Part shown: positions 1-55,671 of the stretch, piece by piece | Layout: each line of letters opens with the position of its first letter | How positions within the stretch are numbered: the first letter of the stretch is position 1 | Source: Bacillota bacterium | GTDB taxonomy: Bacteria > Bacillota > SHA-98 > UBA4971 | Assembly: GCA_012841305.1 (NCBI GenBank) | Contig: DUVA01000048.1 | Span: 1 to 55,671 of the forward strand | Direction: 5' to 3' | DNA: 55,671 bases | Notes under the pieces: generated by a model | Told to the model about the DNA's origin: nothing | Databases searched by the model: none | The model's input: only the letters and a program-made list of their open reading frames with translations | Position numbers and translations under genes: made by a program

Positions 1-1
1 C

Positions 2-1021
2 ATCAGTTCAGGCTATGACTTCTACAATGATACAACTCAAGTGACTGATCATAACGGACATGGGACACACGTTGCAGGGATAATCGGTGCTGTTACCAAC
101 AACGGCCTGGGTATTTCCGGGATAAACTGGGATGTATCAATAATGGCTCTTAAAGCTGCTGATGATTCAGGCGCAGGGTACCTAAGTCTTTCGGAGATCA
201 TCGAAGCCTTGCGCTATGCAGCGGATAACGGGGCTGACGTGGTCAACATGAGCTTTCAAATAGGAGGCGCTTCAAGCGGTGAAGACTTCTTCATGGAAGA
301 GGCAATTGAATATGCGTATAATAAGGGCGTGACAATGGTAGCAGCTGCAGGAAATGAAGGGCAGGGATGGCTGGCATATCCTGCCAGACATTCAAAGGTC
401 ATTGCAGTCAGTGCTATCGGCCCTGACCTTAACCGTGCAAGTTGGAGCAACTACGGCAATAACATTGATGTGGCAGCCCCAGGCGACAGTATTGTCAGCA
501 CGTGGCCAATGAATACTTTTGCGTCTGCTTCAGGCACATCTATGGCAGCGCCTCAAGTCGCAGGTGTTGCGGCCCTTCTCATCGCCCAAGGAGTGAGAGG
601 CCCTGAGAACATAAGGCGCATCCTTCATGACACTGCCATGGATTTGGGCACGCCGGGGTACGATGACGTTTACGGCTGGGGCCTCGTTAATGCTCATGCA
701 GCAGTAAACGGCGCTCTGATCACTAACATGAAAGTCTTTGCAGGAGACGATGATGGGACAAGCGCAACTCCCCGCAGCGACATGGGAAATCCCACAGCAG
801 GTGGTTTCTTTGAAATACCGAATGTTGAAAAGGGTTCATGGTACATATATGGATGGATAGACATAAACAACAACGGAGTCGTGGACGAAGGAGACTACTT
901 CGGACGCACATCAAGTAAGGTGACTTTGAGCGGTGAAGTTCTGACAGGGATCGAACTTCGTGTGAGTCCTAACGTCGGATCCGGGATAACAGGGACATTG
1001 AAGCTAAGTGAGGATTATTAG
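2..1021 (+). CDS. Subtilisin-like S8 serine peptidase, 5'-truncated by window edge
   Basis: HGTHVAG, AAAGN and GTSMAAP catalytic motifs; frame open from position 2 (ISSGYDFYND...); C-terminal beta-rich extension. Confidence 0.95.
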   Translation: MSSGYDFYNDTTQVTDHNGHGTHVAGIIGAVTNNGLGISGINWDVSIMALKAADDSGAGYLSLSEIIEALRYAADNGADVVNMSFQIGGASSGEDFFMEEAIEYAYNKGVTMVAAAGNEGQGWLAYPARHSKVIAVSAIGPDLNRASWSNYGNNIDVAAPGDSIVSTWPMNTFASASGTSMAAPQVAGVAALLIAQGVRGPENIRRILHDTAMDLGTPGYDDVYGWGLVNAHAAVNGALITNMKVFAGDDDGTSATPRSDMGNPTAGGFFEIPNVEKGSWYIYGWIDINNNGVVDEGDYFGRTSSKVTLSGEVLTGIELRVSPNVGSGITGTLKLSEDY

Positions 1022-1058
1022 GCTTTATTGGCCTCCCGGACAAAGGAAGGTGATTGTG

Positions 1059-1535
1059 ATGTTTTGGACACGGATGCTTGCCGGTAACAAGATCGTCCTA
1101 TGCATGATATTGGTATTTGTTGCCTGTGTCCTCGTTGCCGGGTGTTCTGTGGACGCTTTCCGGAATCTGAAGGTTCAAGTAGGCGCAAGCCCGGTACGAG
1201 TAGACGGGCAAAACTTCCAAGTGTTTACCGTAGCAGCTCTAAACACAGGAGAGGAAAATGTCAAGCTCCAGTTTTCCAGTGGTATGCAATTCGATTTCGT
1301 GGTGGTGTCAGGGGATACTGAGATATGGCGCTGGTCCCATGACAAGGTAGCTACCATGATGTTGACAGAACGCGATATTGCCTCAGATGAGCTTGCCGTA
1401 TACTCAGTTGTCTGGGACGGCAGCGACCTTGGAGGTGCGCAGGTAGCACCAGGAGAATACCAAGTATTCGGAGAGATTCTTACAAAGCCTAAAGTAAAGA
1501 CGAACAACGTGACTTTCTATTGGCCCGGTAACTGA
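1059..1535 (+). CDS. Lipoprotein with BsuPI (intracellular proteinase inhibitor)-like domain
   Basis: Lipobox LVAGC; LQFSSGMQFDFVV...EIWRWS...VWDG..PGEY pattern typical of BsuPI; RBS AAGGAAGGTG before ATG 1059. Confidence 0.75.
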   Translation: MFWTRMLAGNKIVLCMILVFVACVLVAGCSVDAFRNLKVQVGASPVRVDGQNFQVFTVAALNTGEENVKLQFSSGMQFDFVVVSGDTEIWRWSHDKVATMMLTERDIASDELAVYSVVWDGSDLGGAQVAPGEYQVFGEILTKPKVKTNNVTFYWPGN

Positions 1536-1608
1536 GCCGGTAATTCCGGAACTGTTCATTTTGGCGCGTTCACCCTCATAGATTATCTGTAGTGTGGGGG
1601 TGAACGCT

Positions 1609-2601
1609 ATGCCTTCTCGCATCGTACGGAGAGCTCTTGTCTTCTTGGTGATCTCAGTCGTTGCTGCTTCTACCCTGCTTCTTATTGTTTCTACAGGCAA
1701 ATCGGGTAAGTTTCCAGTGTCTGTGGAGGCAAACCCCGGTAGTTACCAAATCACTGTCCCAAAGTGTGAATGCAGCTCAACTTACCGGAGCTTGTGCCTT
1801 ACTCATCCCCATTTACGTGGGCACGATGTTGCTGAACTTCAAGAGCGTCTTCTTTCCTTAGGCTTCTTTCGGGGGAAGGTTGACGGCGTATTCGGCGTCT
1901 CAACTGATTCCGCCGTGCGAGAATTCCAGAAGGCTGTCAGCATGGAACCTACCGGCCTTGTCACAGATTCAGTATGGCTTCGTATGGCCACAGGCCCGTC
2001 ACGTACTCTGCCTGCAATTGCTGAACTTCCCAAAGGCGTGCGAAAGATTGTTGTTGACGTTAATAGGCTCGTTCTAACTCTCTATGTAGGTGATGAAGTC
2101 ATCAAGAAGTACCCGATAGCGATTGGAAAGTGGCACACCCCGACACCCATAGGGGAATTTGTTATCCTTAGCAAAGACTATGCGCCCGGTGGGGCGTTCG
2201 GAAGCAGATGGATGGGGCTTAATGTCCCATGGGGAGGGTACGGAATTCACGGCACAAACAAACCGTGGTCAATCGGTAGCGCAGCCAGCGCAGGGTGTAT
2301 CAGGATGTTCAACGAAGACGTAGAAGAGCTTTTCGAACTGGTTACAGTCAAGACTCTGGTTGAAATAATCGGAGAAGAGCCTGAGGGAGATATTACACGC
2401 ACCCTTGAAATTGGAGATATGGGCCACGATGTCCAAGTGCTTCAACTCCACCTTCGACGAGGAGCCTTTGACGCCGGCCCTTTAGACGGAAGGTTTGGTG
2501 TTCGTGTTGAATCTGCAGTAAGAGAGATGCAGAAGCTCTACGGACTCCCGCCTACAGGCCGAGTCAGTGTAAACGAGCTATACCTTTTGGGGCTGCGCTA
2601 A
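1609..2601 (+). CDS. L,D-transpeptidase (YkuD family) with two peptidoglycan-binding domains
   Basis: GxDVxxLQ..L...G..DG.FG PG-binding motifs flank YPIAIG..TPTP.G and GIHGT...SAGCIRM; N-terminal TM/signal. Confidence 0.9.
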   Translation: MPSRIVRRALVFLVISVVAASTLLLIVSTGKSGKFPVSVEANPGSYQITVPKCECSSTYRSLCLTHPHLRGHDVAELQERLLSLGFFRGKVDGVFGVSTDSAVREFQKAVSMEPTGLVTDSVWLRMATGPSRTLPAIAELPKGVRKIVVDVNRLVLTLYVGDEVIKKYPIAIGKWHTPTPIGEFVILSKDYAPGGAFGSRWMGLNVPWGGYGIHGTNKPWSIGSAASAGCIRMFNEDVEELFELVTVKTLVEIIGEEPEGDITRTLEIGDMGHDVQVLQLHLRRGAFDAGPLDGRFGVRVESAVREMQKLYGLPPTGRVSVNELYLLGLR

Positions 2602-2647
2602 GCGTGGCTTCCAAAACCACGAGGCTCTTTCGGCTGTGCCCGGTCTA

Positions 2648-2923
2648 GGTATGAGTTCATCAATTTTTGCTGGTTTTCCGAGGTCTTGGGTGGCCCCGCA
2701 CGGTACGTACGCTTTCTGGAACCGGCGATTGCTTATGGTGGAGATCGTTGATTTCTCCCAATAGCGGCCAGGCATCCTGGGTCTTTGTGGTTATGCCGAG
2801 ACTATTTTCACATGGACTGTACCTATCATAAAGCAGGATTATGGCATTACACTGTTTGTCAATGTACAGTCCATATTTACATTTAACTGGGAGAACTCAA
2901 CGGTCTCATGGTGATCTACTTAG
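2648..2923. repeat. Dispersed REPIN/MITE-like element, copy 1
   Basis: 2648-2751 matches reverse complement of 25570-25673 (12 mismatches in 104 bp by hand); 2888-2923 matches rc of 25457-25492; internal inverted repeats 2741-2760 and 2888-2907. Confidence 0.85.
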
Positions 2924-3030
2924 TAAGGCTGCACACCGGTATGTAGCGCACCGGCTGGCAAGTGCGATGATTTGATTTGACGGCCGCTCTCATAATACGC
3001 AGGAAGGAATTGCGTGTAGGAGGGATTTGC

Positions 3031-4512
3031 GTGTCTGGAACTGGAAAGGCTATTAAAGTTGCCTTGGTAGTCCTGGTAACCTTGCTGGCAGGTATTATCA
3101 TATACGGTGCTGTGGTATTCAACCGGCCGGAACTTATGCCCCCAGGGCCATATCATCCTCGAGCATTGGTGTCGCAGTTTAGGGGGTACCGTGTCCACCC
3201 CTGGGTGAAAATCGATCCGACTAAGCAATATACATTGAAGATATGGAGCACTCGTTGGCCTATGTTTCGGGACGGCTACGGATATGACGATCTTATCGAA
3301 GAAGTAATTGACAAATTTCAGGCTGATTACCGGAATGTAGATGTTGAATATGTGCTTTTACCGTTAGATGAAGTCGGAAGGGCAATAGCTGAGGCGGTTG
3401 AAAACGCAACTCCTCCTAACATATGCATAGCTCCGTTCGATCCATCCCTTGTTGACAGTGGATTAGTCGTGCCTATCAACATGTTTATGTGTGACGAACC
3501 AAGAGACGATATTAAGGCTACCCCGGCTACAGACTTCGAACTCTCTTCTTTACAGGCTGTATCCGCAGGCAATCGCCTGTGGGCATGGCCTTCATGGATA
3601 GCAGTGAAATCTTGGGCAGGAAATGCAGCGATCCTGAGAGAGGTGGGCATTGATGTTGAGCGAGTCATGCTTTACGGATGGTCGTATGAAGATATCTTGA
3701 CAATGATAGAGACTCTAAGGGCGCGGGAAGCCGGAGTGCCGGAGCAATACATGACATATGGTCTTGTCCTGGATACAACAGCTACTCATGTCCTTGACAC
3801 ACTTATGGAGGCGACCGGACGAGGGCTTGTGCTATCAGAGGATGGCGACCTTATGTGGCAAGGAGAGGCCATAAGATCCAGCTTGTCTTTTCTTCAGGAT
3901 GTTAACGCAATGAATGGCTTTCCCGAGCCGATCCACATGATGACTGAGAGAATGCTCGAGCTTTTTTGGACAGGTAGGGCAGCTGTGATAGGGCCGGTAG
4001 GCCCTGGTTTTCTAAGACATGTCCGTGAAAGGCAGGATAGGATAACCGCAGGTGGTGTGTTCTCCGGAAAGGAAACGGTCGAGCCTGTACTTCTGCCTGT
4101 GCCTCATCCTACAGGAGGCATGAGCTCTCCATGTATCACTGTGCATGCAGCTGCGGTATTGACATATCCGGGCACAGGCGGGGAAGACACTGCATATCTG
4201 GCTGTCAGGCTTTCGGAAGCCCTGGCCAGAAAAGAGGCCTTGTGGCTTGCAGGCGAGTTGCCTGTGGTGCCTGCCAGAACCAAAGACCGTCAACATGGGT
4301 TTGATCTGGCCACCCGGCCTGACGGCGCCAGCCGGCGTTTTCTTCTGGGCGCCGCGTCATCCGGCCGGATGTACCGCAACCTATCTTCTGAGATGAAGGA
4401 AAAAGAGAAGCTTTTGCGAGAACAAGTAATCAGTCCCATGATGGATCAGTTTTGGAGAGGGGCTTTGAGCCCTGATGAGTTTAAACAACGCCTGCATGAT
4501 GCTGAGAGGTGA
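3031..4512 (+). CDS. Membrane-anchored extracellular solute-binding protein (ABC sugar-type SBP-like)
   Basis: N-terminal TM; 'IDKFQADYRNVDVEY', 'GNRLWAWP', 'LFWTGRAAV' resemble SBP family 1; RBS AGGAGG before GTG 3031. Confidence 0.65.
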   Translation: MSGTGKAIKVALVVLVTLLAGIIIYGAVVFNRPELMPPGPYHPRALVSQFRGYRVHPWVKIDPTKQYTLKIWSTRWPMFRDGYGYDDLIEEVIDKFQADYRNVDVEYVLLPLDEVGRAIAEAVENATPPNICIAPFDPSLVDSGLVVPINMFMCDEPRDDIKATPATDFELSSLQAVSAGNRLWAWPSWIAVKSWAGNAAILREVGIDVERVMLYGWSYEDILTMIETLRAREAGVPEQYMTYGLVLDTTATHVLDTLMEATGRGLVLSEDGDLMWQGEAIRSSLSFLQDVNAMNGFPEPIHMMTERMLELFWTGRAAVIGPVGPGFLRHVRERQDRITAGGVFSGKETVEPVLLPVPHPTGGMSSPCITVHAAAVLTYPGTGGEDTAYLAVRLSEALARKEALWLAGELPVVPARTKDRQHGFDLATRPDGASRRFLLGAASSGRMYRNLSSEMKEKEKLLREQVISPMMDQFWRGALSPDEFKQRLHDAER

Positions 4513-4928
4513 TCGAATTTCGCACACCTAAACCCTGATCTGTGCTCGAAAATAGTACACGTCCTTTGTGAAGACCCCTGCGGTGTCCGGTTTTCGATCA
4601 CGGATTCCGAAAACGTGCTCGAAAATAGCGCACGGTTCTCCAAACTTGTGTTCGAATTTCGATCAGGCACCGTTAGAAATCGCTTAATATGTAGCGTCGT
4701 TCGGGTTTAGTGATCCAAAATCGAACACCAAACCCGGAGGGTGTGCTCGAAAATAGGACACGGCTTCCGGAGAATCACCGATTTTCAGGTGCCCTCCGGC
4801 TTATTCGTGAAAGTGTGTTCGAAAATAGCACACGGCCGTCTACACCGGTGCTCGAATTTCAATCAGGCACCATCAAAAGTCGCTCACTATGTAGAGTTAT
4901 TTGGGTTTGGTGTTCGATAATCGAGCAC
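4509..4928. repeat. Array of ten 19-bp imperfect palindromes (consensus GTGTTCGA-N3-TCGAACAC / GTGCTCGAAAATAGTACAC)
   Basis: Units start at 4509, 4542, 4583, 4615, 4648, 4710, 4743, 4815, 4848, 4910; internal 200-bp-offset duplication (4615-4728 vs 4815-4928). Confidence 0.92.
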
Positions 4929-5041
4929 GTCACTGAGACATGCTGTGAAATATCATATACACAGAATTATTCACACTCCGGACATGCAGTCGAATTCATT
5001 TATATACCGAACTCATTGGCGGATCGATTGCATCGGCCTAC

Positions 5042-5216
5042 TGGGCGAGCCAGTCGCTCACACTCCCCAGTGAGGCCCCAAAATTCGCCGGAATGGCTCT
5101 CCGGAAGAGGCAAGCGATAGCCGGAGGGACACCAAATCCGCCGAAGTGGCTCGGGGAGGGCCACTCAGCGATCGGCCGGCAATCAGATTCGCCTGGGTGG
5201 CTCTCAGGAAGAGCCA
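5042..5216. repeat. Four 19-bp hairpins at an exact 52-bp period (TGGCTCT-N5-AGAGCCA type)
   Basis: TGGGCGAGCCAGTCGCTCA 5042, TGGCTCTCCGGAAGAGGCA 5094, GTGGCTCGGGGAGGGCCAC 5146, TGGCTCTCAGGAAGAGCCA 5198; last three preceded by similar AxATxCGCC. Confidence 0.75.
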
Positions 5217-5388
5217 TGCTCGACGAAGAGACCCTGTAAGGGGCCCCTCCCTATATGCTTTTCATAGATGGACAAAGCTCCCATCCAATCTGACGGCTAT
5301 AACCAGAGTGCCAGCTGGAACGCATATCCAGGGATAAGGGCGTTTGCGGAATTCGTGCAATGTACCGGCAGTAATGCATCGGCAGAGG

Positions 5389-5417
5389 TTGACAGTTGAG
5401 GTATGATATGTTAAAAC
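5389..5417 (+). promoter_or_regulatory. SigA-type promoter upstream of yabE-like gene
   Basis: TTGACA-N17-TAAAAC with TG before -10. Confidence 0.5.
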
Positions 5418-5557
5418 CTATCCTACGAGACAAAACACGAATTAGGATATGTCAACCGTAACACCTTTATCCAGCTTTGAATAAATTAGGTGACTACATG
5501 CCGATAATGATGTATAGTAGAGAACATCTGGTATAGGATTCCAGTTCCGGCTCTAAA

Positions 5558-5584
5558 GAAGGAGTTTAGGATTTTTGGCCGAAT
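5558..5584 (+). promoter_or_regulatory. SigH-type promoter
   Basis: GAAGGAGTT-N11-GCCGAAT matches the RNAGGAWWW-N11/12-RNNGAAT consensus. Confidence 0.55.
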
Positions 5585-5673
5585 AATATGGCCAAAAGAC
5601 CTGGTGCCGGATGAGTGCCGGAATTGATATCAAGAAAAGCAGGGTTATTATACACTGCAAGGAGGATGGGATC

Positions 5674-6705
5674 ATGACGTCCAGCCCCTGTTATAGGCAG
5701 GAGCGAGCGTCGGTATTTGTCGAACGCAGAAGAGAAATCGCTCTTGTTTCATGTTGCGTGGTGCTCTTAGTGACTGGGCTTGCAGGAGCAGCGCGGGAAA
5801 TAAGAATAATTGTTGATAATGAGGTTATAGCGGTTGCCGCGGCCCCTGCTCTTAGGGTGGGAGATGTCCTGAAACAGGCCGGGGTGGAATTACAAGACGG
5901 CGATAAAGTGACACCTCAAATATCAGAGCGTGTACGTGGGAGAGGTGTCATCACTGTTACCCGTGCAGTTCCTGTAGAGCTTACAGTAGACGGCTCGAAA
6001 GTTGGGCTCCGTTCAACAGGTCCGATGGTTAAACATGTTCTGGCTGAGTCCGGAATCCTGCTGAGGCCTGAGGACAAGGTCAGTCCGGGAATGGAAGCCG
6101 GACTTACTCCCGGTATGAACATCAAAGTGACTCGAGTGACATCTGAGGTGGTCGTGCGACAGGTCCGTATCCCGTATCGCACTGAGGAAAGACCTGATTC
6201 AGGTATGGATCGCGGTGAATCTAAGGTTATCAAGCAGGGAATCGAAGGCCTTCGTGAAGAGGAAGTTCGTGTGACCTATGAGGATGGCAGAGTCGTCAAT
6301 GAGACTGTGCTGTCCAGCAGAGTATTGCGGGAAGCAGTCTCAAGAGTGGTGAGAGTAGGCACTCGCAATCCAATCAGAACCTTGCTTACTTCAAGAGGTA
6401 CCTTTAGGTACCGGGAAGTCAAAACCATGACAGCCACTGCTTATGAGCCGGGCCCTACCAGTTGCGGAAAGTGGGCGGACGGCTATACAGCTATCGGCCT
6501 GAAGGCCGTCCCCGGCATTGCTGCCGTAGATCCAAAGGTCATACCTCTTCGCACTAAGCTGTATGTGGAGGGTTATGGACCTGCAATCGCAGGTGATGTG
6601 GGAGGCGCTATCAAAGGCAACAGAATCGACTTGCTCTTTGAGACTGTAGAGGAGGCACTACGGTACGGAAGACGGAAGGTGAAAGTTTATATTCTGGAGC
6701 CATGA
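5674..6705 (+). CDS. yabE: YabE-like protein (DUF348 repeats, G5 domain, 3D domain)
   Basis: DUF348-type repeats, G5 (GESKVIKQGIEG...VVRVGT), 3D (MTATAY...AAVDPKVIPL...DVGGAIKGNRIDL); sits before rsmA. Confidence 0.9.
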   Translation: MTSSPCYRQERASVFVERRREIALVSCCVVLLVTGLAGAAREIRIIVDNEVIAVAAAPALRVGDVLKQAGVELQDGDKVTPQISERVRGRGVITVTRAVPVELTVDGSKVGLRSTGPMVKHVLAESGILLRPEDKVSPGMEAGLTPGMNIKVTRVTSEVVVRQVRIPYRTEERPDSGMDRGESKVIKQGIEGLREEEVRVTYEDGRVVNETVLSSRVLREAVSRVVRVGTRNPIRTLLTSRGTFRYREVKTMTATAYEPGPTSCGKWADGYTAIGLKAVPGIAAVDPKVIPLRTKLYVEGYGPAIAGDVGGAIKGNRIDLLFETVEEALRYGRRKVKVYILEP

Positions 6706-7607
6706 AAAAGCAAATAACGAATATGAGTAAAGAATCTAAAATTCGGCCGAGGAAACACCTCGGCCAGAATTTTCTTATCGACCGCTCCATTTTGGAAGTC
6801 ATTGTTAATGCTGCCAAGTTAACCAAGGATGATTTGGTTTTAGAGATTGGTGCAGGCACCGGGACGCTGACTGAGGCGCTTTCAAGGGACGCCGGTCATG
6901 TCGTTGCTGTTGAAATAGATGAGAGATTGGTTTCCCTGCTTCGACAAAAGTTCTTTCAATATCCCGATGTAGAGATTGTAAAAGGGGACTTTCTGCAGCT
7001 AAACTTGACAGAGCTAACCGCTTCTAGTACACTGATTTCAGAGAAATCTAAAGTGGTTGCCAATTTGCCTTACTATATTACGTCTCCTATTATTTTGGAA
7101 TTATTTCGTCATGCCGAGCTTTTCGAACGATTGGTGGTTCTGGTTCAGAAGGAAGTCGCAGAGCGAATTGTCGCAGCTCCGGGCTCCAAGAGGTACGGAG
7201 CATTTTCCGTAGCTGTGCAGTATCACGCGGATCCGGAGATTATGGCAATCGTGCCTCCTGAGGCGTTTTGGCCTCAACCCAAAGTGGACTCTGCTGTGGT
7301 CAAGATGATGATTCGCGAAGCCCCCCGGGTAAAAACAGTTGATGAGGGAATCTTCTTTGCGGTAGTCAGAGGCGGTTTTGCAAAAAGGCGAAAGACAATT
7401 CTGAGAGCGCTTTCCATGGCGGGAAAGACCTATCCGGAGCTTGCGTCCGTCAAGGAGGATAGCATAAGGAGGATCCTTGCCGAGGTTGGCGTGGATTCAG
7501 AGAGAAGAGCTGAGACTCTATCATTAGAGGAGTTCGGCAGAATAGCAGACGCAATCGCATTGGAACGTGGTGAACTTAGTCAGGGTGAGAAACATGATGT
7601 TCATTAG
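6702..7607 (+). CDS. rsmA: 16S rRNA dimethyladenosine transferase KsgA/RsmA
   Basis: KHLGQNFL, VLEIGAGTG, VVANLPYYIT, QKEVAERI, PKVDS, RRAETLS. Confidence 0.97.
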   Translation: MKKQITNMSKESKIRPRKHLGQNFLIDRSILEVIVNAAKLTKDDLVLEIGAGTGTLTEALSRDAGHVVAVEIDERLVSLLRQKFFQYPDVEIVKGDFLQLNLTELTASSTLISEKSKVVANLPYYITSPIILELFRHAELFERLVVLVQKEVAERIVAAPGSKRYGAFSVAVQYHADPEIMAIVPPEAFWPQPKVDSAVVKMMIREAPRVKTVDEGIFFAVVRGGFAKRRKTILRALSMAGKTYPELASVKEDSIRRILAEVGVDSERRAETLSLEEFGRIADAIALERGELSQGEKHDVH

Positions 7608-8064
7608 TCCCTCAAAGGGAAAAATGAGTTTCGACGAGGCTTTTAAGGATATCGTCGGCTATATGCAGGAAATGCCCGGCATTCCGTACAGGCTGATTAT
7701 CGGCACTGATTCTCAGTTGCGAGAGGATGCTTGTTTTGTTACTGCCATAGTCATTCACAGAGTGGGTAAAGGCGGACGCTATTACTATACCAAGGAAAAC
7801 GAAAGAATGGGTCGCAGTTTGAAGCAGAGGATCTTCTTTGAGGCTGCAAAAAGCCTGGGAATCGCCAGCAGGCTTGCTGAGAAGCTTGCTCAAAACGGAT
7901 ACGGGGATTTAAATGTTGAAATCCATCTGGATATCGGTCAGAACGGAGAGACGAAAGATCTTATCAGAGAGATTGTCGGTATGGTAACAGGCACCGGATT
8001 TGAAGCTAAGATCAAGCCGGATGCTTATGGAGCAACAAAAGTCGCGGATAAGCACAGTAAATAG
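7594..8064 (+). CDS. RNase H-like YkuK (DUF458) family protein
   Basis: IIGTDSQ, FVTAIVIHR.GKGG, EIHLDIG, IKPDAYGA..VADKHSK. Confidence 0.88.
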   Translation: MMFISPSKGKMSFDEAFKDIVGYMQEMPGIPYRLIIGTDSQLREDACFVTAIVIHRVGKGGRYYYTKENERMGRSLKQRIFFEAAKSLGIASRLAEKLAQNGYGDLNVEIHLDIGQNGETKDLIREIVGMVTGTGFEAKIKPDAYGATKVADKHSK

Positions 8065-8181
8065 ACGGCCATTGACACTCCCCTTTACGGCTTGTTCTTG
8101 CCGTCCGGCGAATGCCGGTATGTAATCCCTCATTGCGTATTCAAGGAAACAGAGCTCCTCTTTAGTAGCAATCGTTTTTTG

Positions 8182-8292
8182 CTGCATGATTTTCCGCCAC
8201 CTTATGCGAGGCGATAGTCTGCGTGGTCGAAAACAGACCGCTTATCGGCTCTTTACTGCAGAAAACCCAAAAGGTGGTTGAGAATCGACCAT
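8182..8292. repeat. Mini-array of GTGGTCGA-N3-TCGACCAC-type palindromes
   Basis: CTGCATGATTTTCCGCCAC 8182 (degenerate), GTGGTCGAAAACAGACCGC 8223, GTGGTTGAGAATCGACCAT 8274. Confidence 0.6.
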
Positions 8293-8421
8293 GTTCGTGT
8301 TAACCGGCGTGATCCCAGGCGGGGACTATTTGGCGCTGCTCTTTAGTCGGCTCAAGCTTGATCTTAACTGAGATCTGCACTGTTTACCCTCTCTCGGAAG
8401 TCTTTTGCCTTGCGATTTGCG

Positions 8422-8458
8422 GCATGCCTTCCTTAGATTAGGAGGGCGTGTTCTTTAT
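8422..8458 (+). terminator. Intrinsic terminator
   Basis: GCATGCCTTCCT/AGGAGGGCGTGT stem followed by T-rich tail. Confidence 0.5.
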
Positions 8459-8470
8459 TATAAAGAGCCT

Positions 8471-8499
8471 TCACCTTTTCTCGTCCACCTCATAGTATG
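8471..8499 (+). promoter_or_regulatory. SigK-like promoter for yabG
   Basis: TCAC-N16-CATAGTATG; yabG is SigK-dependent in studied spore formers. Confidence 0.45.
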
Positions 8500-8535
8500 T
8501 CATATCATGGACTTGATCCCTTTGGAGGGGAGAGC

Positions 8536-9426
8536 GTGGGCGAGATAAAAATCGGAGATAAGGTGGCGCGGAGATCTTACGGGTCAGACGTAATCTTCGT
8601 GGTCCTAAAGATAGTTACGGCTCGAGTGAAGGTTGCAAGGGTTCTTCTGCGAGGCTTGAATATGAGGCTCATGGCAGACGCCCCCGTTGATGACCTTGTG
8701 ACTATTCGTAATGAAGAGGTGGAATCATCATTTCAGAATCTTCACCAAGAGACACGGCAACTGGTGGAGAAGGTATTTCTAAGGCGCATGGCAGAGGATT
8801 TCAGCATAGATTATCGAGGGCGTGATGACGCAATTCTGCCTTCGGGCATTGATTATCGTCATTTCCCGGGAAAAGTCCTTCATCTTGACGGGGACGGGGA
8901 CTACCTGAAGCATTGCCTGAAGTACTACCAAGAACTTGGCGTGCCTGCTGTAGGATATCATGTCTCGGAAGAGGCACAGCCGTCGAAGGTTGCAGCACTT
9001 TTCAGAGAGCACCTTCCGGACATTTTGGTAATTACAGGCCATGACGGATTTATCGCGCGTGTAGGCGATAAGCTAAACCTGGACAGCTACAGAACATCAA
9101 GGTACTTTGTGGAAGCAGTAAAGAAGGCCCGACAGGTACAGCCTGACAAGGATTCTCTCGTGATCATTGCCGGGGCATGCCAGTCATATTATGAAGCTTT
9201 GATAGATGCGGGAGCAAATTTCGCGAGCTCCCCGCAAAGAATATTCATTCATTGCGCTGACCCGCTACTTGTCGCGGAGAAGATATCCCATACCCCATTT
9301 GATACCATTGTTCATGTGAACCAGGTAGCTGAAAACATAATCAGCGGGCTGAACGGAATCGGCGGCATAGAAACCAGAGGGAAGTTGCGTCTCAGCTTAC
9401 CGAATACAGTGTCAAATCACAAGTGA
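8536..9426 (+). CDS. yabG: Sporulation peptidase YabG
   Basis: GDKVARRSYGSD, PGKVLHLDGD..YL, PDILVITGHD, AGACQS.YE, GANFASSP. Confidence 0.96.
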   Translation: MGEIKIGDKVARRSYGSDVIFVVLKIVTARVKVARVLLRGLNMRLMADAPVDDLVTIRNEEVESSFQNLHQETRQLVEKVFLRRMAEDFSIDYRGRDDAILPSGIDYRHFPGKVLHLDGDGDYLKHCLKYYQELGVPAVGYHVSEEAQPSKVAALFREHLPDILVITGHDGFIARVGDKLNLDSYRTSRYFVEAVKKARQVQPDKDSLVIIAGACQSYYEALIDAGANFASSPQRIFIHCADPLLVAEKISHTPFDTIVHVNQVAENIISGLNGIGGIETRGKLRLSLPNTVSNHK

Positions 9427-9540
9427 CTTGTTTTGTGGAGAAGGCGAGAGAGTTCTTTAGCAATCTTTAGATCGAGAGATGTAGATCACAATTTTTAAGG
9501 GCTATGAGGCTTGTCTACTCAATACATATGAAATACCCTA

Positions 9541-9610
9541 TTGACATGATACCGGCATGTTGTTATACTTATTCCTTTTCCTTGACATAAAACCGGAGGC
9601 GTGCTAGAAT
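9541..9610 (+). promoter_or_regulatory. Tandem SigA promoters of veg
   Basis: TTGACA-N17-TATACT (9541-9569) and TTGACA-N17-TAGAAT (9582-9610), both with extended -10 TG. Confidence 0.8.
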
Positions 9611-9644
9611 TAGTTAGGTATGGCCCGCCGAGGAAGGTGGTAAA

Positions 9645-9920
9645 ATGGCAGGCAGAAATGCCCTCGAAATCATTAAGCGAGATCTTGAGCCATTTGTCGG
9701 TAAGAAGGTCATGGTCAGGGCAAATCAGGGACGCAGGAAGGTCTTTGAAACTGAAGGGATTCTTGAGAACACATACCCCAGACTATTTGTGGTAAAGTTG
9801 TCTGATAAACCGGGATTAGTGAAACGAGTCTCCTATACCTACGCCGATGTTTTGACTGAAACAGTAAAACTGTCTGTTCGGTGTAGGGATGAGGAGAAGA
9901 GAATCGGCTGCGCGGGCTAG
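9645..9920 (+). CDS. veg: Veg family protein
   Basis: ANQGRRK...G.LE.TYP.LFVV...RVSYTYADVLTETV; follows yabG. Confidence 0.96.
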   Translation: MAGRNALEIIKRDLEPFVGKKVMVRANQGRRKVFETEGILENTYPRLFVVKLSDKPGLVKRVSYTYADVLTETVKLSVRCRDEEKRIGCAG

Positions 9921-9946
9921 AACCGGAATAAGTCTTTAATTTGAGT

Positions 9947-9980
9947 AACGGGCAGGGTAGTATTTATGACCTTGCCCGTT
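9947..9980 (+). terminator. Terminator after veg
   Basis: AACGGGCAGGGT/ACCTTGCCCGTT stem. Confidence 0.6.
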
Positions 9981-10225
9981 CTTGTGTACACAGGGCTCTC
10001 TGTGTACACGCAGGTTTTCTTCCCCTTTCTTCTTACTTGAACAGGCCGTAAGGCCCCTAGCTACAGCGTGGGGACATAAGGCGTACAGCTCGACAATTCC
10101 CTCTGATGCAGGTTTCATGAGTCCTCCCACCCTGCTAGACGCTGCATTGGATGATTTTCCCTATTGAAATCTCATGGAGAACTCTCTAACATTAAAAGTA
10201 AGAGGAACCAAGGGGAGGGTTACAC

Positions 10226-11008
10226 ATGAATAGACGAATTACTATGGCAGTGATGATTGCAGCTGCACTTGTGGTAGCGCTTATCATGCCTACTTACGCC
10301 TCTGCAGCTACAACGTACTACTCAAGCTCCGGAAGTTCCGGTTATCAGTATCCTGGCAGCAATTACTACTCAAGCGGTTCAGGATCAACCTATTACTACA
10401 ACAGTAACTCATCAGGGGGATCTACCTACTACTACAGCGGAAGGTCGTACTCGAATTCCGGTAGTAAGACTTATTACTACAACTCAGGCAACACCTGGTA
10501 TTATGGCGGTGGTTCGTACACGCCTTCCAGGCCTACTCCGACCCCAACTCCTCAACCGACTCCCACGCCTGAGCCAAACCCGGAACCCACACCTCAACCG
10601 GAGCCCACTCCTACACCGGGGCTCACCGCTGACGAGCAGAGGATGGTGGATTTGATTAATCAGGAAAGAGCAAAAGCAGGGCTTGCACCTCTCACTGTTG
10701 ACTTGAGGCTGGTTGACCTGGCCCGCAAGAAGAGTCAGGATATGATTACGAACAACTATTTCAGCCACACATCCCCGACTTACGGTGATCCTTTCAAGAT
10801 GATGACCGCAGCAGGGATCAGCTATCGAACTGCAGGTGAGAACTTAGCAGGGGCCAGAACCGTGGATCAAGCGCATTCAGCTCTTATGAATAGCGCAGGG
10901 CACCGTCAGAACATCCTTAGCCCGTCATACAACAAGGTTGGTGTAGGGATCGCTACCGGAGGTCCTTACGGCAGCATGTATACCCAGCTATTCATCGGCA
11001 CATGGTAA
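10226..11008 (+). CDS. Secreted CAP (SCP) domain protein, YkwD-like, with Tyr/Ser/Gly-rich region and PT/PE linker
   Basis: Signal peptide (AxA); LINQERAKAGL.PL, ARKKSQDM...YFSHTSP, GENLA, MNSAGHRQNIL. Confidence 0.92.
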   Translation: MNRRITMAVMIAAALVVALIMPTYASAATTYYSSSGSSGYQYPGSNYYSSGSGSTYYYNSNSSGGSTYYYSGRSYSNSGSKTYYYNSGNTWYYGGGSYTPSRPTPTPTPQPTPTPEPNPEPTPQPEPTPTPGLTADEQRMVDLINQERAKAGLAPLTVDLRLVDLARKKSQDMITNNYFSHTSPTYGDPFKMMTAAGISYRTAGENLAGARTVDQAHSALMNSAGHRQNILSPSYNKVGVGIATGGPYGSMYTQLFIGTW

Positions 11009-11072
11009 ACACTTGGCAAAGCCGTTGATTCCTAGAGGCTGATCGATTACAAACAGATATGCTAAGCCATGG

Positions 11073-11111
11073 GACAGGCCTCCTTGTCCACCAGGGATGA
11101 GGAGGCCTGTC
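11073..11111. terminator. Hairpin between convergent genes
   Basis: GACAGGCCTCCT/AGGAGGCCTGTC perfect 12-bp stem. Confidence 0.7.
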
Positions 11112-11831
11112 TTATGAGCCTTCAAAGAAAGACAAGAGGCCACGGAAAATGGCTTCAGCCAGACGTCCTCTATGAGAAGGAGTGAGAAGCAGTTCCTTCT
11201 CCGCGGGGCTGGAAATGAACCCGACTTCCACAATAACGGCAGGGAGGTTTGCAGCATTTAACACATAATAATCGCCCTCCAGCACAGACTGGCCGCGGAA
11301 AGGGGCGACGTCCTTTATCGCTTGTTGGATACAAGTTGCCAAGCGCTTGCTTTCAGGCTTGTTCTTGCTATAGAAAACAATTGCCCCCGAGGTAGACTTA
11401 GAACCGATTTTATTCACATGTATACTGACAAATACATCTGAATTAGTGCGATGTGCGATATGGATTCGCGCAGCCAAATCCTGCCTGTGCCTGGTTTTCT
11501 CTTCAGGCCACAGAGGGCTCATCTCCCAGTCCCCATGCCTGGTTAAGATAGGGACAGCCCTTGCCCTGGCCAGCAGGTAGCACACATCTCTGGCTATCTC
11601 CAGCACAATGTCTTTCTCAAGAATACCTTCACTGTCGTGGGAGCCGGGGTCAATACCGCCATGCCCTGGGTCGACTGTTATAACTTTGCCTACCATCGCA
11701 GGGTGAAGGGGCGCCAAGGCAGGTATTGTTCTTCCTGTGGTAAGAACAAGCAATAACAGAACTGAGGTTCCAAGAAGGAGACCAATCGTGCCTCTGCCCG
11801 TTGCAACGACTACTAGGATTTTCTTTCTCAT
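11112..11831 (-). CDS. N-acetylmuramoyl-L-alanine amidase (Amidase_3, CwlD-like)
   Basis: VDPGHGGIDPG, EKDIVL, FVSIHVN, AVIVEVGFIS; N-terminal TM. Confidence 0.9.
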   Translation of the reverse strand: MRKKILVVVATGRGTIGLLLGTSVLLLLVLTTGRTIPALAPLHPAMVGKVITVDPGHGGIDPGSHDSEGILEKDIVLEIARDVCYLLARARAVPILTRHGDWEMSPLWPEEKTRHRQDLAARIHIAHRTNSDVFVSIHVNKIGSKSTSGAIVFYSKNKPESKRLATCIQQAIKDVAPFRGQSVLEGDYYVLNAANLPAVIVEVGFISSPAEKELLLTPSHRGRLAEAIFRGLLSFFEGS

Positions 11832-11962
11832 GCAGGCACCTCCTACAGAGAACTATATTCTGATGAACCCTCGTTAATCCCTGAAGGATCGGACAGGACA
11901 ACAGGCGTGACGCCAGGAAGATACTTGCCCGCATGCAGTGGGCTCAAGGTCTTCTTAGAACA

Positions 11963-12014
11963 GCAAAAGAAGCTGTCCCTTCATAGGCAAAAGAAGCTGT
12001 GCGTTCATAAGATA
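11963..12014 (+). promoter_or_regulatory. 24-bp direct duplication containing a SigK-like promoter
   Basis: GCAAAAGAAGCTGTCCCTTCATAG then GCAAAAGAAGCTGTGCGTTCATAA; GCA-N16-CATAAGATA. Confidence 0.5.
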
Positions 12015-12069
12015 GTGTAAGATCCTACGCTTGCCTTCTAAGTTTGTGATATTCGAGGGGGATAAGCTT

Positions 12070-14043
12070 ATGGCATATGCATCTCATAGGTGTTGTTCTG
12101 ATGTAACTCATAGATCCTGTTCCGAGATGACTCTTACGTTGCCTATTCCGGCAATCAAGATAAAGGAGATCCGTGCTCACGTTGACAGCGTTACGACACA
12201 TGTAATTCCAGGTAAGGTGATAGTCCAAGGGACGCTTCAGAAGCAAGTGTTCTTTGTAGGGGAAGACAACATTGTCCATCACTTCCCTGAACAAGCGCGT
12301 TTCTCGGCTTTGATTGAGATACCCGCGGTTGTGCCGGGCCCTGAGGTGGTGGTGCAGGCTCATCCTAGGGTATTCAATATTATTGCTACCTTGAGCCCTG
12401 ACGGCACTCAAATAACGCAAAAGGTCATTATCGATGTGGACGTGACCGTCACCCAGTTTGCTCAGGTGCCCCTTGAGGAAGACCCTGAGGGGCCCAGTGT
12501 CCTGACAGAAGAAGTGATAGGAGAAGACACAGGCCAGATTCTTGAATCAGGGACTGTGACTTTGGTTACGCCTGCAGTCAAGGTAACTGACATCCGCGTA
12601 AATCCTGAGATTACTCAGGTTACGGTAAAAGAAGACAAAGTAGTGGTCCAAGGGAATATTCTAAAACAGATCTTCTTCATTGATCTTGATCAGGTAGGCC
12701 GCCATCAAGCTGTCGTGGTACCGTTCGCGATAATGATAGATATCCCCGGCGCACAGCCGGGCATGAATGTCCAGGCGCGTGCTACTGTAGCAGACGTGAA
12801 TTTCACCTTGGATCCGACAGGCGCTTTTGTCAGTCAGGAAGTGGTCCTTGACGTATTCGCAAAGGTCACTCAGACCGTTGAGGTATCACTGGCGTTAGGC
12901 GACGACTTGACTATCAAGACTGAGCAGGTAATTGCCTCTGCTTCAACTCAGATAATGGAAGAAGTCACTGTTGTTTTGGCGCAACCCGCCATCAAGATCA
13001 AGGACATAGAGCTGGTTGTACAGGATGCCAGAGGCCGTACAATTGCAGATAAAGTCATCATACAGGGCGTCTTCGTAAAAGACGTGTATTACATTAACGA
13101 AGACGATGTGGAGGTCCTGGAGTCCTTCACTATTCCCTTCAGCACTTTCATACCGGCACCAGGGGTTACGCCCGGGCTTAACGTTTTTGTCCTCGCACAG
13201 GCTTTACCGGTAGTATTTGATCCTTCGCAGACCGGAACGGAGATAACAGAGAAGGATCTTGCAGAGATTGAGGCCATCATTACAGAGACAGTGAAAATCG
13301 AAGTTGAAGAGGATCCCACCGGTACCCTGTTCAAGGTCCAGAAAGTGATCGGAGAAGGTACAGCACAGGTTTGCGCTGAAGGAATACCCGTGCCTGTGCT
13401 TCCCATTACCATAGAATTTGAAAGAATACGTGTGGGAGAGGCGGTAGAGGCTGAGAAGCAGCTGCTCGTAGAGAACTCAATTTGCCTGCCGTTCATCGCC
13501 AAAAAGATCAAGTCAGTAGAATCCACGGTTCAGAATGTGACCTTTGAGATCGTTGGGGAGCAGGTTCTTGTTGAAGGTGAAGTCAAAAAGGACGTATTTG
13601 TGGTCGGGCTTGATAACATAGTCCACCATATCCAAGAGATCGTCCCATTCAGCGGGTTTGTCGATGTGCCCGGAATTGTGGAAGGCGCAACAGTTACTGT
13701 GGATGTAGTAGTGGAGAGCCTTGTTCAGAACCTCATCTGTGGGGGAAGCAAGATTCAGCAACTGATAGTCTTACTTGTTACTGTCACATCAGCCGAAGAG
13801 AGAATCGTTCAAGTGGTGGTAAACGTGACAGGCCCCGGTGTTTTCCAAACCAAGACAAAGGTCCTTGTCGATGTTGTCGATGATGGTAACCCGAACCCTG
13901 TGCCGCTTGATGTGGTTACAGATCTTACCGGGCCCAACGTAGACACAGTTACGAAAGAGACGCTTCTCCTCGTAGTAATTGTGAACGGGACTGTTGGCCC
14001 TGTGCCTGTGTCTGTAGTAACGAACGCTACATTTAAGATTTAG
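12070..14043 (+). CDS. DUF3794/SPOCS spore coat protein, four repeats
   Basis: Four 'A.KI...KVIVQG.L.KQ.F...PF...I..PG' repeats; Val-rich; RBS GAGGGGG before ATG 12070. Confidence 0.88.
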   Translation: MAYASHRCCSDVTHRSCSEMTLTLPIPAIKIKEIRAHVDSVTTHVIPGKVIVQGTLQKQVFFVGEDNIVHHFPEQARFSALIEIPAVVPGPEVVVQAHPRVFNIIATLSPDGTQITQKVIIDVDVTVTQFAQVPLEEDPEGPSVLTEEVIGEDTGQILESGTVTLVTPAVKVTDIRVNPEITQVTVKEDKVVVQGNILKQIFFIDLDQVGRHQAVVVPFAIMIDIPGAQPGMNVQARATVADVNFTLDPTGAFVSQEVVLDVFAKVTQTVEVSLALGDDLTIKTEQVIASASTQIMEEVTVVLAQPAIKIKDIELVVQDARGRTIADKVIIQGVFVKDVYYINEDDVEVLESFTIPFSTFIPAPGVTPGLNVFVLAQALPVVFDPSQTGTEITEKDLAEIEAIITETVKIEVEEDPTGTLFKVQKVIGEGTAQVCAEGIPVPVLPITIEFERIRVGEAVEAEKQLLVENSICLPFIAKKIKSVESTVQNVTFEIVGEQVLVEGEVKKDVFVVGLDNIVHHIQEIVPFSGFVDVPGIVEGATVTVDVVVESLVQNLICGGSKIQQLIVLLVTVTSAEERIVQVVVNVTGPGVFQTKTKVLVDVVDDGNPNPVPLDVVTDLTGPNVDTVTKETLLLVVIVNGTVGPVPVSVVTNATFKI

Positions 14044-14123
14044 TCTGGGCTTTAGCGCATCACATTTTTAGGTAGATTTCAATACGATATAGGGAAGAAA
14101 GGCTCAGAGGGGGACTGACCGAT

Positions 14124-16202
14124 ATGTTCATAGGGCTATGGCAATCAGGCGTAATTGTGGCTGCTATTGCCCTTGTCCTCCTGGGACTTTTGCTGATACC
14201 GCGTCGCAGGCGCATGGTTGAAACACTTCTTGGCGTCGATTATCCTGATGATGACAATGGCCTAGAACTATCATTAGGGCACAGCAATCCTCAGCCGGCA
14301 TTAGCACAACATATAGGTGAAGTAGCTTTTGCGGTTGACTGCGACCTTTTGGAGGACGGCGGAGGGGCGGAGGTCAACCAAGAGACAGTATGCTCCGAAG
14401 CTGTCCAGGCCAAAAGGAATCTCATGCTGCGTGCCCCTGGTTCGTGGCATGCCGGAAATGCCACACCTGCACCCACATGCACTTCTGAACCGGCGATCAC
14501 AATCACATTCCAACCTTCTTCAAGCGAAATTCACATGGATCTGCCCAGCGAAATAACTCTCAGGGCGGAATCTTTCGATAGTCTAGGCCAGATTATGTGC
14601 TGTCAGAGTGAATCTAACTTTTTGCCGGAAGCTCCCTGTACTTCGTCAGAAGATCATGACGACGCCAGGTTAGGGTTTCTGTATCCTATCTCTCATGATC
14701 GGGAAGAGGATGCAGAGGAACAAGAACATGTACCTGTCCAACATCAGTCTCAGGCGACAGAGGGCCCAAGGGAGGCGCGACCCGTATTTCTTAATCGTTT
14801 GATGGAAAGCCCATTCAGGCTTAGGGAAGGAGGCTCGCATATGCTGAATATCGAGAAGTACAGTCAGGTTCAAACAGCGTGTCTTAAGGTGGAAAGGGTT
14901 GTAGGCCATGGTTCAAAGCAGGTCCTTTTGGAGGAGACAAACACTATACCCGGGATCAAGATAGTGGAAATCATTCCTACGCTCATCAATATTCGTTCCA
15001 TAGTAAAGGACGGCAAAGTCATTATCCAAGGCACTGTCCACAAGCAGATATTCTACATTGGTACTGACGAACTGGAACATCACCTTGCAGAGGATATGGA
15101 TTTCAGTGAGCTTGTTGATATCGAGCCGTTGAATCCTATGTGTCCGGTGCGAGAAGGCATGAATCAGCAGGACTTCTCTGTAATTGAGAACAGCGTGTTT
15201 GAGTTTGACCCGGATACCGGCGCTTTGACGCAGAAGATCATCCTTAGATTGTGTGTGAAGGTAACTGAAACAGAACAACTTGAGGTGGGGGTTGGTTGTC
15301 AGGGCACGCTGATCAAGGCTGCTGTTGTAGTCGGTGAAGGCACAAAGCAGAAGTTCATTGAGGAGACGAAAGTCATTCCTGCAATTAAGGTCATTGAAAT
15401 CGTCCCACGAATATCTCAGATCAGGCACACAGTCAAGAACGGAAAAGTCCTGGTCCAAGGTATCGTTCATAAGCAGATATTCTACGTAGGTACAGACGAC
15501 CTAGTTCATCACCTGGCAGAAGACATTCCATTCAGTGATCTTGTGATAGTGCCATACGCATGTGAGGGAATGAACTCTCAAGACCATTCCTTCGTAGATA
15601 ACCTTGTGTTTGAATTCGACCCTGCTACCGGTGCTCTCACTCAAAAGATTATCCTTGCCCTGTCCGTGAAGGTTACGGAGACATGCGGGGTGCCGGTGAT
15701 TGAAGGAACCGCGGGAACGCTTATCAGCGCTAACCAAATCATTGGGATGGGATGCGCCGAGAAGCTGGTTGAGGAGACAAAGACCCTGACAGCCATTAAA
15801 ATCGTAGATATCGATGCCAGGATCAGTGAAATAACGTCCATAGTCAAGAACGGCAAAGTCATAGTGCAAGGGACTGTCCACAAGCAGATATTCTATGTCG
15901 GTACAGACGACCTTGTCCATCATCTTGCAGAGGATCTGCCTTTTAGCGAAATGATAGAGATACCCCCGATAAATCCGGAATTCCCTGTGGAGGAAGGCAT
16001 GGATCAACAGGATCACTCATTTATTGAGAATATCGTATGGGAATTCGACCCTGCCACAGGCGAGCTTACGGAGAAGGTTATCATCGGCATACAGGTAGTA
16101 GTGACGAATCATATTCAAATACCGGTAGTGGTCATTGGCGGCTGTCCCGGCAACGACCTTTGGCCGATCAAGGAGGGTTGTCCAGCCGATACCGTCAAGT
16201 AA
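14124..16202 (+). CDS. DUF3794/SPOCS protein, three repeats, with N-terminal TM and disordered extension; alternative start at 14841
   Basis: Three near-identical KVI.QGTVHKQIFY.GTD.L.HHLAED repeats; RBS before both 14124 and 14841. Confidence 0.85.
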   Translation: MFIGLWQSGVIVAAIALVLLGLLLIPRRRRMVETLLGVDYPDDDNGLELSLGHSNPQPALAQHIGEVAFAVDCDLLEDGGGAEVNQETVCSEAVQAKRNLMLRAPGSWHAGNATPAPTCTSEPAITITFQPSSSEIHMDLPSEITLRAESFDSLGQIMCCQSESNFLPEAPCTSSEDHDDARLGFLYPISHDREEDAEEQEHVPVQHQSQATEGPREARPVFLNRLMESPFRLREGGSHMLNIEKYSQVQTACLKVERVVGHGSKQVLLEETNTIPGIKIVEIIPTLINIRSIVKDGKVIIQGTVHKQIFYIGTDELEHHLAEDMDFSELVDIEPLNPMCPVREGMNQQDFSVIENSVFEFDPDTGALTQKIILRLCVKVTETEQLEVGVGCQGTLIKAAVVVGEGTKQKFIEETKVIPAIKVIEIVPRISQIRHTVKNGKVLVQGIVHKQIFYVGTDDLVHHLAEDIPFSDLVIVPYACEGMNSQDHSFVDNLVFEFDPATGALTQKIILALSVKVTETCGVPVIEGTAGTLISANQIIGMGCAEKLVEETKTLTAIKIVDIDARISEITSIVKNGKVIVQGTVHKQIFYVGTDDLVHHLAEDLPFSEMIEIPPINPEFPVEEGMDQQDHSFIENIVWEFDPATGELTEKVIIGIQVVVTNHIQIPVVVIGGCPGNDLWPIKEGCPADTVK

Positions 16203-16254
16203 GCACATGAGGCTTCGTCCTGGATGACTCCTTAGTACTGGTGCCAGCCTACAG

Positions 16255-16287
16255 GGGGATTGCCGGTGATTTCATCCGGCAGTCCCC
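16255..16287 (+). terminator. Hairpin terminator
   Basis: GGGGATTGCCGG/CCGGCAGTCCCC. Confidence 0.6.
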
Positions 16288-16324
16288 GAATTAATGCCCT
16301 CCTTTTCTCCTCGGACACCAATTC

Positions 16325-16978
16325 ATGACAGAATACCGGAAAACTCCTGTGAATAGGGATTCAGTACAGTGGGCCATACATACTTTGCGGCAGCCGGATA
16401 GGAGAAGAGAGGTGCACATTTTGGGCTGTCTTACAATAGAGAGCCGAGAAGTGCAGATCGAACAAGTCATAACTCGTTTCACTCATAGTGCATCCATAAG
16501 AGCTTCACATGTAGTAGAAGATCTATCCAGGCAACAACCCTTCGGGATTACCATCGACTTACTATCTCTGTCATGGGAAATCCTAGATGGCTCTGCCATT
16601 GCCTCTTTGGATCTTTCAATATGGGTCTACTTACCGTGTGATGGTGAAATTCAGGCAGTGTCCTTGATTCATAAGATGCGAACACTTATAAGAATCCCGG
16701 AAATCAGCTCTTCCATGCGCATAGAGGCCAAATTTCGTGTTGAAGACATTGAAGTGGCTCCTGATGAAATAGACGGTGAAATGGTTATTGAAGCTGTCGC
16801 TTTCATTGAAGGGCTTGTCCTTGAGAAGCGTATTCTCCACGTTGTGACCGGGGTTATGTTGGAACGAGATACTTGCCGGGTCTCAGAGGACGAAGGATTT
16901 CCAGCCCGATTTCGCTTCCTGGCCACCATAGGCAACCTGTTCAACCAGATCGCGGGTGTCCTCCGAAGGAATCGTTAG
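16325..16978 (+). CDS. Hypothetical protein, possibly one divergent SPOCS-like domain
   Basis: 217-aa ORF inside the coat cluster; beta-strand pattern and 'LHVVTGV' ending like SPOCS linkers; start uncertain. Confidence 0.5.
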   Translation: MTEYRKTPVNRDSVQWAIHTLRQPDRRREVHILGCLTIESREVQIEQVITRFTHSASIRASHVVEDLSRQQPFGITIDLLSLSWEILDGSAIASLDLSIWVYLPCDGEIQAVSLIHKMRTLIRIPEISSSMRIEAKFRVEDIEVAPDEIDGEMVIEAVAFIEGLVLEKRILHVVTGVMLERDTCRVSEDEGFPARFRFLATIGNLFNQIAGVLRRNR

Positions 16979-17092
16979 CTTGCCGTGGGTGACAATGACG
17001 AAAACGTCACAAACCTGTTGGCCCAGGCATACAATAAATTCGCAAGGTACGGGAATCTGTCTTCATTCACCTGCATGGAGGACGTTCTTGCC

Positions 17093-18487
17093 ATGGCATC
17101 ATCTCAAAGGGAGATCCTTTGGAAAAGAACCCTGAGACCCGATATGAAAGGCCAGGATGTGGCAGCGCTTCAACGACGTTTGGCTGAGCTCCGTTACTAT
17201 ACAGGGGCATGTGACGGAGTGTATGGCCTTCTTACAAAGGGCGCTGTATTTGACTTTCAGAAAGCCCACAGGTTAAGGGTTGACGGTATTGCAGGCAAGG
17301 AAGTCTTCAGTCTTCTTAAGTCGGGGCTTGAGCGAGAAAAGATTGAGCACATAGTTACGAAAGGCGAGACCCTTGCCGGCATTGCCGGTAAACATAAAGT
17401 CCCTCAAGAATTGCTTGTCACGGCAAATTCCTTAAGGACGGAGAAAGTTGAAGAAGGCGACAGTCTGATGATTCCTGTATTGCGCCTTTTCGGATTCTGC
17501 TCCCCTCCGGTTCCCGGAGAGCCCGTATGTTCCCACGAATACGTGTTACCATTCCTTACGGCAATTGCGCCTCGATGGTTCTTTGTTGATGAGCATGGGG
17601 ATATTCAAGGCGCGCCCGACAGGAGGCTTGCTGCTTTGGCACAGATGACAGGTGTAGAGCTATGGCCTGTAGTAAGTATCGCAAGACCCGGACCCCGCGA
17701 GGAAGGAGTCGAGATCCGAGACCCTCTTGATAACGTGCTCTCAGACAGCTTAGCTTATTCCAAGGCAATAAAAGGTTTATCGGCTCTTGCGACTCGAATG
17801 CGAACTAAAGGATTCATCATTTCTGCAGGAACTATTCATGAAAAAGACGTCTATGCATTTCAATCCTTCCTCCGCAAGATTCGGAACGCCCTCAAGCAAG
17901 AGGGGCTTATGCTGGCAGTTGAAGTTCCTTTGCCTGAGGATGCCGTATCCTGTCAGGGACAGGATCGTAGAAAAGGCATACAGGATTTAGAGGGTATTGC
18001 GTCCGTTGTTCACCTGGTCTTTCTCAAGGCGTATAAAGATCCGTGGGAGTTTACATCTCCCGAACCCATAGTATCTATTAACCGTTGCAGAACTGCATTG
18101 AAAAGCCTTGCCCGAGCACTGGATTTCTGGAAAACGATAGTTGTCATGCCTGCTTTCGGTGTCGACTTCTCTTCAGGCCTTGGCACAACTCCCCTTCGAA
18201 AGAGGCATCGGGAGATCATGGAGATAATGGAGCTCTTCAAACCTACGGTGTCACAGCCTGACGGGGAAAAGTCTAAAGTTTTCAGGTACAGATCATTTCG
18301 TGTCAGTCATACTGTGTATTTCGAGGATGCAGAGAGCATTGGCACCTATGCAGATCTGGCGCAAAGATATGGCGTAGCCGGCATTGCCATTGCCGATTTG
18401 GAGGATGTGGATCCATGGGTTTGGTCTACGCTCAAGGCCAGGTTCAAGGTGGTAAAGGATGGAGGTGGGGATCGGGGTTTCAAGTAG
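17093..18487 (+). CDS. PG-binding + LysM + degenerate GH18 (YaaH/SleL-like) protein
   Basis: GQDVAALQRRL..DG.YG; HIVTKGETL LysM; VYFEDAES...YGVAGIA GH18 C-terminus; DxDxE motif absent. Confidence 0.8.
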   Translation: MASSQREILWKRTLRPDMKGQDVAALQRRLAELRYYTGACDGVYGLLTKGAVFDFQKAHRLRVDGIAGKEVFSLLKSGLEREKIEHIVTKGETLAGIAGKHKVPQELLVTANSLRTEKVEEGDSLMIPVLRLFGFCSPPVPGEPVCSHEYVLPFLTAIAPRWFFVDEHGDIQGAPDRRLAALAQMTGVELWPVVSIARPGPREEGVEIRDPLDNVLSDSLAYSKAIKGLSALATRMRTKGFIISAGTIHEKDVYAFQSFLRKIRNALKQEGLMLAVEVPLPEDAVSCQGQDRRKGIQDLEGIASVVHLVFLKAYKDPWEFTSPEPIVSINRCRTALKSLARALDFWKTIVVMPAFGVDFSSGLGTTPLRKRHREIMEIMELFKPTVSQPDGEKSKVFRYRSFRVSHTVYFEDAESIGTYADLAQRYGVAGIAIADLEDVDPWVWSTLKARFKVVKDGGGDRGFK

Positions 18488-18570
18488 ATGCGCTTGGTAT
18501 ATACGGGTCATGTGTCTAGTTCTTGGGCTTTCGCCGTGCGTAAGGCGTAATCTTGTATTTAGAAATATAT

Positions 18571-18601
18571 GCACATTTCGGTAAGTTGCCCGCATATAGT
18601 A
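18571..18601 (+). promoter_or_regulatory. SigK/SigE-like mother-cell promoter
   Basis: GCACA-N17-CATATAGTA. Confidence 0.45.
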
Positions 18602-18656
18602 GAAATGAAAAAGAAGTGTACGGCTCCATGTGTGTAATGGGAAAGGAGGAAAAGAG

Positions 18657-20258
18657 ATGGCTGTGGGTATCGAGCTCAAAGAGGAACTCCTAAAAGTTGA
18701 ACAGGTCATTGGCGAAACCACGGCGCGGAAGGTCCTGCGAGAAGTCATCAAAATAGCAGACACCCTACCTACTGCTGAGAAGATTATCAGTGTGGATGTT
18801 ATCATTCTCACCACGTCTTTTCAGCTGATTAAGAACAAGATCTTAGTTGAAGGGACAGCTAAGGTAAGAATTCTCTACGTAGCTCGGGAGGCTACCGGAG
18901 CGCAGCCGGTTCAGGTATTCGAAGAAGACATATCATTTGAGCTTATCGCTGAAGTGCCTGGGACTGAACCGTTAATGAATGCCTGGGTGCAGGTGGACGT
19001 CCATGATATAGCCTTCGATCTGGTTGACATCAGGACTGTTGATGTACGCGTTGTGATTTCTGCCAGGGTTAAGGTCACTGTAACTGAGCAATTAGAGGTG
19101 GTCACAGAGGTGACCGGGCCCGCGGATTTGCAGGTTACGAGGGAGCTCCTAAAAGTCGAGGATGTAATTGGTGACGCTCAAGCACAGGCTCTTGTAACCG
19201 GTAGGCTCATAGTCCCGTTTGAGAAGCCGGATATAGATTCTGTCATAAGCGTCGAGGCTAAACCGCGCCTCACAGATGTGCAAGTTCTCGACGGCCAGGT
19301 AGTTGTTGAAGGCTTAATAGATGTTGACGTTCTTTACGCTGCAGTGCCCCAGGACCCAACTCCTGAAGGCGTGAAACTGCCGGTTCACTTCTTCTCGAGT
19401 CAATTGCGATTCTCCCAGGTAGTAGAAGTCCCAGGTGCAGCAGTCGGCATGGTTGCCCAGGCCAGAATAATCTTTGAAACAGTCAGCTTTACTGAACTGG
19501 ATTTCCGCACCGTAACTGTGGACGTAGTCCTGAAAATCGTTGCCAAAGTAACTATTGTCAGGCAACTGGAAATTGTCACAGATGTGACTTCTGCCAGTGA
19601 AGTCCTTGACGTAGAAAAGCGTCTCCTTAGAGTAGAAGATGTTATAGGGGAAGACATAGCTCAGACCATTATCAAAGAAGTCCTGGAGGTGCCAAGAGAG
19701 AAGCCCAATATTGAACGTATCCTCCGCATTGATACTTCAGTGAAGGAAACATCGTGGAGGATCATTGACGGCAAGGTAATCATTGAAGGAGTTATAGAAC
19801 TCCAAACTCTTTACGTGGCGCAAACACCTGAAGGAGACCAGCCTGTACATCATATGTCCCATCGGGTGAAGTTCACTCTTTTCGTGGAGATACCAGGCAC
19901 ACAAGAGGGCTTCACTGCAGAAACTCGCGTAGCCGTCGAACATGTCGACTTTGAGCTTGTTGAAGACAGACGGTTCACTGCTAAAGTGCTTGTCGGCGTA
20001 TTCGCGAAAGTGACTGAGCCGGTGCAACTTAATGTAGTCGTCAATGTAGTTGTTGTTTCACCTGCTCCGCCAGCGCCATGCCCACAGCCTACCATTGTCA
20101 TGGTGACGATTCAGCCGGGTGATACTCTCTGGGCGTTGGCCAGGAAGTATAATACGACAGTCGAAGCGATTATTCAGGCGAACCCCGGGATACAGCCGGA
20201 GAACCTCCAGGTGGGCCAGGTAATACAGATCCCTGCCTGCCCTGCTCCTAAGGGGTGA
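18657..20258 (+). CDS. sipL: SipL-like spore coat morphogenetic protein (3x SPOCS + LysM)
   Basis: Three DUF3794 repeats plus C-terminal LysM (IQPGDTLWALARKYNTTVEAI); strong RBS AAGGAGG. Confidence 0.85.
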   Translation: MAVGIELKEELLKVEQVIGETTARKVLREVIKIADTLPTAEKIISVDVIILTTSFQLIKNKILVEGTAKVRILYVAREATGAQPVQVFEEDISFELIAEVPGTEPLMNAWVQVDVHDIAFDLVDIRTVDVRVVISARVKVTVTEQLEVVTEVTGPADLQVTRELLKVEDVIGDAQAQALVTGRLIVPFEKPDIDSVISVEAKPRLTDVQVLDGQVVVEGLIDVDVLYAAVPQDPTPEGVKLPVHFFSSQLRFSQVVEVPGAAVGMVAQARIIFETVSFTELDFRTVTVDVVLKIVAKVTIVRQLEIVTDVTSASEVLDVEKRLLRVEDVIGEDIAQTIIKEVLEVPREKPNIERILRIDTSVKETSWRIIDGKVIIEGVIELQTLYVAQTPEGDQPVHHMSHRVKFTLFVEIPGTQEGFTAETRVAVEHVDFELVEDRRFTAKVLVGVFAKVTEPVQLNVVVNVVVVSPAPPAPCPQPTIVMVTIQPGDTLWALARKYNTTVEAIIQANPGIQPENLQVGQVIQIPACPAPKG

Positions 20259-20338
20259 GGATCGGCCTGCAAGAAGGAGTGGGTTTGAGGTTTGGCGTGG
20301 AGTTCTCAAGGATGGTTTGAAAGGGAGGGAAATAGGAG

Positions 20339-21754
20339 ATGGTTCTGAGAAGGGAACGCCTCAAGCTCTTCGAAGTCGTCAGCGAGACTGTGACCACTGT
20401 TACGCTGAGGAGTATTCAGTCAGTGCCTGCGGGGAAACCTGACGTCCAGAAGATCTTGAGCATAGCTAATGTAACAGTCTCAGCAACAGGGACGCCGCTA
20501 CCCAATAAAGTCGTAATTGAAGGCACCGCAACAGTCCAGACTATATACGTAGCTGCACTGCCTGACCAGCCTGTCCACCATATGGAGCACGTCATAAGCT
20601 TCCTGCAATTTGCCGATGTGCCTGGGACACAACCCGGTATGACAGTAATATTGAAGCCTCGGGTGAAGTTCTCGGACATAGTAATAAGGTCGCCAAGGGA
20701 AGTGGAGATAGAAATCATCATAGAATTCCTTGTGAAAGTAATTAGGCTAGTCCAGCTTGATGTAGTCACTGACGTCATGTTCAAAAGCGTCCCCGTTAAA
20801 GTCGACAAACAGCTTTTCCGGGTCGAACGTGTCAGAGGTGAGAATACAGGCCAGGTGATACTAAGTAACATGTTGCCTGTGCCTGCCGGCAAACCGCCTG
20901 TCCAGAAAATCTTAAACGTTGTCAGCACAGAAATCATAACAGATGAGGTGCGGATTATTCCGGATCTCGTAATTATCCAGGGTAGGGTCAGAACCCAAGT
21001 GATTTATGTAGCTGCAGAGCCGGATCAACCTGTTCATCACATGCATTTGGAAGTAAATTTCCTGGCAAATATCAGAATACCCGGGGCGGTGCCGGGGTTG
21101 ATGGCAGAGATATTCCCGAGCGTAGAGTTTGTGCAGGTGTCTATTGTAAATCCCACTACTGTCATGCAAGACTTGATCCTGAGTATCTTTGTGAAGGTCA
21201 CTGAAATTCAACAACTCCGTGTAGTTACAGACGTAAGGTCAGACAGAATTCCGATTAATGCCGTAAGACAGCTTGTAGCCATAGAGGACGTGGTAAACGA
21301 AAAATCTCAGCAAATCAATATCCACAGGGAGGTAGAAATACCTGAGGAGAAGCCGCCTGCGCAAAAGATCCTTCAGATCTTCAGTTCAACTGTGGACATA
21401 ACACGGTCTGACATACTCGATGGCAAGGTCATCCTGGAAGGCACCTTGGTCCTCCAAATAATCTACGTTGCAGCTGAACCTGACCAACCTGTGCATCATG
21501 CCCATGTTGAAATACCGTTTACCACATTTGTGGATCTGCCCGGAGCTTATCCCGGCATGAATCTCCTGGTGCGGCCAAGGGTGGAATTCGCTACTGTCCA
21601 GTTCTTGCCGGTAGGGGTGACTCCTCCTCCTGAGATCGGCACGAGGGATCTCCTGGTTGACGCTATTATCGAGGTATTTGTGAAGGTAACGAAGACAGTC
21701 CAGAAGTATGTAGTTATCGATGTGATCGTTCCTCAGGGATTTCGGGATCCGTAA
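20339..21754 (+). CDS. DUF3794/SPOCS protein, three repeats
   Basis: Three VP..KP..QKIL...IYVAA.PDQPVHH repeats. Confidence 0.88.
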   Translation: MVLRRERLKLFEVVSETVTTVTLRSIQSVPAGKPDVQKILSIANVTVSATGTPLPNKVVIEGTATVQTIYVAALPDQPVHHMEHVISFLQFADVPGTQPGMTVILKPRVKFSDIVIRSPREVEIEIIIEFLVKVIRLVQLDVVTDVMFKSVPVKVDKQLFRVERVRGENTGQVILSNMLPVPAGKPPVQKILNVVSTEIITDEVRIIPDLVIIQGRVRTQVIYVAAEPDQPVHHMHLEVNFLANIRIPGAVPGLMAEIFPSVEFVQVSIVNPTTVMQDLILSIFVKVTEIQQLRVVTDVRSDRIPINAVRQLVAIEDVVNEKSQQINIHREVEIPEEKPPAQKILQIFSSTVDITRSDILDGKVILEGTLVLQIIYVAAEPDQPVHHAHVEIPFTTFVDLPGAYPGMNLLVRPRVEFATVQFLPVGVTPPPEIGTRDLLVDAIIEVFVKVTKTVQKYVVIDVIVPQGFRDP

Positions 21755-21787
21755 AGCTGTCAGTAGGCTACTTTCATCGTGTTCGAC

Positions 21788-21822
21788 AAGCGACCCTGTT
21801 TGCGCCAAATGCGGGGTCGCTT
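21788..21822. terminator. Bidirectional terminator
   Basis: AAGCGACCCTG/CGGGGTCGCTT between convergent genes. Confidence 0.65.
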
Positions 21823-22775
21823 TATTCTGCCGAAGTGCCATACTTCACCTTAATAGCAGGGCAAGAAGTGCATTCTAAGCATTTTATACAGCCCTTGGAG
21901 TCTGCATCGAGATACGGGTCAATATCCATGGGGCAAGCTGCTCTGCAGGCCCCGCATTTGTTGCACAGCTCATTATCTACTTTAAGTCTTACGTAGCTTA
22001 CTTTGTTGAATGGGGAATATATGGTTCCAAGGGGACAGATGAATCTGCAAAAAGGTCTTTTGATGAGAATTGCGGCGACTATGAAAACCAATACTATGGC
22101 CATTTTCACGATAAACAAGGTTCCCGCCATAGCCCTGATCGACGGATCAATGGCCACCAGAGGCAACCCGGCTTCGAGGCCACCTGCCGGACATAGCTTG
22201 CAAAACAAAGGTTCTCCCGTGGCGAACGCCCCAATGAGAACAAGTCCGACAAAGACCGGGTACCGGGCGGCTTCCCAGGCGTGATGTCTGATTTTTACCT
22301 GCAGCTTCTTCCTGCCGAGTCTGATTTTGAAAAGGAGATCCTGCAGGAACCCGAACGGGCATGCCCACCCGCAGGTCATCCGTCCAACAAGCGCTCCTAT
22401 GACCGTGAAGAATCCCACCAGGGCAAAGGGAAATCTCCTTTGTCCGATAAAATGCTGGAGCGACCCGATAGGGCAAGCCATGACCGCGAGCGGGCATGCG
22501 TGGCAATTGAGTACGGGCGCAGGGCAAAACTTCAAAAGTGATAAGACATAGGAGTTGGCAAACACAAGCGATGCCAGTTGGACCAGTGTTCGCTTATGGA
22601 CAGCCGGCCTACTACTAACAACCGGCCTATTACTAACAGCTGGCTTATTACTAACTGCCCGCCCATTATTAATAGCTCGCTCACGATTGACAGCAGATTT
22701 ATGCCTGTCAGTTGCCGGCTTGCTTGTCATACCACGAATCCACGAACCCTTGATCTTCCAATCCCGCCTTCTCAC
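21822..22775 (-). CDS. Membrane 4Fe-4S binding protein (NapH/MauN-like)
   Basis: ACPIG, CGWACPFG, CKLCPAG, CRFICPLG, CNKCGACRAACP, CIKCLEC; start uncertain. Confidence 0.9.
   Translation of the reverse strand: MRRRDWKIKGSWIRGMTSKPATDRHKSAVNRERAINNGRAVSNKPAVSNRPVVSSRPAVHKRTLVQLASLVFANSYVLSLLKFCPAPVLNCHACPLAVMACPIGSLQHFIGQRRFPFALVGFFTVIGALVGRMTCGWACPFGFLQDLLFKIRLGRKKLQVKIRHHAWEAARYPVFVGLVLIGAFATGEPLFCKLCPAGGLEAGLPLVAIDPSIRAMAGTLFIVKMAIVLVFIVAAILIKRPFCRFICPLGTIYSPFNKVSYVRLKVDNELCNKCGACRAACPMDIDPYLDADSKGCIKCLECTSCPAIKVKYGTSAE
22600..22707. repeat. 18-bp in-frame tandem repeat encoding AVSNRP-like hexapeptides
   Basis: ACAGCCGGCCTACTACTA, ACAACCGGCCTATTACTA, ACAGCTGGCTTATTACTA, ACTGCCCGCCCATTATTA and degenerate copies. 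Confidence 0.8.
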
Positions 22776-22789
22776 TTAAGACTTACAGG

Positions 22790-23005
22790 TTACCTAAGGC
22801 CTATACATGATGCGCATAGGATCAAAGCGTTGAGTAAGATAGTCTCGAATTCACTCCTGAAAGCGCCGATGACTATGAAGCCTATTCCCAGCGATAATAA
22901 GAGGCATGTGCCGGGTCTTATGGGAATCTTTGTTCGGAGGCTTCCCCGGCCTTCGCGCGCCTTGTCACATATCTTCTCATGCTTATCAGCCTTCTTATCT
23001 CTCAT
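22790..23005 (-). CDS. Small CXXC membrane protein (CD1871A-like)
   Basis: TM helix then E..TIL.NA..LCASCIGL; lies between TlpA and 4Fe-4S genes. Confidence 0.75.
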   Translation of the reverse strand: MRDKKADKHEKICDKAREGRGSLRTKIPIRPGTCLLLSLGIGFIVIGAFRSEFETILLNALILCASCIGLR

Positions 23006-23596
23006 TTACTGTTCCTTCTCAAGGAGGTCAGAGATGAGCTTGCCTAATTCCTCCTGGAATTTTGCTTTATCGGCGCCTGTCCCGACTGAGACATGCCTTA
23101 CTATGCCGGATTTATCAACCAGGACAAGTGTAGGTATAGCTCTCACCCCATAGTCCTGTATGATTTTGGTAAGGGGGGTATCGCCCTTGGAAGTGGCCGC
23201 TATGATAGAATATGGAATTCCATTGTCCTCAACATATTTTTCCACATTCTTTCGGGTATCGTTTACTGCAATTCCAAGAACGGCTAAGCCTTGGTCAGCG
23301 TAAGTTTTATGAAGAGCGATTATTACCGGAGTGATCTCTCTACACGGGCCGCACCAGGTAGCCCAGAAATCTATGAGTGTTACCTGGCCTGGGTCAGTAA
23401 GGTTAATGCGTGTTCCGTCAAGATCGGTTACAACGAATGAAGGAGCAGGTTTATTCACGAGGTCTTCCGGGCGGGCTGCAAAACACCCCGGTACCCGGTA
23501 AATTGCCGCAAGGAGAAGGCCTGCAGCTAGAATCAGGATAAACGCCGGATATGTTCTCTTAGTGTTGAAGCTCTTTGGGTTGCCTGGTCTTGACAT
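23006..23596 (-). CDS. TlpA/ResA-like thiol-disulfide oxidoreductase
   Basis: APSF..TDLDG, DFWATWCGPC, YGVRAIPT.VLVDK.G. Confidence 0.93.
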   Translation of the reverse strand: MSRPGNPKSFNTKRTYPAFILILAAGLLLAAIYRVPGCFAARPEDLVNKPAPSFVVTDLDGTRINLTDPGQVTLIDFWATWCGPCREITPVIIALHKTYADQGLAVLGIAVNDTRKNVEKYVEDNGIPYSIIAATSKGDTPLTKIIQDYGVRAIPTLVLVDKSGIVRHVSVGTGADKAKFQEELGKLISDLLEKEQ

Positions 23597-23670
23597 GAAA
23601 GGCCCTCCTTTTGTTCCACTAAGAAGTAATACGACAATCTGCCGAAGTAGTTCCCGTACGTGGTTCCAAG

Positions 23671-23700
23671 TGACGCACTTTCCTCACCCGGCATATCATA
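23671..23700 (+). promoter_or_regulatory. SigK-like promoter
   Basis: TGAC-N17-CATATCATA. Confidence 0.4.
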
Positions 23701-23737
23701 TTCTGGTAGATGTGTTACCAGAGAGGGAGGGAGGGAG

Positions 23738-25435
23738 ATGTCAGAGGATTTGACCATCTCCGGTGTTCATCACAAGAAGGTAAAAGTGGAGGTAATAGTT
23801 GCTGATGTAAGCGCCACTATTGTCGCCAGCGGTCAACTTACCGTGCCGCCTCCGAAGCCTGACATAGCTTCGATTCTGGATACTCAGGCCGAGGTTACTA
23901 TTAGCCGTGTCTCAGTCGTTTCCGGAACCGTCGTGATCCAGGGAAACGTGATAGTGGACATAACATATGTTTCCACCGCGCCTTCCCAGCCGGTTCACTT
24001 CTTCGAAGGGACCTTATCCCTGTTCGGAAGTGTCAATGTGCCTGGGATTTTTCCGGGAATGACTCCTGAAGTAGTGGTAACGAGTGTTTATGCCACATCT
24101 CGTCTTGTGGATCCCAGAACAGTTGAAGTTAACGTGTTAGTCACGGTAAGGGTGAAGGTCCTAAGAGAACAGGTCCTGCCGATAGTCAGTGAAGTCCCGA
24201 AAACGATTATTGTGCCTACTGTAACCGTGCCTGTAGTTCCTATAGTCCAACGCAGGGTCGTCACGGTGGAACGTGCTGTGCTGCAAGGAGAAGCCCAGAC
24301 GATTGCTGTAGGGACTATATCCATACCGCCTGATAAGCCAGGCGCATCGGATATCATTCGAACCAGCGCTGCCGGATCTGTTACCCGGGCTAACGTGCTG
24401 AGAGGTAAGGTAGTGGTTGACGGGGTTGTATCCACACGCACTCTCTATGTAGGCCTGAGTCCTGCACAGCCTGTTTTCTCCGTGGACGGAGTCATCCCCT
24501 TCAGCGTAATTGTAGATCTTCCCGGGGTAGAAGTAGGAATGTTTGCGTTTGCGGCTGTGCAGATTGAGGCAGTGGACACGACTATTGTGAATGCTCGCAC
24601 CTTGCGTATAAGGGCAGTGGTCAAAGTCTCAGTGGTCGTTACGGTAGAAAGAGAGCTTCCCCTCGTGACCGGCATAGGAGCTCTTCCGCCTACGCTTGTG
24701 CCTATCACCCAGGACTTCCTTGTGGAGGAGATCGTGGGTCAAGTACAGGATGATTCCACGGTTACGGTGCAAATCGTAGTTCCTGCCACGCTCCCCGGTA
24801 TTGGAAGGGTCATACAGTCCTTTGCTCAAGCCAGGATTACCAAGACCATAGTTCTCGATGGTGTAATCATAGTTCAGGGGACTCTGAGGATTACTATACT
24901 CTTCTCTGAACTGCCCAGCCAGAAAGTGTTTGCTCATGTTGAGACAGTGCCCTTTTCAGTGACACTACGTATACCCGGGGCTGTTCCGGCTTTCTTCGGA
25001 ACAGCGGAAGTAACCGTGGTTAGGGTAGTGGCAGTCCCGGTGCAGCCTAAGATCGCAAATGTCAGGGTAACGTTGCGAGGCTGGGGAATGGTGACAAGGA
25101 TCGATACCGTCCCTACGGTAGTCGATATTCGTTCTCAAGGGGCAGGGCAAGTTCCGCCTGGAATAGTGGTGCCACCGGGAACTGAAGTGCCACCAGGAAC
25201 CGTGACGCCACCCGGAACAAGCGTTCCCGGAGGGGGAGAGTTGCCGGGGCCACCGGTTAGCTCAAGTTCACAAAGCTCATCAAGCGCAGGAGGTAGAGTC
25301 TACGTAGTCCAGATTGGGGATACTGTGTTCCGAATAGCACAGAGATATGGCACCACCGTTGACGCGATAGTACAGGCAAATAGCATTCAAGATCCGGATC
25401 GAATAGTAGTCGGCGACACGTTGGTGATTCCATAA
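23738..25435 (+). CDS. Second SipL-like protein (3x SPOCS, VPPG-repeat linker, LysM)
   Basis: Three DUF3794 repeats; xxPPG repeats; YVVQIGDTVFRIAQRYGTTVDAI LysM; RBS GGAGGG. Confidence 0.88.
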   Translation: MSEDLTISGVHHKKVKVEVIVADVSATIVASGQLTVPPPKPDIASILDTQAEVTISRVSVVSGTVVIQGNVIVDITYVSTAPSQPVHFFEGTLSLFGSVNVPGIFPGMTPEVVVTSVYATSRLVDPRTVEVNVLVTVRVKVLREQVLPIVSEVPKTIIVPTVTVPVVPIVQRRVVTVERAVLQGEAQTIAVGTISIPPDKPGASDIIRTSAAGSVTRANVLRGKVVVDGVVSTRTLYVGLSPAQPVFSVDGVIPFSVIVDLPGVEVGMFAFAAVQIEAVDTTIVNARTLRIRAVVKVSVVVTVERELPLVTGIGALPPTLVPITQDFLVEEIVGQVQDDSTVTVQIVVPATLPGIGRVIQSFAQARITKTIVLDGVIIVQGTLRITILFSELPSQKVFAHVETVPFSVTLRIPGAVPAFFGTAEVTVVRVVAVPVQPKIANVRVTLRGWGMVTRIDTVPTVVDIRSQGAGQVPPGIVVPPGTEVPPGTVTPPGTSVPGGGELPGPPVSSSSQSSSSAGGRVYVVQIGDTVFRIAQRYGTTVDAIVQANSIQDPDRIVVGDTLVIP

Positions 25436-25456
25436 TAGCCGTTACGCAAAAGTCAC

Positions 25457-25673
25457 CTAAGTAGATCACTATGAGACCGTTGTTCTCTCCCATATTATGT
25501 TAACGCAGCTCGCTTGAATCGCAGAAACTGGTCGCCATCTTGGGCGAAATTGGCAGTTACTGGAGAAGTTCAACGGTCTCCACCACAAGTAATCGCCGGT
25601 TCCAGAAAGTATACGTATCGTGCAGGGCCACCCAAGACCTCGGAAAACGAGAGAAAACTAATGAACTCATACC
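25457..25673. repeat. Dispersed REPIN/MITE-like element, copy 2 (inverted relative to copy 1)
   Basis: Homologous to 2648-2923; inverted repeats 25473-25492 and 25561-25580. Confidence 0.85.
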
Positions 25674-25775
25674 CCTTCAACTATTCCTTACAGGAAAACG
25701 CAAAAAGCAGGAAGCAGAAGAAAATCAAAGAATCTCTAAGAAGTGAAACAGGACGGAGGTATGGAGGTATCGCGA

Positions 25776-26570
25776 ATGGCAGACCGGATGCAGCATCATA
25801 TTAGGTGTAAGGTAGGGGATATTGCACGATATGTGCTTCTCCCCGGAGACCCGGGGCGAGCTCATAGAATTGCTACATTCTTTGATGATGCCAAGCTGAT
25901 AGCGGAGTCCAGGGAGTATGTCACCTATACCGGGACAGTGGACGGTATCCCGATTTCAGTGGCTTCCACAGGAATAGGGTGTCCATCAGCGGTAATAGCA
26001 GTAGAGGAGCTGACTAAGTGCGGAGCTGATACTTTCATACGAGTTGGTACCGCAGGAGGCATGCAGGAGTTTGTCAAGCCCGGTGACGTAGTCATTGCCC
26101 AAGGCGCTATCAGGGACGAGGGCACCGGTGTGCACTATGTGCCACTTGAATTCCCTGCTATTGCATCAATTGAAGTGGTAAATGCGCTTATTGCAGGCTC
26201 AAAGCAAATAGGGGCCAAGTATCATGTAGGAATTGTCCATACACATGATTCCTTCTACGGACAACATGAGCCTTGCAGAATGCCTATGCACGATATGCTC
26301 AAGGCCAGGCAAAAGGCGTGGATGAAGTGTGGAGCCCTTGCCTCTGAGATGGAGTGTGCAGGTATTTTCATTGCGGCGTCCGCCCTGGGAGTCAGGGCAG
26401 GCGGTGTATGTTTGGTGGCAGGCAACCGGCTTTTGCCTCCCCTTTCCGAAGAGGAGAGACAGAGGATTACTGAAGATGATATCATCAAAGTGGCGATAGA
26501 AGGGGTCAGGCTGCTGGCAGAGAGGGACTCAACTCCTTCGCATACGTCTCGAAAAGGGCTGAATGTATGA
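25776..26570 (+). CDS. udp: Uridine/nucleoside phosphorylase
   Basis: LLPGDPGR, STGIGCPS, FIRVGTAGG, AIRDEGT, SEMECA. Confidence 0.9.
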   Translation: MADRMQHHIRCKVGDIARYVLLPGDPGRAHRIATFFDDAKLIAESREYVTYTGTVDGIPISVASTGIGCPSAVIAVEELTKCGADTFIRVGTAGGMQEFVKPGDVVIAQGAIRDEGTGVHYVPLEFPAIASIEVVNALIAGSKQIGAKYHVGIVHTHDSFYGQHEPCRMPMHDMLKARQKAWMKCGALASEMECAGIFIAASALGVRAGGVCLVAGNRLLPPLSEEERQRITEDDIIKVAIEGVRLLAERDSTPSHTSRKGLNV

Positions 26571-27760
26571 ATATGTCAAAGGCGCTAAGACCGGCTAGGA
26601 TAAACGTAGTTCCGTTTGCGTCTAAGTTGCGAGATGAGGAGCAAATTCAAGCGCGAATTTCCGGATATGTTGAGGATCTACAGAAAATCCCAGGCTTTGA
26701 ATTCCATTTATCCTCACCTGATCGTGAACGTATGCTATCATTCTCTGATCATGCGCATCAAGACAGCGACATCACATTGCCTTTAGTGCTAAGCGGAGGG
26801 ACAGAGCTGGAAGTCCTTGAATTCTTAGCTTACCTTGATGCGCCGACGCTTATCTTAACGCATCCATCAGATAATGCACTGGCAGCCTCTCTTGAGATAC
26901 TTGCGCTTCTTGATGCTGACGGGCACGTCGCACGCCTCGTGCAAGCGACACCCGGATGGCAAGAAGAGCTCTCTGGGCTGCTAAAAATGTTCGATGCCAG
27001 GGCACGAATGAAAAGAGCGAGGTTGGGTGTATTCGGCAAGAGAGAGATAGAGGCTGTACCGCACTGGAGGTTGACTAAGGCAGTACGACAGGTCTGGGGC
27101 CCGCGTCTGGTCAGTTTTGACATGGATGAGCTCATAGATGCTATCGGAGCTGTATCTCCACAAGAAGCGAAAGATGCAGCATTCGAATTTGCCCGGCGGG
27201 CAACGTGTATCTTCGAACCGGAAGACGACGCACTGGAAGGCTCAGCCCGGATCTACCTGGCCTTAAGGAGACTGGTAGAGGAACATCAACTGGACGCGAT
27301 AACAGTGAAGTGCTTTGACCTATTGCAGCCGTGCAACAACACTGGTTGTTATGGCCTGGCTCGCCTCAGCGAAGAAGGGATCCCTGCTGCCTGTGAGGCA
27401 GACATCCTTTCCTGTGTGGGCATGCTGTTTATCCATGAACTTACTTCACAGCCTAGTTTCATGGCAAATCCGTCAGTCATAGATGTGGAATCAGGTATGA
27501 TACGGTTTTCCCATTGCACGATTCCTCGGACTATGACGAGCGCATATAGAATACGATCGCATTTTGAATCAGGGATTGGGACTGCTCTGGAGGGGGATAT
27601 GAAACCCGGTCCCGTAACCATAGTGCGAATAGGGGGCAGGCGCTTTAGCGAAGTCTCTGTTGCATGCGGTAGAGTGATGGAATGTGATTTGATAGAGGAT
27701 ATGTGCAGAACTCAAGTAACAGTGGAATTATCTGACAAGGAGAGCGAGACTCTCTTGTAG
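26567..27760 (+). CDS. L-fucose/L-arabinose isomerase-like protein, possibly C-terminally truncated
   Basis: SGGTE, LDAITVKCF, AACEAD, FMANP, SHCT.P, RSHFESG, CRTQV; ends before the usual GNH segment. Confidence 0.75.
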   Translation: MNMSKALRPARINVVPFASKLRDEEQIQARISGYVEDLQKIPGFEFHLSSPDRERMLSFSDHAHQDSDITLPLVLSGGTELEVLEFLAYLDAPTLILTHPSDNALAASLEILALLDADGHVARLVQATPGWQEELSGLLKMFDARARMKRARLGVFGKREIEAVPHWRLTKAVRQVWGPRLVSFDMDELIDAIGAVSPQEAKDAAFEFARRATCIFEPEDDALEGSARIYLALRRLVEEHQLDAITVKCFDLLQPCNNTGCYGLARLSEEGIPAACEADILSCVGMLFIHELTSQPSFMANPSVIDVESGMIRFSHCTIPRTMTSAYRIRSHFESGIGTALEGDMKPGPVTIVRIGGRRFSEVSVACGRVMECDLIEDMCRTQVTVELSDKESETLL

Positions 27761-27857
27761 AATCATCTGTGATGGTTGTCTCCTTTACCAAACCATTGGG
27801 ATGATTGCTCTACTTGGGGCAAAAGAAAGAAGGGTCCGGAGAAGGAAGGGATCAGGG

Positions 27858-28370
27858 TTGGAGAGTAATTTCGAAAAATATGCAGTGCTCGCCAGGGAGC
27901 TAGGGGCTGTTGACGCTATTGTCATCAGTCTCCGGGATATCGTGTTTGACCCCAGGACTTACATCAAGTGCATGTATGGTTGTTCTACTTGGGGTAAAAG
28001 CTGGATATGTCCGTCCGCTCCCGGTGCGCTGAAACCGTGGGAAGCCAAGGATGTGCTCTCCCGCTATAAGAAGGCCTTGATTATCCATACCCATGATAAA
28101 GACACGTCACAGATGATATCTCTTTCAATAGAAAGCAAGGCTTTCGTTGACGGTTACTACTTTGCGTTCAGTATGAGCGACTGCGGTCTCTGTCAAGAGT
28201 GCTCATTTCCTGACAGGGAACCGTGCCGCTTCCCGCGGAAGGCAAGACCTGCTATGCAGGCAATGGGGATAGACGTATTCGCTACAGCAAGGGGTCAAGG
28301 GCTTCCCATAGAGACTTTGGCTGACGAAAGCTGTAAGGAGAATTGGTATTCCCTCGTCATGCTCGAATAA
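27858..28370 (+). CDS. DUF2284 predicted metal-binding protein
   Basis: FDPR...KC..GC..WG.SW.CP, CGLCQEC...PCRFP.KARPAM.A.GIDV. Confidence 0.85.
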   Translation: MESNFEKYAVLARELGAVDAIVISLRDIVFDPRTYIKCMYGCSTWGKSWICPSAPGALKPWEAKDVLSRYKKALIIHTHDKDTSQMISLSIESKAFVDGYYFAFSMSDCGLCQECSFPDREPCRFPRKARPAMQAMGIDVFATARGQGLPIETLADESCKENWYSLVMLE

Positions 28371-28424
28371 AAGGGTATGCCGGATGCAGGCTGATACAAA
28401 GGAGGGCGGTTCGAGCTGGCAAAT

Positions 28425-30998
28425 ATGGATGTATCGAGATTTATCGAAAGGCTGATGTTGGAACCTGGGTACCGGGATCAAATAGTCCATATCCAGGACA
28501 TTCCTGAACGGGAAGCAAGATACGGAGAGCTTATGTCCCCTCTCCCGCCCAGAGTTGCGAAAGTCCTTGAAGACACAGGTATAGAGCGGTTCTACACTCA
28601 CCAGGTTCAAGCTATCGACGCTATCAGAGGTGGACAAGATGTCGCAATCGTGACATCAACTGCCAGCGGTAAAACCCTCTGCTATAATGTGCCTGTCCTG
28701 GAGCGGTTGGTCACGAACCCAAATGCCAAAGCGCTTTATCTTTTTCCCACTAAGGCCTTAGCCCAGGATCAACTAAGAGGACTTGTCCGTTACGTGGAAC
28801 TGGATCCTTCACTTCCTATGATCCCAGGCACGTATGATGGTGATACGCCTCCTAACGCCAGGCGCAAACTAAGGGATGAAGGTAATATCATTTTGACTAA
28901 CCCGGACATGCTTCATCAGGGGATTCTCCCGAGACATCCTTCATGGGGACGGTTTTTCGCGAATCTGGCTTATGTGGTTATTGATGAGATGCACACCTAT
29001 AGGGGTGTTTTCGGTTCAAATGTAGCTTGTGTAATCAGGCGGCTCAGCCGGATTTGTGAGCACTACGGCGGAAGGCCACAATTTGTGTGCTGCTCAGCTA
29101 CTATTGCAAATCCGAAGGAGCTTGCTGAGAAGCTGATAGACAGGCCTGTAACCCTTATTGATGATGACGGAGCGCCCCGCGGGCCCAAGAAGTTCGTGTT
29201 CTGGAACCCTCCTTTCATTGACGCCACCCGTACAGAGAGGAGGGGCTCGAGCTTTGAGGCAGAGCAACTCCTTACGAAGCTGATTCAAGACAGGGTTCAG
29301 ACTATCACTTTTGTGAAAGCGCGGGTAGTGGCTGAACTTATTTACAGGTTTACGCAGGAGCGACTGCAGAAAATCAGCCCGTCACTGGCAAACTCTATAA
29401 AACCTTATAGAGGCGGTTATCTTCCTGAAGAAAGGCGTGATATCGAAAAACGGCTATTCTCCGGTGAACTCCTTGGAGTGACCTCCACAAATGCCCTGGA
29501 GCTGGGTATAGATATAGGAAGCCTGGATGCTGCAATACTTACCGGCTACCCCGGAAACGTGGCCAGCACATGGCAACAAGCAGGACGCGCAGGGCGCGGC
29601 AGGGATGAAGCCTTAGTGATTTTGGTAGGGCAGAGTACACCGATAGACCAATATCTCATGAATCATCCTGAATACTTCTTCGAGCGGACCACTGAGAGTG
29701 CAGTAATTGATCCTCTAAATCCATATGTCCTTGCAAAACACTTGAGGTGCGCTGCGTTTGAGCTCCCCATCACCGTGAATGACTTGGCAAGATTCGGTGA
29801 CTACATGCCTGCTATCCTCGAAATTTTCCAGGAGCGGAAGGAGATCGTTCGTCGAGGGAATCGGTGGTTCTGGACGAGTTCAGGCTATCCCTCAGTAGGT
29901 GTGAAGCTGCGTAGCATGTCTGATAACACCTATACCATTATTGACACTACTACGTCGCCTGCAGGATACGAGGAGGGTCAAGGAGGCTCAGCCAAGAATC
30001 GCGTTATCGGTACCATGGACGAACTGTCAGCCTTTGAACAGATCCACCCGGAAGCGATTTACCTCCACGACGGCGAGACATATTTTGTCTCTGACCTCGA
30101 GACAGATAAGAAAGTTGCATATGTCGAGAAGGCGGACGTAGACTATTTCACACAATCGATAACGGAAACCCGGGTGAAAGTTGAGAGCGAAGACGAGAAG
30201 AGGCAATTTCATGAGGCTAATGTAGCCTTTGGAGATGTTACGGTAACATCTCTTGTTTTCATGTTCAAAAAGATTAAGTTCCACAGCCGGGATAGTATAG
30301 GATTTGGAAAGATAACCCTTCCTCCCCAGGTGATGGATACAGCAGCCCTCTGGTTGATCCCTCCCCTTTCTGCCCTTAACTTGGTTAGGAAGTGGGGACG
30401 GGATCCGTCTGAAGGGTTATACGGGATCGGAAACGTAATCACTGAAGTCGTGCCCCTTTATGCAATGTGTGACCCCAGGGATGTAGGAGCAGTGGTGGAT
30501 TCTCTGAACACAGGGTCGCCTACTTTGTTTGTCTACGATCGATATCCGGGGGGCATAGGATTTGCAGAGAGGACATACCGGGTGCTTGAGGATGTGTTGG
30601 AGGCATGCTTGCAACTGGTAATGGCTTGTGAGTGTGAAGACGGTTGCCCGTCTTGCGTAGGAGCGCCTGTGCCTCCTTTCGCCCAGAATGACCCGGATAC
30701 CTCTCCCAGAGGCCGCATCCCTGACAAGGAGGCTGCGCTTATCCTTCTTCACAGCCTCCTGGACAAAGAACCGTACACTCCGAAGCCTGTCAAAATACCG
30801 CATTATCTATCTACATCGGCTGAATGGGACAGTGAATCCGGCGGGTACGATGCCTTGTGCACCAAAGAGCCGGGTTTGCGCGGAGCTTTGGATCCACAGG
30901 GGTCTTTAGATGAGGTTGTTGAGCTTCCCATGAAACGCTTACCCGAAAGCGTTGAGGCGAGGCTCAGGCGTCAACTGGCGCGTCTTTCCAGGCAATGA
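28425..30998 (+). CDS. mrfA: DEAD/DEAH helicase with DUF1998/MZB domain (MrfA/Hrq1 family)
   Basis: TASGKT, PTKALAQDQ, DEMH, SAT, TNALELGIDIG, QQAGRAGR, YDRYPGG.G, CECEDGCPSC. Confidence 0.9.
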   Translation: MDVSRFIERLMLEPGYRDQIVHIQDIPEREARYGELMSPLPPRVAKVLEDTGIERFYTHQVQAIDAIRGGQDVAIVTSTASGKTLCYNVPVLERLVTNPNAKALYLFPTKALAQDQLRGLVRYVELDPSLPMIPGTYDGDTPPNARRKLRDEGNIILTNPDMLHQGILPRHPSWGRFFANLAYVVIDEMHTYRGVFGSNVACVIRRLSRICEHYGGRPQFVCCSATIANPKELAEKLIDRPVTLIDDDGAPRGPKKFVFWNPPFIDATRTERRGSSFEAEQLLTKLIQDRVQTITFVKARVVAELIYRFTQERLQKISPSLANSIKPYRGGYLPEERRDIEKRLFSGELLGVTSTNALELGIDIGSLDAAILTGYPGNVASTWQQAGRAGRGRDEALVILVGQSTPIDQYLMNHPEYFFERTTESAVIDPLNPYVLAKHLRCAAFELPITVNDLARFGDYMPAILEIFQERKEIVRRGNRWFWTSSGYPSVGVKLRSMSDNTYTIIDTTTSPAGYEEGQGGSAKNRVIGTMDELSAFEQIHPEAIYLHDGETYFVSDLETDKKVAYVEKADVDYFTQSITETRVKVESEDEKRQFHEANVAFGDVTVTSLVFMFKKIKFHSRDSIGFGKITLPPQVMDTAALWLIPPLSALNLVRKWGRDPSEGLYGIGNVITEVVPLYAMCDPRDVGAVVDSLNTGSPTLFVYDRYPGGIGFAERTYRVLEDVLEACLQLVMACECEDGCPSCVGAPVPPFAQNDPDTSPRGRIPDKEAALILLHSLLDKEPYTPKPVKIPHYLSTSAEWDSESGGYDALCTKEPGLRGALDPQGSLDEVVELPMKRLPESVEARLRRQLARLSRQ

Positions 30999-31059
30999 TG
31001 CTTGAGTAATGTGGGGCATGTGTTTTTAGAATTCTTCCTTGCCCTATTCTGATTTTTGG

Positions 31060-32220
31060 CTATTCATTCATGTATAGCCTGGGCAATCGTTCAGTCAGCG
31101 AAGACACTATTTCGTTCTGTATTGTCCCGGAAGCGTCTGCAATGTCGCGTGCGCTGATGTACTCTTCCTCGCTCTTGCCGATGATTGTGACTACTTCGCC
31201 GGGTTCCACATGCGGGATGTGGCCAACGTCGATCATGAATTGGTCCATGCAAACTCGCCCGACAATCGGCGCCTTCTTGCCTCTTACCAAGACATATCCT
31301 TTATTTGATAAGGCCCGGGGTAAGCCGTCAGCATATCCTACCGGCACTACTGCCAATACCGTATCTTCCGGCAATGTATAAGTTTGGCCGTAACCTATGG
31401 AGCTGCCGCGGGAGAAGCCCTTTACTTGAACTGTTCGGGCCTTCAATGAAAGAGAGGGGCACAGTGAAATCGTCTCGAAAGCAGTGGGGTAGGGAGGCAA
31501 ACCATATAGTGCCAGCCCGGGCCTGACCATGTCGAAATGTGCTTCGGGATACTTCACTATTCCCGCGCTGTTAGCTGCGTGGACGATTCCTGTATTGACG
31601 CCGAATGAAGCTAATTCCCGAAGCGTCTTCCGGAAATTCTCAAGTTGTAATTGAGAAACCGAATCATCATCTTCGTCTGCACACGCCAAATGAGTGAAGA
31701 TCCCTGAAATGACCAGGCCAGGCAGCTTTTGAAGCTCCATGACGAATTCGACGGTTCTCGGCACATCCATCCCCAGCCTTCCCATGCCTGTATCTACCTT
31801 GATGTGCACATAGGCTGTCTTACCAAGCGAACATGCAGCTTCTGACAGAGCTTTGCCCGTCTGGACAGAGCTGACTGTTTGGGTGAGCCTGTTGTGTATA
31901 ATGTCATGCGCCATTTCAGGTAAGCTACATCCCAGCACGAGAATGGGACATGCTATGTTTGCTTTGCGCAACTCAAGCGCTTCTTGAAGCATGGCGACGC
32001 CTAGCTGCTGAGCTCCGCCTTCCATCGCAGTCTTGGCCGCCTGGATAATGCCATGGCCATAGCCGTTTGCCTTTATCACTGCCATGATTTTTACCCGTGG
32101 TCCAATTAACCCTCTAAGCGCACGTAGGTTATACCTGATAGCCTCAAGGTCCACCTCAAGCCACGCGGCGCGTTTCAGGTCTGCATAGCCGGACTCTACT
32201 CTACCATCCTCTACTTTCAC
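31060..32220 (-). CDS. alr: Alanine racemase
   Basis: AVIKANGYGHG, KVDTGMGRLG, HAANS, VRPGLALYG, GYADG, GRVCMD. Confidence 0.97.
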   Translation of the reverse strand: MKVEDGRVESGYADLKRAAWLEVDLEAIRYNLRALRGLIGPRVKIMAVIKANGYGHGIIQAAKTAMEGGAQQLGVAMLQEALELRKANIACPILVLGCSLPEMAHDIIHNRLTQTVSSVQTGKALSEAACSLGKTAYVHIKVDTGMGRLGMDVPRTVEFVMELQKLPGLVISGIFTHLACADEDDDSVSQLQLENFRKTLRELASFGVNTGIVHAANSAGIVKYPEAHFDMVRPGLALYGLPPYPTAFETISLCPSLSLKARTVQVKGFSRGSSIGYGQTYTLPEDTVLAVVPVGYADGLPRALSNKGYVLVRGKKAPIVGRVCMDQFMIDVGHIPHVEPGEVVTIIGKSEEEYISARDIADASGTIQNEIVSSLTERLPRLYMNE

Positions 32221-32308
32221 AGCGTATGCACTTCCTTCGGTTTATCTAAGGTCAGGTTGCGTGTGGACGTGCCCGGTTTGGGGATACTATCCTGTATGAA
32301 TATTTGAA

Positions 32309-32335
32309 ATTCACCTTATGTTGGGAAAGTCCTGC
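32309..32335 (-). promoter_or_regulatory. SigH-type promoter for alr
   Basis: Minus strand GCAGGACTT-N11-GGTGAAT. Confidence 0.5.
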
Positions 32336-32457
32336 ATAATTTCAGTAGTTTCTGAGTGCACCATTTCTTTTGCCAAAGAAACACCGTTGTTGACACTTTT
32401 GACGGACACATGATATGTTGTCGATAGCAAATCTTGGTCAAATGAGGCGGTTTTCTC

Positions 32458-33660
32458 ATGATATACGACGGTGTCAAACAGGTTATTCTGCTGATCTTGG
32501 ACAGTGTAGGGATTGGCCAAGCGCCTGATGCTCACCTCTACGGGGATGCCGGTAGTGACACTCTGCGCAATACGGCAAAAGCTGTAGGCGGGCTTAGGCT
32601 CCCGTACCTTGCCCGGCTGGGCCTCGGAAACCTGGCAGAGGCATTTGGCGAGCCTATCCTGGGACTGCAGCCGGTTTCCGCGCCTTTGGCAGCTTATGGT
32701 AGGATGGCTCCGAAATCGCCGGGGAAGGACACAACTACCGGCCACTGGGAGATTGCAGGCATTGTTTTGGATAAACCTTTCCCCGTTTACCCACATGGTT
32801 TCCCTCCTGAAGTAATCGAGCCGTTCGAGGAGGCAATCTCCACAAGAATCCTTGGCAACAAGCCTGCTTCAGGCACAGAAATCATCAATGAGCTGGGCGA
32901 AGAACACTCAAGGACAGGTTATCCCATAGTATATACTTCTGCTGACAGTGTCTTTCAAATTGCAGCCCATGAAGATGTAATCCCTGTTCCCAGACTCTAT
33001 GAGATGTGCGATATTGCCAGATCCATCCTTATAGGTGAGCATGGCGTAGGGCGAGTGATTGCCCGTCCTTTCATAGGCGCAAAGGGAGAATTCACAAGAA
33101 CGGAGCGGCGTAAAGACTTTTCCATAAAACCTCCTCGTAAGACTCTTCTGGACTATGTGAAGGAGGCAGGGATGGACGTAATCGGGGTCGGCAAGATTGA
33201 AGACATCTTTGCTTTCCGCGGATTGACCCAGTCAGACCATACAGGCAACAACAAAGACACAGTGGAATCTGTCACCGGATTTGTGAAGGAAGGCGGTAGG
33301 GGACTGATAATCGCTAACCTTATTGACTTCGATATGCTCTATGGCCATAGGAATAATCCACAAGGGTATGCATGTGCTCTGGAGGAAATCGACGAAATGA
33401 TAAGGGATCTCGAAGGGAGCTTGCAGGAAGGGGATGTCGTTGTAGTAACCGCAGATCACGGCTGTGACCCTACCACTCGCGGCACTGATCATTCCAGAGA
33501 GCACGTCCCGGTTCTTGTGTATGGCAGACACATAGAACAGGGAGCCTTTCTCGGGACGCGTAGTTCTTTTGCGGATCTTGGCCTTACAATCGCAGATCTT
33601 CTGGAAATCGAGACAGATCTTGCCGGCACGAGTTTCAAGAGCCGAATCTTAAGAAGGTAA
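32458..33660 (+). CDS. deoB: Phosphopentomutase
   Basis: [54 protein letters not shown]. Confidence 0.97.
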
Positions 33661-33833
33661 GGGCCTTTACGCCCATTTAGAAGATACAGTCCAAAATGCC
33701 TTGAAGACCACACACAAGTCACGCACCAAACTGAAGAGGCCCAACATAGGATAATCACCGAGGGCCTTTTCTTTGGTTCCCGGAAGACAACTGCTTCAGT
33801 AATCAACTATGAAAGCAAAAAGGTGGGCTTCAT

Positions 33834-33986
33834 GTGCTGAGAAGATGTCCTAAATGCGGCAAGGAGGCAGGTAGAGAGTATACCATAGGAATCACCGCGA
33901 GCCGACAAGGCTGGCTCTATACTTATTGGATGGAATGCGAAGCGTGCGGAAACAGATGGCAGGCGGTTCAGATCAAGAAAGTTTAG
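33834..33986 (+). CDS. Small (50 aa) zinc-ribbon protein missed by the ORF track
   Basis: GTG start after AAGGTGG; MLRRCPKCGKEAGREYTIGITASRQGWLYTYWMECEACGNRWQAVQIKKV; followed directly by a terminator. Confidence 0.7.
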   Translation: MLRRCPKCGKEAGREYTIGITASRQGWLYTYWMECEACGNRWQAVQIKKV

Positions 33987-33997
33987 CGGTACATGAG

Positions 33998-34044
33998 AGC
34001 GGGGGATCCAGGGCATTCCTGCTCCCCCGCTATTTCTGTTTTCT
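33998..34044 (+). terminator. Intrinsic terminator after the small zinc-ribbon ORF
   Basis: AGCGGGGGA/TCCCCCGCT stem with T-rich tail. Confidence 0.65.
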
Positions 34045-34123
34045 GCGATAGGAAATGCGGCCGGCATTTTCATGAGGAACCAGGCAGATTGTGCGGCTGA
34101 CATTTCATAAAGAACTAGGGCGC

Positions 34124-34639
34124 CTATTCTGAAAACCGCTCATAACACACGATATCTTCTTGCGGCTTGCGTGTTGTCAGCCCGGGCGCATCCTTAGGAT
34201 AACCCAGAGGCATTAAGGCTACGATTTTATATGAATCCGGGACTCCCACAATCTGCTTTGTTTCCTCTTGCGAAAACGCTCCGATCCAACATGTTCCCAG
34301 GCCTTCCTTTTGAGCTGCCAGAGTAATGTGTGTAAGTGCAATTGCAAGATCTACGGCGTAAGCAGGCACTCCGCAACTCATAACCCGCTCCGGCTCAAGA
34401 GCTACTCCTACTATGACTACAGGCGCTTCACCTACGAATGCTTGGCCCCGGGCTGCCTTGGCCAGCTCTCGCCTTTTCTGCGGATCCTGTACCACGACGA
34501 ATTTCCACGGTTGTCTGTTAGAAGCTGAAGGAGCGAGCCTGGCAGCTTCAAGGATTCTGCCGAGTATCTCCTCTGGGACCTCCTGGCTCTTGTATGCCCT
34601 TACGCTTCTGCGTTTTGCGATTATCTCCATGAGCTCCAC
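34124..34639 (-). CDS. Nitroreductase family protein
   Basis: RRSVRAY, APSASNRQPW, GLGTCWIGAF, PLGYP. Confidence 0.95.
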   Translation of the reverse strand: MELMEIIAKRRSVRAYKSQEVPEEILGRILEAARLAPSASNRQPWKFVVVQDPQKRRELAKAARGQAFVGEAPVVIVGVALEPERVMSCGVPAYAVDLAIALTHITLAAQKEGLGTCWIGAFSQEETKQIVGVPDSYKIVALMPLGYPKDAPGLTTRKPQEDIVCYERFSE

Positions 34640-34859
34640 TAATACGTCACCTCTCCTTTCATCGCTTGCCGCTGCTTCCAGGGTATCAGTCCTTTTGGCA
34701 ACTGCGAATGTTTGTCTTCTTGTATGTAGCTATACACTCTAATAAACTACTACATGCATGTGGGAGATTCCTTGTCATTACAGGAAGTTCTGAGAGTTCC
34801 GCGTATTGAAGGACATGACCACGTGCCGTCGAAGTATCTACTTGAAAGGAGGCAACTCT

Positions 34860-36080
34860 ATGCGTGTACTAATGCTATCGTATGAGTATCCTCCGGAAGT
34901 GGTTGGAGGGTTGGGTGCAGCCGTTTCAGGCCTTGCCCGTGCATTAGTCCATAGAGGTGATCACGTACACGTAGTCAGTGCAAGCTCCACGGGAGATGAA
35001 GCTCCTCAGCTCCTAGATGGCGTCATGGTCTCCAGGTCGGCGCGAACAACATTCGCCGAGAGATTCGATCCCTACGGCAGTGGGGGCGACTCCGATTTCC
35101 TCCGTGTCGCAATGGAAGCGAATTTTGGCCTTGCAAGCAGAGGCTTTGCCGAGGCTACACGCACCGAGCCTTACGACATTATTCACGCCCATGACTGGCA
35201 CAGCGCCTTTTCAGCCAAGTCACTCAAACATGCCTTAAGGATTCCGCTTGTGTTCACTGTTCACTCCACCGAACACGGCAGGAATCGAGGTATTCATTCA
35301 GATCTGCAGCGGTACATCCACGAAATCGAATGGATGGGCACGTATGAAGCTTGGAGGGTCATCTGCTGCAGTAACTACATGTCTGATGAACTAAGACGAA
35401 TCTTCTCGCTACCGGAAGACAAGATTGATGTCATCCCAAACGGAGTGGACCAGGCAGCCATACCTGAGCCGAAGGTTGTTGATGAGATAAGGTCCCAATA
35501 TGCCGGTTCAGGTGAGCGGTTAGTATTCTATGTCGGCCGGCTTGTTTACGAAAAAGGCGTCCATGTGCTCCTTTCTTCTGTTCCAAAGGTCCTGGAAGAA
35601 GCCGCAAATACAAGATTCGTCGTAGCAGGCGACGGTTATTACGCAGGTGTCCTGCGGGAAAAAGCAGAAAAGCTGCGTATTGGCGGATATGTTTCGTTCA
35701 CAGGCCGTATCAGTGACCGGGAACGGGATGCCCTTTATGCTGCAGCTGACGTAGCAGTGTTCCCCAGTCTCTATGAACCTTTCGGCATAGTCGCGTTGGA
35801 GGCGATGGCAAGAGGGACTCCTGTTGTGGTATCCGACACAGGAGGGCTTCGAGAAGTCGTCAGGCATGAGAAAACCGGGCTCAAGGTTTATTCAGGCGAC
35901 GCGGATTCTTTGGCATGGGGGATTAAGCGGGTCCTTTTGGATGAATCCTTGCGGACGAGGCTTAGAGAAAACGGTCCGGCTGAGGTCAGAGAAAGGTTTA
36001 GCTGGGACCGCGTTGCAGACTTGACTTCGTGTGTTTACAGGCGTGTATTAAGCGAGGCAAGGAGTGTGCCGTGGTCATAA
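34860..36080 (+). CDS. GT4 family glycosyltransferase
   Basis: SYEYPP.VVGGLG, HAHDW, HSTE.GR, PSLYEPFGIVALEAMA. Confidence 0.93.
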   Translation: MRVLMLSYEYPPEVVGGLGAAVSGLARALVHRGDHVHVVSASSTGDEAPQLLDGVMVSRSARTTFAERFDPYGSGGDSDFLRVAMEANFGLASRGFAEATRTEPYDIIHAHDWHSAFSAKSLKHALRIPLVFTVHSTEHGRNRGIHSDLQRYIHEIEWMGTYEAWRVICCSNYMSDELRRIFSLPEDKIDVIPNGVDQAAIPEPKVVDEIRSQYAGSGERLVFYVGRLVYEKGVHVLLSSVPKVLEEAANTRFVVAGDGYYAGVLREKAEKLRIGGYVSFTGRISDRERDALYAAADVAVFPSLYEPFGIVALEAMARGTPVVVSDTGGLREVVRHEKTGLKVYSGDADSLAWGIKRVLLDESLRTRLRENGPAEVRERFSWDRVADLTSCVYRRVLSEARSVPWS

Positions 36081-36242
36081 ACCAACTATGACCGGTTCCA
36101 TGCTCTATCATCCGGCATGAAACACTAAGCAGGATATAGCAGGCAAGCAGTGTGCCGGATGTGAAAAGCGAAAGAAATACCGGCGACGAGAGGCTGAATT
36201 TCAGCGTGAAAGGGGGGAGCGGCGTCGCCAATGTGACGTCGC

Positions 36243-37955
36243 GTGATAGACTTGACCCGAGGTTCTTTGGTTTTTGTGTTCCACAGTCACATACCCTATT
36301 GCCGCAAATCGGGCATGTGGCCGTTTGGCGAAGAATGGCTGTATGAAGCTATGCTCGGATCATATATACCCTTTCTGGACGTTCTCCGTTCCATACCTTA
36401 TGGCCAAGGTGAATCAGGCCGATCAGACTCTTCCTCCGAATTGCCTGTCAGTGTCACCATAGGGGTCACGCCCATTCTTTTGGATCAGTTGGATGACGAC
36501 TATATGCGTGAAGGATTCATCAAGTGGACTCAAGCCCGGATAAAGCGTGCTGACGAAGACAGAAAACGCTTCAAACTCACAGGTGATGAGGATTTGGAAT
36601 GCCTGGCAGGCTCATACTTTGACGAATACAGGCAAGCTCTCAGGACGTTTTGTAACGACTATGCAGGCGACATAGTCAGCGCTTTAGCTGAACTCGAGAG
36701 GCGGGGCGTGGTAGAGATTATTACGTCTGCTGCTACCCATGGCTACTTGCCTCTTCTGAATGAAGATACATCTATTCGTGCGCAATTGGCAGTAGGTTGT
36801 GAAACCCATGAGATGAGGTTCGGACGGCCTTCGAGAGGGATCTGGCTCCCTGAGTGTGCCTATCGACCGGGCCTTGAGGAATACCTGGAGGCTTTAGGGC
36901 TTGAGTACTTCTTCGTGGACAGACATGCTATTGAAGGTGGGGCCCCGATCGGTATCTCCAGTGGCGATGAGGCCAGAGAGGTTCGTGCAAACCATGCGGC
37001 ATTCGGCGATGAAAAGAGGGGCACGACCTACATGCCATACCTGGTTAACCGCTCAAATGTAGTATGCATGGGCAGAAATGAACGAGTAACGACGCAGGTA
37101 TGGTCCTCTTGGCTGGGATATCCAGGCGATGGTTTATACAGGGAGTTTCACAGGAAAGACGACGTAACAGGCTTGCAGTACTGGCGCGTTACCGGCAGAG
37201 ACGTGGATCTTGGAAAGAAAGAAGTCTATGACCGGGAAAAGGCAGCCCTTAGGGGCAAGGAGCATGCAGCTCACTTCGTCGGGCTGGTGCACGAGCTCAT
37301 CAATGACTGGAACAAAACCACCGGTGAGCACGCTCTGATCGTGGCGCCATATGATATGGAACTCTTCGGCCATTGGTGGTATGAAGGCGTCCTCTGGCTC
37401 TCTGAAACCTTAAGAGAGTTCTTGGGCAGCTCTACTGTGGGTATCTCTTCTGCAGGCGAACTCCTTGATCATCATCCTCCTTCTGAGACCATTAAGCTGC
37501 CTGAATCCTCATGGGGGAGAGGCGGGAGGCATGAGGTCTGGCTAAATGATGAGACAGCATGGATGTGGGATATGATTCATGCTGCAGAAGCCCGGATCAA
37601 GCGGCTTGCTGCGCTCAGCCCTGGAACAGAAGATACTGATCTCCTTGACCTCCTCAAAACCCAGGCGCTGAGGGAGTTTCTCCTTTTAACGTCCAGCGAT
37701 TGGCCGTTCCTCGTCACAGAGAGGCAAGCAGAGGATTATGGGGCGAGGCGATTCCGGGAGCATGCAGAGAGGTTCGACAGGCTGATGGATTATGCAGAAG
37801 CAATTCTGGACGGAGAGGAGTCTAAAGTGTCAGAGGAAGAAATCATCGGCTACCTCTCCTATGTGAGTGAACTTGATAATCCCTTCCCTGGCCTTAGGTT
37901 CTCCGTCCTTGGCAGGCAGGATCATGAGAACCGGGAGAAGGAGGACAATGAGTAA
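36243..37955 (+). CDS. GH57 1,4-alpha-glucan branching enzyme (DUF1957)
   Basis: [52 protein letters not shown]. Confidence 0.93.
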
Positions 37956-37984
37956 GGCTGACACGAGCGAAAGGGGGCGTCTTT

Positions 37985-40546
37985 ATGAAGGCTGTGGTCA
38001 TGGCAGGTGGGGAAGGAACAAGGCTTAGACCCCTTACCTGCAACCGGCCAAAACCCATGGTCCCTGTGGTAAACAAGCCTATCATCCAGCATATATTCGA
38101 GCTTTTGAGACGCCATTCTATTACTGATATAGCGGTTACCTTGTACTATCTTGCTGATGAAATCGAAAGCTTTTTCGGTGACGGGTCAGAACTGGGCCTT
38201 AAGCTTTCCTACTCTATTGAGGATGTGCCTTTGGGGACAGCGGGCAGCGTCAGAAAGGCTTGTGAAATGCTTGGGCGAGAGCGAGTCATAGTAATATCAG
38301 GAGACGCTTTGACTGACATCGACCTTGATGAGGTAATCAGGTTTCACGAAGCTAAATCAGCCATGGCTACCATTGTTACCACCAGGGTTCCTAACCCTCT
38401 TGAGTACGGGATCGTTGTGTTTGATGAAGAGGGGCGAATCAGGAGATTTCTGGAGAAGCCCAGTTGGGGTCAGGTTTTCAGCGACACTGTGAATACCGGC
38501 ATTTATGTCCTTGAGCCGGAAGTGCTTGATTACATTGACCCGGGCAGGCCTGTGGATTTCAGTCAGGACGTGTTTCCGAAGCTCCTCCATGAGGGAGAGA
38601 GATTGTTCGGATTTGTGACAACTGACTACTGGTGTGACGTGGGTAATCTGCAGCAATATAGGGAAGCGCAGATAGACGCTGTCACCGGTAAGGTAAATGT
38701 GACAATCCCCGGCGCAAAGATAAGACATGATATCTGGGTCGGCGAAGGGACAGAGATTGATCCTGGGGCAACCCTCGCCGGTCCCCTGGTAATCGGCAGG
38801 AATTGTCGAATCGGCAAAGGGGCAGGCTGTTTTGAATACAGCTTCATAGGGGACAATTGCATTATTGAAGAGGATGTAAGAATTCATCGGAGCGTTTTAT
38901 GGCCGGACTCGTTTTTAGGCCAGAGCGCTGAAATAGGAGGAACCCTTGTAGGCCAGCATGCGATTGTTAAGGATTTTGTCACTTGCCACGAAGGGGTTGT
39001 CATAGGAGATAGGTGCAGAATCGGGCAAGGCGCAACTCTGCAGCCACATGTCAAGATTTGGCCTAATAAAGTCATTGAATCCGGGTCGCGCGTTGCTATG
39101 AGCTTGATATGGGGCACAAAATGGCCGGGTTCCATATTCAAAGAGCGGGGCGTTACCGGACTGACTAACATTGAGTTGACTCCGGAATTTGCAATGAAAC
39201 TAGGGGCATCCTTTGGAAGCTCTATTGGCAAAGGTGCTACTGTCACCACCAGCCGAGATGATCACCCGTCATCCAGGATGATTCTGAGGTCCATCATTTG
39301 CGGACTCATGACAGTAGGCGTAAACATCCTGGATCTTCGGTCGACCCCGCTTCCGGTGAGCAGGTATAATATCAAGACTCTTGGCGTGGACGGCGGTCTG
39401 CATATCCGAATTTCCCCCGATAACCCCAGGTATACACTGGTCGAGCTCTTCAATAGACAAGGAATCAATCTTCCCAGATCTCATGAGCGAAAAGTTGAGA
39501 ACCTTTTCTTCAGAGAGGATTTCAGACGCACTGACGCGGATGAGGTCGGGAAGTTGGAGTTTCCCGGGCGAGTCCTTGACTCGTACGTGGAAGCGTTCTT
39601 TAACTATGTGGACATAGGGGCAATTCTAAGCTCAAGAAAGAGTATTGTCATAGACTACGCATATAGCAGGCTGTCCATGTTTTTCCCCAGTATCTTCGGG
39701 CGGTTGGGATGCGAAATGGTGGCGCTGAATGCCTATCCGGATCATTCCAGAATTCCTAAGACCGCTGAGGACAGAAAAATTCATCTTGATAGGTTGTCTA
39801 AGACTGTAAGCACTCTGAAGGCGGATATAGGGGTCCTCATCGAAAGCGACGGAGAGAGGTTGTCGCTGGTAGATGAAGGAGGAAGGATTATTGAAGGGAA
39901 CACCCTGCTTGCTGCCATAGCGTGGCTTGCGTTAAAGGATGCTTCAGCTCGAACGAGCGCCGGAAATGGTAAGGAGGGCCTGGAATACCCGTTGTATCCT
40001 TTGCGAGTCGCTGTTACGGTGGACGCTACCGGGGCAGTAGAGGAAATAGCCGGAGGCTTCGGGGCTGAGGTGTTTAGAACGAGGCAGGATCCGCGATCTC
40101 TCATGGAGTTTCTGCTTCGTCCAGGGCAGGAGGTCCTGTTTGCAGGAGACGGAGACGGAGGTTTTATCTTCCCAAGTTTTCAGCCTGCCTTTGATGCAAT
40201 GTTTACCCTTGCAAAAGTACTTCAGTTCCTGGCCGGGGAGGGCTTGGAGCTTTCGAGTGTCGTCGATAGCTTGGATATTCCGCCTATGGTGAGAAAAGCA
40301 GTTACGTGTCCGTGGGAACATAAGGGCCGGGTAATGAGGGTTCTGGCGCAGGAATCGGAAGGGACAAGAAGAGAATTCATTGACGGTCTTCGCATGTTCC
40401 GAGATGACGGATGGGTTCTTATATTGCCTGACCCCGCAGAGGCGACTGTTCATATTTACTCTGAAGCTACTACTCATGCCGCTGCAGCCGAGTATGCGGA
40501 AGGATTCGCGGAAAAGATAAGCGAAATAGCGGGATTAAATAAGTGA
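37985..40546 (+). CDS. Sugar-phosphate nucleotidyltransferase / hexapeptide / phosphomutase-like fusion (mannose-1-P guanylyltransferase-like)
   Basis: [26 protein letters not shown], left-handed beta-helix repeats, PGM/PMM-like C-terminal half with degenerate active site. Confidence 0.9.
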
Positions 40547-40810
40547 GTCGGTCGCGGCGGGCGGGAGCAGTATGAGTCGACGTGTCAAGTAAACTTGGAT
40601 ACCAGGTATAGGCTGGTGTCGGCTTCTGTTGGCACTATGGGCGAGAGTTGGTCCGGGTGCAAACATTATTACCGTCAAAGGCGAAGGTTGACGCTGAGCG
40701 CGAACATCGCTGCCGCAGGACGCAAAAGAGCAACTGCAACTACTGCAACTGTTAACTGTTCGCGTGGTAGACAAGGGTGAGCACAAACATATGATACATA
40801 GATCGTGGAA

Positions 40811-40834
40811 AAGGGGCGCATTAACGCGCCCCTT
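40811..40834. terminator. Hairpin between convergent genes
   Basis: AAGGGGCGC/GCGCCCCTT. Confidence 0.6.
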
Positions 40835-40925
40835 GTCAATGAGTGAGTTCAGCACGGGTTAGTCCAGAACGAGTTAGCCCACTACGAGCCGGCCCGACGT
40901 TGTGTCCTAAGCCGGCTGAGTAGTG

Positions 40926-41459
40926 TCAGTAGCTCTCACATAGGGGTTGAAAGAATGCCCTCGGATGTTTACAAGCAGGACATGCTTCAGGCGCCTCCGC
41001 CCCTTCATGGACATATCCGCAGTTGCGGCAGTGCCACTTAATCGGCTCATCTCTGCGGAAAGTCGTTCCGTCCTGAATCCTTGCCAATAGCGCCTTATAT
41101 CGCTTTTCGTGTGCCTCCTCGACTTCCCCTACCTCTTCAAAAGTTGCTGCGAGATCTTCAAAGCCCTCTTCCCGTGCGACTTCGGCAAATTCCTTATACA
41201 TTGAGGTCCACTCGTAGTTTTCACCTTTGATGGCGTCGTCTAAATTAGCCGCAGTATCTGAAATCATGCCCAGGGCTTTAGCCCACAATTTTGCGTGCTC
41301 TTTTTCATTGTCTGCTGTCTCTTCGAATATGGCAGCAATTTGCTGATAACCTTCTCTGCGTGCTACGGAAGCGAAGTATGTATATTTGTTCCGAGCCTCG
41401 GATTCACCGGCAAAGGCGGCCTTCAGATTGGCTTCAGTCCTAGATCCTTTAAGTTGCAT
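40926..41459 (-). CDS. rbr: Rubrerythrin
   Basis: [30 protein letters not shown]...CPACKHP. Confidence 0.96.
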
Positions 41460-41984
41460 TTTGATGCCTCCATCTCTCTCGTATTTTTTCTATGCTTATC
41501 ATTCGCCTGATACCCTAAACCTATTATGTCGTTGATCTGCTCCATCATCAAGTTCACACCGATGAAGCTGACAACTATGTGAAATTCTCAACCAAAGGTG
41601 TTGCCGAGCCCACAACCAAGACTGTCAACCAGGATTGTCGACTACGGTCGCCAAGTCTACACCGATGCGAGATTGCCAACCAAGATTAGCCAATGAACTG
41701 TGGACATTACAAATTCTCCGTAGAGTTGTAGAATCCTTCTGAGATACGTGTTTTCTTAGCCTGTCTGGTGTGCGCGAATACTTGTCACCTTCTTTTCGTC
41801 GGCTGCCAGAATATCTACGAATACCTGACACGTCTTTGCTGAACGTGGTCGAATCCCTCGAACCATCCAAACGCTCGTCGGTGGTTGAAACTCAGGCACG
41901 TTTTCTGTTGGCCTTCCTGCGATGGCAGGATGGCTGCCATCTAATATTTACCAGCAAGCGAAAAGGCGCATCTTCGCAGGGAGG

Positions 41985-42445
41985 GTGTTCGAAAATAGAA
42001 CACGGTTTCTAGAAAATCCCCAGCGACGGCCGAATGACATTCCATATTTTGGAGAATAAGTTGAAAAAGCTTGAATCCCCCGGGCAAGGTGATCGAATTT
42101 CGAACACCCCAACCCTGATCTGTGTTCGAAAATAGCGCACGTCTTTCCTAGAGACCCCTGGGGTGTCCGGTTTTCGATCACGAATTCCGAACTCGTGTTC
42201 GAGAATAGTACACGGTTCTCCGAACCTGTGTTCGGATTTCGAACAGGCGCTGTCAGAAGTCGCTCATTATGTAGAGTCATTTGGGTTTGGTGATCGAAAA
42301 TCGAACACCAAACCCAGAAGGTGTGCTCGAAAATAGTACACTGCTTCCAGAAAATCATTGATTTTCAGGCACCCTCCGGCTTATTTGTGAAAGTGTGCTC
42401 GAAAATAGTACACGCTCTCCAAAAGCATGTTCGAAAATCGAACAC
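41985..42445. repeat. Second copy of the GTGTTCGA-N3-TCGAACAC palindrome array
   Basis: Units at 41985, 42089, 42122, 42163, 42195, 42228, 42290, 42323, 42395, 42427; 42089-42413 aligns ungapped to 4509-4833 (47 mismatches in 325 bp by hand). Confidence 0.93.
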
Positions 42446-42601
42446 CTCGGCGAGACAAGCAAGCAGGTGGAAGGAAGTCAGATACTCCTATACATAGGTC
42501 GTCGGTAAAGATCAATGATCGGCAAATTCAGTTTATCGCATTTCCACTGACGAGCTCCTAGGTGGGGGCTATTTGACGCTCACAGTTTAGTGATTCGTGA
42601 A

Positions 42602-42673
42602 GATCAGTAATACGGGATCAGTAATATGGGATCTGTAATATGGGATCTGTAATGTGGGATGTCAGTAATGTGG
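42602..42673. repeat. 14-bp tandem repeat x5 (GATCWGTAATRYGG)
   Basis: GATCAGTAATACGG GATCAGTAATATGG GATCTGTAATATGG GATCTGTAATGTGG GATGTCAGTAATGTGG. Confidence 0.9.
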
Positions 42674-42675
42674 GA

Positions 42676-42703
42676 TTGACAAAAGATGAGTGCCGGATAT
42701 AAT
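42676..42703 (+). promoter_or_regulatory. SigA promoter upstream of cupin gene
   Basis: TTGACA-N16-TATAAT. Confidence 0.75.
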
Positions 42704-42878
42704 ATAAGTGATGAACTTAGTAATATATTCTATGATTGGATCTATTTCCCCTATCCTCATGTTCTTAGTCGTCACGTGCAATGATTTGGAACGAGTGTCC
42801 GCAATACAGATGCAGAACAAAGAATTCAAAAGAGCAACTTAAGATAAAGAGAAAAATCAATAACATGGAGGGATATCA

Positions 42879-43217
42879 ATGAAAAGAATTAGACTCGAGG
42901 AGCTTCCAATGGTGACTTCACCAAGAGGCCCGAAGATCAGAAAAGTGGTGTCTACAGATGACGTTGCCGTTGCCAACGTAGTTCTCGAACCCGGTCAGGT
43001 ATTGCCGTCTCACAAGACTCCAGTGGATGTGCTATTCTATGTGCACTCAGGTTCAGGTTATGTCGTTATTGATGATGAGAATATCGAAGTCTCCGCCGGT
43101 GATATGGTTCCCAGCCCTAAGAACATACCTCACGGCTTAAAAGCAGGTGAAGAGACTGACTTTAGCGTTCTGGTAATAAAGACACCCAACCCGGATACTC
43201 TGAAGAATCGCAATTAG
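42879..43217 (+). CDS. Cupin domain protein
   Basis: PGQ.LP.H.TP, FYVHSGSG, AGD..P.P.NIPHG; RBS GGAGGG. Confidence 0.9.
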   Translation: MKRIRLEELPMVTSPRGPKIRKVVSTDDVAVANVVLEPGQVLPSHKTPVDVLFYVHSGSGYVVIDDENIEVSAGDMVPSPKNIPHGLKAGEETDFSVLVIKTPNPDTLKNRN

Positions 43218-43302
43218 CCCTTGATATGTAGGAATTTCGGTTTCTATAGAGAACGATTTCAGTGATGGGAGTTTAATCTATAGACGGGATGTGGTTTGTT
43301 TA

Positions 43303-44088
43303 ATGGAACTTGATCAGCTTATAGAAAAGGTTACAGTCGAACTCATGAAGGAATTCAAGCGGGAGCCACAGGATCTGCAGGGCTTGCAATCTTCGCCTGC
43401 GTCGCAGACAGCCTGCGCTTCGCAAGAAATAGCTCGCTTCATTGACCATACGTTGCTCAAACCGGATTCCACACGTGAGCAAATAGTCAGGTTCTGTGAG
43501 GAAGCAAAAGAATACTGCTTTGCTTCCGTCTGTGTGAACCCGACAAATGTGAGCTTGGCCTCGAACCTTCTCAAAAACACACCGGTGAAAGTATGCACAG
43601 TCATAGGGTTTCCCTTAGGCGCAAATACTTCTGTGACTAAGGCAATAGAAACCAGAGATGCAATTGTGAACGGAGCATCCGAAGTAGACATGGTCATTAA
43701 TGTCGGTGCTCTGAAGTCAGGCGATGATAATCAAGTGCTGGCGGATATCGAGGCTGTCGTGGACGCAGCCGGCGGTAAAGCCCTGGTCAAGGTGATTCTG
43801 GAGACTGCCCTTCTTACTGATGAAGAAAAGGTGAAAGGATGCCTGCTGGCAAAACTGGCCGGAGCTGACTTTGTGAAGACATCTACAGGATTCGGCCCCG
43901 GAGGAGCCACTGTTGAAGATATCAGACTCATGCGGAAGGCAGTCGGCTCGGACATGGGTGTGAAAGCCTCAGGAGGCATCCGAGACTATGAATCTATGCT
44001 ACGAATGATACATGCAGGCGCAACTCGGATCGGAGCAAGCGCAGGCGTCAAGATTGTGAAGCAAGCTAGAGAGTCCGAATCCAGGTAG
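43303..44088 (+). CDS. deoC: Deoxyribose-phosphate aldolase with N-terminal amphipathic extension
   Basis: [48 protein letters not shown]. Confidence 0.96.
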
Positions 44089-44112
44089 TCACTGGGTAGT
44101 TCCAATGTGTGC

Positions 44113-44145
44113 GGAAGCAGGGAGGATTTCTTTTTCCCTGCTTCC
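44113..44145 (+). terminator. Terminator after deoC
   Basis: GGAAGCAGGGA/TCCCTGCTTCC. Confidence 0.65.
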
Positions 44146-44414
44146 TATCATCATCGGCCAACCGGGCTTTCGCAAGGCGTTTGCGTGAGCAATCCCGCTT
44201 GCGGGTTGACCGTGGCCCAATTGCCGCCATCTCTTAGTGGCAGCTAAAGGCTATTATAACCGTATCCGATTTTTGTATACACGACAATGCGTGGTATTAT
44301 GGTGTAGAGACGCAACTGTCCACACCTAGCATGAGTATTATCAGTAGTTGCCGAACCCAAATTGGGCGTTAACAGAGACAGCCACAAAAGCATAAAGGGA
44401 GGCTGCACCTAAGC

Positions 44415-44975
44415 ATGCGATTCTTACTGGAACTTTTCACATCATTCTTTAAAATAGGCGCGTTCACGTTTGGAGGGGGCCATGCCATGGTTCCTCTTAT
44501 CCAAAAAGAAGTCGTAGATGAAAAGGGATGGATTGAGGCAGAAGACTTCATAGACATACTGGCTTTGGCTCAGACTGCTCCCGGCCCTGTGGCTGCCAAT
44601 ACATCAGTTTTTGTAGGATATAAACTTGTCGGTATCCCAGGCGCGGTCTGGGCTCTGGCAGGGACGATACTGCCGTCCTTCATTGTAATTCTTGTTGTTG
44701 CCATGTATTTCACGAAAATTACTGATTCTGCCGTTATAAACGCAGCCTTCTCCGGAATAAGGCCTGCAGTAGTAGCGCTTGTGGTAAGCGCAGCCATTAA
44801 TATCGGCAAGACAGCGCTTCGCGATCTGAAGGGAGTAGGCATTAGTATTCTTGCCTTTCTTGCCGTCACAGTCGGAGGCATACATCCGATACCCGTGATC
44901 TTGGGAAGCGCTGCGCTGGGTTATGCGTTCTTTAGAGATGATAAGATTCCCGGGCTAAACAATCAGGTTGACTGA
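44415..44975 (+). CDS. Short-chain chromate transporter (ChrA family), subunit 1
   Basis: FKIGAFTFGGG, AQTAPGP.A.N, LPSF, GIRPAVV. Confidence 0.93.
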   Translation: MRFLLELFTSFFKIGAFTFGGGHAMVPLIQKEVVDEKGWIEAEDFIDILALAQTAPGPVAANTSVFVGYKLVGIPGAVWALAGTILPSFIVILVVAMYFTKITDSAVINAAFSGIRPAVVALVVSAAINIGKTALRDLKGVGISILAFLAVTVGGIHPIPVILGSAALGYAFFRDDKIPGLNNQVD

Positions 44976-45006
44976 CTAATAGGACTTACTAGGGGCTGAC
45001 GAAACA

Positions 45007-45558
45007 ATGACAAGCATTCTATTTAAGCTGCTATTTACTTTTTCAAAAATCGGCCTTTTTACATTTGGCGGAGGATACGCCATGATTCCCCTGATGGAGA
45101 AGGAAATAATACAAGCAAACAAGTGGCTGTCAATGAAGGAATTTGTGGACATCATCGCTATCGCAGAAGTGACTCCCGGGCCTATTGCCGTCAATTCGGC
45201 CACTTATGTAGGCTACAAAATGGCCGGAGTCTGGGGCGCAGCGTTTGCCACGGTAGGCGTGGTCTTACCGTCATTTGTAATAGTCATCTCCTTGGCCTCC
45301 CTATTCCTAAAATACAAGGATGCTCCCGCTGTGAAGGCTATCTCAAAAGGGCTCAGAGCTGCAGTCACGGCAATGATAGCCAGCGCAGCCTTTTCAATGG
45401 CGAAAGCATCCATTATTGATGTGCAAGGTATAGTAATTGTTGGACTAGTATTATTCGGGATATTCAAGATGAAAATACACCCGATAATTTGCATTTTTTT
45501 GGCGGCAGTCCTGGGAATTACCTTATGGGGTGGAATGATGCTTGTCCCCGGTTTGTAG
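45007..45558 (+). CDS. Short-chain chromate transporter (ChrA family), subunit 2
   Basis: KIGLFTFGGGY, TPGPIAVNSATYVG, LPSF. Confidence 0.93.
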   Translation: MTSILFKLLFTFSKIGLFTFGGGYAMIPLMEKEIIQANKWLSMKEFVDIIAIAEVTPGPIAVNSATYVGYKMAGVWGAAFATVGVVLPSFVIVISLASLFLKYKDAPAVKAISKGLRAAVTAMIASAAFSMAKASIIDVQGIVIVGLVLFGIFKMKIHPIICIFLAAVLGITLWGGMMLVPGL

Positions 45559-45628
45559 CTATGTCACATATGCCCAGCCTTTGTGGGGAAACATAAAAGG
45601 TGACAAGTGAACAAGGAGGGGACTTTCA

Positions 45629-45922
45629 GTGCCGGCCAGGAAGAAAAGACCTGCTAAAGCTAGGGCTAAACGCCCATTGGATTCGCTGAAATACGAAGTT
45701 GCCAGGGAACTCGACCTTCCCAAAGAGGTATTTGAGGAGGGTTATTGGGGGAATCTGTCTTCCAGGCAGTGTGGAGCCGTGGGCGGCCAGATGGTCAAAA
45801 GAATGATAGAGGCTGCTCAAAAGGCCATCGCTGAGGAAGCAGCAGCTCAAGCCATAGCGGGATTCCGATCCGGTTTAGGGCTTCCTCCGGAAACAGACGT
45901 GGAGATACCGTCTGAATTGTAG
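45629..45922 (+). CDS. Alpha/beta-type small acid-soluble spore protein with C-terminal extension
   Basis: LKYEVARELD, G.LSSRQCGAVGGQMVKRMI; RBS AAGGAGGG; upstream SigF/G-like ACATA-N15-GGGAAACATA. Confidence 0.9.
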   Translation: MPARKKRPAKARAKRPLDSLKYEVARELDLPKEVFEEGYWGNLSSRQCGAVGGQMVKRMIEAAQKAIAEEAAAQAIAGFRSGLGLPPETDVEIPSEL

Positions 45923-46096
45923 AGCATCCACCGGCTGGGCACAGAAACCTCAATCTGTGCCCGGTTACCTTTTTTTATTTCATTACAACAGTTGCCAGCA
46001 CTGCCACAATTACTCAGGTATGCTCCTCGGCACCTGCTATCCAATAGAGACGACCAGATATACTAATTATGACCGATACTCTCCATCGGTTTCCTA

Positions 46097-46125
46097 GCAT
46101 ACCTTCATGCATTTGTGTGACACTA
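46097..46125 (+). promoter_or_regulatory. SigG-like promoter for SASP gene
   Basis: GCATA-N17-GACACTA. Confidence 0.55.
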
Positions 46126-46158
46126 TAAGCAGAAAAGCGTGGAGGGTGGTGAAATATA

Positions 46159-46503
46159 ATGGCACGTGGCTCACGTAGAAGGAATCGCCCGGTTGTCCCT
46201 GAGGCCCTTGCAGCGCTTGATAGGTTTAAGTACGAAATTGCAAACGAACTGAACCTGCCTGGCAATATCATAAACACGGGATACTGGGGGAACTTGCCTT
46301 CAGCTCAATGTGGCGCAGTCGGCGGACAGATGGTTCGCAGGATGATAGAGGCTGCCCAGCGGTCGCTGATAGAAGGCACTATGGCCGGAGTCAAAGCAGG
46401 ATTCCAGGCCGGCCTCACCCAGCAAGGCGTCACCCAGTCCTTCACTCAGACCGGCTATGGAGCGGGGCAGACAGGTTATAATGAACCTATCCAGCCTGTA
46501 TAA
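46159..46503 (+). CDS. Alpha/beta-type SASP with Gln/Gly/Thr-rich tail
   Basis: VPEA..ALD.FKYEIANEL, G.VGGQMVRRMI..AQ. Confidence 0.92.
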   Translation: MARGSRRRNRPVVPEALAALDRFKYEIANELNLPGNIINTGYWGNLPSAQCGAVGGQMVRRMIEAAQRSLIEGTMAGVKAGFQAGLTQQGVTQSFTQTGYGAGQTGYNEPIQPV

Positions 46504-46536
46504 ATCATAGATATACGAGGCAGTAAGCATATGAAG

Positions 46537-46561
46537 CAGGCCGTCTCAAAAGGACGGCCTG
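46537..46561. terminator. Terminator between convergent genes
   Basis: CAGGCCGTC/GACGGCCTG. Confidence 0.65.
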
Positions 46562-46659
46562 TGGTTCCTCCACACATACACATAAGTCCGGAAGCGTTTT
46601 ACGAGAGGGCATAAATCGTGTAATACGTCCCAAATGTATAATACATTCCCAATTCAGTA

Positions 46660-47523
46660 TCAGCAGTAATAAAACTGAAATCCAATGAGTCCCGGACCCA
46701 CGTGGGTGCCGATTATCGGTCCGATTTCTATTGGCTGCGCTCCAATACCGGGGAATTGCTCCTCCAAGGATCTTGCGACTTCATCAGCTTTTTCCCGGTT
46801 ATCAGCATATGCTATGGCAATGTTTGTCGGAAGTCGCTCCCCGCCTCCTTCGGCTATCATGAGATCCGTGATTCTCCTCAAGGCACGCTTCTCAGTTCTG
46901 ACTTGCTCAAGGACTTCAATTCGTCCTTCATCACGCACAAAATGAAGAATAGGTTTGACCTGCAAGAGAGATCCTATCACTGCTTTGGCGCCTGACAGAC
47001 GGCCTCCTTTATGCAGAAACATAAGATCATTGACGACGAAGAGAGTCCTCATAGAGTCCATGACTTCGTGCACGCGGTTTATGATCTCTTCCTTATTATT
47101 ACCTGCTTCAGCCAACGCTACGGCTTCTTTCACGATGAAACCGAGGGCAGGCCCGGTTTGCTTTGAGTCAATAACGACTATGTCAGCGTCCATGTCTTCT
47201 ATCATTCCGGCTGCGGTGGAGGCGGAGTTGACAGTTCCGCTGATGCCGCTTGAAATGTGTATGGAAATAATGGTATTGGCGCCTTCTTCCAAGAGGCGCT
47301 TGTAAGTCCCAAGAAAGTCACCTGATGATGGCTGTGAAGTGGTGGGAAGCTCTTGTACCTTTCTCAATCTGGCATAGAAATCGCGATTAGTGATTTCAAC
47401 ACCTTCTTTGCAGACTTCTGATTCTATGTTAACAAGTAAAGGCACAACGGCAACATTGTGAGCTTCACGCCAGTCATCGGGCAAAGCGGCTGTACTGTCC
47501 GTAACGATTCTAATGGAATTCAT
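46660..47523 (-). CDS. DegV family fatty-acid-binding protein
   Basis: IVTDST, PTTSQPS, ISSGISGT, L.KGGR, IGTHVGPG. Confidence 0.95.
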   Translation of the reverse strand: MNSIRIVTDSTAALPDDWREAHNVAVVPLLVNIESEVCKEGVEITNRDFYARLRKVQELPTTSQPSSGDFLGTYKRLLEEGANTIISIHISSGISGTVNSASTAAGMIEDMDADIVVIDSKQTGPALGFIVKEAVALAEAGNNKEEIINRVHEVMDSMRTLFVVNDLMFLHKGGRLSGAKAVIGSLLQVKPILHFVRDEGRIEVLEQVRTEKRALRRITDLMIAEGGGERLPTNIAIAYADNREKADEVARSLEEQFPGIGAQPIEIGPIIGTHVGPGLIGFQFYYC

Positions 47524-47830
47524 GACATATCCTCCTTTTTGCCCAAAATGCCATTAATTTGCATGTATTCTTTTTGGTACAAAAATATTCTTCGTCATCT
47601 TGCCCTTAAATCCTTCACTTTAAACTTTTCTTCCTATTCAAGAGTATTTTGGAACTTCGTCGGAAAGTCATTACTAGAATTAGCAGGCATGGACGATGCC
47701 AAACTTTCATCAAAACATGAGCCATAGACTCTTAAGAAATCCCGAGAAGGGAGAAAATACAATTGAGATCCACGGGGTATAGTAGTAAAGGACGCACAGC
47801 GGCACAAAAAGTGTGCGAAGGGGGAGTATC

Positions 47831-48025
47831 ATGAAGAATAACGAATGCGGAAAACATCCTCACATGCCTGACAATGCAGAAAGCAGCGTAAAGTGCAAGC
47901 AATGTGGAAACATGGTTAATGTCGGCGATATGTCATCAGAAGGGATGGTATCTTGTCCGGTTTGCGGAGCATCAGTGAGCTCCTGGGACACTTTGAAATC
48001 TGAGGTTTCAAACGAAGATTACTAG
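47831..48025 (+). CDS. Small zinc-ribbon protein (CxxCG...CxxCG, LysW-like spacing)
   Basis: CKQCG-x15-CPVCG; RBS GGGGGAG; acidic C-terminus NEDY. Confidence 0.65.
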   Translation: MKNNECGKHPHMPDNAESSVKCKQCGNMVNVGDMSSEGMVSCPVCGASVSSWDTLKSEVSNEDY

Positions 48026-48047
48026 GTTATCAGTGTATTTAGGGGGC

Positions 48048-49298
48048 TTACATAACAATCTTCAACAGCCAAAATATCGTGCTGGAATCCCATCCCAGAT
48101 CCCATGGGACATGATAACGGTCAGCGGTATGAGAGTTCACTAGCAGGTATAAGCCGGAGTCTGCGCCGACGACTACCGCAAAATGCGCAATCCTGCCGTT
48201 TTCCTCATAGGCAATGAGGTCTCCTCTGTTGAGCGCCCCTATGGCCCCTGCGGGGTGTGCTTCGCTGGTTGTTATTAGGTCAGCATATGTGCCGCGGGCG
48301 AGCCTTTGAGCTCGTCCGCTGCTCAACAAGAAACTAAGCAAACTCGATGCCTGGGCCCAAGCAGACGTCGCTCCCGCGGCGTGTCCGTACGGAGCATACC
48401 TCCAAGCATAAGTCATAGGAAGATTGCCGGCTTCTGCATCACCTAACACTTGGGACGCGAAATTCGTGCAATCACCTCCAAGGCCTGTGTAGTTCTTATA
48501 TGCAGGGTTATACTTGCGGTTATTGCCGCAGCCCCATGCTAACCCACAATACTTGTTTGCATAGGCGACTGCGTTCTCTCTATTATAGAGGTAAGCACGT
48601 TCTTTGGCGTCCGCTTCGTCAGTGGTTCCGGACAGATTTCCCGACGCGTATGGCGATGAATATGCTGAAGCAGGAATGGCTGTAAGCTGTGGGAACATGA
48701 AATCATCCGATGATGTGACATATATCTCAAAGGATGAACCAAGTGCAGTCGCTGAGCTTATGGAGCTTGCATCTACGTCCAAGGGATCTAAATACCAATC
48801 CCGTCTGATGACCCATTCCCCGTCTTTGAATGTAAGCTCCAGCAAGTGTTCGGTACCAATGCCGAAGTAGTCTGGTTCGGACTCAGATACGGATTCATGT
48901 TTGTAGCAGATTCTGACGCTCTCATCCAGCTCGATCCAGGCGGTAGTCCCTTTGAGTTCTATTGAGGTGATTCTAAACTGAACCTCAGTATCGAGAAACC
49001 TGATACTACGGGCAGCGCTCCACGCTTGAAGGTACGCACTCCTTCTGGTTTCATGCTCAAAAGCCCACTGTCCGTAACGGGAATCAAGATCATAATGGGA
49101 CATCAACGTGTCTGTGTCTCCGTTGACAATAGCCTTAGCCCTGCCGGTAAGAAGCATGTCAAGGCGCATGTTAATTACTCTTTCCAGAGATAAAGGTATC
49201 CCTGCAACCGGTCGATGAGGGATACCTTTTAATGTTATCACAATACTGATGACGGCAATTAGGCCCAGTAAAAGTCTTCTTCCATATAACACATACAT
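48048..49298 (-). CDS. Amidase_6 domain protein (YhbB-like)
   Basis: YNRENAVAYA.KY, GGDCTNFASQ, GDLIAY, HFAVV, LVNSHT.DR. Confidence 0.85.
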   Translation of the reverse strand: MYVLYGRRLLLGLIAVISIVITLKGIPHRPVAGIPLSLERVINMRLDMLLTGRAKAIVNGDTDTLMSHYDLDSRYGQWAFEHETRRSAYLQAWSAARSIRFLDTEVQFRITSIELKGTTAWIELDESVRICYKHESVSESEPDYFGIGTEHLLELTFKDGEWVIRRDWYLDPLDVDASSISSATALGSSFEIYVTSSDDFMFPQLTAIPASAYSSPYASGNLSGTTDEADAKERAYLYNRENAVAYANKYCGLAWGCGNNRKYNPAYKNYTGLGGDCTNFASQVLGDAEAGNLPMTYAWRYAPYGHAAGATSAWAQASSLLSFLLSSGRAQRLARGTYADLITTSEAHPAGAIGALNRGDLIAYEENGRIAHFAVVVGADSGLYLLVNSHTADRYHVPWDLGWDSSTIFWLLKIVM

Positions 49299-49319
49299 TT
49301 CAATTCCCTTTACTTGCCC

Positions 49320-49505
49320 TTACTTGCTTGGCATCCCACGGTTAAGTGCGCTTATAATTAATCTTGCTTGTTGCGGACGGAGTTTCACAACACCTAATTC
49401 CGCCTTAACTACAAGTTCAAAAGGGATTCCTGTGCGTATCGAAAGCTCTTTGGCGCTTATGCCCGCCTTTTGCCTGAGCTTCAATAAAGTGGTCATGTTG
49501 CCCAT
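49320..49505 (-). CDS. Small XRE-family helix-turn-helix protein
   Basis: LRQKAGISAKELS..TGI...V.K.E.G pattern; RBS GGGAGAGG. Confidence 0.7.
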   Translation of the reverse strand: MGNMTTLLKLRQKAGISAKELSIRTGIPFELVVKAELGVVKLRPQQARLIISALNRGMPSK

Positions 49506-49615
49506 CCTCTCCCTACATGGCTTATACTACCAGTATAGTGAGGATGTCCCTTTTTTATGCCAAGTCAAATATATAAAGGTTTTGATCTCTTTCCATATGC
49601 GGCAAGCCGAAGCTC

Positions 49616-50107
49616 CTAACCGGCTGAAGGCACTTCCTCCGCCAGTTCTCTTACGCGGGTGTCTGCCAGTCTGTCACCGAGTCTCTTCCCTTCCGGATCC
49701 GTAAACACCAACGCAATTTCAATAATGCCGATGATGGTAGTTACGCCTGTCAACAGAGACCAACTGGACCATGCCAGTGCTCGATAAGACAGCAACGAAA
49801 TTACGAATGACAGAAGCTGTCCTATTGCCAGAGGCCAGTTACGTCTGGCGGACAATTGAATATCCACATCACTGCCACCCGGTCCTACAACCTCGAGACG
49901 CATAACCCTTTTACCAATACTTTGGTTCTTCCACGCCGGATCCTTCAGTAGTTCAAACATTATGGCGTCCTTAACTAGGATATACGCGCCCCCAATCAGA
50001 GACCCTATTCCGCGAAACGGGATAATACTTGACACCACCGCTGCTATAACTGTATCAATTAGTGCCGCAATAAGTCGTTTGCCCAAATCAGCCTTTCCCT
50101 TTCCCAA
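49616..50107 (-). CDS. RDD family membrane protein
   Basis: KRLIAALID, QSIGKRVM.L.V, RRN, GKRLGD.LA.T.V. Confidence 0.9.
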   Translation of the reverse strand: MGKGKADLGKRLIAALIDTVIAAVVSSIIPFRGIGSLIGGAYILVKDAIMFELLKDPAWKNQSIGKRVMRLEVVGPGGSDVDIQLSARRNWPLAIGQLLSFVISLLSYRALAWSSWSLLTGVTTIIGIIEIALVFTDPEGKRLGDRLADTRVRELAEEVPSAG

Positions 50108-50145
50108 GAGAACTCACCCCTTTTTGTCGTCATACTAACGACATT

Positions 50146-50172
50146 ATTCACCTTTCAACAGATTTATCCTTC
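50146..50172 (-). promoter_or_regulatory. SigH-type promoter for the RDD gene
   Basis: Minus strand GAAGGATAA-N11-GGTGAAT. Confidence 0.55.
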
Positions 50173-50401
50173 CAGAAACTTCATGTGAGTCCGAATATTT
50201 CCTCAACAAAACACTTATGCGAAGTATCGCAGAGCGACATGTCGAGAAGCGACTTATGGCAAAACGAAGCCACCCGGAGACAGGTATGACGTTTGCCATA
50301 TTCAGTGGTAATCTCCTGACATATGCGGGGTTTAGCAGGTATTTGCATTTCAGCATTGAATTTATTCTATTGACAAGTAATGGACTCTGCACGATTATTG
50401 T

Positions 50402-51736
50402 GTGGGCTTATTCTGCGCGACTATTCTCTGCGATTACAAGGGGGCGCATATTGAGGCAGTGAAACAGTTCGTCATCAGGATGATTAAAGGCTTTGAGCAG
50501 GCAAGCTCAAAATATCATATACCCTTTTTGATGGCTGTCTTATTAATAGCCGGAGGGGCTTTATGTATCATGGCCGGAACCGATGTGCATCCGGAGGCTG
50601 CAATGAATGAAGAGTTCCGAGGGCTGTGGGTTGTACGCACAAGCATGCAATCTCAAGAATCAATTGAGCAGGTGATCGAGAGAGCTGTAGAAAGCAATTT
50701 CAACGCCATCTTAGTCCAGGTCAATGGGCGCGGGGAAGCGTATTATGAAAGTGACATCGTGCCCAGGATGCCGGATGTGCCTGAAGGATTTGATCCTCTG
50801 GCGTTTTGCATCCAAAAGGCCCATGCTGCAGGCATAGAGGTGCACGCATGGATCAATGCTTTTACTGTAGGTGTGTTAGGGCGTAGTGATTATCAAGAGA
50901 AGCATGTGCTTAGTCAGCATCCTGAGTGGTCACTGGTAGATCTCGACCAGGTTTCGACCTTTGATTATACCCCGGGGACGGCCAGGGGTGAACTTGTTTC
51001 AGTGATGCTGGATCCTGCAATAGAGGGCGTAAAGGAGTACGTCCGTGAGGTGTTCATGGAGGTAGTCACTAACTACGATGTGGACGGTGTCCATTTCGAC
51101 TACATTAGATATCCCGGTAAGAAGTATGGGTATGGCCAAGAGGCTAGGGATGGGTTCAGAGAACTCACAGGCTATGATCCGCTGGACCTTGTAAAGCAGC
51201 CGGAGGCCTTGCGCGGCACAATCATAGATGGGAACGACCTCTTTGAGAGTCTCAGCGATAGGTGGGACGAGTTTCGCTGTGAGCAAGTGACTGAGGTGGT
51301 GCGGAGAGTCTATCAAGATGTTAAGCGGGCAAAGCCTGATGTAGTAGTGTCTTGTGCTGTGTTCCCCGATGCGGATCAGTCTCGTGCCTTGAGAATGCAG
51401 GATTGGCGGAGCTGGATTCAAGAAGGCATTGTAGACTTCGTAGTGCCAATGGCGTATACGCCGGATACCCAGAAGTTCATAGGCCATATCAGAACGGCTG
51501 TGGAAACGCCGCCCGGCGGAAAGGCTTTGGCCGGTGTCGGGGTTTATCTTATGCTGGACGATCCCAAGGACTGCATAGAAAAGATTGATGCTGCAAGGGA
51601 ACTTGGAACACCTGGGATAGTCCTATTTTCATACGATTCCATCAAGGAAAGGACAGGCTATTGGGAAGCTTTGGCGCGCGGTCCATTCAGTGATCAGGCA
51701 ACGGCCCCGAAAATGATCCGCCAGGCCTCAGACTGA
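50402..51736 (+). CDS. GHL10/DUF187 glycoside hydrolase-like protein (YddW/DigH-like); true start probably 50459-50480
   Basis: EFRGLWV, FDPL..I..AH..GIEVHAW, LDPA, YDVDGVHFDY.RYP, QDW..W...G.VD..PMAY. Confidence 0.88.
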   Translation: MGLFCATILCDYKGAHIEAVKQFVIRMIKGFEQASSKYHIPFLMAVLLIAGGALCIMAGTDVHPEAAMNEEFRGLWVVRTSMQSQESIEQVIERAVESNFNAILVQVNGRGEAYYESDIVPRMPDVPEGFDPLAFCIQKAHAAGIEVHAWINAFTVGVLGRSDYQEKHVLSQHPEWSLVDLDQVSTFDYTPGTARGELVSVMLDPAIEGVKEYVREVFMEVVTNYDVDGVHFDYIRYPGKKYGYGQEARDGFRELTGYDPLDLVKQPEALRGTIIDGNDLFESLSDRWDEFRCEQVTEVVRRVYQDVKRAKPDVVVSCAVFPDADQSRALRMQDWRSWIQEGIVDFVVPMAYTPDTQKFIGHIRTAVETPPGGKALAGVGVYLMLDDPKDCIEKIDAARELGTPGIVLFSYDSIKERTGYWEALARGPFSDQATAPKMIRQASD

Positions 51737-52121
51737 CTAATCGGCGTGTCCTACAGTCTGTCTGATCATGTTCTTCACAGAAGGCAGCTCGCGGTGAACG
51801 ACATTCCATACTGTTCAATTGCCTGAATGCAATCTAGTATGTGGTGAAGGTAGACGGTGTCATCTTCCATAGCTCTACTGACTCCCGCACAATGTTATCT
51901 CGCGCATTTGAGTGTACCGCTTTTTTAGTCATTGTGAACTTACCTGCTTAACAGGGTTTCAAGCTTATCTTTTAGTAAGTGCCTAAGGGCTTCCACATAG
52001 GGTGGTGCCGACTACATAGAATGCTGCCGGCCAGTCATCTACACAGAATTATCTACATTCCAATTTGCACTTCCTTGCAAAACACGTGTGGGAAGTGCAT
52101 GCGTGCCGTCGCTCTGAAGAG

Positions 52122-52574
52122 GTGGTCGATTTCCAACCACTTTTTTCAAGACGTTGCTTCAATTTCTACCACCTAATGGGATTGTTGGAATAAAAAATGC
52201 ATAAGTGATAGGTTCTCGACCACCTCCAACGGCAACGGTGGTTGTTTTTCGACCACATCTTTGGGCTAATGAAGGATTTCAATGCCTCTTTGAGGCGCAG
52301 GTGGAAGGTTTTCTACCACTTTTTTGGAAAAGGTGGCAGTTTTTCGCTCACCTTTTTGAAAAATGTGGTTGATTTTGTATCCACGATCCTTATGTGAAGG
52401 GGTTCTCTGTGATGAGGTGGTCTATATCCTACCACCTTGACGCTTGGGCCTGGTCGATAACCGACCACTAACAAGCCTCGACGTGGTCGATTATCAACCA
52501 CTCAGGCGATCCCTCTCGAAAAAGTGGTAGAAAATCATACAGCAAAAGAGAATTTGTGGTCGTTTTACGACCAC
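52122..52574. repeat. Array of about twelve 19-bp palindromes (consensus GTGGTCGA-N3-TCGACCAC)
   Basis: Units at 52122, 52154, 52205, 52238, 52301, 52333, 52365, 52417, 52450, 52483, 52524, 52556. Confidence 0.88.
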
Positions 52575-52579
52575 ACCGC

Positions 52580-52797
52580 ATGAGGCTTACAGTATGAGGC
52601 TCACAATATGAGGTTTACAGCATGACGCTTACAGTGAAGGTTCGGAATCAAGGGACTTAAGGTCAAGGGGCTTAAAGTCAAAGGACTCAATGCAGTTAAG
52701 GTTGAGCGTTGGAGCTCACCGTCGGGACGTGGAGCTGAGGCTTACATTTTTTGGACGAGTAGTAGACGAGTAGTAGATGAACGGTAGACGAATAGGA
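52580..52797. repeat. Three consecutive short tandem repeats (14, 15 and 11 bp)
   Basis: ATGAGGCTTACAGT x4 (52580-52635); TCAAGGGACTTAAGG x3 (52648-52692); GACGAGTAGTA x4 (52754-52797). Confidence 0.85.
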
Positions 52798-52877
52798 TCA
52801 GACGGAGATCTCGCACCTCCAAATTTGACGAAAAGGCCAACATGGCTCGAAAAACATTGAAAAACATTTAGGTTTGG

Positions 52878-52943
52878 GAAGGAATATCAGAAGTGCCGTA
52901 GAATGATAAGCTACAATGGCACATTTGTGCGGAACATATGTGC
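52878..52943 (+). promoter_or_regulatory. SigH-type promoter followed by a tandem palindromic operator
   Basis: GAAGGAATA-N11-GTAGAAT, then GCACATTTGTGC (52919) and GAACATATGTGC (52932). Confidence 0.55.
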
Positions 52944-53081
52944 AAGCAGAAGCATCAGTGCGGCCTCTGAATACTCTCGGATTTCGCAGGGCCTATGCTC
53001 ACCTGCCGCGGTGCGCTCCGCCGCTGCACATGGCGCGCTGTGCGGCTGCACGCCGGTAATATGATTCCCAGGGGTGTAAGA

Positions 53082-54032
53082 ATGGCTTTTGATGAACGCA
53101 CGCTATATGAAATCGCCAGGCACTACCACGAGCTGGGCAAAACGCAAAACGAAATTGCCGACAGTTTAGGCATATCCAGAAGCCAGGTTTCAAGAGCCCT
53201 GAAACAAGCGCAGGATGAAGGGATCGTCGTGATACACGTAATCCCTCCTGAGTTTGATTTCACTGACCTCGAAGCCAAACTGTGCTCCGTCTTCGGCCTT
53301 CGCGACGCAGCGGTCATCTTAGGCAGCGCCGGCTCGTCCAGGCTGCTTACACAAAACTTGGGCATGGCAGGCGCCAAGTATCTCGACAAGACGCTGAAGG
53401 CCGGCCATGTGGTAGGGGTATCGTGGGGGGCGACTCTCCGCGAACTCGTCGCAGCCTTTAGTGAGACAAAACCGACCCCCAGAGAGATAATGGTAGTTCC
53501 GCTTCTCGGCGGTCAGGGACAGGCCAGTCCCGACCTTCAAGTAAACGATATCGCATCCCGTGTCTCTATGACTTTTAGCGGGTCCCACCTATACCTGCAT
53601 GCTCCTTCATTTGTTGATACTCCTGAAGCACGCGCTACGATGCTGAACGACAGCAACATAAAGAACGTCGCGGACAAGTGGGCAACCGCGGACGTGGCCG
53701 TAATGGGAATAGGCTGTTTCGTCCCTCCTTCAACTTTGCTGGAGGAAGGAGGCTTTCCTCCTGACGAGTTAATCGAACTTGCGAAAATGGGGGTAGTCGG
53801 CGATATTTGCATGAGATTCTTCGATGTGCATGGCGAACCTGTCAATACTCCGCTGGGGGAACGGATCATCGGGGCAAGTCTGGAGCAGTTAAAGAGTATA
53901 GAGTGTGTTGTGGCGGTTGCAGGCGGTGTGAACAAAGCCCAGGCAATACTCGGAGCGCTCAGAACCGGTGTCGTGGATGTGTTAATTACTGATGATGTAG
54001 CTGCTCGAAGGGTGCTGGAAATGGCATCATGA
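53082..54032 (+). CDS. SorC/DeoR-family sugar-binding transcriptional regulator
   Basis: YH..G.TQ.EIA..LGISRSQVSR.L..A..EG.V; GVSWG.T; GVVGDIC; VAGG..K; LITD. Confidence 0.94.
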   Translation: MAFDERTLYEIARHYHELGKTQNEIADSLGISRSQVSRALKQAQDEGIVVIHVIPPEFDFTDLEAKLCSVFGLRDAAVILGSAGSSRLLTQNLGMAGAKYLDKTLKAGHVVGVSWGATLRELVAAFSETKPTPREIMVVPLLGGQGQASPDLQVNDIASRVSMTFSGSHLYLHAPSFVDTPEARATMLNDSNIKNVADKWATADVAVMGIGCFVPPSTLLEEGGFPPDELIELAKMGVVGDICMRFFDVHGEPVNTPLGERIIGASLEQLKSIECVVAVAGGVNKAQAILGALRTGVVDVLITDDVAARRVLEMAS

Positions 54033-54122
54033 TGACCATCGTGATGATCGCCGTGATGACGTTTGTCTTACGGTATCGAGCCTATTTTGATCCCGTCAAA
54101 TCAAACTAAGGGGGTAATCTGA

Positions 54123-54758
54123 ATGCCGCTTGGGCAAGGAGCTTTAGGGCTTGGGGTGTCATACGTATTGGCAGTTGGTTATCTACTTCTGATGAGGCTT
54201 CTCGGAGGCATATTGAGCAAGCAGTATCCTGAAGAACACGGTGTCGTATGGGACACGCGCACAATTTCTCGTGTGACGATATTAGCTGCAGTGGCAGGGG
54301 CAGGCGCGATGATTAAGATACCGGGACCTGCTACCACCATTGCCCTTGATGCTGCTGCCGGTTATTTTGCTGCTGCGTATTTCGGATGGCCTGTCGGTGC
54401 CACGGTGGCTGTGATAGGAACCTTCCTGGCAAACGCTCTGGGAGGCTTCGCCAGCTGGTTCCCGATGGTTCCGATCTACATGTGCGCAATGGCTTTTACA
54501 GTCACGCTCGGAGTGTTTGTGGCGAAGAAGACTAATATCCTGTTTGCAATCATAGTCGGCACGATAGTAAACACAGTGACTTGCTTGGGTCCATGGGTGA
54601 TTATGATAGGCCCTGCCTTGATGATTGCTTTACTGCCATCCCAGCTGATCGGCTCAGCAGTGAATGCGGCTGCCGGCCTGACAGTGGCACGGGCTCTAAG
54701 GAGCGCTCAGAAACACGGAAAACGCGAAATCGATGAGCACATAGAGCCTGGGGCCTGA
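54123..54758 (+). CDS. ECF transporter S component (putative)
   Basis: About 6 hydrophobic helices, 'TIALDA..GYF.A..FG..G..VA.IG'; followed by an ECF ATPase. Confidence 0.75.
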   Translation: MPLGQGALGLGVSYVLAVGYLLLMRLLGGILSKQYPEEHGVVWDTRTISRVTILAAVAGAGAMIKIPGPATTIALDAAAGYFAAAYFGWPVGATVAVIGTFLANALGGFASWFPMVPIYMCAMAFTVTLGVFVAKKTNILFAIIVGTIVNTVTCLGPWVIMIGPALMIALLPSQLIGSAVNAAAGLTVARALRSAQKHGKREIDEHIEPGA

Positions 54759-54823
54759 GGCCTGAGTGAGCACCGGCGGGGACCGGTGAGGACTAAAGTT
54801 TCAAGATGTGAGAGGTGTTCCAC

Positions 54824-55671
54824 TTGGAGCCTACGATTGTTTCACTTAAAGACGTGACCTTTGCTTACAAGGGCTCAAAACGACAAGCCCTAAAAGGTAT
54901 CTCCCTCGATGTCAAAGAGGGTGAGTGCGTAGCCATACTCGGCCCCACCGGCGCGGGTAAGAGCACTCTCGCGTGTGTCATAAACGGCACGGTGCCCCGG
55001 TTTATCGAGGGGACGCTTACAGGAGACGTGGTTGTTGACGGCCAGATCCCAAATGACGTGGGAACCGCCCAGATGGCGTCTAGAGTAGGACTGGTGTTCG
55101 GCGACCCGGATACGCAACTCTTCGGAATGACGGTAGAAGAGGATGTAGCCTTTGGCCCGGCTAACCTCGGGTTTGATTATGAAACCATCATGGAGAGGAT
55201 CACCCGCGCCATAGAAGGCATGAGGCTTCAAGGCCTTGAACAGAGGGCTCCTCATCGCCTTTCAGGCGGACAGAAACAAGCGACCGCTATCGCAGGAGTC
55301 TATGCCATGCTTCCTAAGATTATGGTGCTGGATGAACCCACATCCATGCTGGATCCTGAGGGCAAGGCGCGTGTTTTCTCAATAATACGTGATCTCAACA
55401 AGTCCTTAGGGATGACTGTTATTTTGATTGAGCAAGAGGTTGATGACATACTTGAGCTGGCGGATCGGGTCTTTGTAATGAAATCAGGTGAGTTTGTTCT
55501 CGGCGGTACGCAGGACGAGGTGTTTGCCGCTGTCGATGTGCTGAAGGAAGTGGGCATAAGAGTACCCAGCATTGTTGAGTTCGGAAATCTCATAGGTGCT
55601 CAGAAAACGCCTTTCTCGGTGGAAGAGGCGGTGTCAATTGTCAAAGGCGGGGCTTGGAAGGAAGCTTCGGA
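54824..55671 (+). CDS. ECF/ABC transporter ATPase (EcfA/CbiO-like), truncated by window end; absent from ORF track
   Basis: Hand translation from TTG 54824: ALKGISL.V..GE.VAILGPTGAGKSTL, TVEEDVAFGP.NLG, LSGGQKQ, LDEPTSMLDP. Confidence 0.92.
   Translation, partial: MEPTIVSLKDVTFAYKGSKRQALKGISLDVKEGECVAILGPTGAGKSTLACVINGTVPRFIEGTLTGDVVVDGQIPNDVGTAQMASRVGLVFGDPDTQLFGMTVEEDVAFGPANLGFDYETIMERITRAIEGMRLQGLEQRAPHRLSGGQKQATAIAGVYAMLPKIMVLDEPTSMLDPEGKARVFSIIRDLNKSLGMTVILIEQEVDDILELADRVFVMKSGEFVLGGTQDEVFAAVDVLKEVGIRVPSIVEFGNLIGAQKTPFSVEEAVSIVKGGAWKEAS

What the first reader, a model, noticed from the sequence alone, without database searches (positions are those of the whole stretch)
4509..52574. Candidate undescribed system: helically phased arrays of 19-bp palindromes in several sequence flavours
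Seen in sequence: five intergenic sites (4509-4928, 5042-5216, 8182-8292, 41985-42445, 52122-52574) carry 19-bp dyads. Start-to-start distances are only 32-33, 41, 51-52, 62-63, 72 or 104 bp, about 3, 4, 5, 6, 7 and 10 turns at roughly 10.4-11 bp per turn. No half-turn spacings occur among the units I picked out. Dyad sequence differs between families (GTGTTCGA.., GTGGTCGA.., TGGCTCT..), while length and phasing are kept. Inference: these are platforms for cooperative same-face binding of dimeric proteins, such as a nucleoid-organising, centromere-like or REP/BIME-like mobile scaffold with paralogous readers. No candidate reader gene is adjacent, so it would act in trans.
Basis: partly seen in the sequence, partly recalled or inferred. 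Interest (0 to 1): 0.85.

Follow-up and report, generated by a model that had tools for sequence, protein, structure and literature searches.

The report
Dispersed repeats built on a helical lattice
The five sites are copies of genus-specific, non-coding repeat elements scattered through the genome of an uncultured Bacillota bacterium, and their 19-bp palindromic units sit a whole number of DNA helical turns apart, which points to an unknown protein binding one face of curved DNA.

Summary
They are copies of three dispersed, non-coding mosaic repeat families:
- Family A: 4507-4930 and 41985-42445.
- Family B: 5042-5216.
- Family C: 52122-52575, plus a truncated copy at 8182-8292.

The draft genome holds 15 near-full A copies and 29 near-full C copies. 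Together with B and module E they cover about 1.2% of the assembly. A and C were found only in the window's genus. Orthologous loci in congeners are empty, so the elements were inserted.

The helical phasing is real:
- Objectively detected units fit a 10.55-10.6 bp lattice (R about 0.9).
- A unit-free Fourier analysis of AAA/TTT runs peaks at 10.5-10.6 bp (0 of 300 shuffles reach it).
- A congener's family C is only 71% identical yet keeps every spacing, with two 1-nt indels in 451 bp.
- An unrelated-looking array in another family of the same class also has 19-bp GTGG..CCAC units 31-33 bp apart.

Dyad symmetry is partial and shows no strand bias. No intact Y1/RAYT transposase goes with the elements, and there is no Rfam match.

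Best reading (about 0.5): mobile mosaic repeats that work as duplex, curved, same-face platforms for an unidentified trans-acting protein. Rivals are REP-like single-strand hairpins, RNA elements, and function-less tandem-derived repeats.

The parts
4507..4930 (+). Family A repeat, copy 1. It has ten 19-bp units, at 4509, 4542, 4583, 4615, 4648, 4710, 4743, 4815, 4848 and 4910. It contains an internal duplication of about 200 bp. The TGA inside the first unit (4510-4512) supplies the stop codon of ORF 2977-4512.
4931..5041 (+). Linker module that joins family A to family B. The same junction recurs on other contigs (C198, C219, C225, C183).
5042..5216 (+). Family B: a tandem module with a period of about 50-55 bp carrying TGGCTC..GAGCCA / GTGGCTC..GGCCAC dyads. 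It is often found 3' of family A and at contig ends.
5249..5358 (+). Module E: a 110-bp dispersed module found on 19 contigs. It often closes family B or family C arrays on their 3' side.
4507..5457 (+). The whole composite (A + linker + B + E + tail). It is an insertion of about 950 bp relative to five congeners and lies inside the last ~10 codons of ORF 2977-4512.
8182..8292 (-). Truncated family C copy (5' end plus one tail unit; two units 52 bp apart). It lies inside an IS605-like remnant.
8335..8415 (-). IS605-like remnant: the 3' end of tnpA and the first ~15 codons of tnpB. It abuts the family C fragment.
41985..42445 (+). Family A repeat, copy 2. It consists of a solo unit at 41985, the 5' module at 42017-42088 that most A copies share, and a body at 42089-42445 that is 85-86% identical to copy 1. 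It is part of an insertion of about 960 bp relative to G003.
52122..52575 (+). Family C repeat, full copy (about 454 bp). Units sit at 52122, 52205, 52238, 52301, 52417, 52450, 52483 and 52556, with weaker ones between them. It is the most strongly curved stretch predicted in the window.

Best explanation
What is shown. The sites are copies of genus-restricted, non-coding mosaic interspersed repeats: families A, B and C plus shared end modules. They have been inserted at different places in different species.

Their building block is a 19-bp imperfect dyad framed GTG(G)...(C)CAC. Units sit 3, 4, 5, 6, 7 or 8 helical turns apart on a 10.5-10.6 bp lattice. In families A and C they carry phased A/T runs, so the 420-460 bp element is predicted to be strongly curved.

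What is inferred. The elements act as duplex DNA. An unidentified dimeric protein, encoded elsewhere, binds the dyads on one face at a minimum pitch of three turns (32-33 bp). It oligomerises along the curved DNA or wraps it. The complex serves either the spread of the element or a host architectural role.

Unknown: how the elements move, and what the protein is.
For: Dispersed families:
- A 300-bp repeat links sites 1 and 4.
- BLAST and nhmmer find 15 near-full family A copies (on 38 contigs) and 29 near-full family C copies (on 42 contigs). With B and E they cover 1.22% of the assembly.

Restricted to the genus:
- Family C occurs in 6 of 7 congeners and family A in 5 of 7. Neither was found in any of the 33 other genomes searched.

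Inserted:
- In 5 of 7 congeners the flanks of the site 1/2 composite are contiguous. The other 2 contigs end there.
- Relative to the collinear G003 contig, sites 1/2, 3 and 4 carry about 940, 290 and 960 extra bp.

Lattice:
- R 0.90-0.91 at 10.55-10.6 bp.
- AAA/TTT spectral peak at 10.5-10.6 bp, 0 of 300 shuffles.
- Genome-wide gap classes follow multiples of the lattice period.

Architecture under constraint:
- G003 copies keep the same gaps, with R 0.91-0.92 at 10.6 bp.
- The G000 and G003 family C consensus sequences are 321/451 identical with only two 1-nt gaps. That ratio matches coding HSPs between the same two genomes, whereas most orthologous intergenic DNA between them does not align at all.

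Duplex DNA rather than a single strand:
- Inner-arm complementarity is only 125/215.
- G.T (19) and A.C (15) mismatches are about equal.
- Some mismatches are conserved across all copies.
- Orientation is not tied to neighbouring genes: ++ 8, -- 6, +- 4, -+ 1.

Curvature:
- Family C is the most curved of 5525 windows of 420 bp (end-to-end/contour 0.34; median 0.88). Family A copy 1 is near the first percentile.

Same frame in a second lineage:
- G018 (another family of the same class) has a dispersed array (43 matches) of GTGG..CCAC 19-mers 31-33 bp apart, with a different inner sequence.
Against: - No binding protein was identified, and none is encoded next to any copy examined.
- The mobilising enzyme is unknown. 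No target-site duplication was seen at the one cleanly mapped insertion.
- The G018 arrays have a near-constant 32-bp period and no A-tract periodicity. There the pattern cannot be told apart from a plain tandem repeat, and curvature is not universal.
- Family B shows no significant AAA/TTT periodicity or predicted curvature.
- The GTGG head matches the GT[AG]G guide of REP hairpins (passages of PMC6006769).
- Metatranscriptome contigs from 4 runs contain the element core, so an RNA role is not excluded.
- The spacing sets are few: about two or three independent families.
Confidence: 0.5

Rival explanations
1. REP/BIME-type elements. Each dyad works as a single-strand DNA hairpin with a GTGG guide, and is cut and joined by a Y1 HUH transposase (RAYT) encoded elsewhere or recently lost. 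The lattice would be incidental.
For: - The 5' GTGG/GTG head, intergenic clusters, several families per genome and mosaic structure fit the REP/BIME description (passages of PMC6006769).
- There is no TSD at the mapped insertion.
- IS remnants lie next to copies, as is known for REPs as IS targets. The REP-as-IS-target point is recalled.
Against: - PF01797 hits: G000 has only a broken IS605 without dyads nearby. G003, with 20 matches to the family C query (most full length; the 14 aligned look over 90% alike by eye), has none. The element-free G001 has two intact genes. G018 has only a frameshifted IS200-type gene.
- Stems are weak and carry conserved mismatches, and there is no G.T over A.C bias.
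- Units do not form inverted doublets.
- A 10.6-bp lattice kept across species has no role in single-strand chemistry.
Confidence: 0.2
2. Function-less mobile or recombination-spread DNA. The lattice would be a by-product of the elements' origin by tandem duplication of units of about 32 bp (or 10-11 bp). The conserved architecture would reflect recent bursts from a few master copies, not selection.
For: - TRF reports a 32-bp period inside family C.
- The G018 arrays are almost pure 31-33 bp tandems.
- Tails vary in unit number.
- Copies within a species are more alike than copies between species.
- Ends are mosaic and variable.
Against: - Gaps of 41, 51-52, 62-63, 72 and 83-84 bp are not multiples of 32, yet all fall on one 10.5-10.6 bp lattice.
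- There are 130 substitutions but only two 1-nt indels between species consensus sequences.
- A/T runs in the spacers are phased as well.
Confidence: 0.2
3. Transcribed RNA elements: multi-hairpin RNAs, or terminator/attenuator arrays acting on neighbouring genes.
For: - Single-copy folds are far more stable than shuffles: z -8.9 on the plus strand and -7.6 on the minus strand.
- Several hairpin-plus-T-run motifs are present.
- RNA-library contigs from 4 runs (4 studies) cover 52136-52383, while parts of the flanking DNA have no cover.
Against: - Both strands fold equally well, as any palindrome-rich DNA would.
- The alignment consensus fold is weak (-36.5 and -34 kcal/mol, against -170 for one copy).
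- There is no orientation preference relative to genes, no wobble-pair strand bias and no Rfam match.
- RNA contigs cannot show strand. A 29-copy element is also over-represented in any contaminating DNA.
Confidence: 0.1

Closest known systems
REP / BIME (REPIN) elements of proteobacteria with their RAYT (TnpA-REP) transposase
   Same: Short palindromic units with a GT[AG]G-type head. They are intergenic, occur as several families per genome, are clustered into mosaic arrays, and are species- or genus-specific. (Features from passages of PMC6006769.)
   Different: - No cognate Y1 gene.
- Units are 19 bp with weak stems.
- There are no inverted doublets.
- Arrays are 330-460 bp conserved as a whole, with a helical lattice and predicted curvature.
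BOX composite repeats of Streptococcus (boxA - boxB(n) - boxC)
   Same: Modular build: a 5' module, a variable number of tandem middle units and a 3' module. Host is a Firmicute. Size is up to about 640 bp. They cluster with other repeats. (Passages of PMC3049150.)
   Different: - BOX elements have terminal inverted repeats and make target-site duplications (same paper). Neither was seen here.
- No sequence relationship was tested.
- No helical lattice was seen in the passages read.
Phased operator arrays wrapped by oligomeric regulators (Lrp/AsnC-type sites about three turns apart; ParR/parC-type centromeres). Recalled, not from a call.
   Same: Imperfect dyads with A/T-rich centres, a minimum pitch of about 32-33 bp, same-face placement, and bent or wrapped DNA.
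   Different: Those are single loci next to the regulated or partitioned genes. Here there are dozens of mobile copies with no adjacent protein gene, and no binding has been shown.
Intrinsically bent DNA with A-tracts in helical phase (general phenomenon; abstracts of PMC3940949 and PMC3431218 seen in the listing)
   Same: AAA/TTT runs recur every 10.5-10.6 bp over about 40 turns.
   Different: Here the signal is carried by a discrete, dispersed repeat family rather than being a diffuse genome-wide bias.

Membership tests
REP/RAYT system (REPtron) | 5' GT[AG]G guide tetranucleotide at the foot of the hairpin | tested here: met
   Family C, family B and the G018 units start GTGG. Family A units start GTG[ACT]. 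The feature is taken from PMC6006769 passages.
REP/RAYT system (REPtron) | A cognate tnpA-REP (Y1_Tnp) gene, usually flanked by the REPs | tested here: not met
   PF01797 results: G000 has only a broken IS605 with no dyads nearby. G003 has none. Only 3 of 8 genus genomes have a hit, and the intact genes are in the element-free G001. The genomes are 79-96% complete, so absence is not proven.
REP/RAYT system (REPtron) | Stable stem-loop, and REP doublets in inverted orientation (BIME/REPIN) | tested here: not met
   Inner-arm pairing is 58%. Mismatches are conserved. G.T 19 against A.C 15. Units run in one series on a lattice, not as inverted pairs.
MITE (non-autonomous DDE element) | Terminal inverted repeats matching a resident IS, and a target-site duplication | tested here: not met
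   No TSD at the mapped insertion. Ends are variable and mosaic. Neighbouring IS605 and UPF0236/ISLre2-type genes lack the dyads at their other copies, and their presence does not track the elements. Terminal dyads are self-complementary, so a TIR cannot be strictly excluded.
BOX-type composite repeat | 5' module, variable tandem middle modules, 3' module | tested here: met
   Family A has a 5' module. Family B and the family C tails vary in unit number. Module E closes arrays. Homology to BOX itself was not tested.
CRISPR array | Identical repeats separated by unique spacers | tested here: not met
   The 13-60 bp stretches between units are conserved between copies, and the units differ from each other.
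Any Rfam RNA family | Covariance-model match at gathering score | tested here: not met
   0 matches in the whole window.
Plasmid/phage centromere or iteron array | Repeat array next to the gene of its binding protein on one replicon | tested here: not met
   Dozens of chromosomal copies have unrelated neighbours. There was no related array in viral contigs: 1 unrelated hit and 0 hits.

The most novel reading that the evidence does not exclude
A class of uncultured, spore-forming Bacillota from anaerobic digesters carries dozens of mobile, curved, 400-bp 'positioning elements'. An oligomerising protein reads GTGG-N11-CCAC dyads every three helical turns and wraps the DNA. This would be a sequence-programmed nucleoprotein particle that is both selfish DNA and a nucleoid or topology organiser, with lineage-specific inner-dyad flavours co-evolving with paralogous readers.
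Probability: 0.3. Interest if true: 0.85.

Novelty: new variant of a known kind. Interest (0 to 1): 0.6.

Why it matters
Interspersed repeats such as REP, BIME and BOX are usually explained by single-strand hairpins or RNA folds. Here, whole 330-460 bp elements keep a 10.6-bp lattice and their length through about 29% sequence divergence, and they are predicted to be strongly bent. That points to selection on duplex geometry.

If a protein partner exists, it would give a handle on chromosome architecture, or on a new way of mobilising DNA, in a widespread but uncultured digester lineage. The elements also break short-read assemblies of these genomes, because many copies lie at contig ends.

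Tried and rejected
- Y1/RAYT link: rejected on distribution.
- UPF0236/ISLre2-type transposase as mobiliser: found next to the G018 array. Its homologues elsewhere lack dyads, and the family is missing from G000 and G005, which carry many copies.
- IS605 link: remnants abut family C at window site 3, at C249 and at G005 C71. The 5' extension seen by eye in roughly 9 of the 24 aligned family C copies looks like a tnpB-start fragment. I read this as adjacency or capture, but it is unresolved.
- Global RNA structure: the consensus fold is weak.
- Promoter and terminator scans: uninformative.
- Restriction-site angle: TCGA is not avoided (O/E 1.03).
- Autonomous longer copies: G003 copies reach about 830 bp with no shared sequence beyond the repeat; no ORF scan was run on them.
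- Clean empty site upstream of cggR: the spacers are too diverged to align.
- Viral contigs: 1 unrelated GC-rich hit, then 0 hits.
Its only use was the record title 'MAG: Bacillota bacterium' for contigs whose lengths match G003.
- The same strict pattern over 201 phylum genomes: it found only G018, but G000 itself scored 0, so the scan is insensitive and says nothing about absence.
- RNA-library contigs: parts of the stretch without cover, and cover over 52136-52383, are only a weak hint of transcription.
- Habitat labels of the runs holding the stretch (manure, landfill, digester, biogas) come. Only 4 RNA runs were laid.
- Literature: three searches. No description of helically phased dispersed dyad arrays appeared in the listings. 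I read only passages of PMC6006769 and PMC3049150. Supplements are closed and could hold REP catalogues that bear on this.

Full report
WHAT IS THERE

The window is contig C234 of a draft genome of 2.48 Mb in 278 contigs, 89% complete. Gene content marks it as a spore-forming Firmicute: yabE-like G5/3D protein, KsgA, YabG protease, CggR. A congener's record is titled only 'MAG: Bacillota bacterium'. Runs that hold the stretch are labelled manure, landfill, digester and biogas metagenomes.

They are not five independent arrays:
- Sites 1 and 4 share a 300-bp repeat at 85% identity.
- BLAST against the genome shows that each site belongs to a dispersed family.

The families are:
- Family A: core of 328 bp, at window 4507-4930 and 41985-42445.
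- Family B: tandem units of about 50-55 bp, at 5042-5216.
- Family C: about 454 bp, at 52122-52575. The copy at 8182-8292 keeps only the 5' end and one tail unit.

nhmmer profiles count 15 near-full A copies on 38 contigs and 29 near-full C copies on 42 contigs. Together with B and a 110-bp module E (5249-5358) they cover 30,242 bp, or 1.22% of the assembly. Many copies lie at contig ends, so this is a lower bound.

The elements are mosaics:
- Most A copies have an extra 5' module that copy 1 lacks.
- Family C tails vary in unit number.
- A is often followed by a linker, then B, then E.

DISTRIBUTION AND INSERTION

Family C was found in 6 of 7 other species of the genus and family A in 5 of 7. 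Neither was found in the 33 genomes searched outside the genus. G001 (96% complete) has neither.

At the yabE locus, five congeners (G001, G002, G003, G004, G006) have both flanks contiguous or nearly so. In G004, the base matching window 4482 is followed directly by the base matching 5458. The G005 and G007 contigs end there and cannot be judged.

The composite at 4507-5457 is therefore an insertion of about 950 bp. It lies inside the last ~10 codons of ORF 2977-4512, whose stop codon is now the TGA of the first dyad. I saw no target-site duplication.

Against the collinear G003 contig, sites 1/2, 3 and 4 carry about 940, 290 and 960 extra bp. The cggR-upstream loci of 4 congeners hold no units, but the spacers are too diverged for a clean junction.

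All near-full family C copies are intergenic. Their orientation relative to flanking ORFs is ++ 8, -- 6, +- 4, -+ 1, with 10 more copies at contig ends (gene calls are my own rough ORF map).

THE LATTICE

With a fixed detection rule, the units in family A (n=10) fit a lattice of 10.55 bp with R 0.91. Those in family C (n=8) fit 10.6 bp with R 0.90. Random gaps reach this R at any period from 8 to 14 bp in 0.08-2.3% of trials.

Without picking units at all, the spectrum of AAA/TTT positions peaks at 10.5 bp (A) and 10.6 bp (C), with 0 of 300 shuffles as high. Two gene regions and one ordinary spacer show nothing comparable.

Genome-wide, adjacent units give 431 pairs (81 in a shuffled genome). 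They fall into classes at 32-33, 41, 51-52, 62-64, 72-74, 83-84, 96, 103-106 and 116-117 bp. These pairs come from related copies.

A wedge model (angles recalled; an A-tract control behaved as expected) ranks family C as the most curved of 5525 windows of 420 bp (0.34 against a median of 0.88). Family A copy 1 is near the first percentile, copy 2 scores 0.62, and family B is not curved.

CONSERVATION OF ARCHITECTURE

G003 copies match the window copy at only 67-70%. They still show the same gap series (33, 84, 63, 32, 32, 52, 33, 33, 41, 33), R 0.91-0.92 at 10.6 bp, and a stronger AAA/TTT peak.

Consensus against consensus gives 321/451 identical positions with two 1-nt gaps. Between the same two genomes, coding HSPs of similar identity have roughly 20 to 350 mismatches per gap opening, and most orthologous spacers do not align at all. 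The element therefore holds its length about as tightly as coding DNA does. The caveat is that consensus sequences hide copy-specific indels.

Copies within G003 look mostly over 90% alike by eye in the alignment of 14 copies. Copies within G000 are 75-85% identical to the window copy. This pattern fits lineage-specific bursts of spread.

A SECOND LINEAGE

G018 belongs to another family of the same class. It has ten GTGG..CCAC 19-mers 31-33 bp apart. The array is itself dispersed: 43 matches in G018, 2 in G020, and none in G019 or G021.

Its inner arms (AAAG/CTTT-like) differ from the TCGA type of the window's genus, but the frame and pitch are the same. It shows no A-tract periodicity.

DUPLEX OR SINGLE STRAND

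I picked frames only by their GTG/CAC ends in four consensus sequences. Inner positions are complementary in 125 of 215 cases (25% expected by chance). The dyad symmetry is therefore real but partial. G.T (19) and A.C (15) mismatches are equal, so neither strand is favoured as a hairpin. Some mismatched units are invariant across 24 copies.

Single copies fold well on both strands, but the alignment consensus fold is weak. Rfam gives nothing.

RNA-library contigs from four runs include the conserved core. Contigs show no strand, and a multi-copy element is over-represented in any contaminating DNA.

MOBILISERS

- Y1 transposases do not track the elements.
- UPF0236/ISLre2-type genes do not track them either.
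- IS605 remnants touch family C three times. This fits elements that attract, or are captured by, insertion sequences.
- No copy examined carries a gene.

VERDICT

The helical phasing is the interesting part: it is statistically solid, is detected without choosing units, and is kept across species.

The elements are a new variant of the known kind 'mosaic interspersed repeats'. Their frame resembles REP units and their modular build resembles BOX elements, but they fail the RAYT, inverted-doublet and TIR/TSD tests.

The most likely mechanism (about 0.5) is same-face binding or wrapping by an unidentified trans-acting protein on curved duplex DNA. This step is inferred, not shown.

Noticed in passing
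window 8335-8415 (minus strand) and about 8100-8180: Remnant of an IS605-like element. It holds the end of tnpA, the first ~15 codons of tnpB and a later tnpB piece, with the truncated family C copy in between. The same junction occurs in G005 (L044). The only fuller IS605 in G000 (C157:35.7-37.3 kb) is itself broken.
   Followed up: partly
window 2645-2910 and 25453-25672: Other short dispersed repeat families, unrelated to the dyads. They match the DNA beside the IS605 copy on C157 and dozens of other contigs, so the genome is rich in small interspersed repeats.
   Followed up: no
window 42602-42676 and 52580-52635 (also 52648-52687): 14-15 bp tandem repeats (4-5 copies) of different sequence lie downstream of the family A copy 2 and family C elements.
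   Followed up: no
window 4482-4512 with 5458-5484: The insertion replaced the last ~10 codons of the 511-aa ORF 2977-4512, which has no Pfam match. Congeners end this ORF ...VTSLS(S/G)FE*. Here it ends ...HDAER* on a stop supplied by the repeat.
   Followed up: partly
L189 (G018:C139) 121-1470 and 1500-1800: An intact UPF0236/ISLre2-type transposase gene ends about 30 bp before the first unit of a dyad array in another family of the class. The array boundary coincides with the start of the dispersed repeat.
   Followed up: partly
window 14920-15949: Three repeats of about 190 nt spaced about 420 nt apart (66-71% identical) lie inside ORF 14124-16202. They are probably repeated protein domains.
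   Followed up: no
G003 loci L183-L188: Several G003 family C copies extend to about 830 bp. The extension is a further tandem module with a period of about 135-145 bp.
   Followed up: partly

What the first reader, a model, noticed from the sequence alone, without database searches (positions are those of the whole stretch)
4509..4928. Palindrome array A with modular internal duplication
Ten units are spaced 33, 41, 32, 33, 62, 33, 72, 33, 62. Two subtypes tend to alternate: asymmetric ..AAATAGTACAC and more symmetric ..TCGAACAC. Block 4615-4728 recurs exactly 200 bp later. Unit 4710 has an extended stem (GGGTTT..AAACCC). The array appears to grow by duplicating phased modules.
Basis: seen in the sequence. 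Interest (0 to 1): 0.75.

Follow-up and report, generated by a model that had tools for sequence, protein, structure and literature searches.

The report
Dispersed arrays of helically phased palindromes
The palindrome array is real, but it is one copy of a non-coding repeat scattered between genes in one genus of uncultured biogas-reactor bacteria, built from 19-bp symmetric boxes spaced whole turns of the DNA helix apart, which most likely dock an unidentified DNA-binding protein.

Summary
The ten units and their spacing are confirmed. The 200-bp repeat exists but is 77% identical, not exact.

Array A is not a private structure. Its core, 4507-4834, has 9 other near-full copies at 83-91% identity in this genome. 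About 80 clusters hold 447 boxes. A close relative lacks 4483-5457, so the block is an insertion.

The boxes occur in 5 of 8 genomes of the genus and at chance level in 53 others.

Spacings are quantised: 93% of 365 lie within 0.15 turn of a multiple of 10.5 bp. Over 97 distinct linker classes the Rayleigh R is 0.73 at 10.4-10.5 bp.

Between species, box cores keep 87% identity and linkers 49%.

Boxes fold weakly. No RAYT, Ssn nuclease, recurrent neighbour gene, Rfam match or orientation bias was found.

Best reading: a BIME/NIME-like mosaic repeat whose boxes are same-face docking sites for an unknown dimeric protein.

This scan noted similar phased arrays in other phyla (unchecked).

The parts
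4483..5457 (+). Inserted non-coding mosaic block holding array A and further repeat modules. It is absent from a close relative. It replaced the last 9 codons of the upstream 511-aa ORF.
   Evidence: In relative L001, window 4482 joins directly to window 5458. The displaced original ORF end with its stop survives at 5458-5486.
4507..4834 (+). Core dispersed element ('family A'), with eight intact boxes and one decayed box.
   Evidence: 9 other copies of 320 nt or more at 83-91% identity in the same genome, including window 42087-42414; a copy at 84% identity in another species of the genus.
4509..4928 (+). Array A as reported. Ten 19-bp boxes GTGnTCGAnnnTnGnnCAC start at 4509, 4542, 4583, 4615, 4648, 4710, 4743, 4815, 4848 and 4910.
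4774..4792 (.). Decayed box inside the 72-bp gap (31 + 41 bp). It aligns to an intact box in another species. In this genome it forms a different small palindrome, CACC-N8-GGTG.
   Evidence: alignment, read.
4609..4728 (+). First copy of the internal 120-nt direct repeat.
   Evidence: family D1.
4809..4928 (+). Second copy of the internal direct repeat: offset 200 bp, 77% identity.
   Evidence: family D1.
41841..42675 (+). Second inserted mosaic block. It holds array B (boxes from 41985 to 42445), which is 85% identical to array A over 300 nt. It ends one base before the -35 hexamer of a 12/12 consensus promoter.
   Evidence: The block is absent from another species of the genus, with the junction resolved to 1 nt.
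52122..52574 (+). Array C, a copy of a second family ('family C', about 452 bp, 12 boxes of the related form GTGG-N11-CCAC). The element begins and ends in a box.
   Evidence: 25 copies in this genome. 17 of the 25 alignments to other copies start at 52123.

Best explanation
Array A is one copy of a genus-restricted family of non-coding mosaic repeats that sit between genes.

The elements are strings of a 19-bp box with dyad symmetry. Family A boxes read GTGnTCGAnnnTnGnnCAC and family C boxes read GTGG-N11-CCAC. The boxes are joined by linkers whose lengths put box centres a whole number of helical turns apart: 32/33, 41, 51/52, 62, 72-74, 83 and 103 bp.

Shown here:
- The elements are dispersed.
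- Their presence varies between relatives.
- They have no conserved reading frame.
- Their boxes and spacing are kept while linkers drift.

Inferred: the boxes act on double-stranded DNA as docking sites for a sequence-specific dimeric protein. That protein would sit on one face of the helix and bind cooperatively or bend the DNA, in the manner of iteron, centromere or Lrp-type site arrays.

Open: whether the protein serves the element (spread, recombination between boxes) or the host (nucleoid organisation). The protein itself is not identified.
For: Dispersal:
- 163 exact strand-matches of the box lie on 40 of 278 contigs.
- With up to 1 mismatch there are 402 hits against 11 in a shuffled genome.
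- 80 clusters hold 447 boxes.
- All 67 clusters of 3 or more boxes lie between long ORFs or overlap only short ORFs of about 100-200 aa.

Insertion:
- Empty sites in relatives exist for the blocks around arrays A and B.

Phasing:
- Spacings fall in sharp peaks.
- 93% of 365 spacings of 130 bp or less are within 0.15 turn of a multiple of 10.5 bp, against 30% expected if spacings were uniform.
- After collapsing linkers into 97 distinct sequence classes, the Rayleigh R peaks at 0.73 at 10.4-10.5 bp with phase about 0.
- Four other species give R of 0.77-0.85.

Selection on boxes and spacing:
- Comparing this genome's family A consensus with that of another species, box-core positions are 97/111 identical (87%), box-variable positions 28/40 (70%) and linkers 93/189 (49%), Fisher p = 8e-12. 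The alignment is almost gapless.
- Five family C copies at positions shared with a well-assembled species, two of them with both flanking genes matching, give box core 293/372 (79%) against linker 908/1320 (69%), p = 2e-4.

Against a hairpin or RNA role:
- Mean DNA hairpin energy is -0.6 kcal/mol for 79 asymmetric boxes and -3.2 for 159 symmetric ones.
- Both strands fold equally well.
- There is no Rfam match.
- There is no orientation bias: the upstream gene is on the same strand in 11 cases and the opposite strand in 11; the downstream gene in 7 and 10.
Against: No binding protein was found.
- No gene recurs next to the arrays. Among 93 neighbours in this genome and 222 ORFs around 20 copies in another species, the only shared paralogs are ABC-transporter ATPases and permeases.
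- No multi-copy transposase is present in this 89%-complete, 278-contig assembly.

Copies are related by descent, so counts of spacings are not independent. The collapse into 97 linker classes reduces this but does not remove it. Long spacings can also be sums of short ones.

The cross-species alignments are anchored on the boxes, which inflates the box-versus-linker contrast. In the cleaner test on copies at shared positions the contrast is modest (79% against 69%).

Conservation of boxes could reflect needs of the element's own spread rather than a host function.
Confidence: 0.55

Rival explanations
1. These are REP/BIME-type or Ssn/NTS-type elements. The boxes would act as single-stranded DNA hairpins, recognised and spread by a single-copy domesticated enzyme: a RAYT Y1 transposase or a small GIY-YIG Ssn nuclease.
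For: The general look is the same: short palindromes in intergenic arrays, in both orientations, in mosaic clusters, limited to one clade. BIMEs are described as regularly spaced REPs that bind several proteins (PMC2817692, start of abstract in the listing). Ssn genes pair with clade-specific hairpin repeats (PMC11893778, passages).
Against: Y1_Tnp (PF01797) is found in 3 of 8 genomes of the genus, and the pattern is the wrong one. It is intact only in the genome with no boxes. It is a broken IS605-type copy next to a tnpB-like ORF in this genome and a short C-terminal match in a 73-aa frame in one other. It is not found in five genomes that carry arrays (two of them carry only family C copies), one of which is a 10-contig assembly.

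The only GIY-YIG match in this genome lies in a 647-aa frame. By its size and the N-terminal position of the domain I read this as UvrC; that is my inference and was not tested.

Hairpin energies are weak, and the conserved asymmetric subtype barely pairs. I saw no GTAG or CGTC tag next to the boxes. Helical phasing has no role in a single-strand mechanism.
Confidence: 0.08
2. This is a classical MITE. A cut-down insertion sequence would be moved in trans by a DDE transposase that binds the terminal boxes, the internal boxes being extra transposase sites.
For: Family C has sharp ends that are themselves the palindromic box, so it has built-in terminal inverted repeats. Presence varies between species.
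Against: The two resolved junctions show no target-site duplication; the ambiguity is 1 nt at most. The 14 family C copies show no shared flanks of the TSD type.

The inserted blocks at A and B have different ends and are composites. No parent element with a transposase and no multi-copy ORF was found.

At least two family C copies, with both flanking genes matching, and three more with one flank matching, sit at the same positions in a species whose DNA is only 74-81% identical in the window region compared. That points to long retention rather than turnover.
Confidence: 0.12
3. The repeat is neutral. The phasing and box conservation would be by-products of descent from one ancestral module, of gene conversion between copies, and of alignment anchoring.
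For: Copies within a genome are 75-91% alike, so many spacings are inherited and not independent. The contrast at shared positions is modest.
Against: Two families with unalignable linkers, and 97 distinct linker classes, share the same spacing ladder. Spacing is kept between species in which linkers are only 49% identical, with almost no indels. The best-fitting period is the helical repeat of B-DNA with zero phase, which descent alone does not predict.
Confidence: 0.15
4. The array is a structured non-coding RNA or an RNA-level element: multi-hairpin transcript, terminator, or mRNA stabiliser processed into units.
For: The array folds better than shuffles, z = -5.2. Low-depth fragments of some copies occur in metatranscriptome contigs, which does not show transcription.
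Against: The reverse strand folds equally well, z = -4.9, as any palindrome array must. There is no Rfam family. Array orientation is random with respect to flanking genes. Terminator-like and promoter-like sites are not enriched in 4400-5650. Individual boxes are weak hairpins.
Confidence: 0.05

Closest known systems
BIMEs (clusters of REP palindromes) of enterobacteria and pseudomonads, with REPINs and RAYTs
   Same: Short imperfect palindromes occur in both orientations, in regularly spaced intergenic clusters with a few linker types. Unit number varies. The repeat is clade-specific. BIMEs are known to bind host proteins (PMC2817692, start of abstract seen; the linker types and the IHF/gyrase binding are recalled).
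   Different: No RAYT accompanies the arrays. There is no GTAG/CGTC tag. The boxes are poor hairpins. The strict whole-turn spacing ladder seen here is not, as far as I recall, a described property of BIMEs.
Neisseria intergenic mosaic elements (dRS3 palindromes alternating with RS modules) and the Ssn-NTS pair
   Same: A roughly 20-bp palindrome is present in hundreds of copies and strung between repeated modules in intergenic mosaics. dRS3 is defined as ATTCCC-N8-GGGAAT in PMC11893778 (passages). The NIME architecture itself is recalled.
   Different: The sequence is unrelated. No small GIY-YIG Ssn gene is present. The Neisseria repeat acts as a single-stranded hairpin, whereas the constraint here is on duplex geometry.
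Pneumococcal BOX elements and the BrickBuilt MITE of Porphyromonas
   Same: These are modular non-coding repeats with a variable number of internal modules, always intergenic, species- or genus-limited, with no known mobilising enzyme. For BOX I saw PMC3049150 in the listing only, and the boxA/B/C layout is recalled. For BrickBuilt I read the abstract of PMC4596501.
   Different: BOX and BrickBuilt modules are head-to-tail subunits. They are not symmetric boxes set at whole helical turns.
Iteron and centromere site arrays of plasmids (F sopC, P1 incA/incC) and Lrp-type phased operators (all recalled)
   Same: This is what it works like under the best reading: many copies of one 17-20-bp site, centre-to-centre distances of whole helical turns (often 2 or 3), bound cooperatively by dimers on one face.
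   Different: Those arrays are single loci next to their rep/par or regulated genes. Here there are about 80 loci with unrelated neighbours and no match in plasmid or phage records (array A against plasmids, array C against phages only).

Membership tests
REP/BIME with RAYT | A RAYT (Y1 HUH transposase) gene in genomes that carry the repeats | tested here: not met
   PF01797 is found in 3 of 8 genomes of the genus. It is intact only in the one genome without boxes. It is a decayed IS605-type copy in this genome. It is not found in five array-bearing genomes. The assemblies are 79-96% complete.
REP/BIME with RAYT | Units form stable stem-loops with a GTAG or CGTC tag | tested here: not met
   Mean hairpin energy is -0.6 kcal/mol (79 asymmetric boxes) and -3.2 kcal/mol (159 symmetric boxes). 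No tag is seen beside the boxes. The tag rule comes from the PMC3733652 abstract start.
REP/BIME with RAYT | High-copy intergenic palindromes in regularly spaced mosaic clusters | tested here: met
MITE | Terminal inverted repeats | tested here: met
   Family C starts and ends in the palindromic box. Family A ends are less sharp.
MITE | Target-site duplication | tested here: not met
   The two empty-site junctions show 1 nt of overlap at most. 14 family C copies show none. The mosaic flanks make this test imperfect.
MITE | A parent element with a transposase and the same ends | tested here: inconclusive
   There is no multi-copy ORF and no recurrent neighbour. Insertion sequences often fail to assemble in such genomes.
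Ssn-NTS system | A small single-domain GIY-YIG (cd10448) gene, usually flanked by the repeats | tested here: not met
   The only PF01541 match in this genome is inside a 647-aa frame. cd10448 itself could not be searched.
Known RNA family | A match to an Rfam covariance model | tested here: not met
   Window 3500-6000 at E up to 1 gives only a chance-level hit outside the array, 17.9 bits against a threshold of 100.
Plasmid iteron or centromere array | A single locus next to rep or par genes on a replicon | tested here: not met
   There are about 80 chromosomal loci with unrelated neighbours. There is no plasmid match for array A and no phage match for array C.
Pneumococcal BOX | boxA-boxB(n)-boxC sequence modules | not tested
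   No reference sequence was at hand. The comparison is by architecture only.

The most novel reading that the evidence does not exclude
The boxes are the genomic docking sites of a so far unrecognised sequence-specific chromosome-binding protein. Such arrays, 19-bp dimer sites on one helical face scattered over dozens of intergenic loci, would be a recurrent and undescribed kind of bacterial chromatin element. This scan's earlier unchecked notes report look-alike phased arrays in Kiritimatiellia, a Prevotella-like bacterium and an actinomycete. On this reading the elements spread and persist because the host, or a selfish partner protein, needs the phased lattice. Their retention at the same positions across species with 74-81% DNA identity in the compared region would reflect that need.
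Probability: 0.3. Interest if true: 0.75.

Novelty: new variant of a known kind. Interest (0 to 1): 0.5.

Why it matters
Intergenic palindromic repeats (REP/BIME, NIME, BOX) are old puzzles. For most, neither the mobilising activity nor the cellular role is known.

This family adds a clean quantitative clue. The selected features are the box and the whole-turn spacing, which is duplex geometry, and not hairpin stability. That points to protein lattices on DNA.

If the partner protein were found, it could reveal a new nucleoid-organising or repeat-propagating system in a little-known clade of anaerobic-digester Bacillota.

There is also a practical side. 27 of the 67 larger arrays have no long ORF between them and a contig end. 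The elements therefore appear to break short-read assemblies of these organisms and should be expected in binning and annotation.

Tried and rejected
RNA evidence. Six metatranscriptome runs held 21-33% of the words of window 2900-7600. Three of them plus one DNA run were laid, as contigs only. RNA contigs cover the yabE-like and ksgA genes. Over the array only short, low-depth, mismatched pieces from other copies appear. This says nothing for or against transcription.

Orthologous site of array C. In two other species the gap holds a different gene, so no clean empty site could be read.

Array B site in the closest species. An array is present there, but the record has a run of N, so lengths could not be compared.

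Hidden small gene in family C. No frame is open consistently across 12 copies from 4 species.

Recurrent neighbour genes. The only shared paralogs were ABC-transporter ATPases and permeases, the commonest bacterial paralogs.

Known regulator sites. Resemblances I recalled (Spo0A 0A box, LexA, TnrA/GlnR, CRP/FNR, Zur, NrdR, parS, matS) do not fit the box on inspection. They were not tested further.

Literature. Searches for the two public MAG names printed by the tools found no paper. A search for phased interspersed palindromes found nothing relevant.

Supplements of PMC11893778 (lists of Ssn homologues) were not opened. They could show whether any Bacillota of this clade carry an Ssn.
Full report
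THE OBSERVATION

Window 4509-4928 holds ten 19-bp boxes of the form GTGnTCGAnnnTnGnnCAC. Their start-to-start spacings are 33, 41, 32, 33, 62, 33, 72, 33, 62, exactly as reported.

A consensus search with up to 3 mismatches finds 17 matches in the window against 0.07 expected. None of 100 shuffles comes close.

The 200-bp diagonal exists: 4609-4728 against 4809-4928, gapless, at 77% identity. A second diagonal has offset 201: 4509-4561 against 4710-4762, at 75%. So the internal duplication is real but old, not exact.

The two box subtypes and the GGGTTT/AAACCC extension around box 4710 are in the sequence.

WHERE IT SITS

The window is chromosomal DNA of a spore-forming Bacillota. Pfam finds a YabE-like G5/3D protein, KsgA, the YabG peptidase, six SipL/SPOCS proteins, alanine racemase and others.

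Array A lies between a 511-aa ORF with no Pfam family (2977-4512) and the yabE-like gene (5611-6705).

The assembly holding the window has 278 contigs and 2.48 Mb, and is 89% complete.

Public records that encode close relatives of the window's YabG are titled as uncultured Bacillota/Firmicutes MAGs. Runs holding the stretch are anaerobic-digester and biogas metagenomes.

IT IS A DISPERSED REPEAT, NOT A PRIVATE ARRAY

- The window holds a second array, 41985-42445, that is 85% identical to A over 300 nt.
- It holds a third array, 52122-52574, built of a related box, GTGG-N11-CCAC.
- Genome-wide, the exact box pattern gives 163 strand-matches on 40 of 278 contigs.
- With up to 1 mismatch there are 402 hits against 11 in a shuffled genome. 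At exactly 2 mismatches there are 461 against 170.
- Clustering gives 80 clusters: 2 singles, 11 doublets and 67 with 3-17 boxes. Clusters of two or more boxes hold 447 boxes. Family C copies are often split into two clusters by my scan, so the number of loci is somewhat lower.
- The core of array A, 4507-4834, has 9 other copies of 320 nt or more at 83-91% identity.
- The stretch from 4815 on is co-linear with copies on two other contigs (4815-5112, about 80%).
- Further modules downstream, around 5083-5216 and 5249-5300, recur at roughly ten other loci each.
- Family C has 25 copies in this genome. 17 of the 25 alignments to other copies start at 52123, and most end at 52536 or 52573/4, that is, in the terminal boxes.
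- All 67 larger clusters lie in gaps between long ORFs or overlap only short ORFs of about 100-200 aa.
- 27 of the 67 have no long ORF between them and a contig end, which suggests that they break the assembly.
- In a DNA run, contig depth over array A rises from about 14 to 50-150.

PRESENCE AND ABSENCE

A relative whose DNA is 85-90% identical in the aligned flanks joins window 4482 directly to 5458. In that relative the 511-aa ORF runs on for nine codons to its stop. In the window those nine codons and the stop survive, displaced, at 5458-5486. So the 975-bp block is an insertion here and not a deletion there, and it gave the ORF a new tail.

Another species of the genus joins 41840 to 42676 with 1 nt of ambiguity. 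That insertion ends one base before the -35 hexamer of a 12/12 consensus promoter, TTGACA-16-TATAAT, at 42676-42703.

The two blocks have different ends and show no target-site duplication. They are composites of several repeat families.

Other copies are old. Of 20 family C copies fetched from a 10-contig genome of the genus, two have both flanking genes matching the flanks of an array in this genome (66-89% protein identity), and three more share one flank. That species is 74-81% identical in DNA over the window region compared.

TAXONOMIC RANGE

- Exact boxes: 163 in this genome, then 69, 43, 25 and 18 in four other genomes of the genus, and 0, 0 and 1 in the other three.
- The 53 genomes outside the genus have 0 or 1 each, like the reversed-pattern control.
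- Family C is also found by BLAST in two of the genomes with no or one exact box. It is not found in the most divergent one.
- A two-box pattern scanned over one genome of each of 185,579 species hit 18 stretches. 17 are in four uncultured Bacillota MAG records. One is on a 1.4-kb contig of a MAG labelled Mycobacteriaceae.
- There is no match for array A in plasmid records or for array C in phage records.

THE STRIKING FEATURE: SPACING

Box-to-box distances fall in narrow peaks:

| Spacing (bp) | Count |
|---|---|
| 32/33 | 187 |
| 41/42 | 35 |
| 51/52 | 19 |
| 61-63 | 20 |
| 71-74 | 37 |
| 83/84 | 18 |
| 94-96 | 7 |
| 103-105 | 12 |

Almost nothing lies between the peaks. 93% of the 365 spacings of 130 bp or less lie within 0.15 turn of a multiple of 10.5 bp, where a uniform spread would give 30%.

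Copies share ancestry, so I collapsed the linkers into sequence classes (same length within 2 bp and at least 70% similarity). There are 101 classes, 97 of them at 130 bp or less. For these the mean resultant length peaks at 0.73 for periods of 10.4-10.5 bp with phase about 0. For n = 97 that is a Rayleigh z of about 52.

The same ladder appears in loci fetched from four other species, with R of 0.77-0.85 at 10.4 bp.

Family C read by eye has 12 boxes at 32, 51, 33, 63, 32, 32/33, 51/52, 32/33, 33/34, 40 and 33 bp.

Caveat: long spacings may be sums of short ones across an undetected box. One case is visible. The 72-bp gap of array A is 31 + 41 bp around a decayed box that is intact in another species.

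WHAT IS CONSERVED

Five family A copies from this genome, one from a second species and five from a third align almost without gaps, in the same module order. Comparing the consensus of this genome with that of the third species:

| Position class | Identical | Percent |
|---|---|---|
| Box core | 97/111 | 87% |
| Box variable | 28/40 | 70% |
| Linker | 93/189 | 49% |

Fisher's exact test gives p = 8e-12. This alignment is anchored by the boxes, which favours them.

A cleaner test uses five family C pairs at shared genomic positions. It gives box core 293/372 (79%) against linker 908/1320 (69%), p = 2e-4. Here 'linker' includes degenerate boxes, which dilutes the contrast.

The asymmetric subtype (...AAAATAG-N-ACAC) is conserved as such in at least four species. 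It is therefore not just a decayed palindrome.

WHAT IT IS NOT

RNA. Both strands fold equally well, z = -5.2 and -4.9. Rfam has nothing. Array orientation is unrelated to flanking genes: the upstream gene is on the same strand in 11 cases and the opposite strand in 11, and the downstream gene in 7 and 10. Promoter-like and terminator-like sites are not enriched in 4400-5650.

REP/RAYT. Boxes are weak hairpins, -0.6 kcal/mol for 79 asymmetric and -3.2 for 159 symmetric boxes. Y1_Tnp is intact only in the box-free genome of the genus. It is a broken IS605-type copy next to a tnpB-like ORF here, a short match in one other, and not found in five array-bearing genomes.

Ssn/NTS. A 2025 paper pairs small GIY-YIG nucleases with clade-specific hairpin repeats, including the Neisseria dRS3/NTS (PMC11893778; passages read). 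Here the only GIY-YIG match is inside a 647-aa frame, which I take to be UvrC.

Classical MITE. The ends are palindromic, but there is no target duplication, no parent element, no multi-copy ORF and no recurrent neighbour gene.

Coding. No frame is conserved in family C. The 136-aa ORFs over arrays A and B lie on opposite strands relative to array orientation and have no Pfam family.

HOW IT MOST LIKELY WORKS

Shown: this is a non-coding, dispersed mosaic repeat whose presence varies between relatives, and its symmetric boxes and their whole-turn spacing are kept while linkers drift.

Inferred: symmetric 19-bp sites suit a dimer. Centre distances of 3, 4, 5, 6, 7, 8 and 10 turns put all dimers on one face. 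That is the geometry of cooperative or DNA-bending assemblies such as plasmid iterons, sopC-type centromeres and Lrp-type operators (recalled analogies). Each box also has a central A/T tract in phase with the others, which could add intrinsic curvature (inference, not computed).

Open: whether the protein serves the element or the host. Retention of copies at the same positions between species, together with box conservation, leans slightly towards a role that the host tolerates or uses. The mosaic structure, with breakpoints at boxes, fits recombination between boxes as the way modules are shuffled and duplicated. It is equally what alignment between related modules would show.

COMPARISON AND NOVELTY

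In architecture the closest are BIMEs, Neisseria intergenic mosaic elements, pneumococcal BOX and the BrickBuilt MITE (abstract read). Membership in the REP/RAYT, Ssn-NTS and TSD-type MITE classes fails on tested defining features.

I file it as a new variant of the known kind 'intergenic mosaic palindromic repeats'. It is set apart by strict helical phasing and weak hairpins.

My searches found no paper on these organisms or on phased interspersed palindromes. The library does not hold most subscription journals.

Earlier notes of this scan describe phased palindrome arrays in Kiritimatiellia, a Prevotella-like bacterium and an actinomycete, and nested non-coding mobile elements elsewhere in this same genome. 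These are unchecked leads, not support.

VERDICT

Interest is moderate. This is a well-defined and apparently undescribed repeat family with a clear physical signature, but its partner protein and function remain unknown.

Noticed in passing
window 42602-42676: A 14-bp tandem repeat (GATCAGTAATATGG, 5.2 copies) forms the right end of the inserted block. It abuts the -35 hexamer of a 12/12 consensus promoter at 42676-42703. In the species without the insertion the promoter is intact with other DNA upstream. It looks like an iteron or activator-site array placed next to a promoter.
   Followed up: partly
window 52580-52795: Right after array C come three more short tandem repeats: 14 bp x 4 (52580-52635), 15 bp x 2.7 (52648-52687) and 11 bp x 3.8 (52754-52795). 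One other family C copy has a similar 14-bp repeat flank.
   Followed up: no
window 4929-5457: The rest of the inserted block is made of other repeat families. A stretch around 5083-5216 and a roughly 50-nt module at 5249-5300 each recur at about ten other loci of the genome at 70-90% identity.
   Followed up: partly
window 2977-4512: This 511-aa ORF has no Pfam family. Its last nine codons were replaced by the insertion, and the original end is still readable at 5458-5486.
   Followed up: partly
window 12031-25435: Six genes in a row region encode SipL/SPOCS-domain proteins, several with LysM domains, with internal DNA repeats among them. This is an unusually large paralogous set of spore-coat-assembly-type proteins.
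   Followed up: no
G000 contig C157, 35720-36072 (locus L017): A decayed IS200/IS605-type element. Its Y1 transposase frame is interrupted by a stop, and a tnpB-like ORF follows it. It is not near any box array.
   Followed up: partly
locus L061: One two-box match lies on a 1,438-bp contig of a MAG labelled Mycobacteriaceae. It is the only hit outside the Bacillota records, and is probably a mis-binned contig.
   Followed up: no
G000 contigs C17, C67, C206: Ribosomal-protein operon ORFs occur twice, matching at 70% identity or more, on different contigs. This is in line with the 3.8% contamination or strain mixture reported for the assembly.
   Followed up: no

What the first reader, a model, noticed from the sequence alone, without database searches (positions are those of the whole stretch)
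52122..52574. Palindrome array B: same grammar, different specificity
About twelve units are spaced 32, 51, 33, 63, 32, 32, 52, 33, 33, 41, 32. The consensus differs from array A by a symmetric T>G / A>C change at positions 4 and 16, which keeps the dyad. Spacers are unrelated to each other and to array A, and several contain A/T tracts that could bend DNA. The compensatory change suggests a paralogous reader or a conserved hairpin.
Basis: partly seen in the sequence, partly recalled or inferred. Interest (0 to 1): 0.78.

Follow-up and report, generated by a model that had tools for sequence, protein, structure and literature searches.

The report
Dispersed phased palindrome-array repeat, family B
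The twelve palindromes are real, but they form one copy of a roughly 450-base non-coding repeat scattered between genes of one genus of uncultured spore-forming anaerobes, and their whole-helical-turn spacing suggests a docking array for an unidentified DNA-binding protein rather than a local switch or an RNA.

Summary

- **Dispersed repeat.** It is one copy of a 452-bp repeat. The 2.48-Mb assembly has 27 B-type arrays, 16 sister A-type arrays and 18 others. All are intergenic.
- **Genus-restricted.** B occurs in 6 of 7 same-genus genomes and 0 of 33 others searched.
- **Conserved length.** 42 copies from five genomes are 57-95% identical yet 451-459 bp long.
- **Helical phasing.** Unit positions follow a 10.55-10.6-bp period with R about 0.91. 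At most 2 of 5000 random-spacing arrays reach that.
- **No covariation.** Pairing shows nothing beyond conserved sequence.
- **A versus B.** G at position 4 and C at position 16 separate B from A almost completely.
- **No mobilising enzyme.** I found no cognate Y1 transposase, no multicopy transposase and no target duplication.

Best reading (0.55): a BIME-like modular repeat whose units are one-face docking sites for an unknown dimeric protein. The A/B difference fits two recognition classes, but the reader protein is unidentified.

Earlier notes of this scan describe similar phased palindrome arrays on other DNA, mostly Kiritimatiellia. I did not check those notes.

The parts
52122..52574 (+). 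One full-length copy of the B-family dispersed repeat (452-453 bp, 12 units).
   Evidence: blastn finds 15 full-length copies and 26 hits in the assembly, with element limits at 52123-52574.
52122..52140 (.). Unit 1, the left terminal unit.
52154..52172 (.). Unit 2. The left half is degenerate in this copy.
   Evidence: The unit is intact in the G003 consensus.
52205..52223 (.). Unit 3.
52238..52256 (.). Unit 4.
52301..52319 (.). Unit 5, an asymmetric subtype that also occurs in reverse orientation at other positions.
52333..52351 (.). Unit 6.
52365..52383 (.). Unit 7. The right half is degenerate in this copy.
   Evidence: The unit is intact in the G003 consensus.
52417..52435 (.). Unit 8.
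52450..52468 (.). Unit 9. Its central A/T tract is reversed.
52483..52501 (.). Unit 10.
52524..52542 (.). Unit 11. Its centre is reversed and its right half is degenerate.
52556..52574 (.). Unit 12, the right terminal unit. The element boundary is sharp here.
41985..42454 (+). Copy of the sister A family (about 470 bp).
4507..4928 (+). A second A-family copy, about 86% identical to the first including its spacers.
8223..8292 (-). Two-unit fragment of a B element in reverse orientation, abutting another dispersed repeat at 8293-8340.
50402..51736 (+). Upstream neighbour gene, a GHL10-type glycosyl hydrolase-like gene. It is not part of the element.
52995..54032 (+). Downstream neighbour gene, a SorC-family sugar-binding regulator. 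Its orthologues in three other species have no array upstream.

Best explanation
Array B is one copy of a genus-specific, non-coding, dispersed modular repeat of about 452 bp. It is inserted between two unrelated genes.

**Shown.** It is multicopy, intergenic and present or absent at orthologous sites. Copies are more alike within a genome than between genomes. Length is constant. It is built of 12 dyad sites, with conserved core T2 G3 G4 .. G7 A8 / T12 C13 .. C16 C17 A18, whose positions keep register with the DNA helical repeat.

**Inferred.**
- The units act as double-stranded docking sites for a dimeric sequence-specific protein. About a dozen dimers would sit on one face of roughly 450 bp, and the phased central A/T tracts add curvature.
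- That protein, or the complex it forms, accounts for the maintenance and spread of the arrays.
- Family A is a diverged sister element with a different recognition code at the symmetric positions 4 and 16. A and B would then be two specificity classes, in the manner of incompatibility groups.

The array is not a regulator of the neighbouring SorC gene.
For: **Copy number and location**
- The assembly holds 61 arrays of at least 4 units: 546 units and 24,253 bp in all.
- Of the 61 arrays, 27 are B, 16 are A, and 18 fall in small groups (4, 3, 2 and nine singletons).
- All 39 arrays of at least 250 bp lie outside credible ORFs.

**Distribution**
- B occurs in 6 of 7 same-genus genomes and 0 of 33 others.
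- A occurs in 3 of 7 same-genus genomes and 0 of 13 others.

**Presence and absence at orthologous sites**
- The spacer upstream of the SorC orthologue has no unit in G002, G003 or G006.
- The site of the C191 copy is filled in G000, G002 and G005. In G005 the copy has a 210-bp internal deletion.
- In G004 that site is reduced to about 13 nt of one end unit, and the element is lacking in G006 and G007.

**Concerted evolution**
- Identity within a genome is 0.90 (G003), 0.95 (G006) and 0.79 (G000).
- Identity between genomes is 0.57-0.68, apart from G000 and G005, which share the family at 0.79.

**Length constraint**
- The 42 copies are 451-459 bp long.
- A pair of copies differs on average by 125 substitutions but only 2.0 gap events.
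- G003 has 21 full-length copies of 444-455 bp.

**Helical phasing**
- The best period is 10.6 bp (R 0.918) for B and 10.55 bp (R 0.91) for both A copies. At most 2 of 5000 random-spacing arrays reach these values.
- Genome-wide, 305 of 324 neighbouring-unit spacings lie within 1.6 bp of a multiple of 10.5, against about 99 expected.

**A and B compared**
- Between A and reversed B, 7 of 9 matched intervals agree within 2 bp. The other two differ by +11 and -21 bp.
- The collinear alignment scores 147, against 124 +/- 14 for module-permuted controls, of which 13 of 300 reach it.

**Sequence conserved, not pairing**
- There is no covariation beyond column composition.

**A precedent for the site type**
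- A viral contig carries five A-type sites 22-23 bp apart inside a DnaD_N-like gene, next to an IstB-like ATPase gene and an SSB gene. This looks like a phage origin, so such sites can be phased protein-binding iterons.
Against: - No reader protein was identified.
- No DNA-binding or transposase gene recurs next to the arrays.
- ParB-like genes number two in G000 and two to four in the other four genomes searched, array-free G001 included.
- Copies are related by descent. The phasing therefore rests on only about two to four independent architectures (B, A and two small families), not on 61 arrays.
- The A/B collinearity is only moderately supported (13 of 300 permutations).
- The units are palindromes. 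The 453-nt RNA folds far better than shuffles (z = -7.0), and several units are followed by T runs: 4 terminator-like sites against 1.3 expected.
- Pieces of B-family sequence occur in contigs of an RNA library.
- The covariation test has little power where columns barely vary.
- The low indel rate is judged against an indel-to-substitution ratio that I recall from the literature and did not measure here.
Confidence: 0.55

Rival explanations
1. It is a REP/BIME-type element in the strict sense. The units would act as single-stranded DNA hairpins, cut and copied by a Y1 (HUH) REP-associated transposase. The helical register would then be a by-product of modular duplication.
For: - The units are short imperfect palindromes in high copy, extragenic, clustered and species-specific. 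This matches the description of REPs and BIMEs in the abstract of PMC2817692.
- Array length varies by module duplication at the ends.
- A Y1_Tnp remnant lies about 300 bp from a B array in G005.
Against: - PF01797 search: G000 has one frameshifted copy with no unit within about 1.5 kb.
- G003 has none, at 92% completeness, yet holds 21 full-length copies at 83-91% identity.
- G001 has two intact copies and no array.
- The G005 remnant has no open frame.
- Pairing is not maintained beyond sequence conservation, and pairs 5:15 and 6:14 are often unpaired.
- Orientation alternates only in part of A and hardly at all in B.
Confidence: 0.18
2. It acts at the RNA level, as a multi-hairpin 3' or 5' untranslated element (terminator, insulator or mRNA stabiliser) or as a multicopy non-coding RNA.
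For: - Fold z-score is -7.0.
- Terminator-like sites number 4 against 1.3 expected.
- Of 21 arrays with genes on both sides, 19 adjoin at least one gene end (12 tandem, 7 convergent, 2 divergent).
- B-family pieces appear in metatranscriptome contigs.
Against: - Rfam gives no match at gathering thresholds.
- There is no covariation.
- In tandem gene contexts B is co-oriented 6 times and anti-oriented 3 times. A is co-oriented 3 of 3 times, but A corresponds to reversed B, so no strand is consistently the transcribed one.
- A helical register of 10.55-10.6 bp has no meaning for RNA.
- The RNA evidence is contigs only. They are of other copies, and carry-over of DNA is not excluded.
Confidence: 0.1
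3. It is a decaying selfish repeat with no present function. The palindromes and the register would be relics of an ancestral mobile element or plasmid/phage iteron array.
For: - No partner gene was found.
- Truncated and internally deleted copies exist.
Against: - Length is kept at 451-459 bp in 42 copies that differ at about 27% of sites.
- Units carry more information than spacers, 1.47 against 1.20 bits.
- Register is kept where A and B spacers differ in length.
- G003 and G006 have young copies at 0.90 and 0.95 identity, which implies recent spread.
Confidence: 0.12
4. It is a local operator array through which the neighbouring SorC-family regulator, or another factor, controls the adjacent genes.
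For: It lies 421 bp upstream of a regulator gene.
Against: - The same element sits beside unrelated genes at 26 other places.
- Orthologous SorC genes in three species have no array but share a conserved block at window 52853-52994, downstream of the array.
Confidence: 0.02

Closest known systems
REP / BIME elements of enterobacteria and pseudomonads, with RAYT transposases (PMC2817692: abstract read; PMC3116915 and PMC3337134: search listing only)
   Same: Short imperfect palindromes in high copy between genes. They are clustered at regular spacing into modular mosaic arrays, are species-specific, evolve in concert within a genome, and have been proposed as protein-binding sites.
   Different: - No cognate Y1 transposase was found.
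- The whole ~450-bp array, spacers included, is the repeated unit, and its length is fixed.
- Orientation is mostly not alternating.
- Pairing is not maintained beyond sequence.
- Units keep strict helical register over about 430 bp.
- The host is an uncultured spore-forming Bacillota genus.
Bacterial MITEs (review PMC10969869: search listing only)
   Same: Non-coding, under 500 bp, multicopy, intergenic, present or absent at orthologous sites, with inverted-repeat-like ends.
   Different: - The ends are simply further copies of the internal palindrome.
- No target-site duplication was seen.
- The left boundary is blurred by extra degenerate modules.
- No related transposase gene was found.
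Iteron or centromere arrays of plasmids and phages: replication-origin iterons, and partition sites made of about a dozen repeated dyad sites (recalled from general knowledge, no paper read)
   Same: Arrays of about 5-12 dyad or repeated binding sites spaced by whole helical turns, bound cooperatively by dimers, with specificity classes that differ at a few symmetric bases. One viral contig found here carries the A-type site as a five-iteron array in a replication module.
   Different: These arrays are chromosomal, in about 60 places, beside housekeeping genes, and never next to a replication or partition gene.
Phased palindrome arrays noted earlier in this scan in other phyla (e1-1116198, e1-1122539, e1-5045434, e1-1458251, e1-3234917; AI notes, unchecked)
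   Same: Dispersed intergenic arrays of 15-19-bp palindromes spaced by whole helical turns, with no RAYT, read as docking sites for an unknown protein.
   Different: - The sequence, phylum and architecture differ.
- Here a fixed 12-unit, 452-bp element has a sister family of altered specificity in the same genome.

Membership tests
REP/BIME (RAYT-mobilised) | Short palindromic units in high copy, extragenic. | tested here: met
   546 units in 61 arrays. All 39 arrays of at least 250 bp are intergenic.
REP/BIME (RAYT-mobilised) | Regularly spaced units in alternating orientation within clusters (abstract of PMC2817692). | tested here: inconclusive
   Spacing is regular in whole helical turns. 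Orientation, judged by the central A/T tract and the unit subtype, alternates only in the first six units of A. In B it is the same for 10 of 12 units.
REP/BIME (RAYT-mobilised) | A cognate Y1 (RAYT) gene flanked by the units, its presence correlating with unit abundance. | tested here: not met
   PF01797 search: G000 has one frameshifted copy with no units nearby. G003 has none despite 21 full-length copies. G001 has two intact copies and no arrays. The assemblies are 89-96% complete, so absence is not proven.
REP/BIME (RAYT-mobilised) | Stem-loop kept by selection. | tested here: not met
   73.7% of cells pair against 73.2% in shuffles. Covariation is 0.086 against 0.084, reached by 98 of 500 shuffles.
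MITE | Terminal inverted repeats and a target-site duplication. | tested here: not met
   The ends are palindromic units like the internal ones. No duplication was seen at the flanks of 15 G000 copies, 14 G003 copies, 3 G006 copies and 1 G007 copy. The left end runs on into degenerate modules.
MITE | A related autonomous element with a transposase. | tested here: not met
   Among 2954 ORFs of at least 120 aa, no multicopy transposase was found. The largest clusters were spurious frames inside A arrays and fumarase paralogues. No gene family recurs beside the arrays. Insertion sequences are often missing from metagenome assemblies.
CRISPR array | Identical direct repeats separated by unique spacers of near-constant length. 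| tested here: not met
   Units are 19-bp dyads with unequal spacings of 32-63 bp. Spacers are conserved between copies.
Plasmid/phage iteron or centromere array | Phased repeated binding sites. | tested here: met
Plasmid/phage iteron or centromere array | Location beside the gene of the initiator or partition protein that reads it. | tested here: not met
   Neighbours are hydrolase, regulator, transporter, rubrerythrin, amidase and amylase genes. ParB-like genes number two in G000 and two to four in the other genomes searched, array-free G001 included.
Known structured RNA family | A match to a curated covariance model. | tested here: not met
   Rfam at gathering thresholds gives 0 matches in the window.

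The most novel reading that the evidence does not exclude
The A and B arrays would be landing pads for two co-evolved, perhaps paralogous, dimeric DNA-binding proteins. Each array would carry about a dozen dimers on one face of roughly 450 bp of curved DNA, at some 60 places per chromosome. This would be an undescribed chromosome-structuring or self-propagating 'operator-array' system with incompatibility-like specificity classes. All 12 sites of one lineage switched code together (not-G/not-C to G/C at the symmetric positions 4 and 16), and spacers changed length only by whole helical turns. Together with the similar arrays that this scan noted in other phyla, it would point to a widespread, unnamed class of bacterial genome element.
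Probability: 0.3. Interest if true: 0.8.

Novelty: new variant of a known kind. Interest (0 to 1): 0.55.

Why it matters
- About 1% of this genome consists of these arrays, yet no searched paper describes them. Searches returned only the general REP, BIME, MITE and HIP1 literature.
- If the units are docking sites, the genus encodes an abundant, unknown sequence-specific DNA-binding activity with two recognition classes. The arrays would then be a natural system for studying how a multi-site element and its reader change specificity together.
- On the practical side, these repeats break assemblies, since many copies lie at contig ends. They should not be mistaken for operators of neighbouring genes, for CRISPR arrays or for origins.

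Tried and rejected
- **RNA evidence.** One search for sequencing runs and one laying of four runs gave contigs only. An RNA-library contig stops at 52122, and short pieces of other B copies occur in one RNA library. Neither shows transcription, strand or ends.
- **Empty site.** No clean empty site was found. The spacer in other species is largely unalignable, and the G004 'empty' site of the C191 copy keeps a half unit, so it is a deletion.
- **Y1 transposase link.** Rejected.
- **ParB/Noc paralogue expansion.** None found.
- **Recurrent neighbour genes.** Only ABC ATPases and MatE transporters recur.
- **Two unknown ~510-aa proteins next to an A and a B array.** They are unrelated.
- **Genes between two B arrays on C51.** They are housekeeping genes.
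- **Scan of genome contigs with a B-unit pattern.** All were single, chance-like hits except a few Bacillota metagenome records with 7-12 units.
- **Scan of viral contigs with the B pattern.** It gave 8 single hits in mostly high-GC contigs, consistent with chance.
- **First global alignment of A against B.** With a harsh scoring scheme it was uninformative, and I repeated it with a softer scheme.
- **Solo and doublet units beside candidate regulator genes.** I listed them but none was convincing.
- **Supplementary files of papers.** Not consulted.

Full report
**1. What is there**

Window 52122-52574 contains 12 units of a 19-bp dyad, consensus GTGGTCGA-N3-TCGACCAC. They start at 52122, 52154, 52205, 52238, 52301, 52333, 52365, 52417, 52450, 52483, 52524 and 52556.

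Nine units match GTGG-N11-CCAC with at most one mismatch. These are 9 of the 24 such matches in the window, and they lie within 453 bp. The window-wide total is not above shuffles.

Units 2, 7 and 11 are half-degenerate here. Units 2 and 7 are intact in another species' consensus.

The window also holds two arrays of a sister motif, GTGTTCGA-N3-TCGAACAC, at 4507-4928 and 41985-42454. These two are about 86% identical to each other, spacers included.

**2. Context**

The window comes from a 2.48-Mb, 278-contig, 50% GC assembly. The organism is a spore-forming member of the Bacillota, with YabG, KsgA, an alpha/beta-type SASP and DegV genes nearby. Near-identical DNA occurs in runs labelled anaerobic digester, bioreactor and landfill metagenomes.

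The array lies between a GHL10 hydrolase-like gene and a SorC-family regulator gene, both on the + strand.

**3. It is a dispersed repeat**

- blastn of the region against the assembly gives matches whose limits coincide with 52123-52574, at 75-85% identity. 15 of the 26 hits are full length.
- A unit-based census finds 61 arrays of at least 4 units, holding 546 units and 24,253 bp, about 1% of the assembly.
- Similarity clustering gives 27 B arrays, 16 A arrays, groups of 4, 3 and 2, and 9 singletons.
- Copies occur in both orientations and often at contig ends.
- All 39 arrays of at least 250 bp are intergenic. Of the 21 with genes on both sides, 12 lie between tandem genes, 7 between convergent genes and 2 between divergent genes.
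- Neighbouring genes are unrelated housekeeping genes.

**4. Distribution and dynamics**

- B is found in 6 of 7 genomes of the same genus and in none of 33 other relatives searched.
- A is found in 3 of 7 same-genus genomes and none of 13 others.
- One same-genus genome (G001, 96% complete) shows neither family.
- The spacer upstream of the orthologous SorC gene in G002, G003 and G006 has no unit. A block at window 52853-52994, just upstream of the gene, is conserved in all four genomes.
- For the copy on C191, the orthologous site is filled in G000, G002 and G005, the last with a 210-bp internal deletion. In G004 it is reduced to about 13 nt of an end unit, and in G006 and G007 the element is lacking.
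- Copies are more alike within a genome (0.90 in G003, 0.95 in G006, 0.79 in G000) than between genomes (0.57-0.68). G000 and G005 share the family at 0.79.

These are the marks of an element that spreads, or is homogenised, within genomes.

**5. Architecture is conserved far better than sequence**

- The 42 copies from five genomes are 451-459 bp long, and 40 of them are 451-455 bp.
- A pair differs on average by 125 substitutions but only 2.0 gap events, a ratio of 0.016.
- G003 has 21 full-length copies of 444-455 bp at 83-100% identity.
- Units carry somewhat more information than spacers, 1.47 against 1.20 bits per column.
- The right boundary is sharp. The left side often continues into extra, more degenerate modules or into other dispersed repeats, and some copies repeat the last ~124 bp.
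- No target-site duplication was seen.

**6. Hairpin or double-stranded site?**

On the 42-copy alignment, the 12 putative hairpins (96 pairs) pair in 73.7% of cells, against 73.2% after shuffling partners. The covariation score is 0.086 against 0.084, reached by 98 of 500 shuffles. Cells changed on both sides number 67 against 59.5, reached by 45 of 500 shuffles. Pairs 5:15 and 6:14 are unpaired in many copies.

What is kept is a sequence pattern: T2 G3 G4, G7 A8, T12 C13, C16 C17 A18.

Unit positions keep register with the DNA helix. The best period is 10.6 bp for B (R 0.918) and 10.55 bp for both A copies (R 0.91). Of 5000 arrays with random spacings of 25-75 bp, 0, 2 and 2 reach these values. 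Genome-wide, 305 of 324 spacings between neighbouring units fall within 1.6 bp of a multiple of 10.5, against about 99 expected. The copies are related, so this figure is descriptive.

A helical register is meaningful for proteins bound to duplex DNA, not for RNA. I therefore favour one-face docking sites for a dimeric protein, with the central A/T tracts adding in-phase curvature. That last point is inference.

**7. A versus B**

- Position 4 is G in 231 of 282 B units and 11 of 182 A units.
- Position 16 is C in 239 of 282 B units and 4 of 182 A units.
- In A these positions are 'not G' and 'not C' rather than strictly T and A.
- Arrays are homogeneous, apart from a few junctions of adjacent elements.
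- B read in reverse aligns unit for unit with A. Seven of nine matched intervals agree within 2 bp, and two differ by +11 and -21 bp, that is by one and two helical turns.
- The collinear alignment scores 147, against 104 for the forward orientation and 124 +/- 14 for module-permuted controls. 13 of 300 controls reach 147, so the support is moderate.

If A and B descend from one element, all 12 units changed code in the same way. A change in a sequence-specific reader explains that better than hairpin maintenance does.

**8. Search for a partner gene**

- Y1 transposase (PF01797): G000 has one frameshifted copy with no units nearby. G003 has none. G005 has a remnant without an open frame about 300 bp from a B array. 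Array-free G001 has two intact copies.
- No multicopy transposase was found among 2954 ORFs.
- No gene family recurs beside the arrays.
- ParB-like genes number two in G000 and two to four in the other four genomes searched, G001 included.
- Metagenome assemblies often lose insertion sequences, so absence is not proven.

**9. Elsewhere**

- A scan of genome contigs for a B-unit pattern gave arrays only in a few Bacillota metagenome records.
- In viral contigs, one AT-rich contig carries five A-type sites 22-23 bp apart. They lie inside a gene with a weak DnaD_N match (E 3.4e-4, below Pfam's cut-off), next to an IstB-like ATPase gene and an SSB gene. This has the layout of a phage origin inside its initiator gene.
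- Another viral contig has four 29-bp palindromes with the same core.
- This shows that such a site can be a phased protein-binding iteron. It does not link those phages to this host.
- The B pattern gave only single hits in viral contigs.

**10. RNA**

Rfam gives no match. The RNA fold is much better than shuffles (z = -7.0), as any set of palindromes would be. There are four terminator-like sites against 1.3 expected.

Orientation relative to flanking genes is not consistent once A is read as reversed B. The contig-level RNA data could not decide the question.

**11. Comparison with the known**

The closest described kind is REP/BIME, as characterised in the abstract of PMC2817692. This family fails the RAYT and hairpin criteria. 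It also differs in having a fixed 12-unit architecture and a strict helical register.

It is not a classical MITE, since it has no target duplication and no partner transposase. It is not a CRISPR array, not a local operator array, and not a known RNA.

Four literature searches returned nothing that describes it.

Earlier notes of this scan report phased palindrome arrays in Kiritimatiellia, Limnocylindria, an actinomycete and a Bacteroidaceae species. I reached the phasing result before reading them, and I did not test their claims.

**12. Verdict**

It is a copy of an undescribed, genus-specific dispersed repeat, and it most likely serves as a phased protein-docking array. How it spreads and which protein reads it remain unknown.

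Noticed in passing
window 52575-52790: Three short tandem repeats lie directly downstream of the array: four copies of a 14-bp unit (52575-52635), about three copies of a 15-bp unit (about 52640-52690), and two copies of an 11-bp unit (about 52755-52780). One other B copy, on C51, shares the first ~40 bp of this flank with a single 14-mer.
   Followed up: partly
window 52853-52994: A block just upstream of the SorC-family regulator gene is conserved in four species and contains short palindromes. It is likely the gene's own promoter or operator, left intact by the array insertion.
   Followed up: no
window 8223-8340: A two-unit fragment of a B element in reverse orientation is joined to another dispersed repeat that also adjoins the left end of several B copies. 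The same junction occurs on C110.
   Followed up: partly
G000 C10:8160-8310 and at least 12 other loci: A further ~100-150-bp dispersed repeat family often lies near the arrays.
   Followed up: no
L201 4426-4534: A viral contig (37% GC) has five A-type 19-bp dyads at 22-23-bp spacing. They lie inside a 249-aa DnaD_N-like gene, beside genes for an IstB-like ATPase, an SSB and an HNH nuclease. This is probably a phage replication origin within its initiator gene.
   Followed up: partly
L198 1526-1554, 4379-4407, 6509-6537, 13157-13185: A viral contig (42% GC) has four dispersed 29-bp palindromes whose core equals the A-type unit. They look like operators of a phage regulator.
   Followed up: no
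L188-L191 (G003), right of the B copy: Four G003 copies share a further ~350 bp to the right that contains a tandem repeat of about 134 bp. Two of these loci are 99.6% identical over 1198 bp, a recent segmental duplication.
   Followed up: no
window 10531-10630 and 22600-22653: 18-bp tandem repeats lie inside ORFs: a Pro/Thr-rich-looking repeat at 10531-10630 and three copies at 22600-22653.
   Followed up: no
G000 C19:4300-5754, C128, C241: There are three copies of the fumarate hydratase alpha-subunit gene at 70% identity or more, and two of them are followed by the beta-subunit gene. This was the only real multicopy protein family found.
   Followed up: partly
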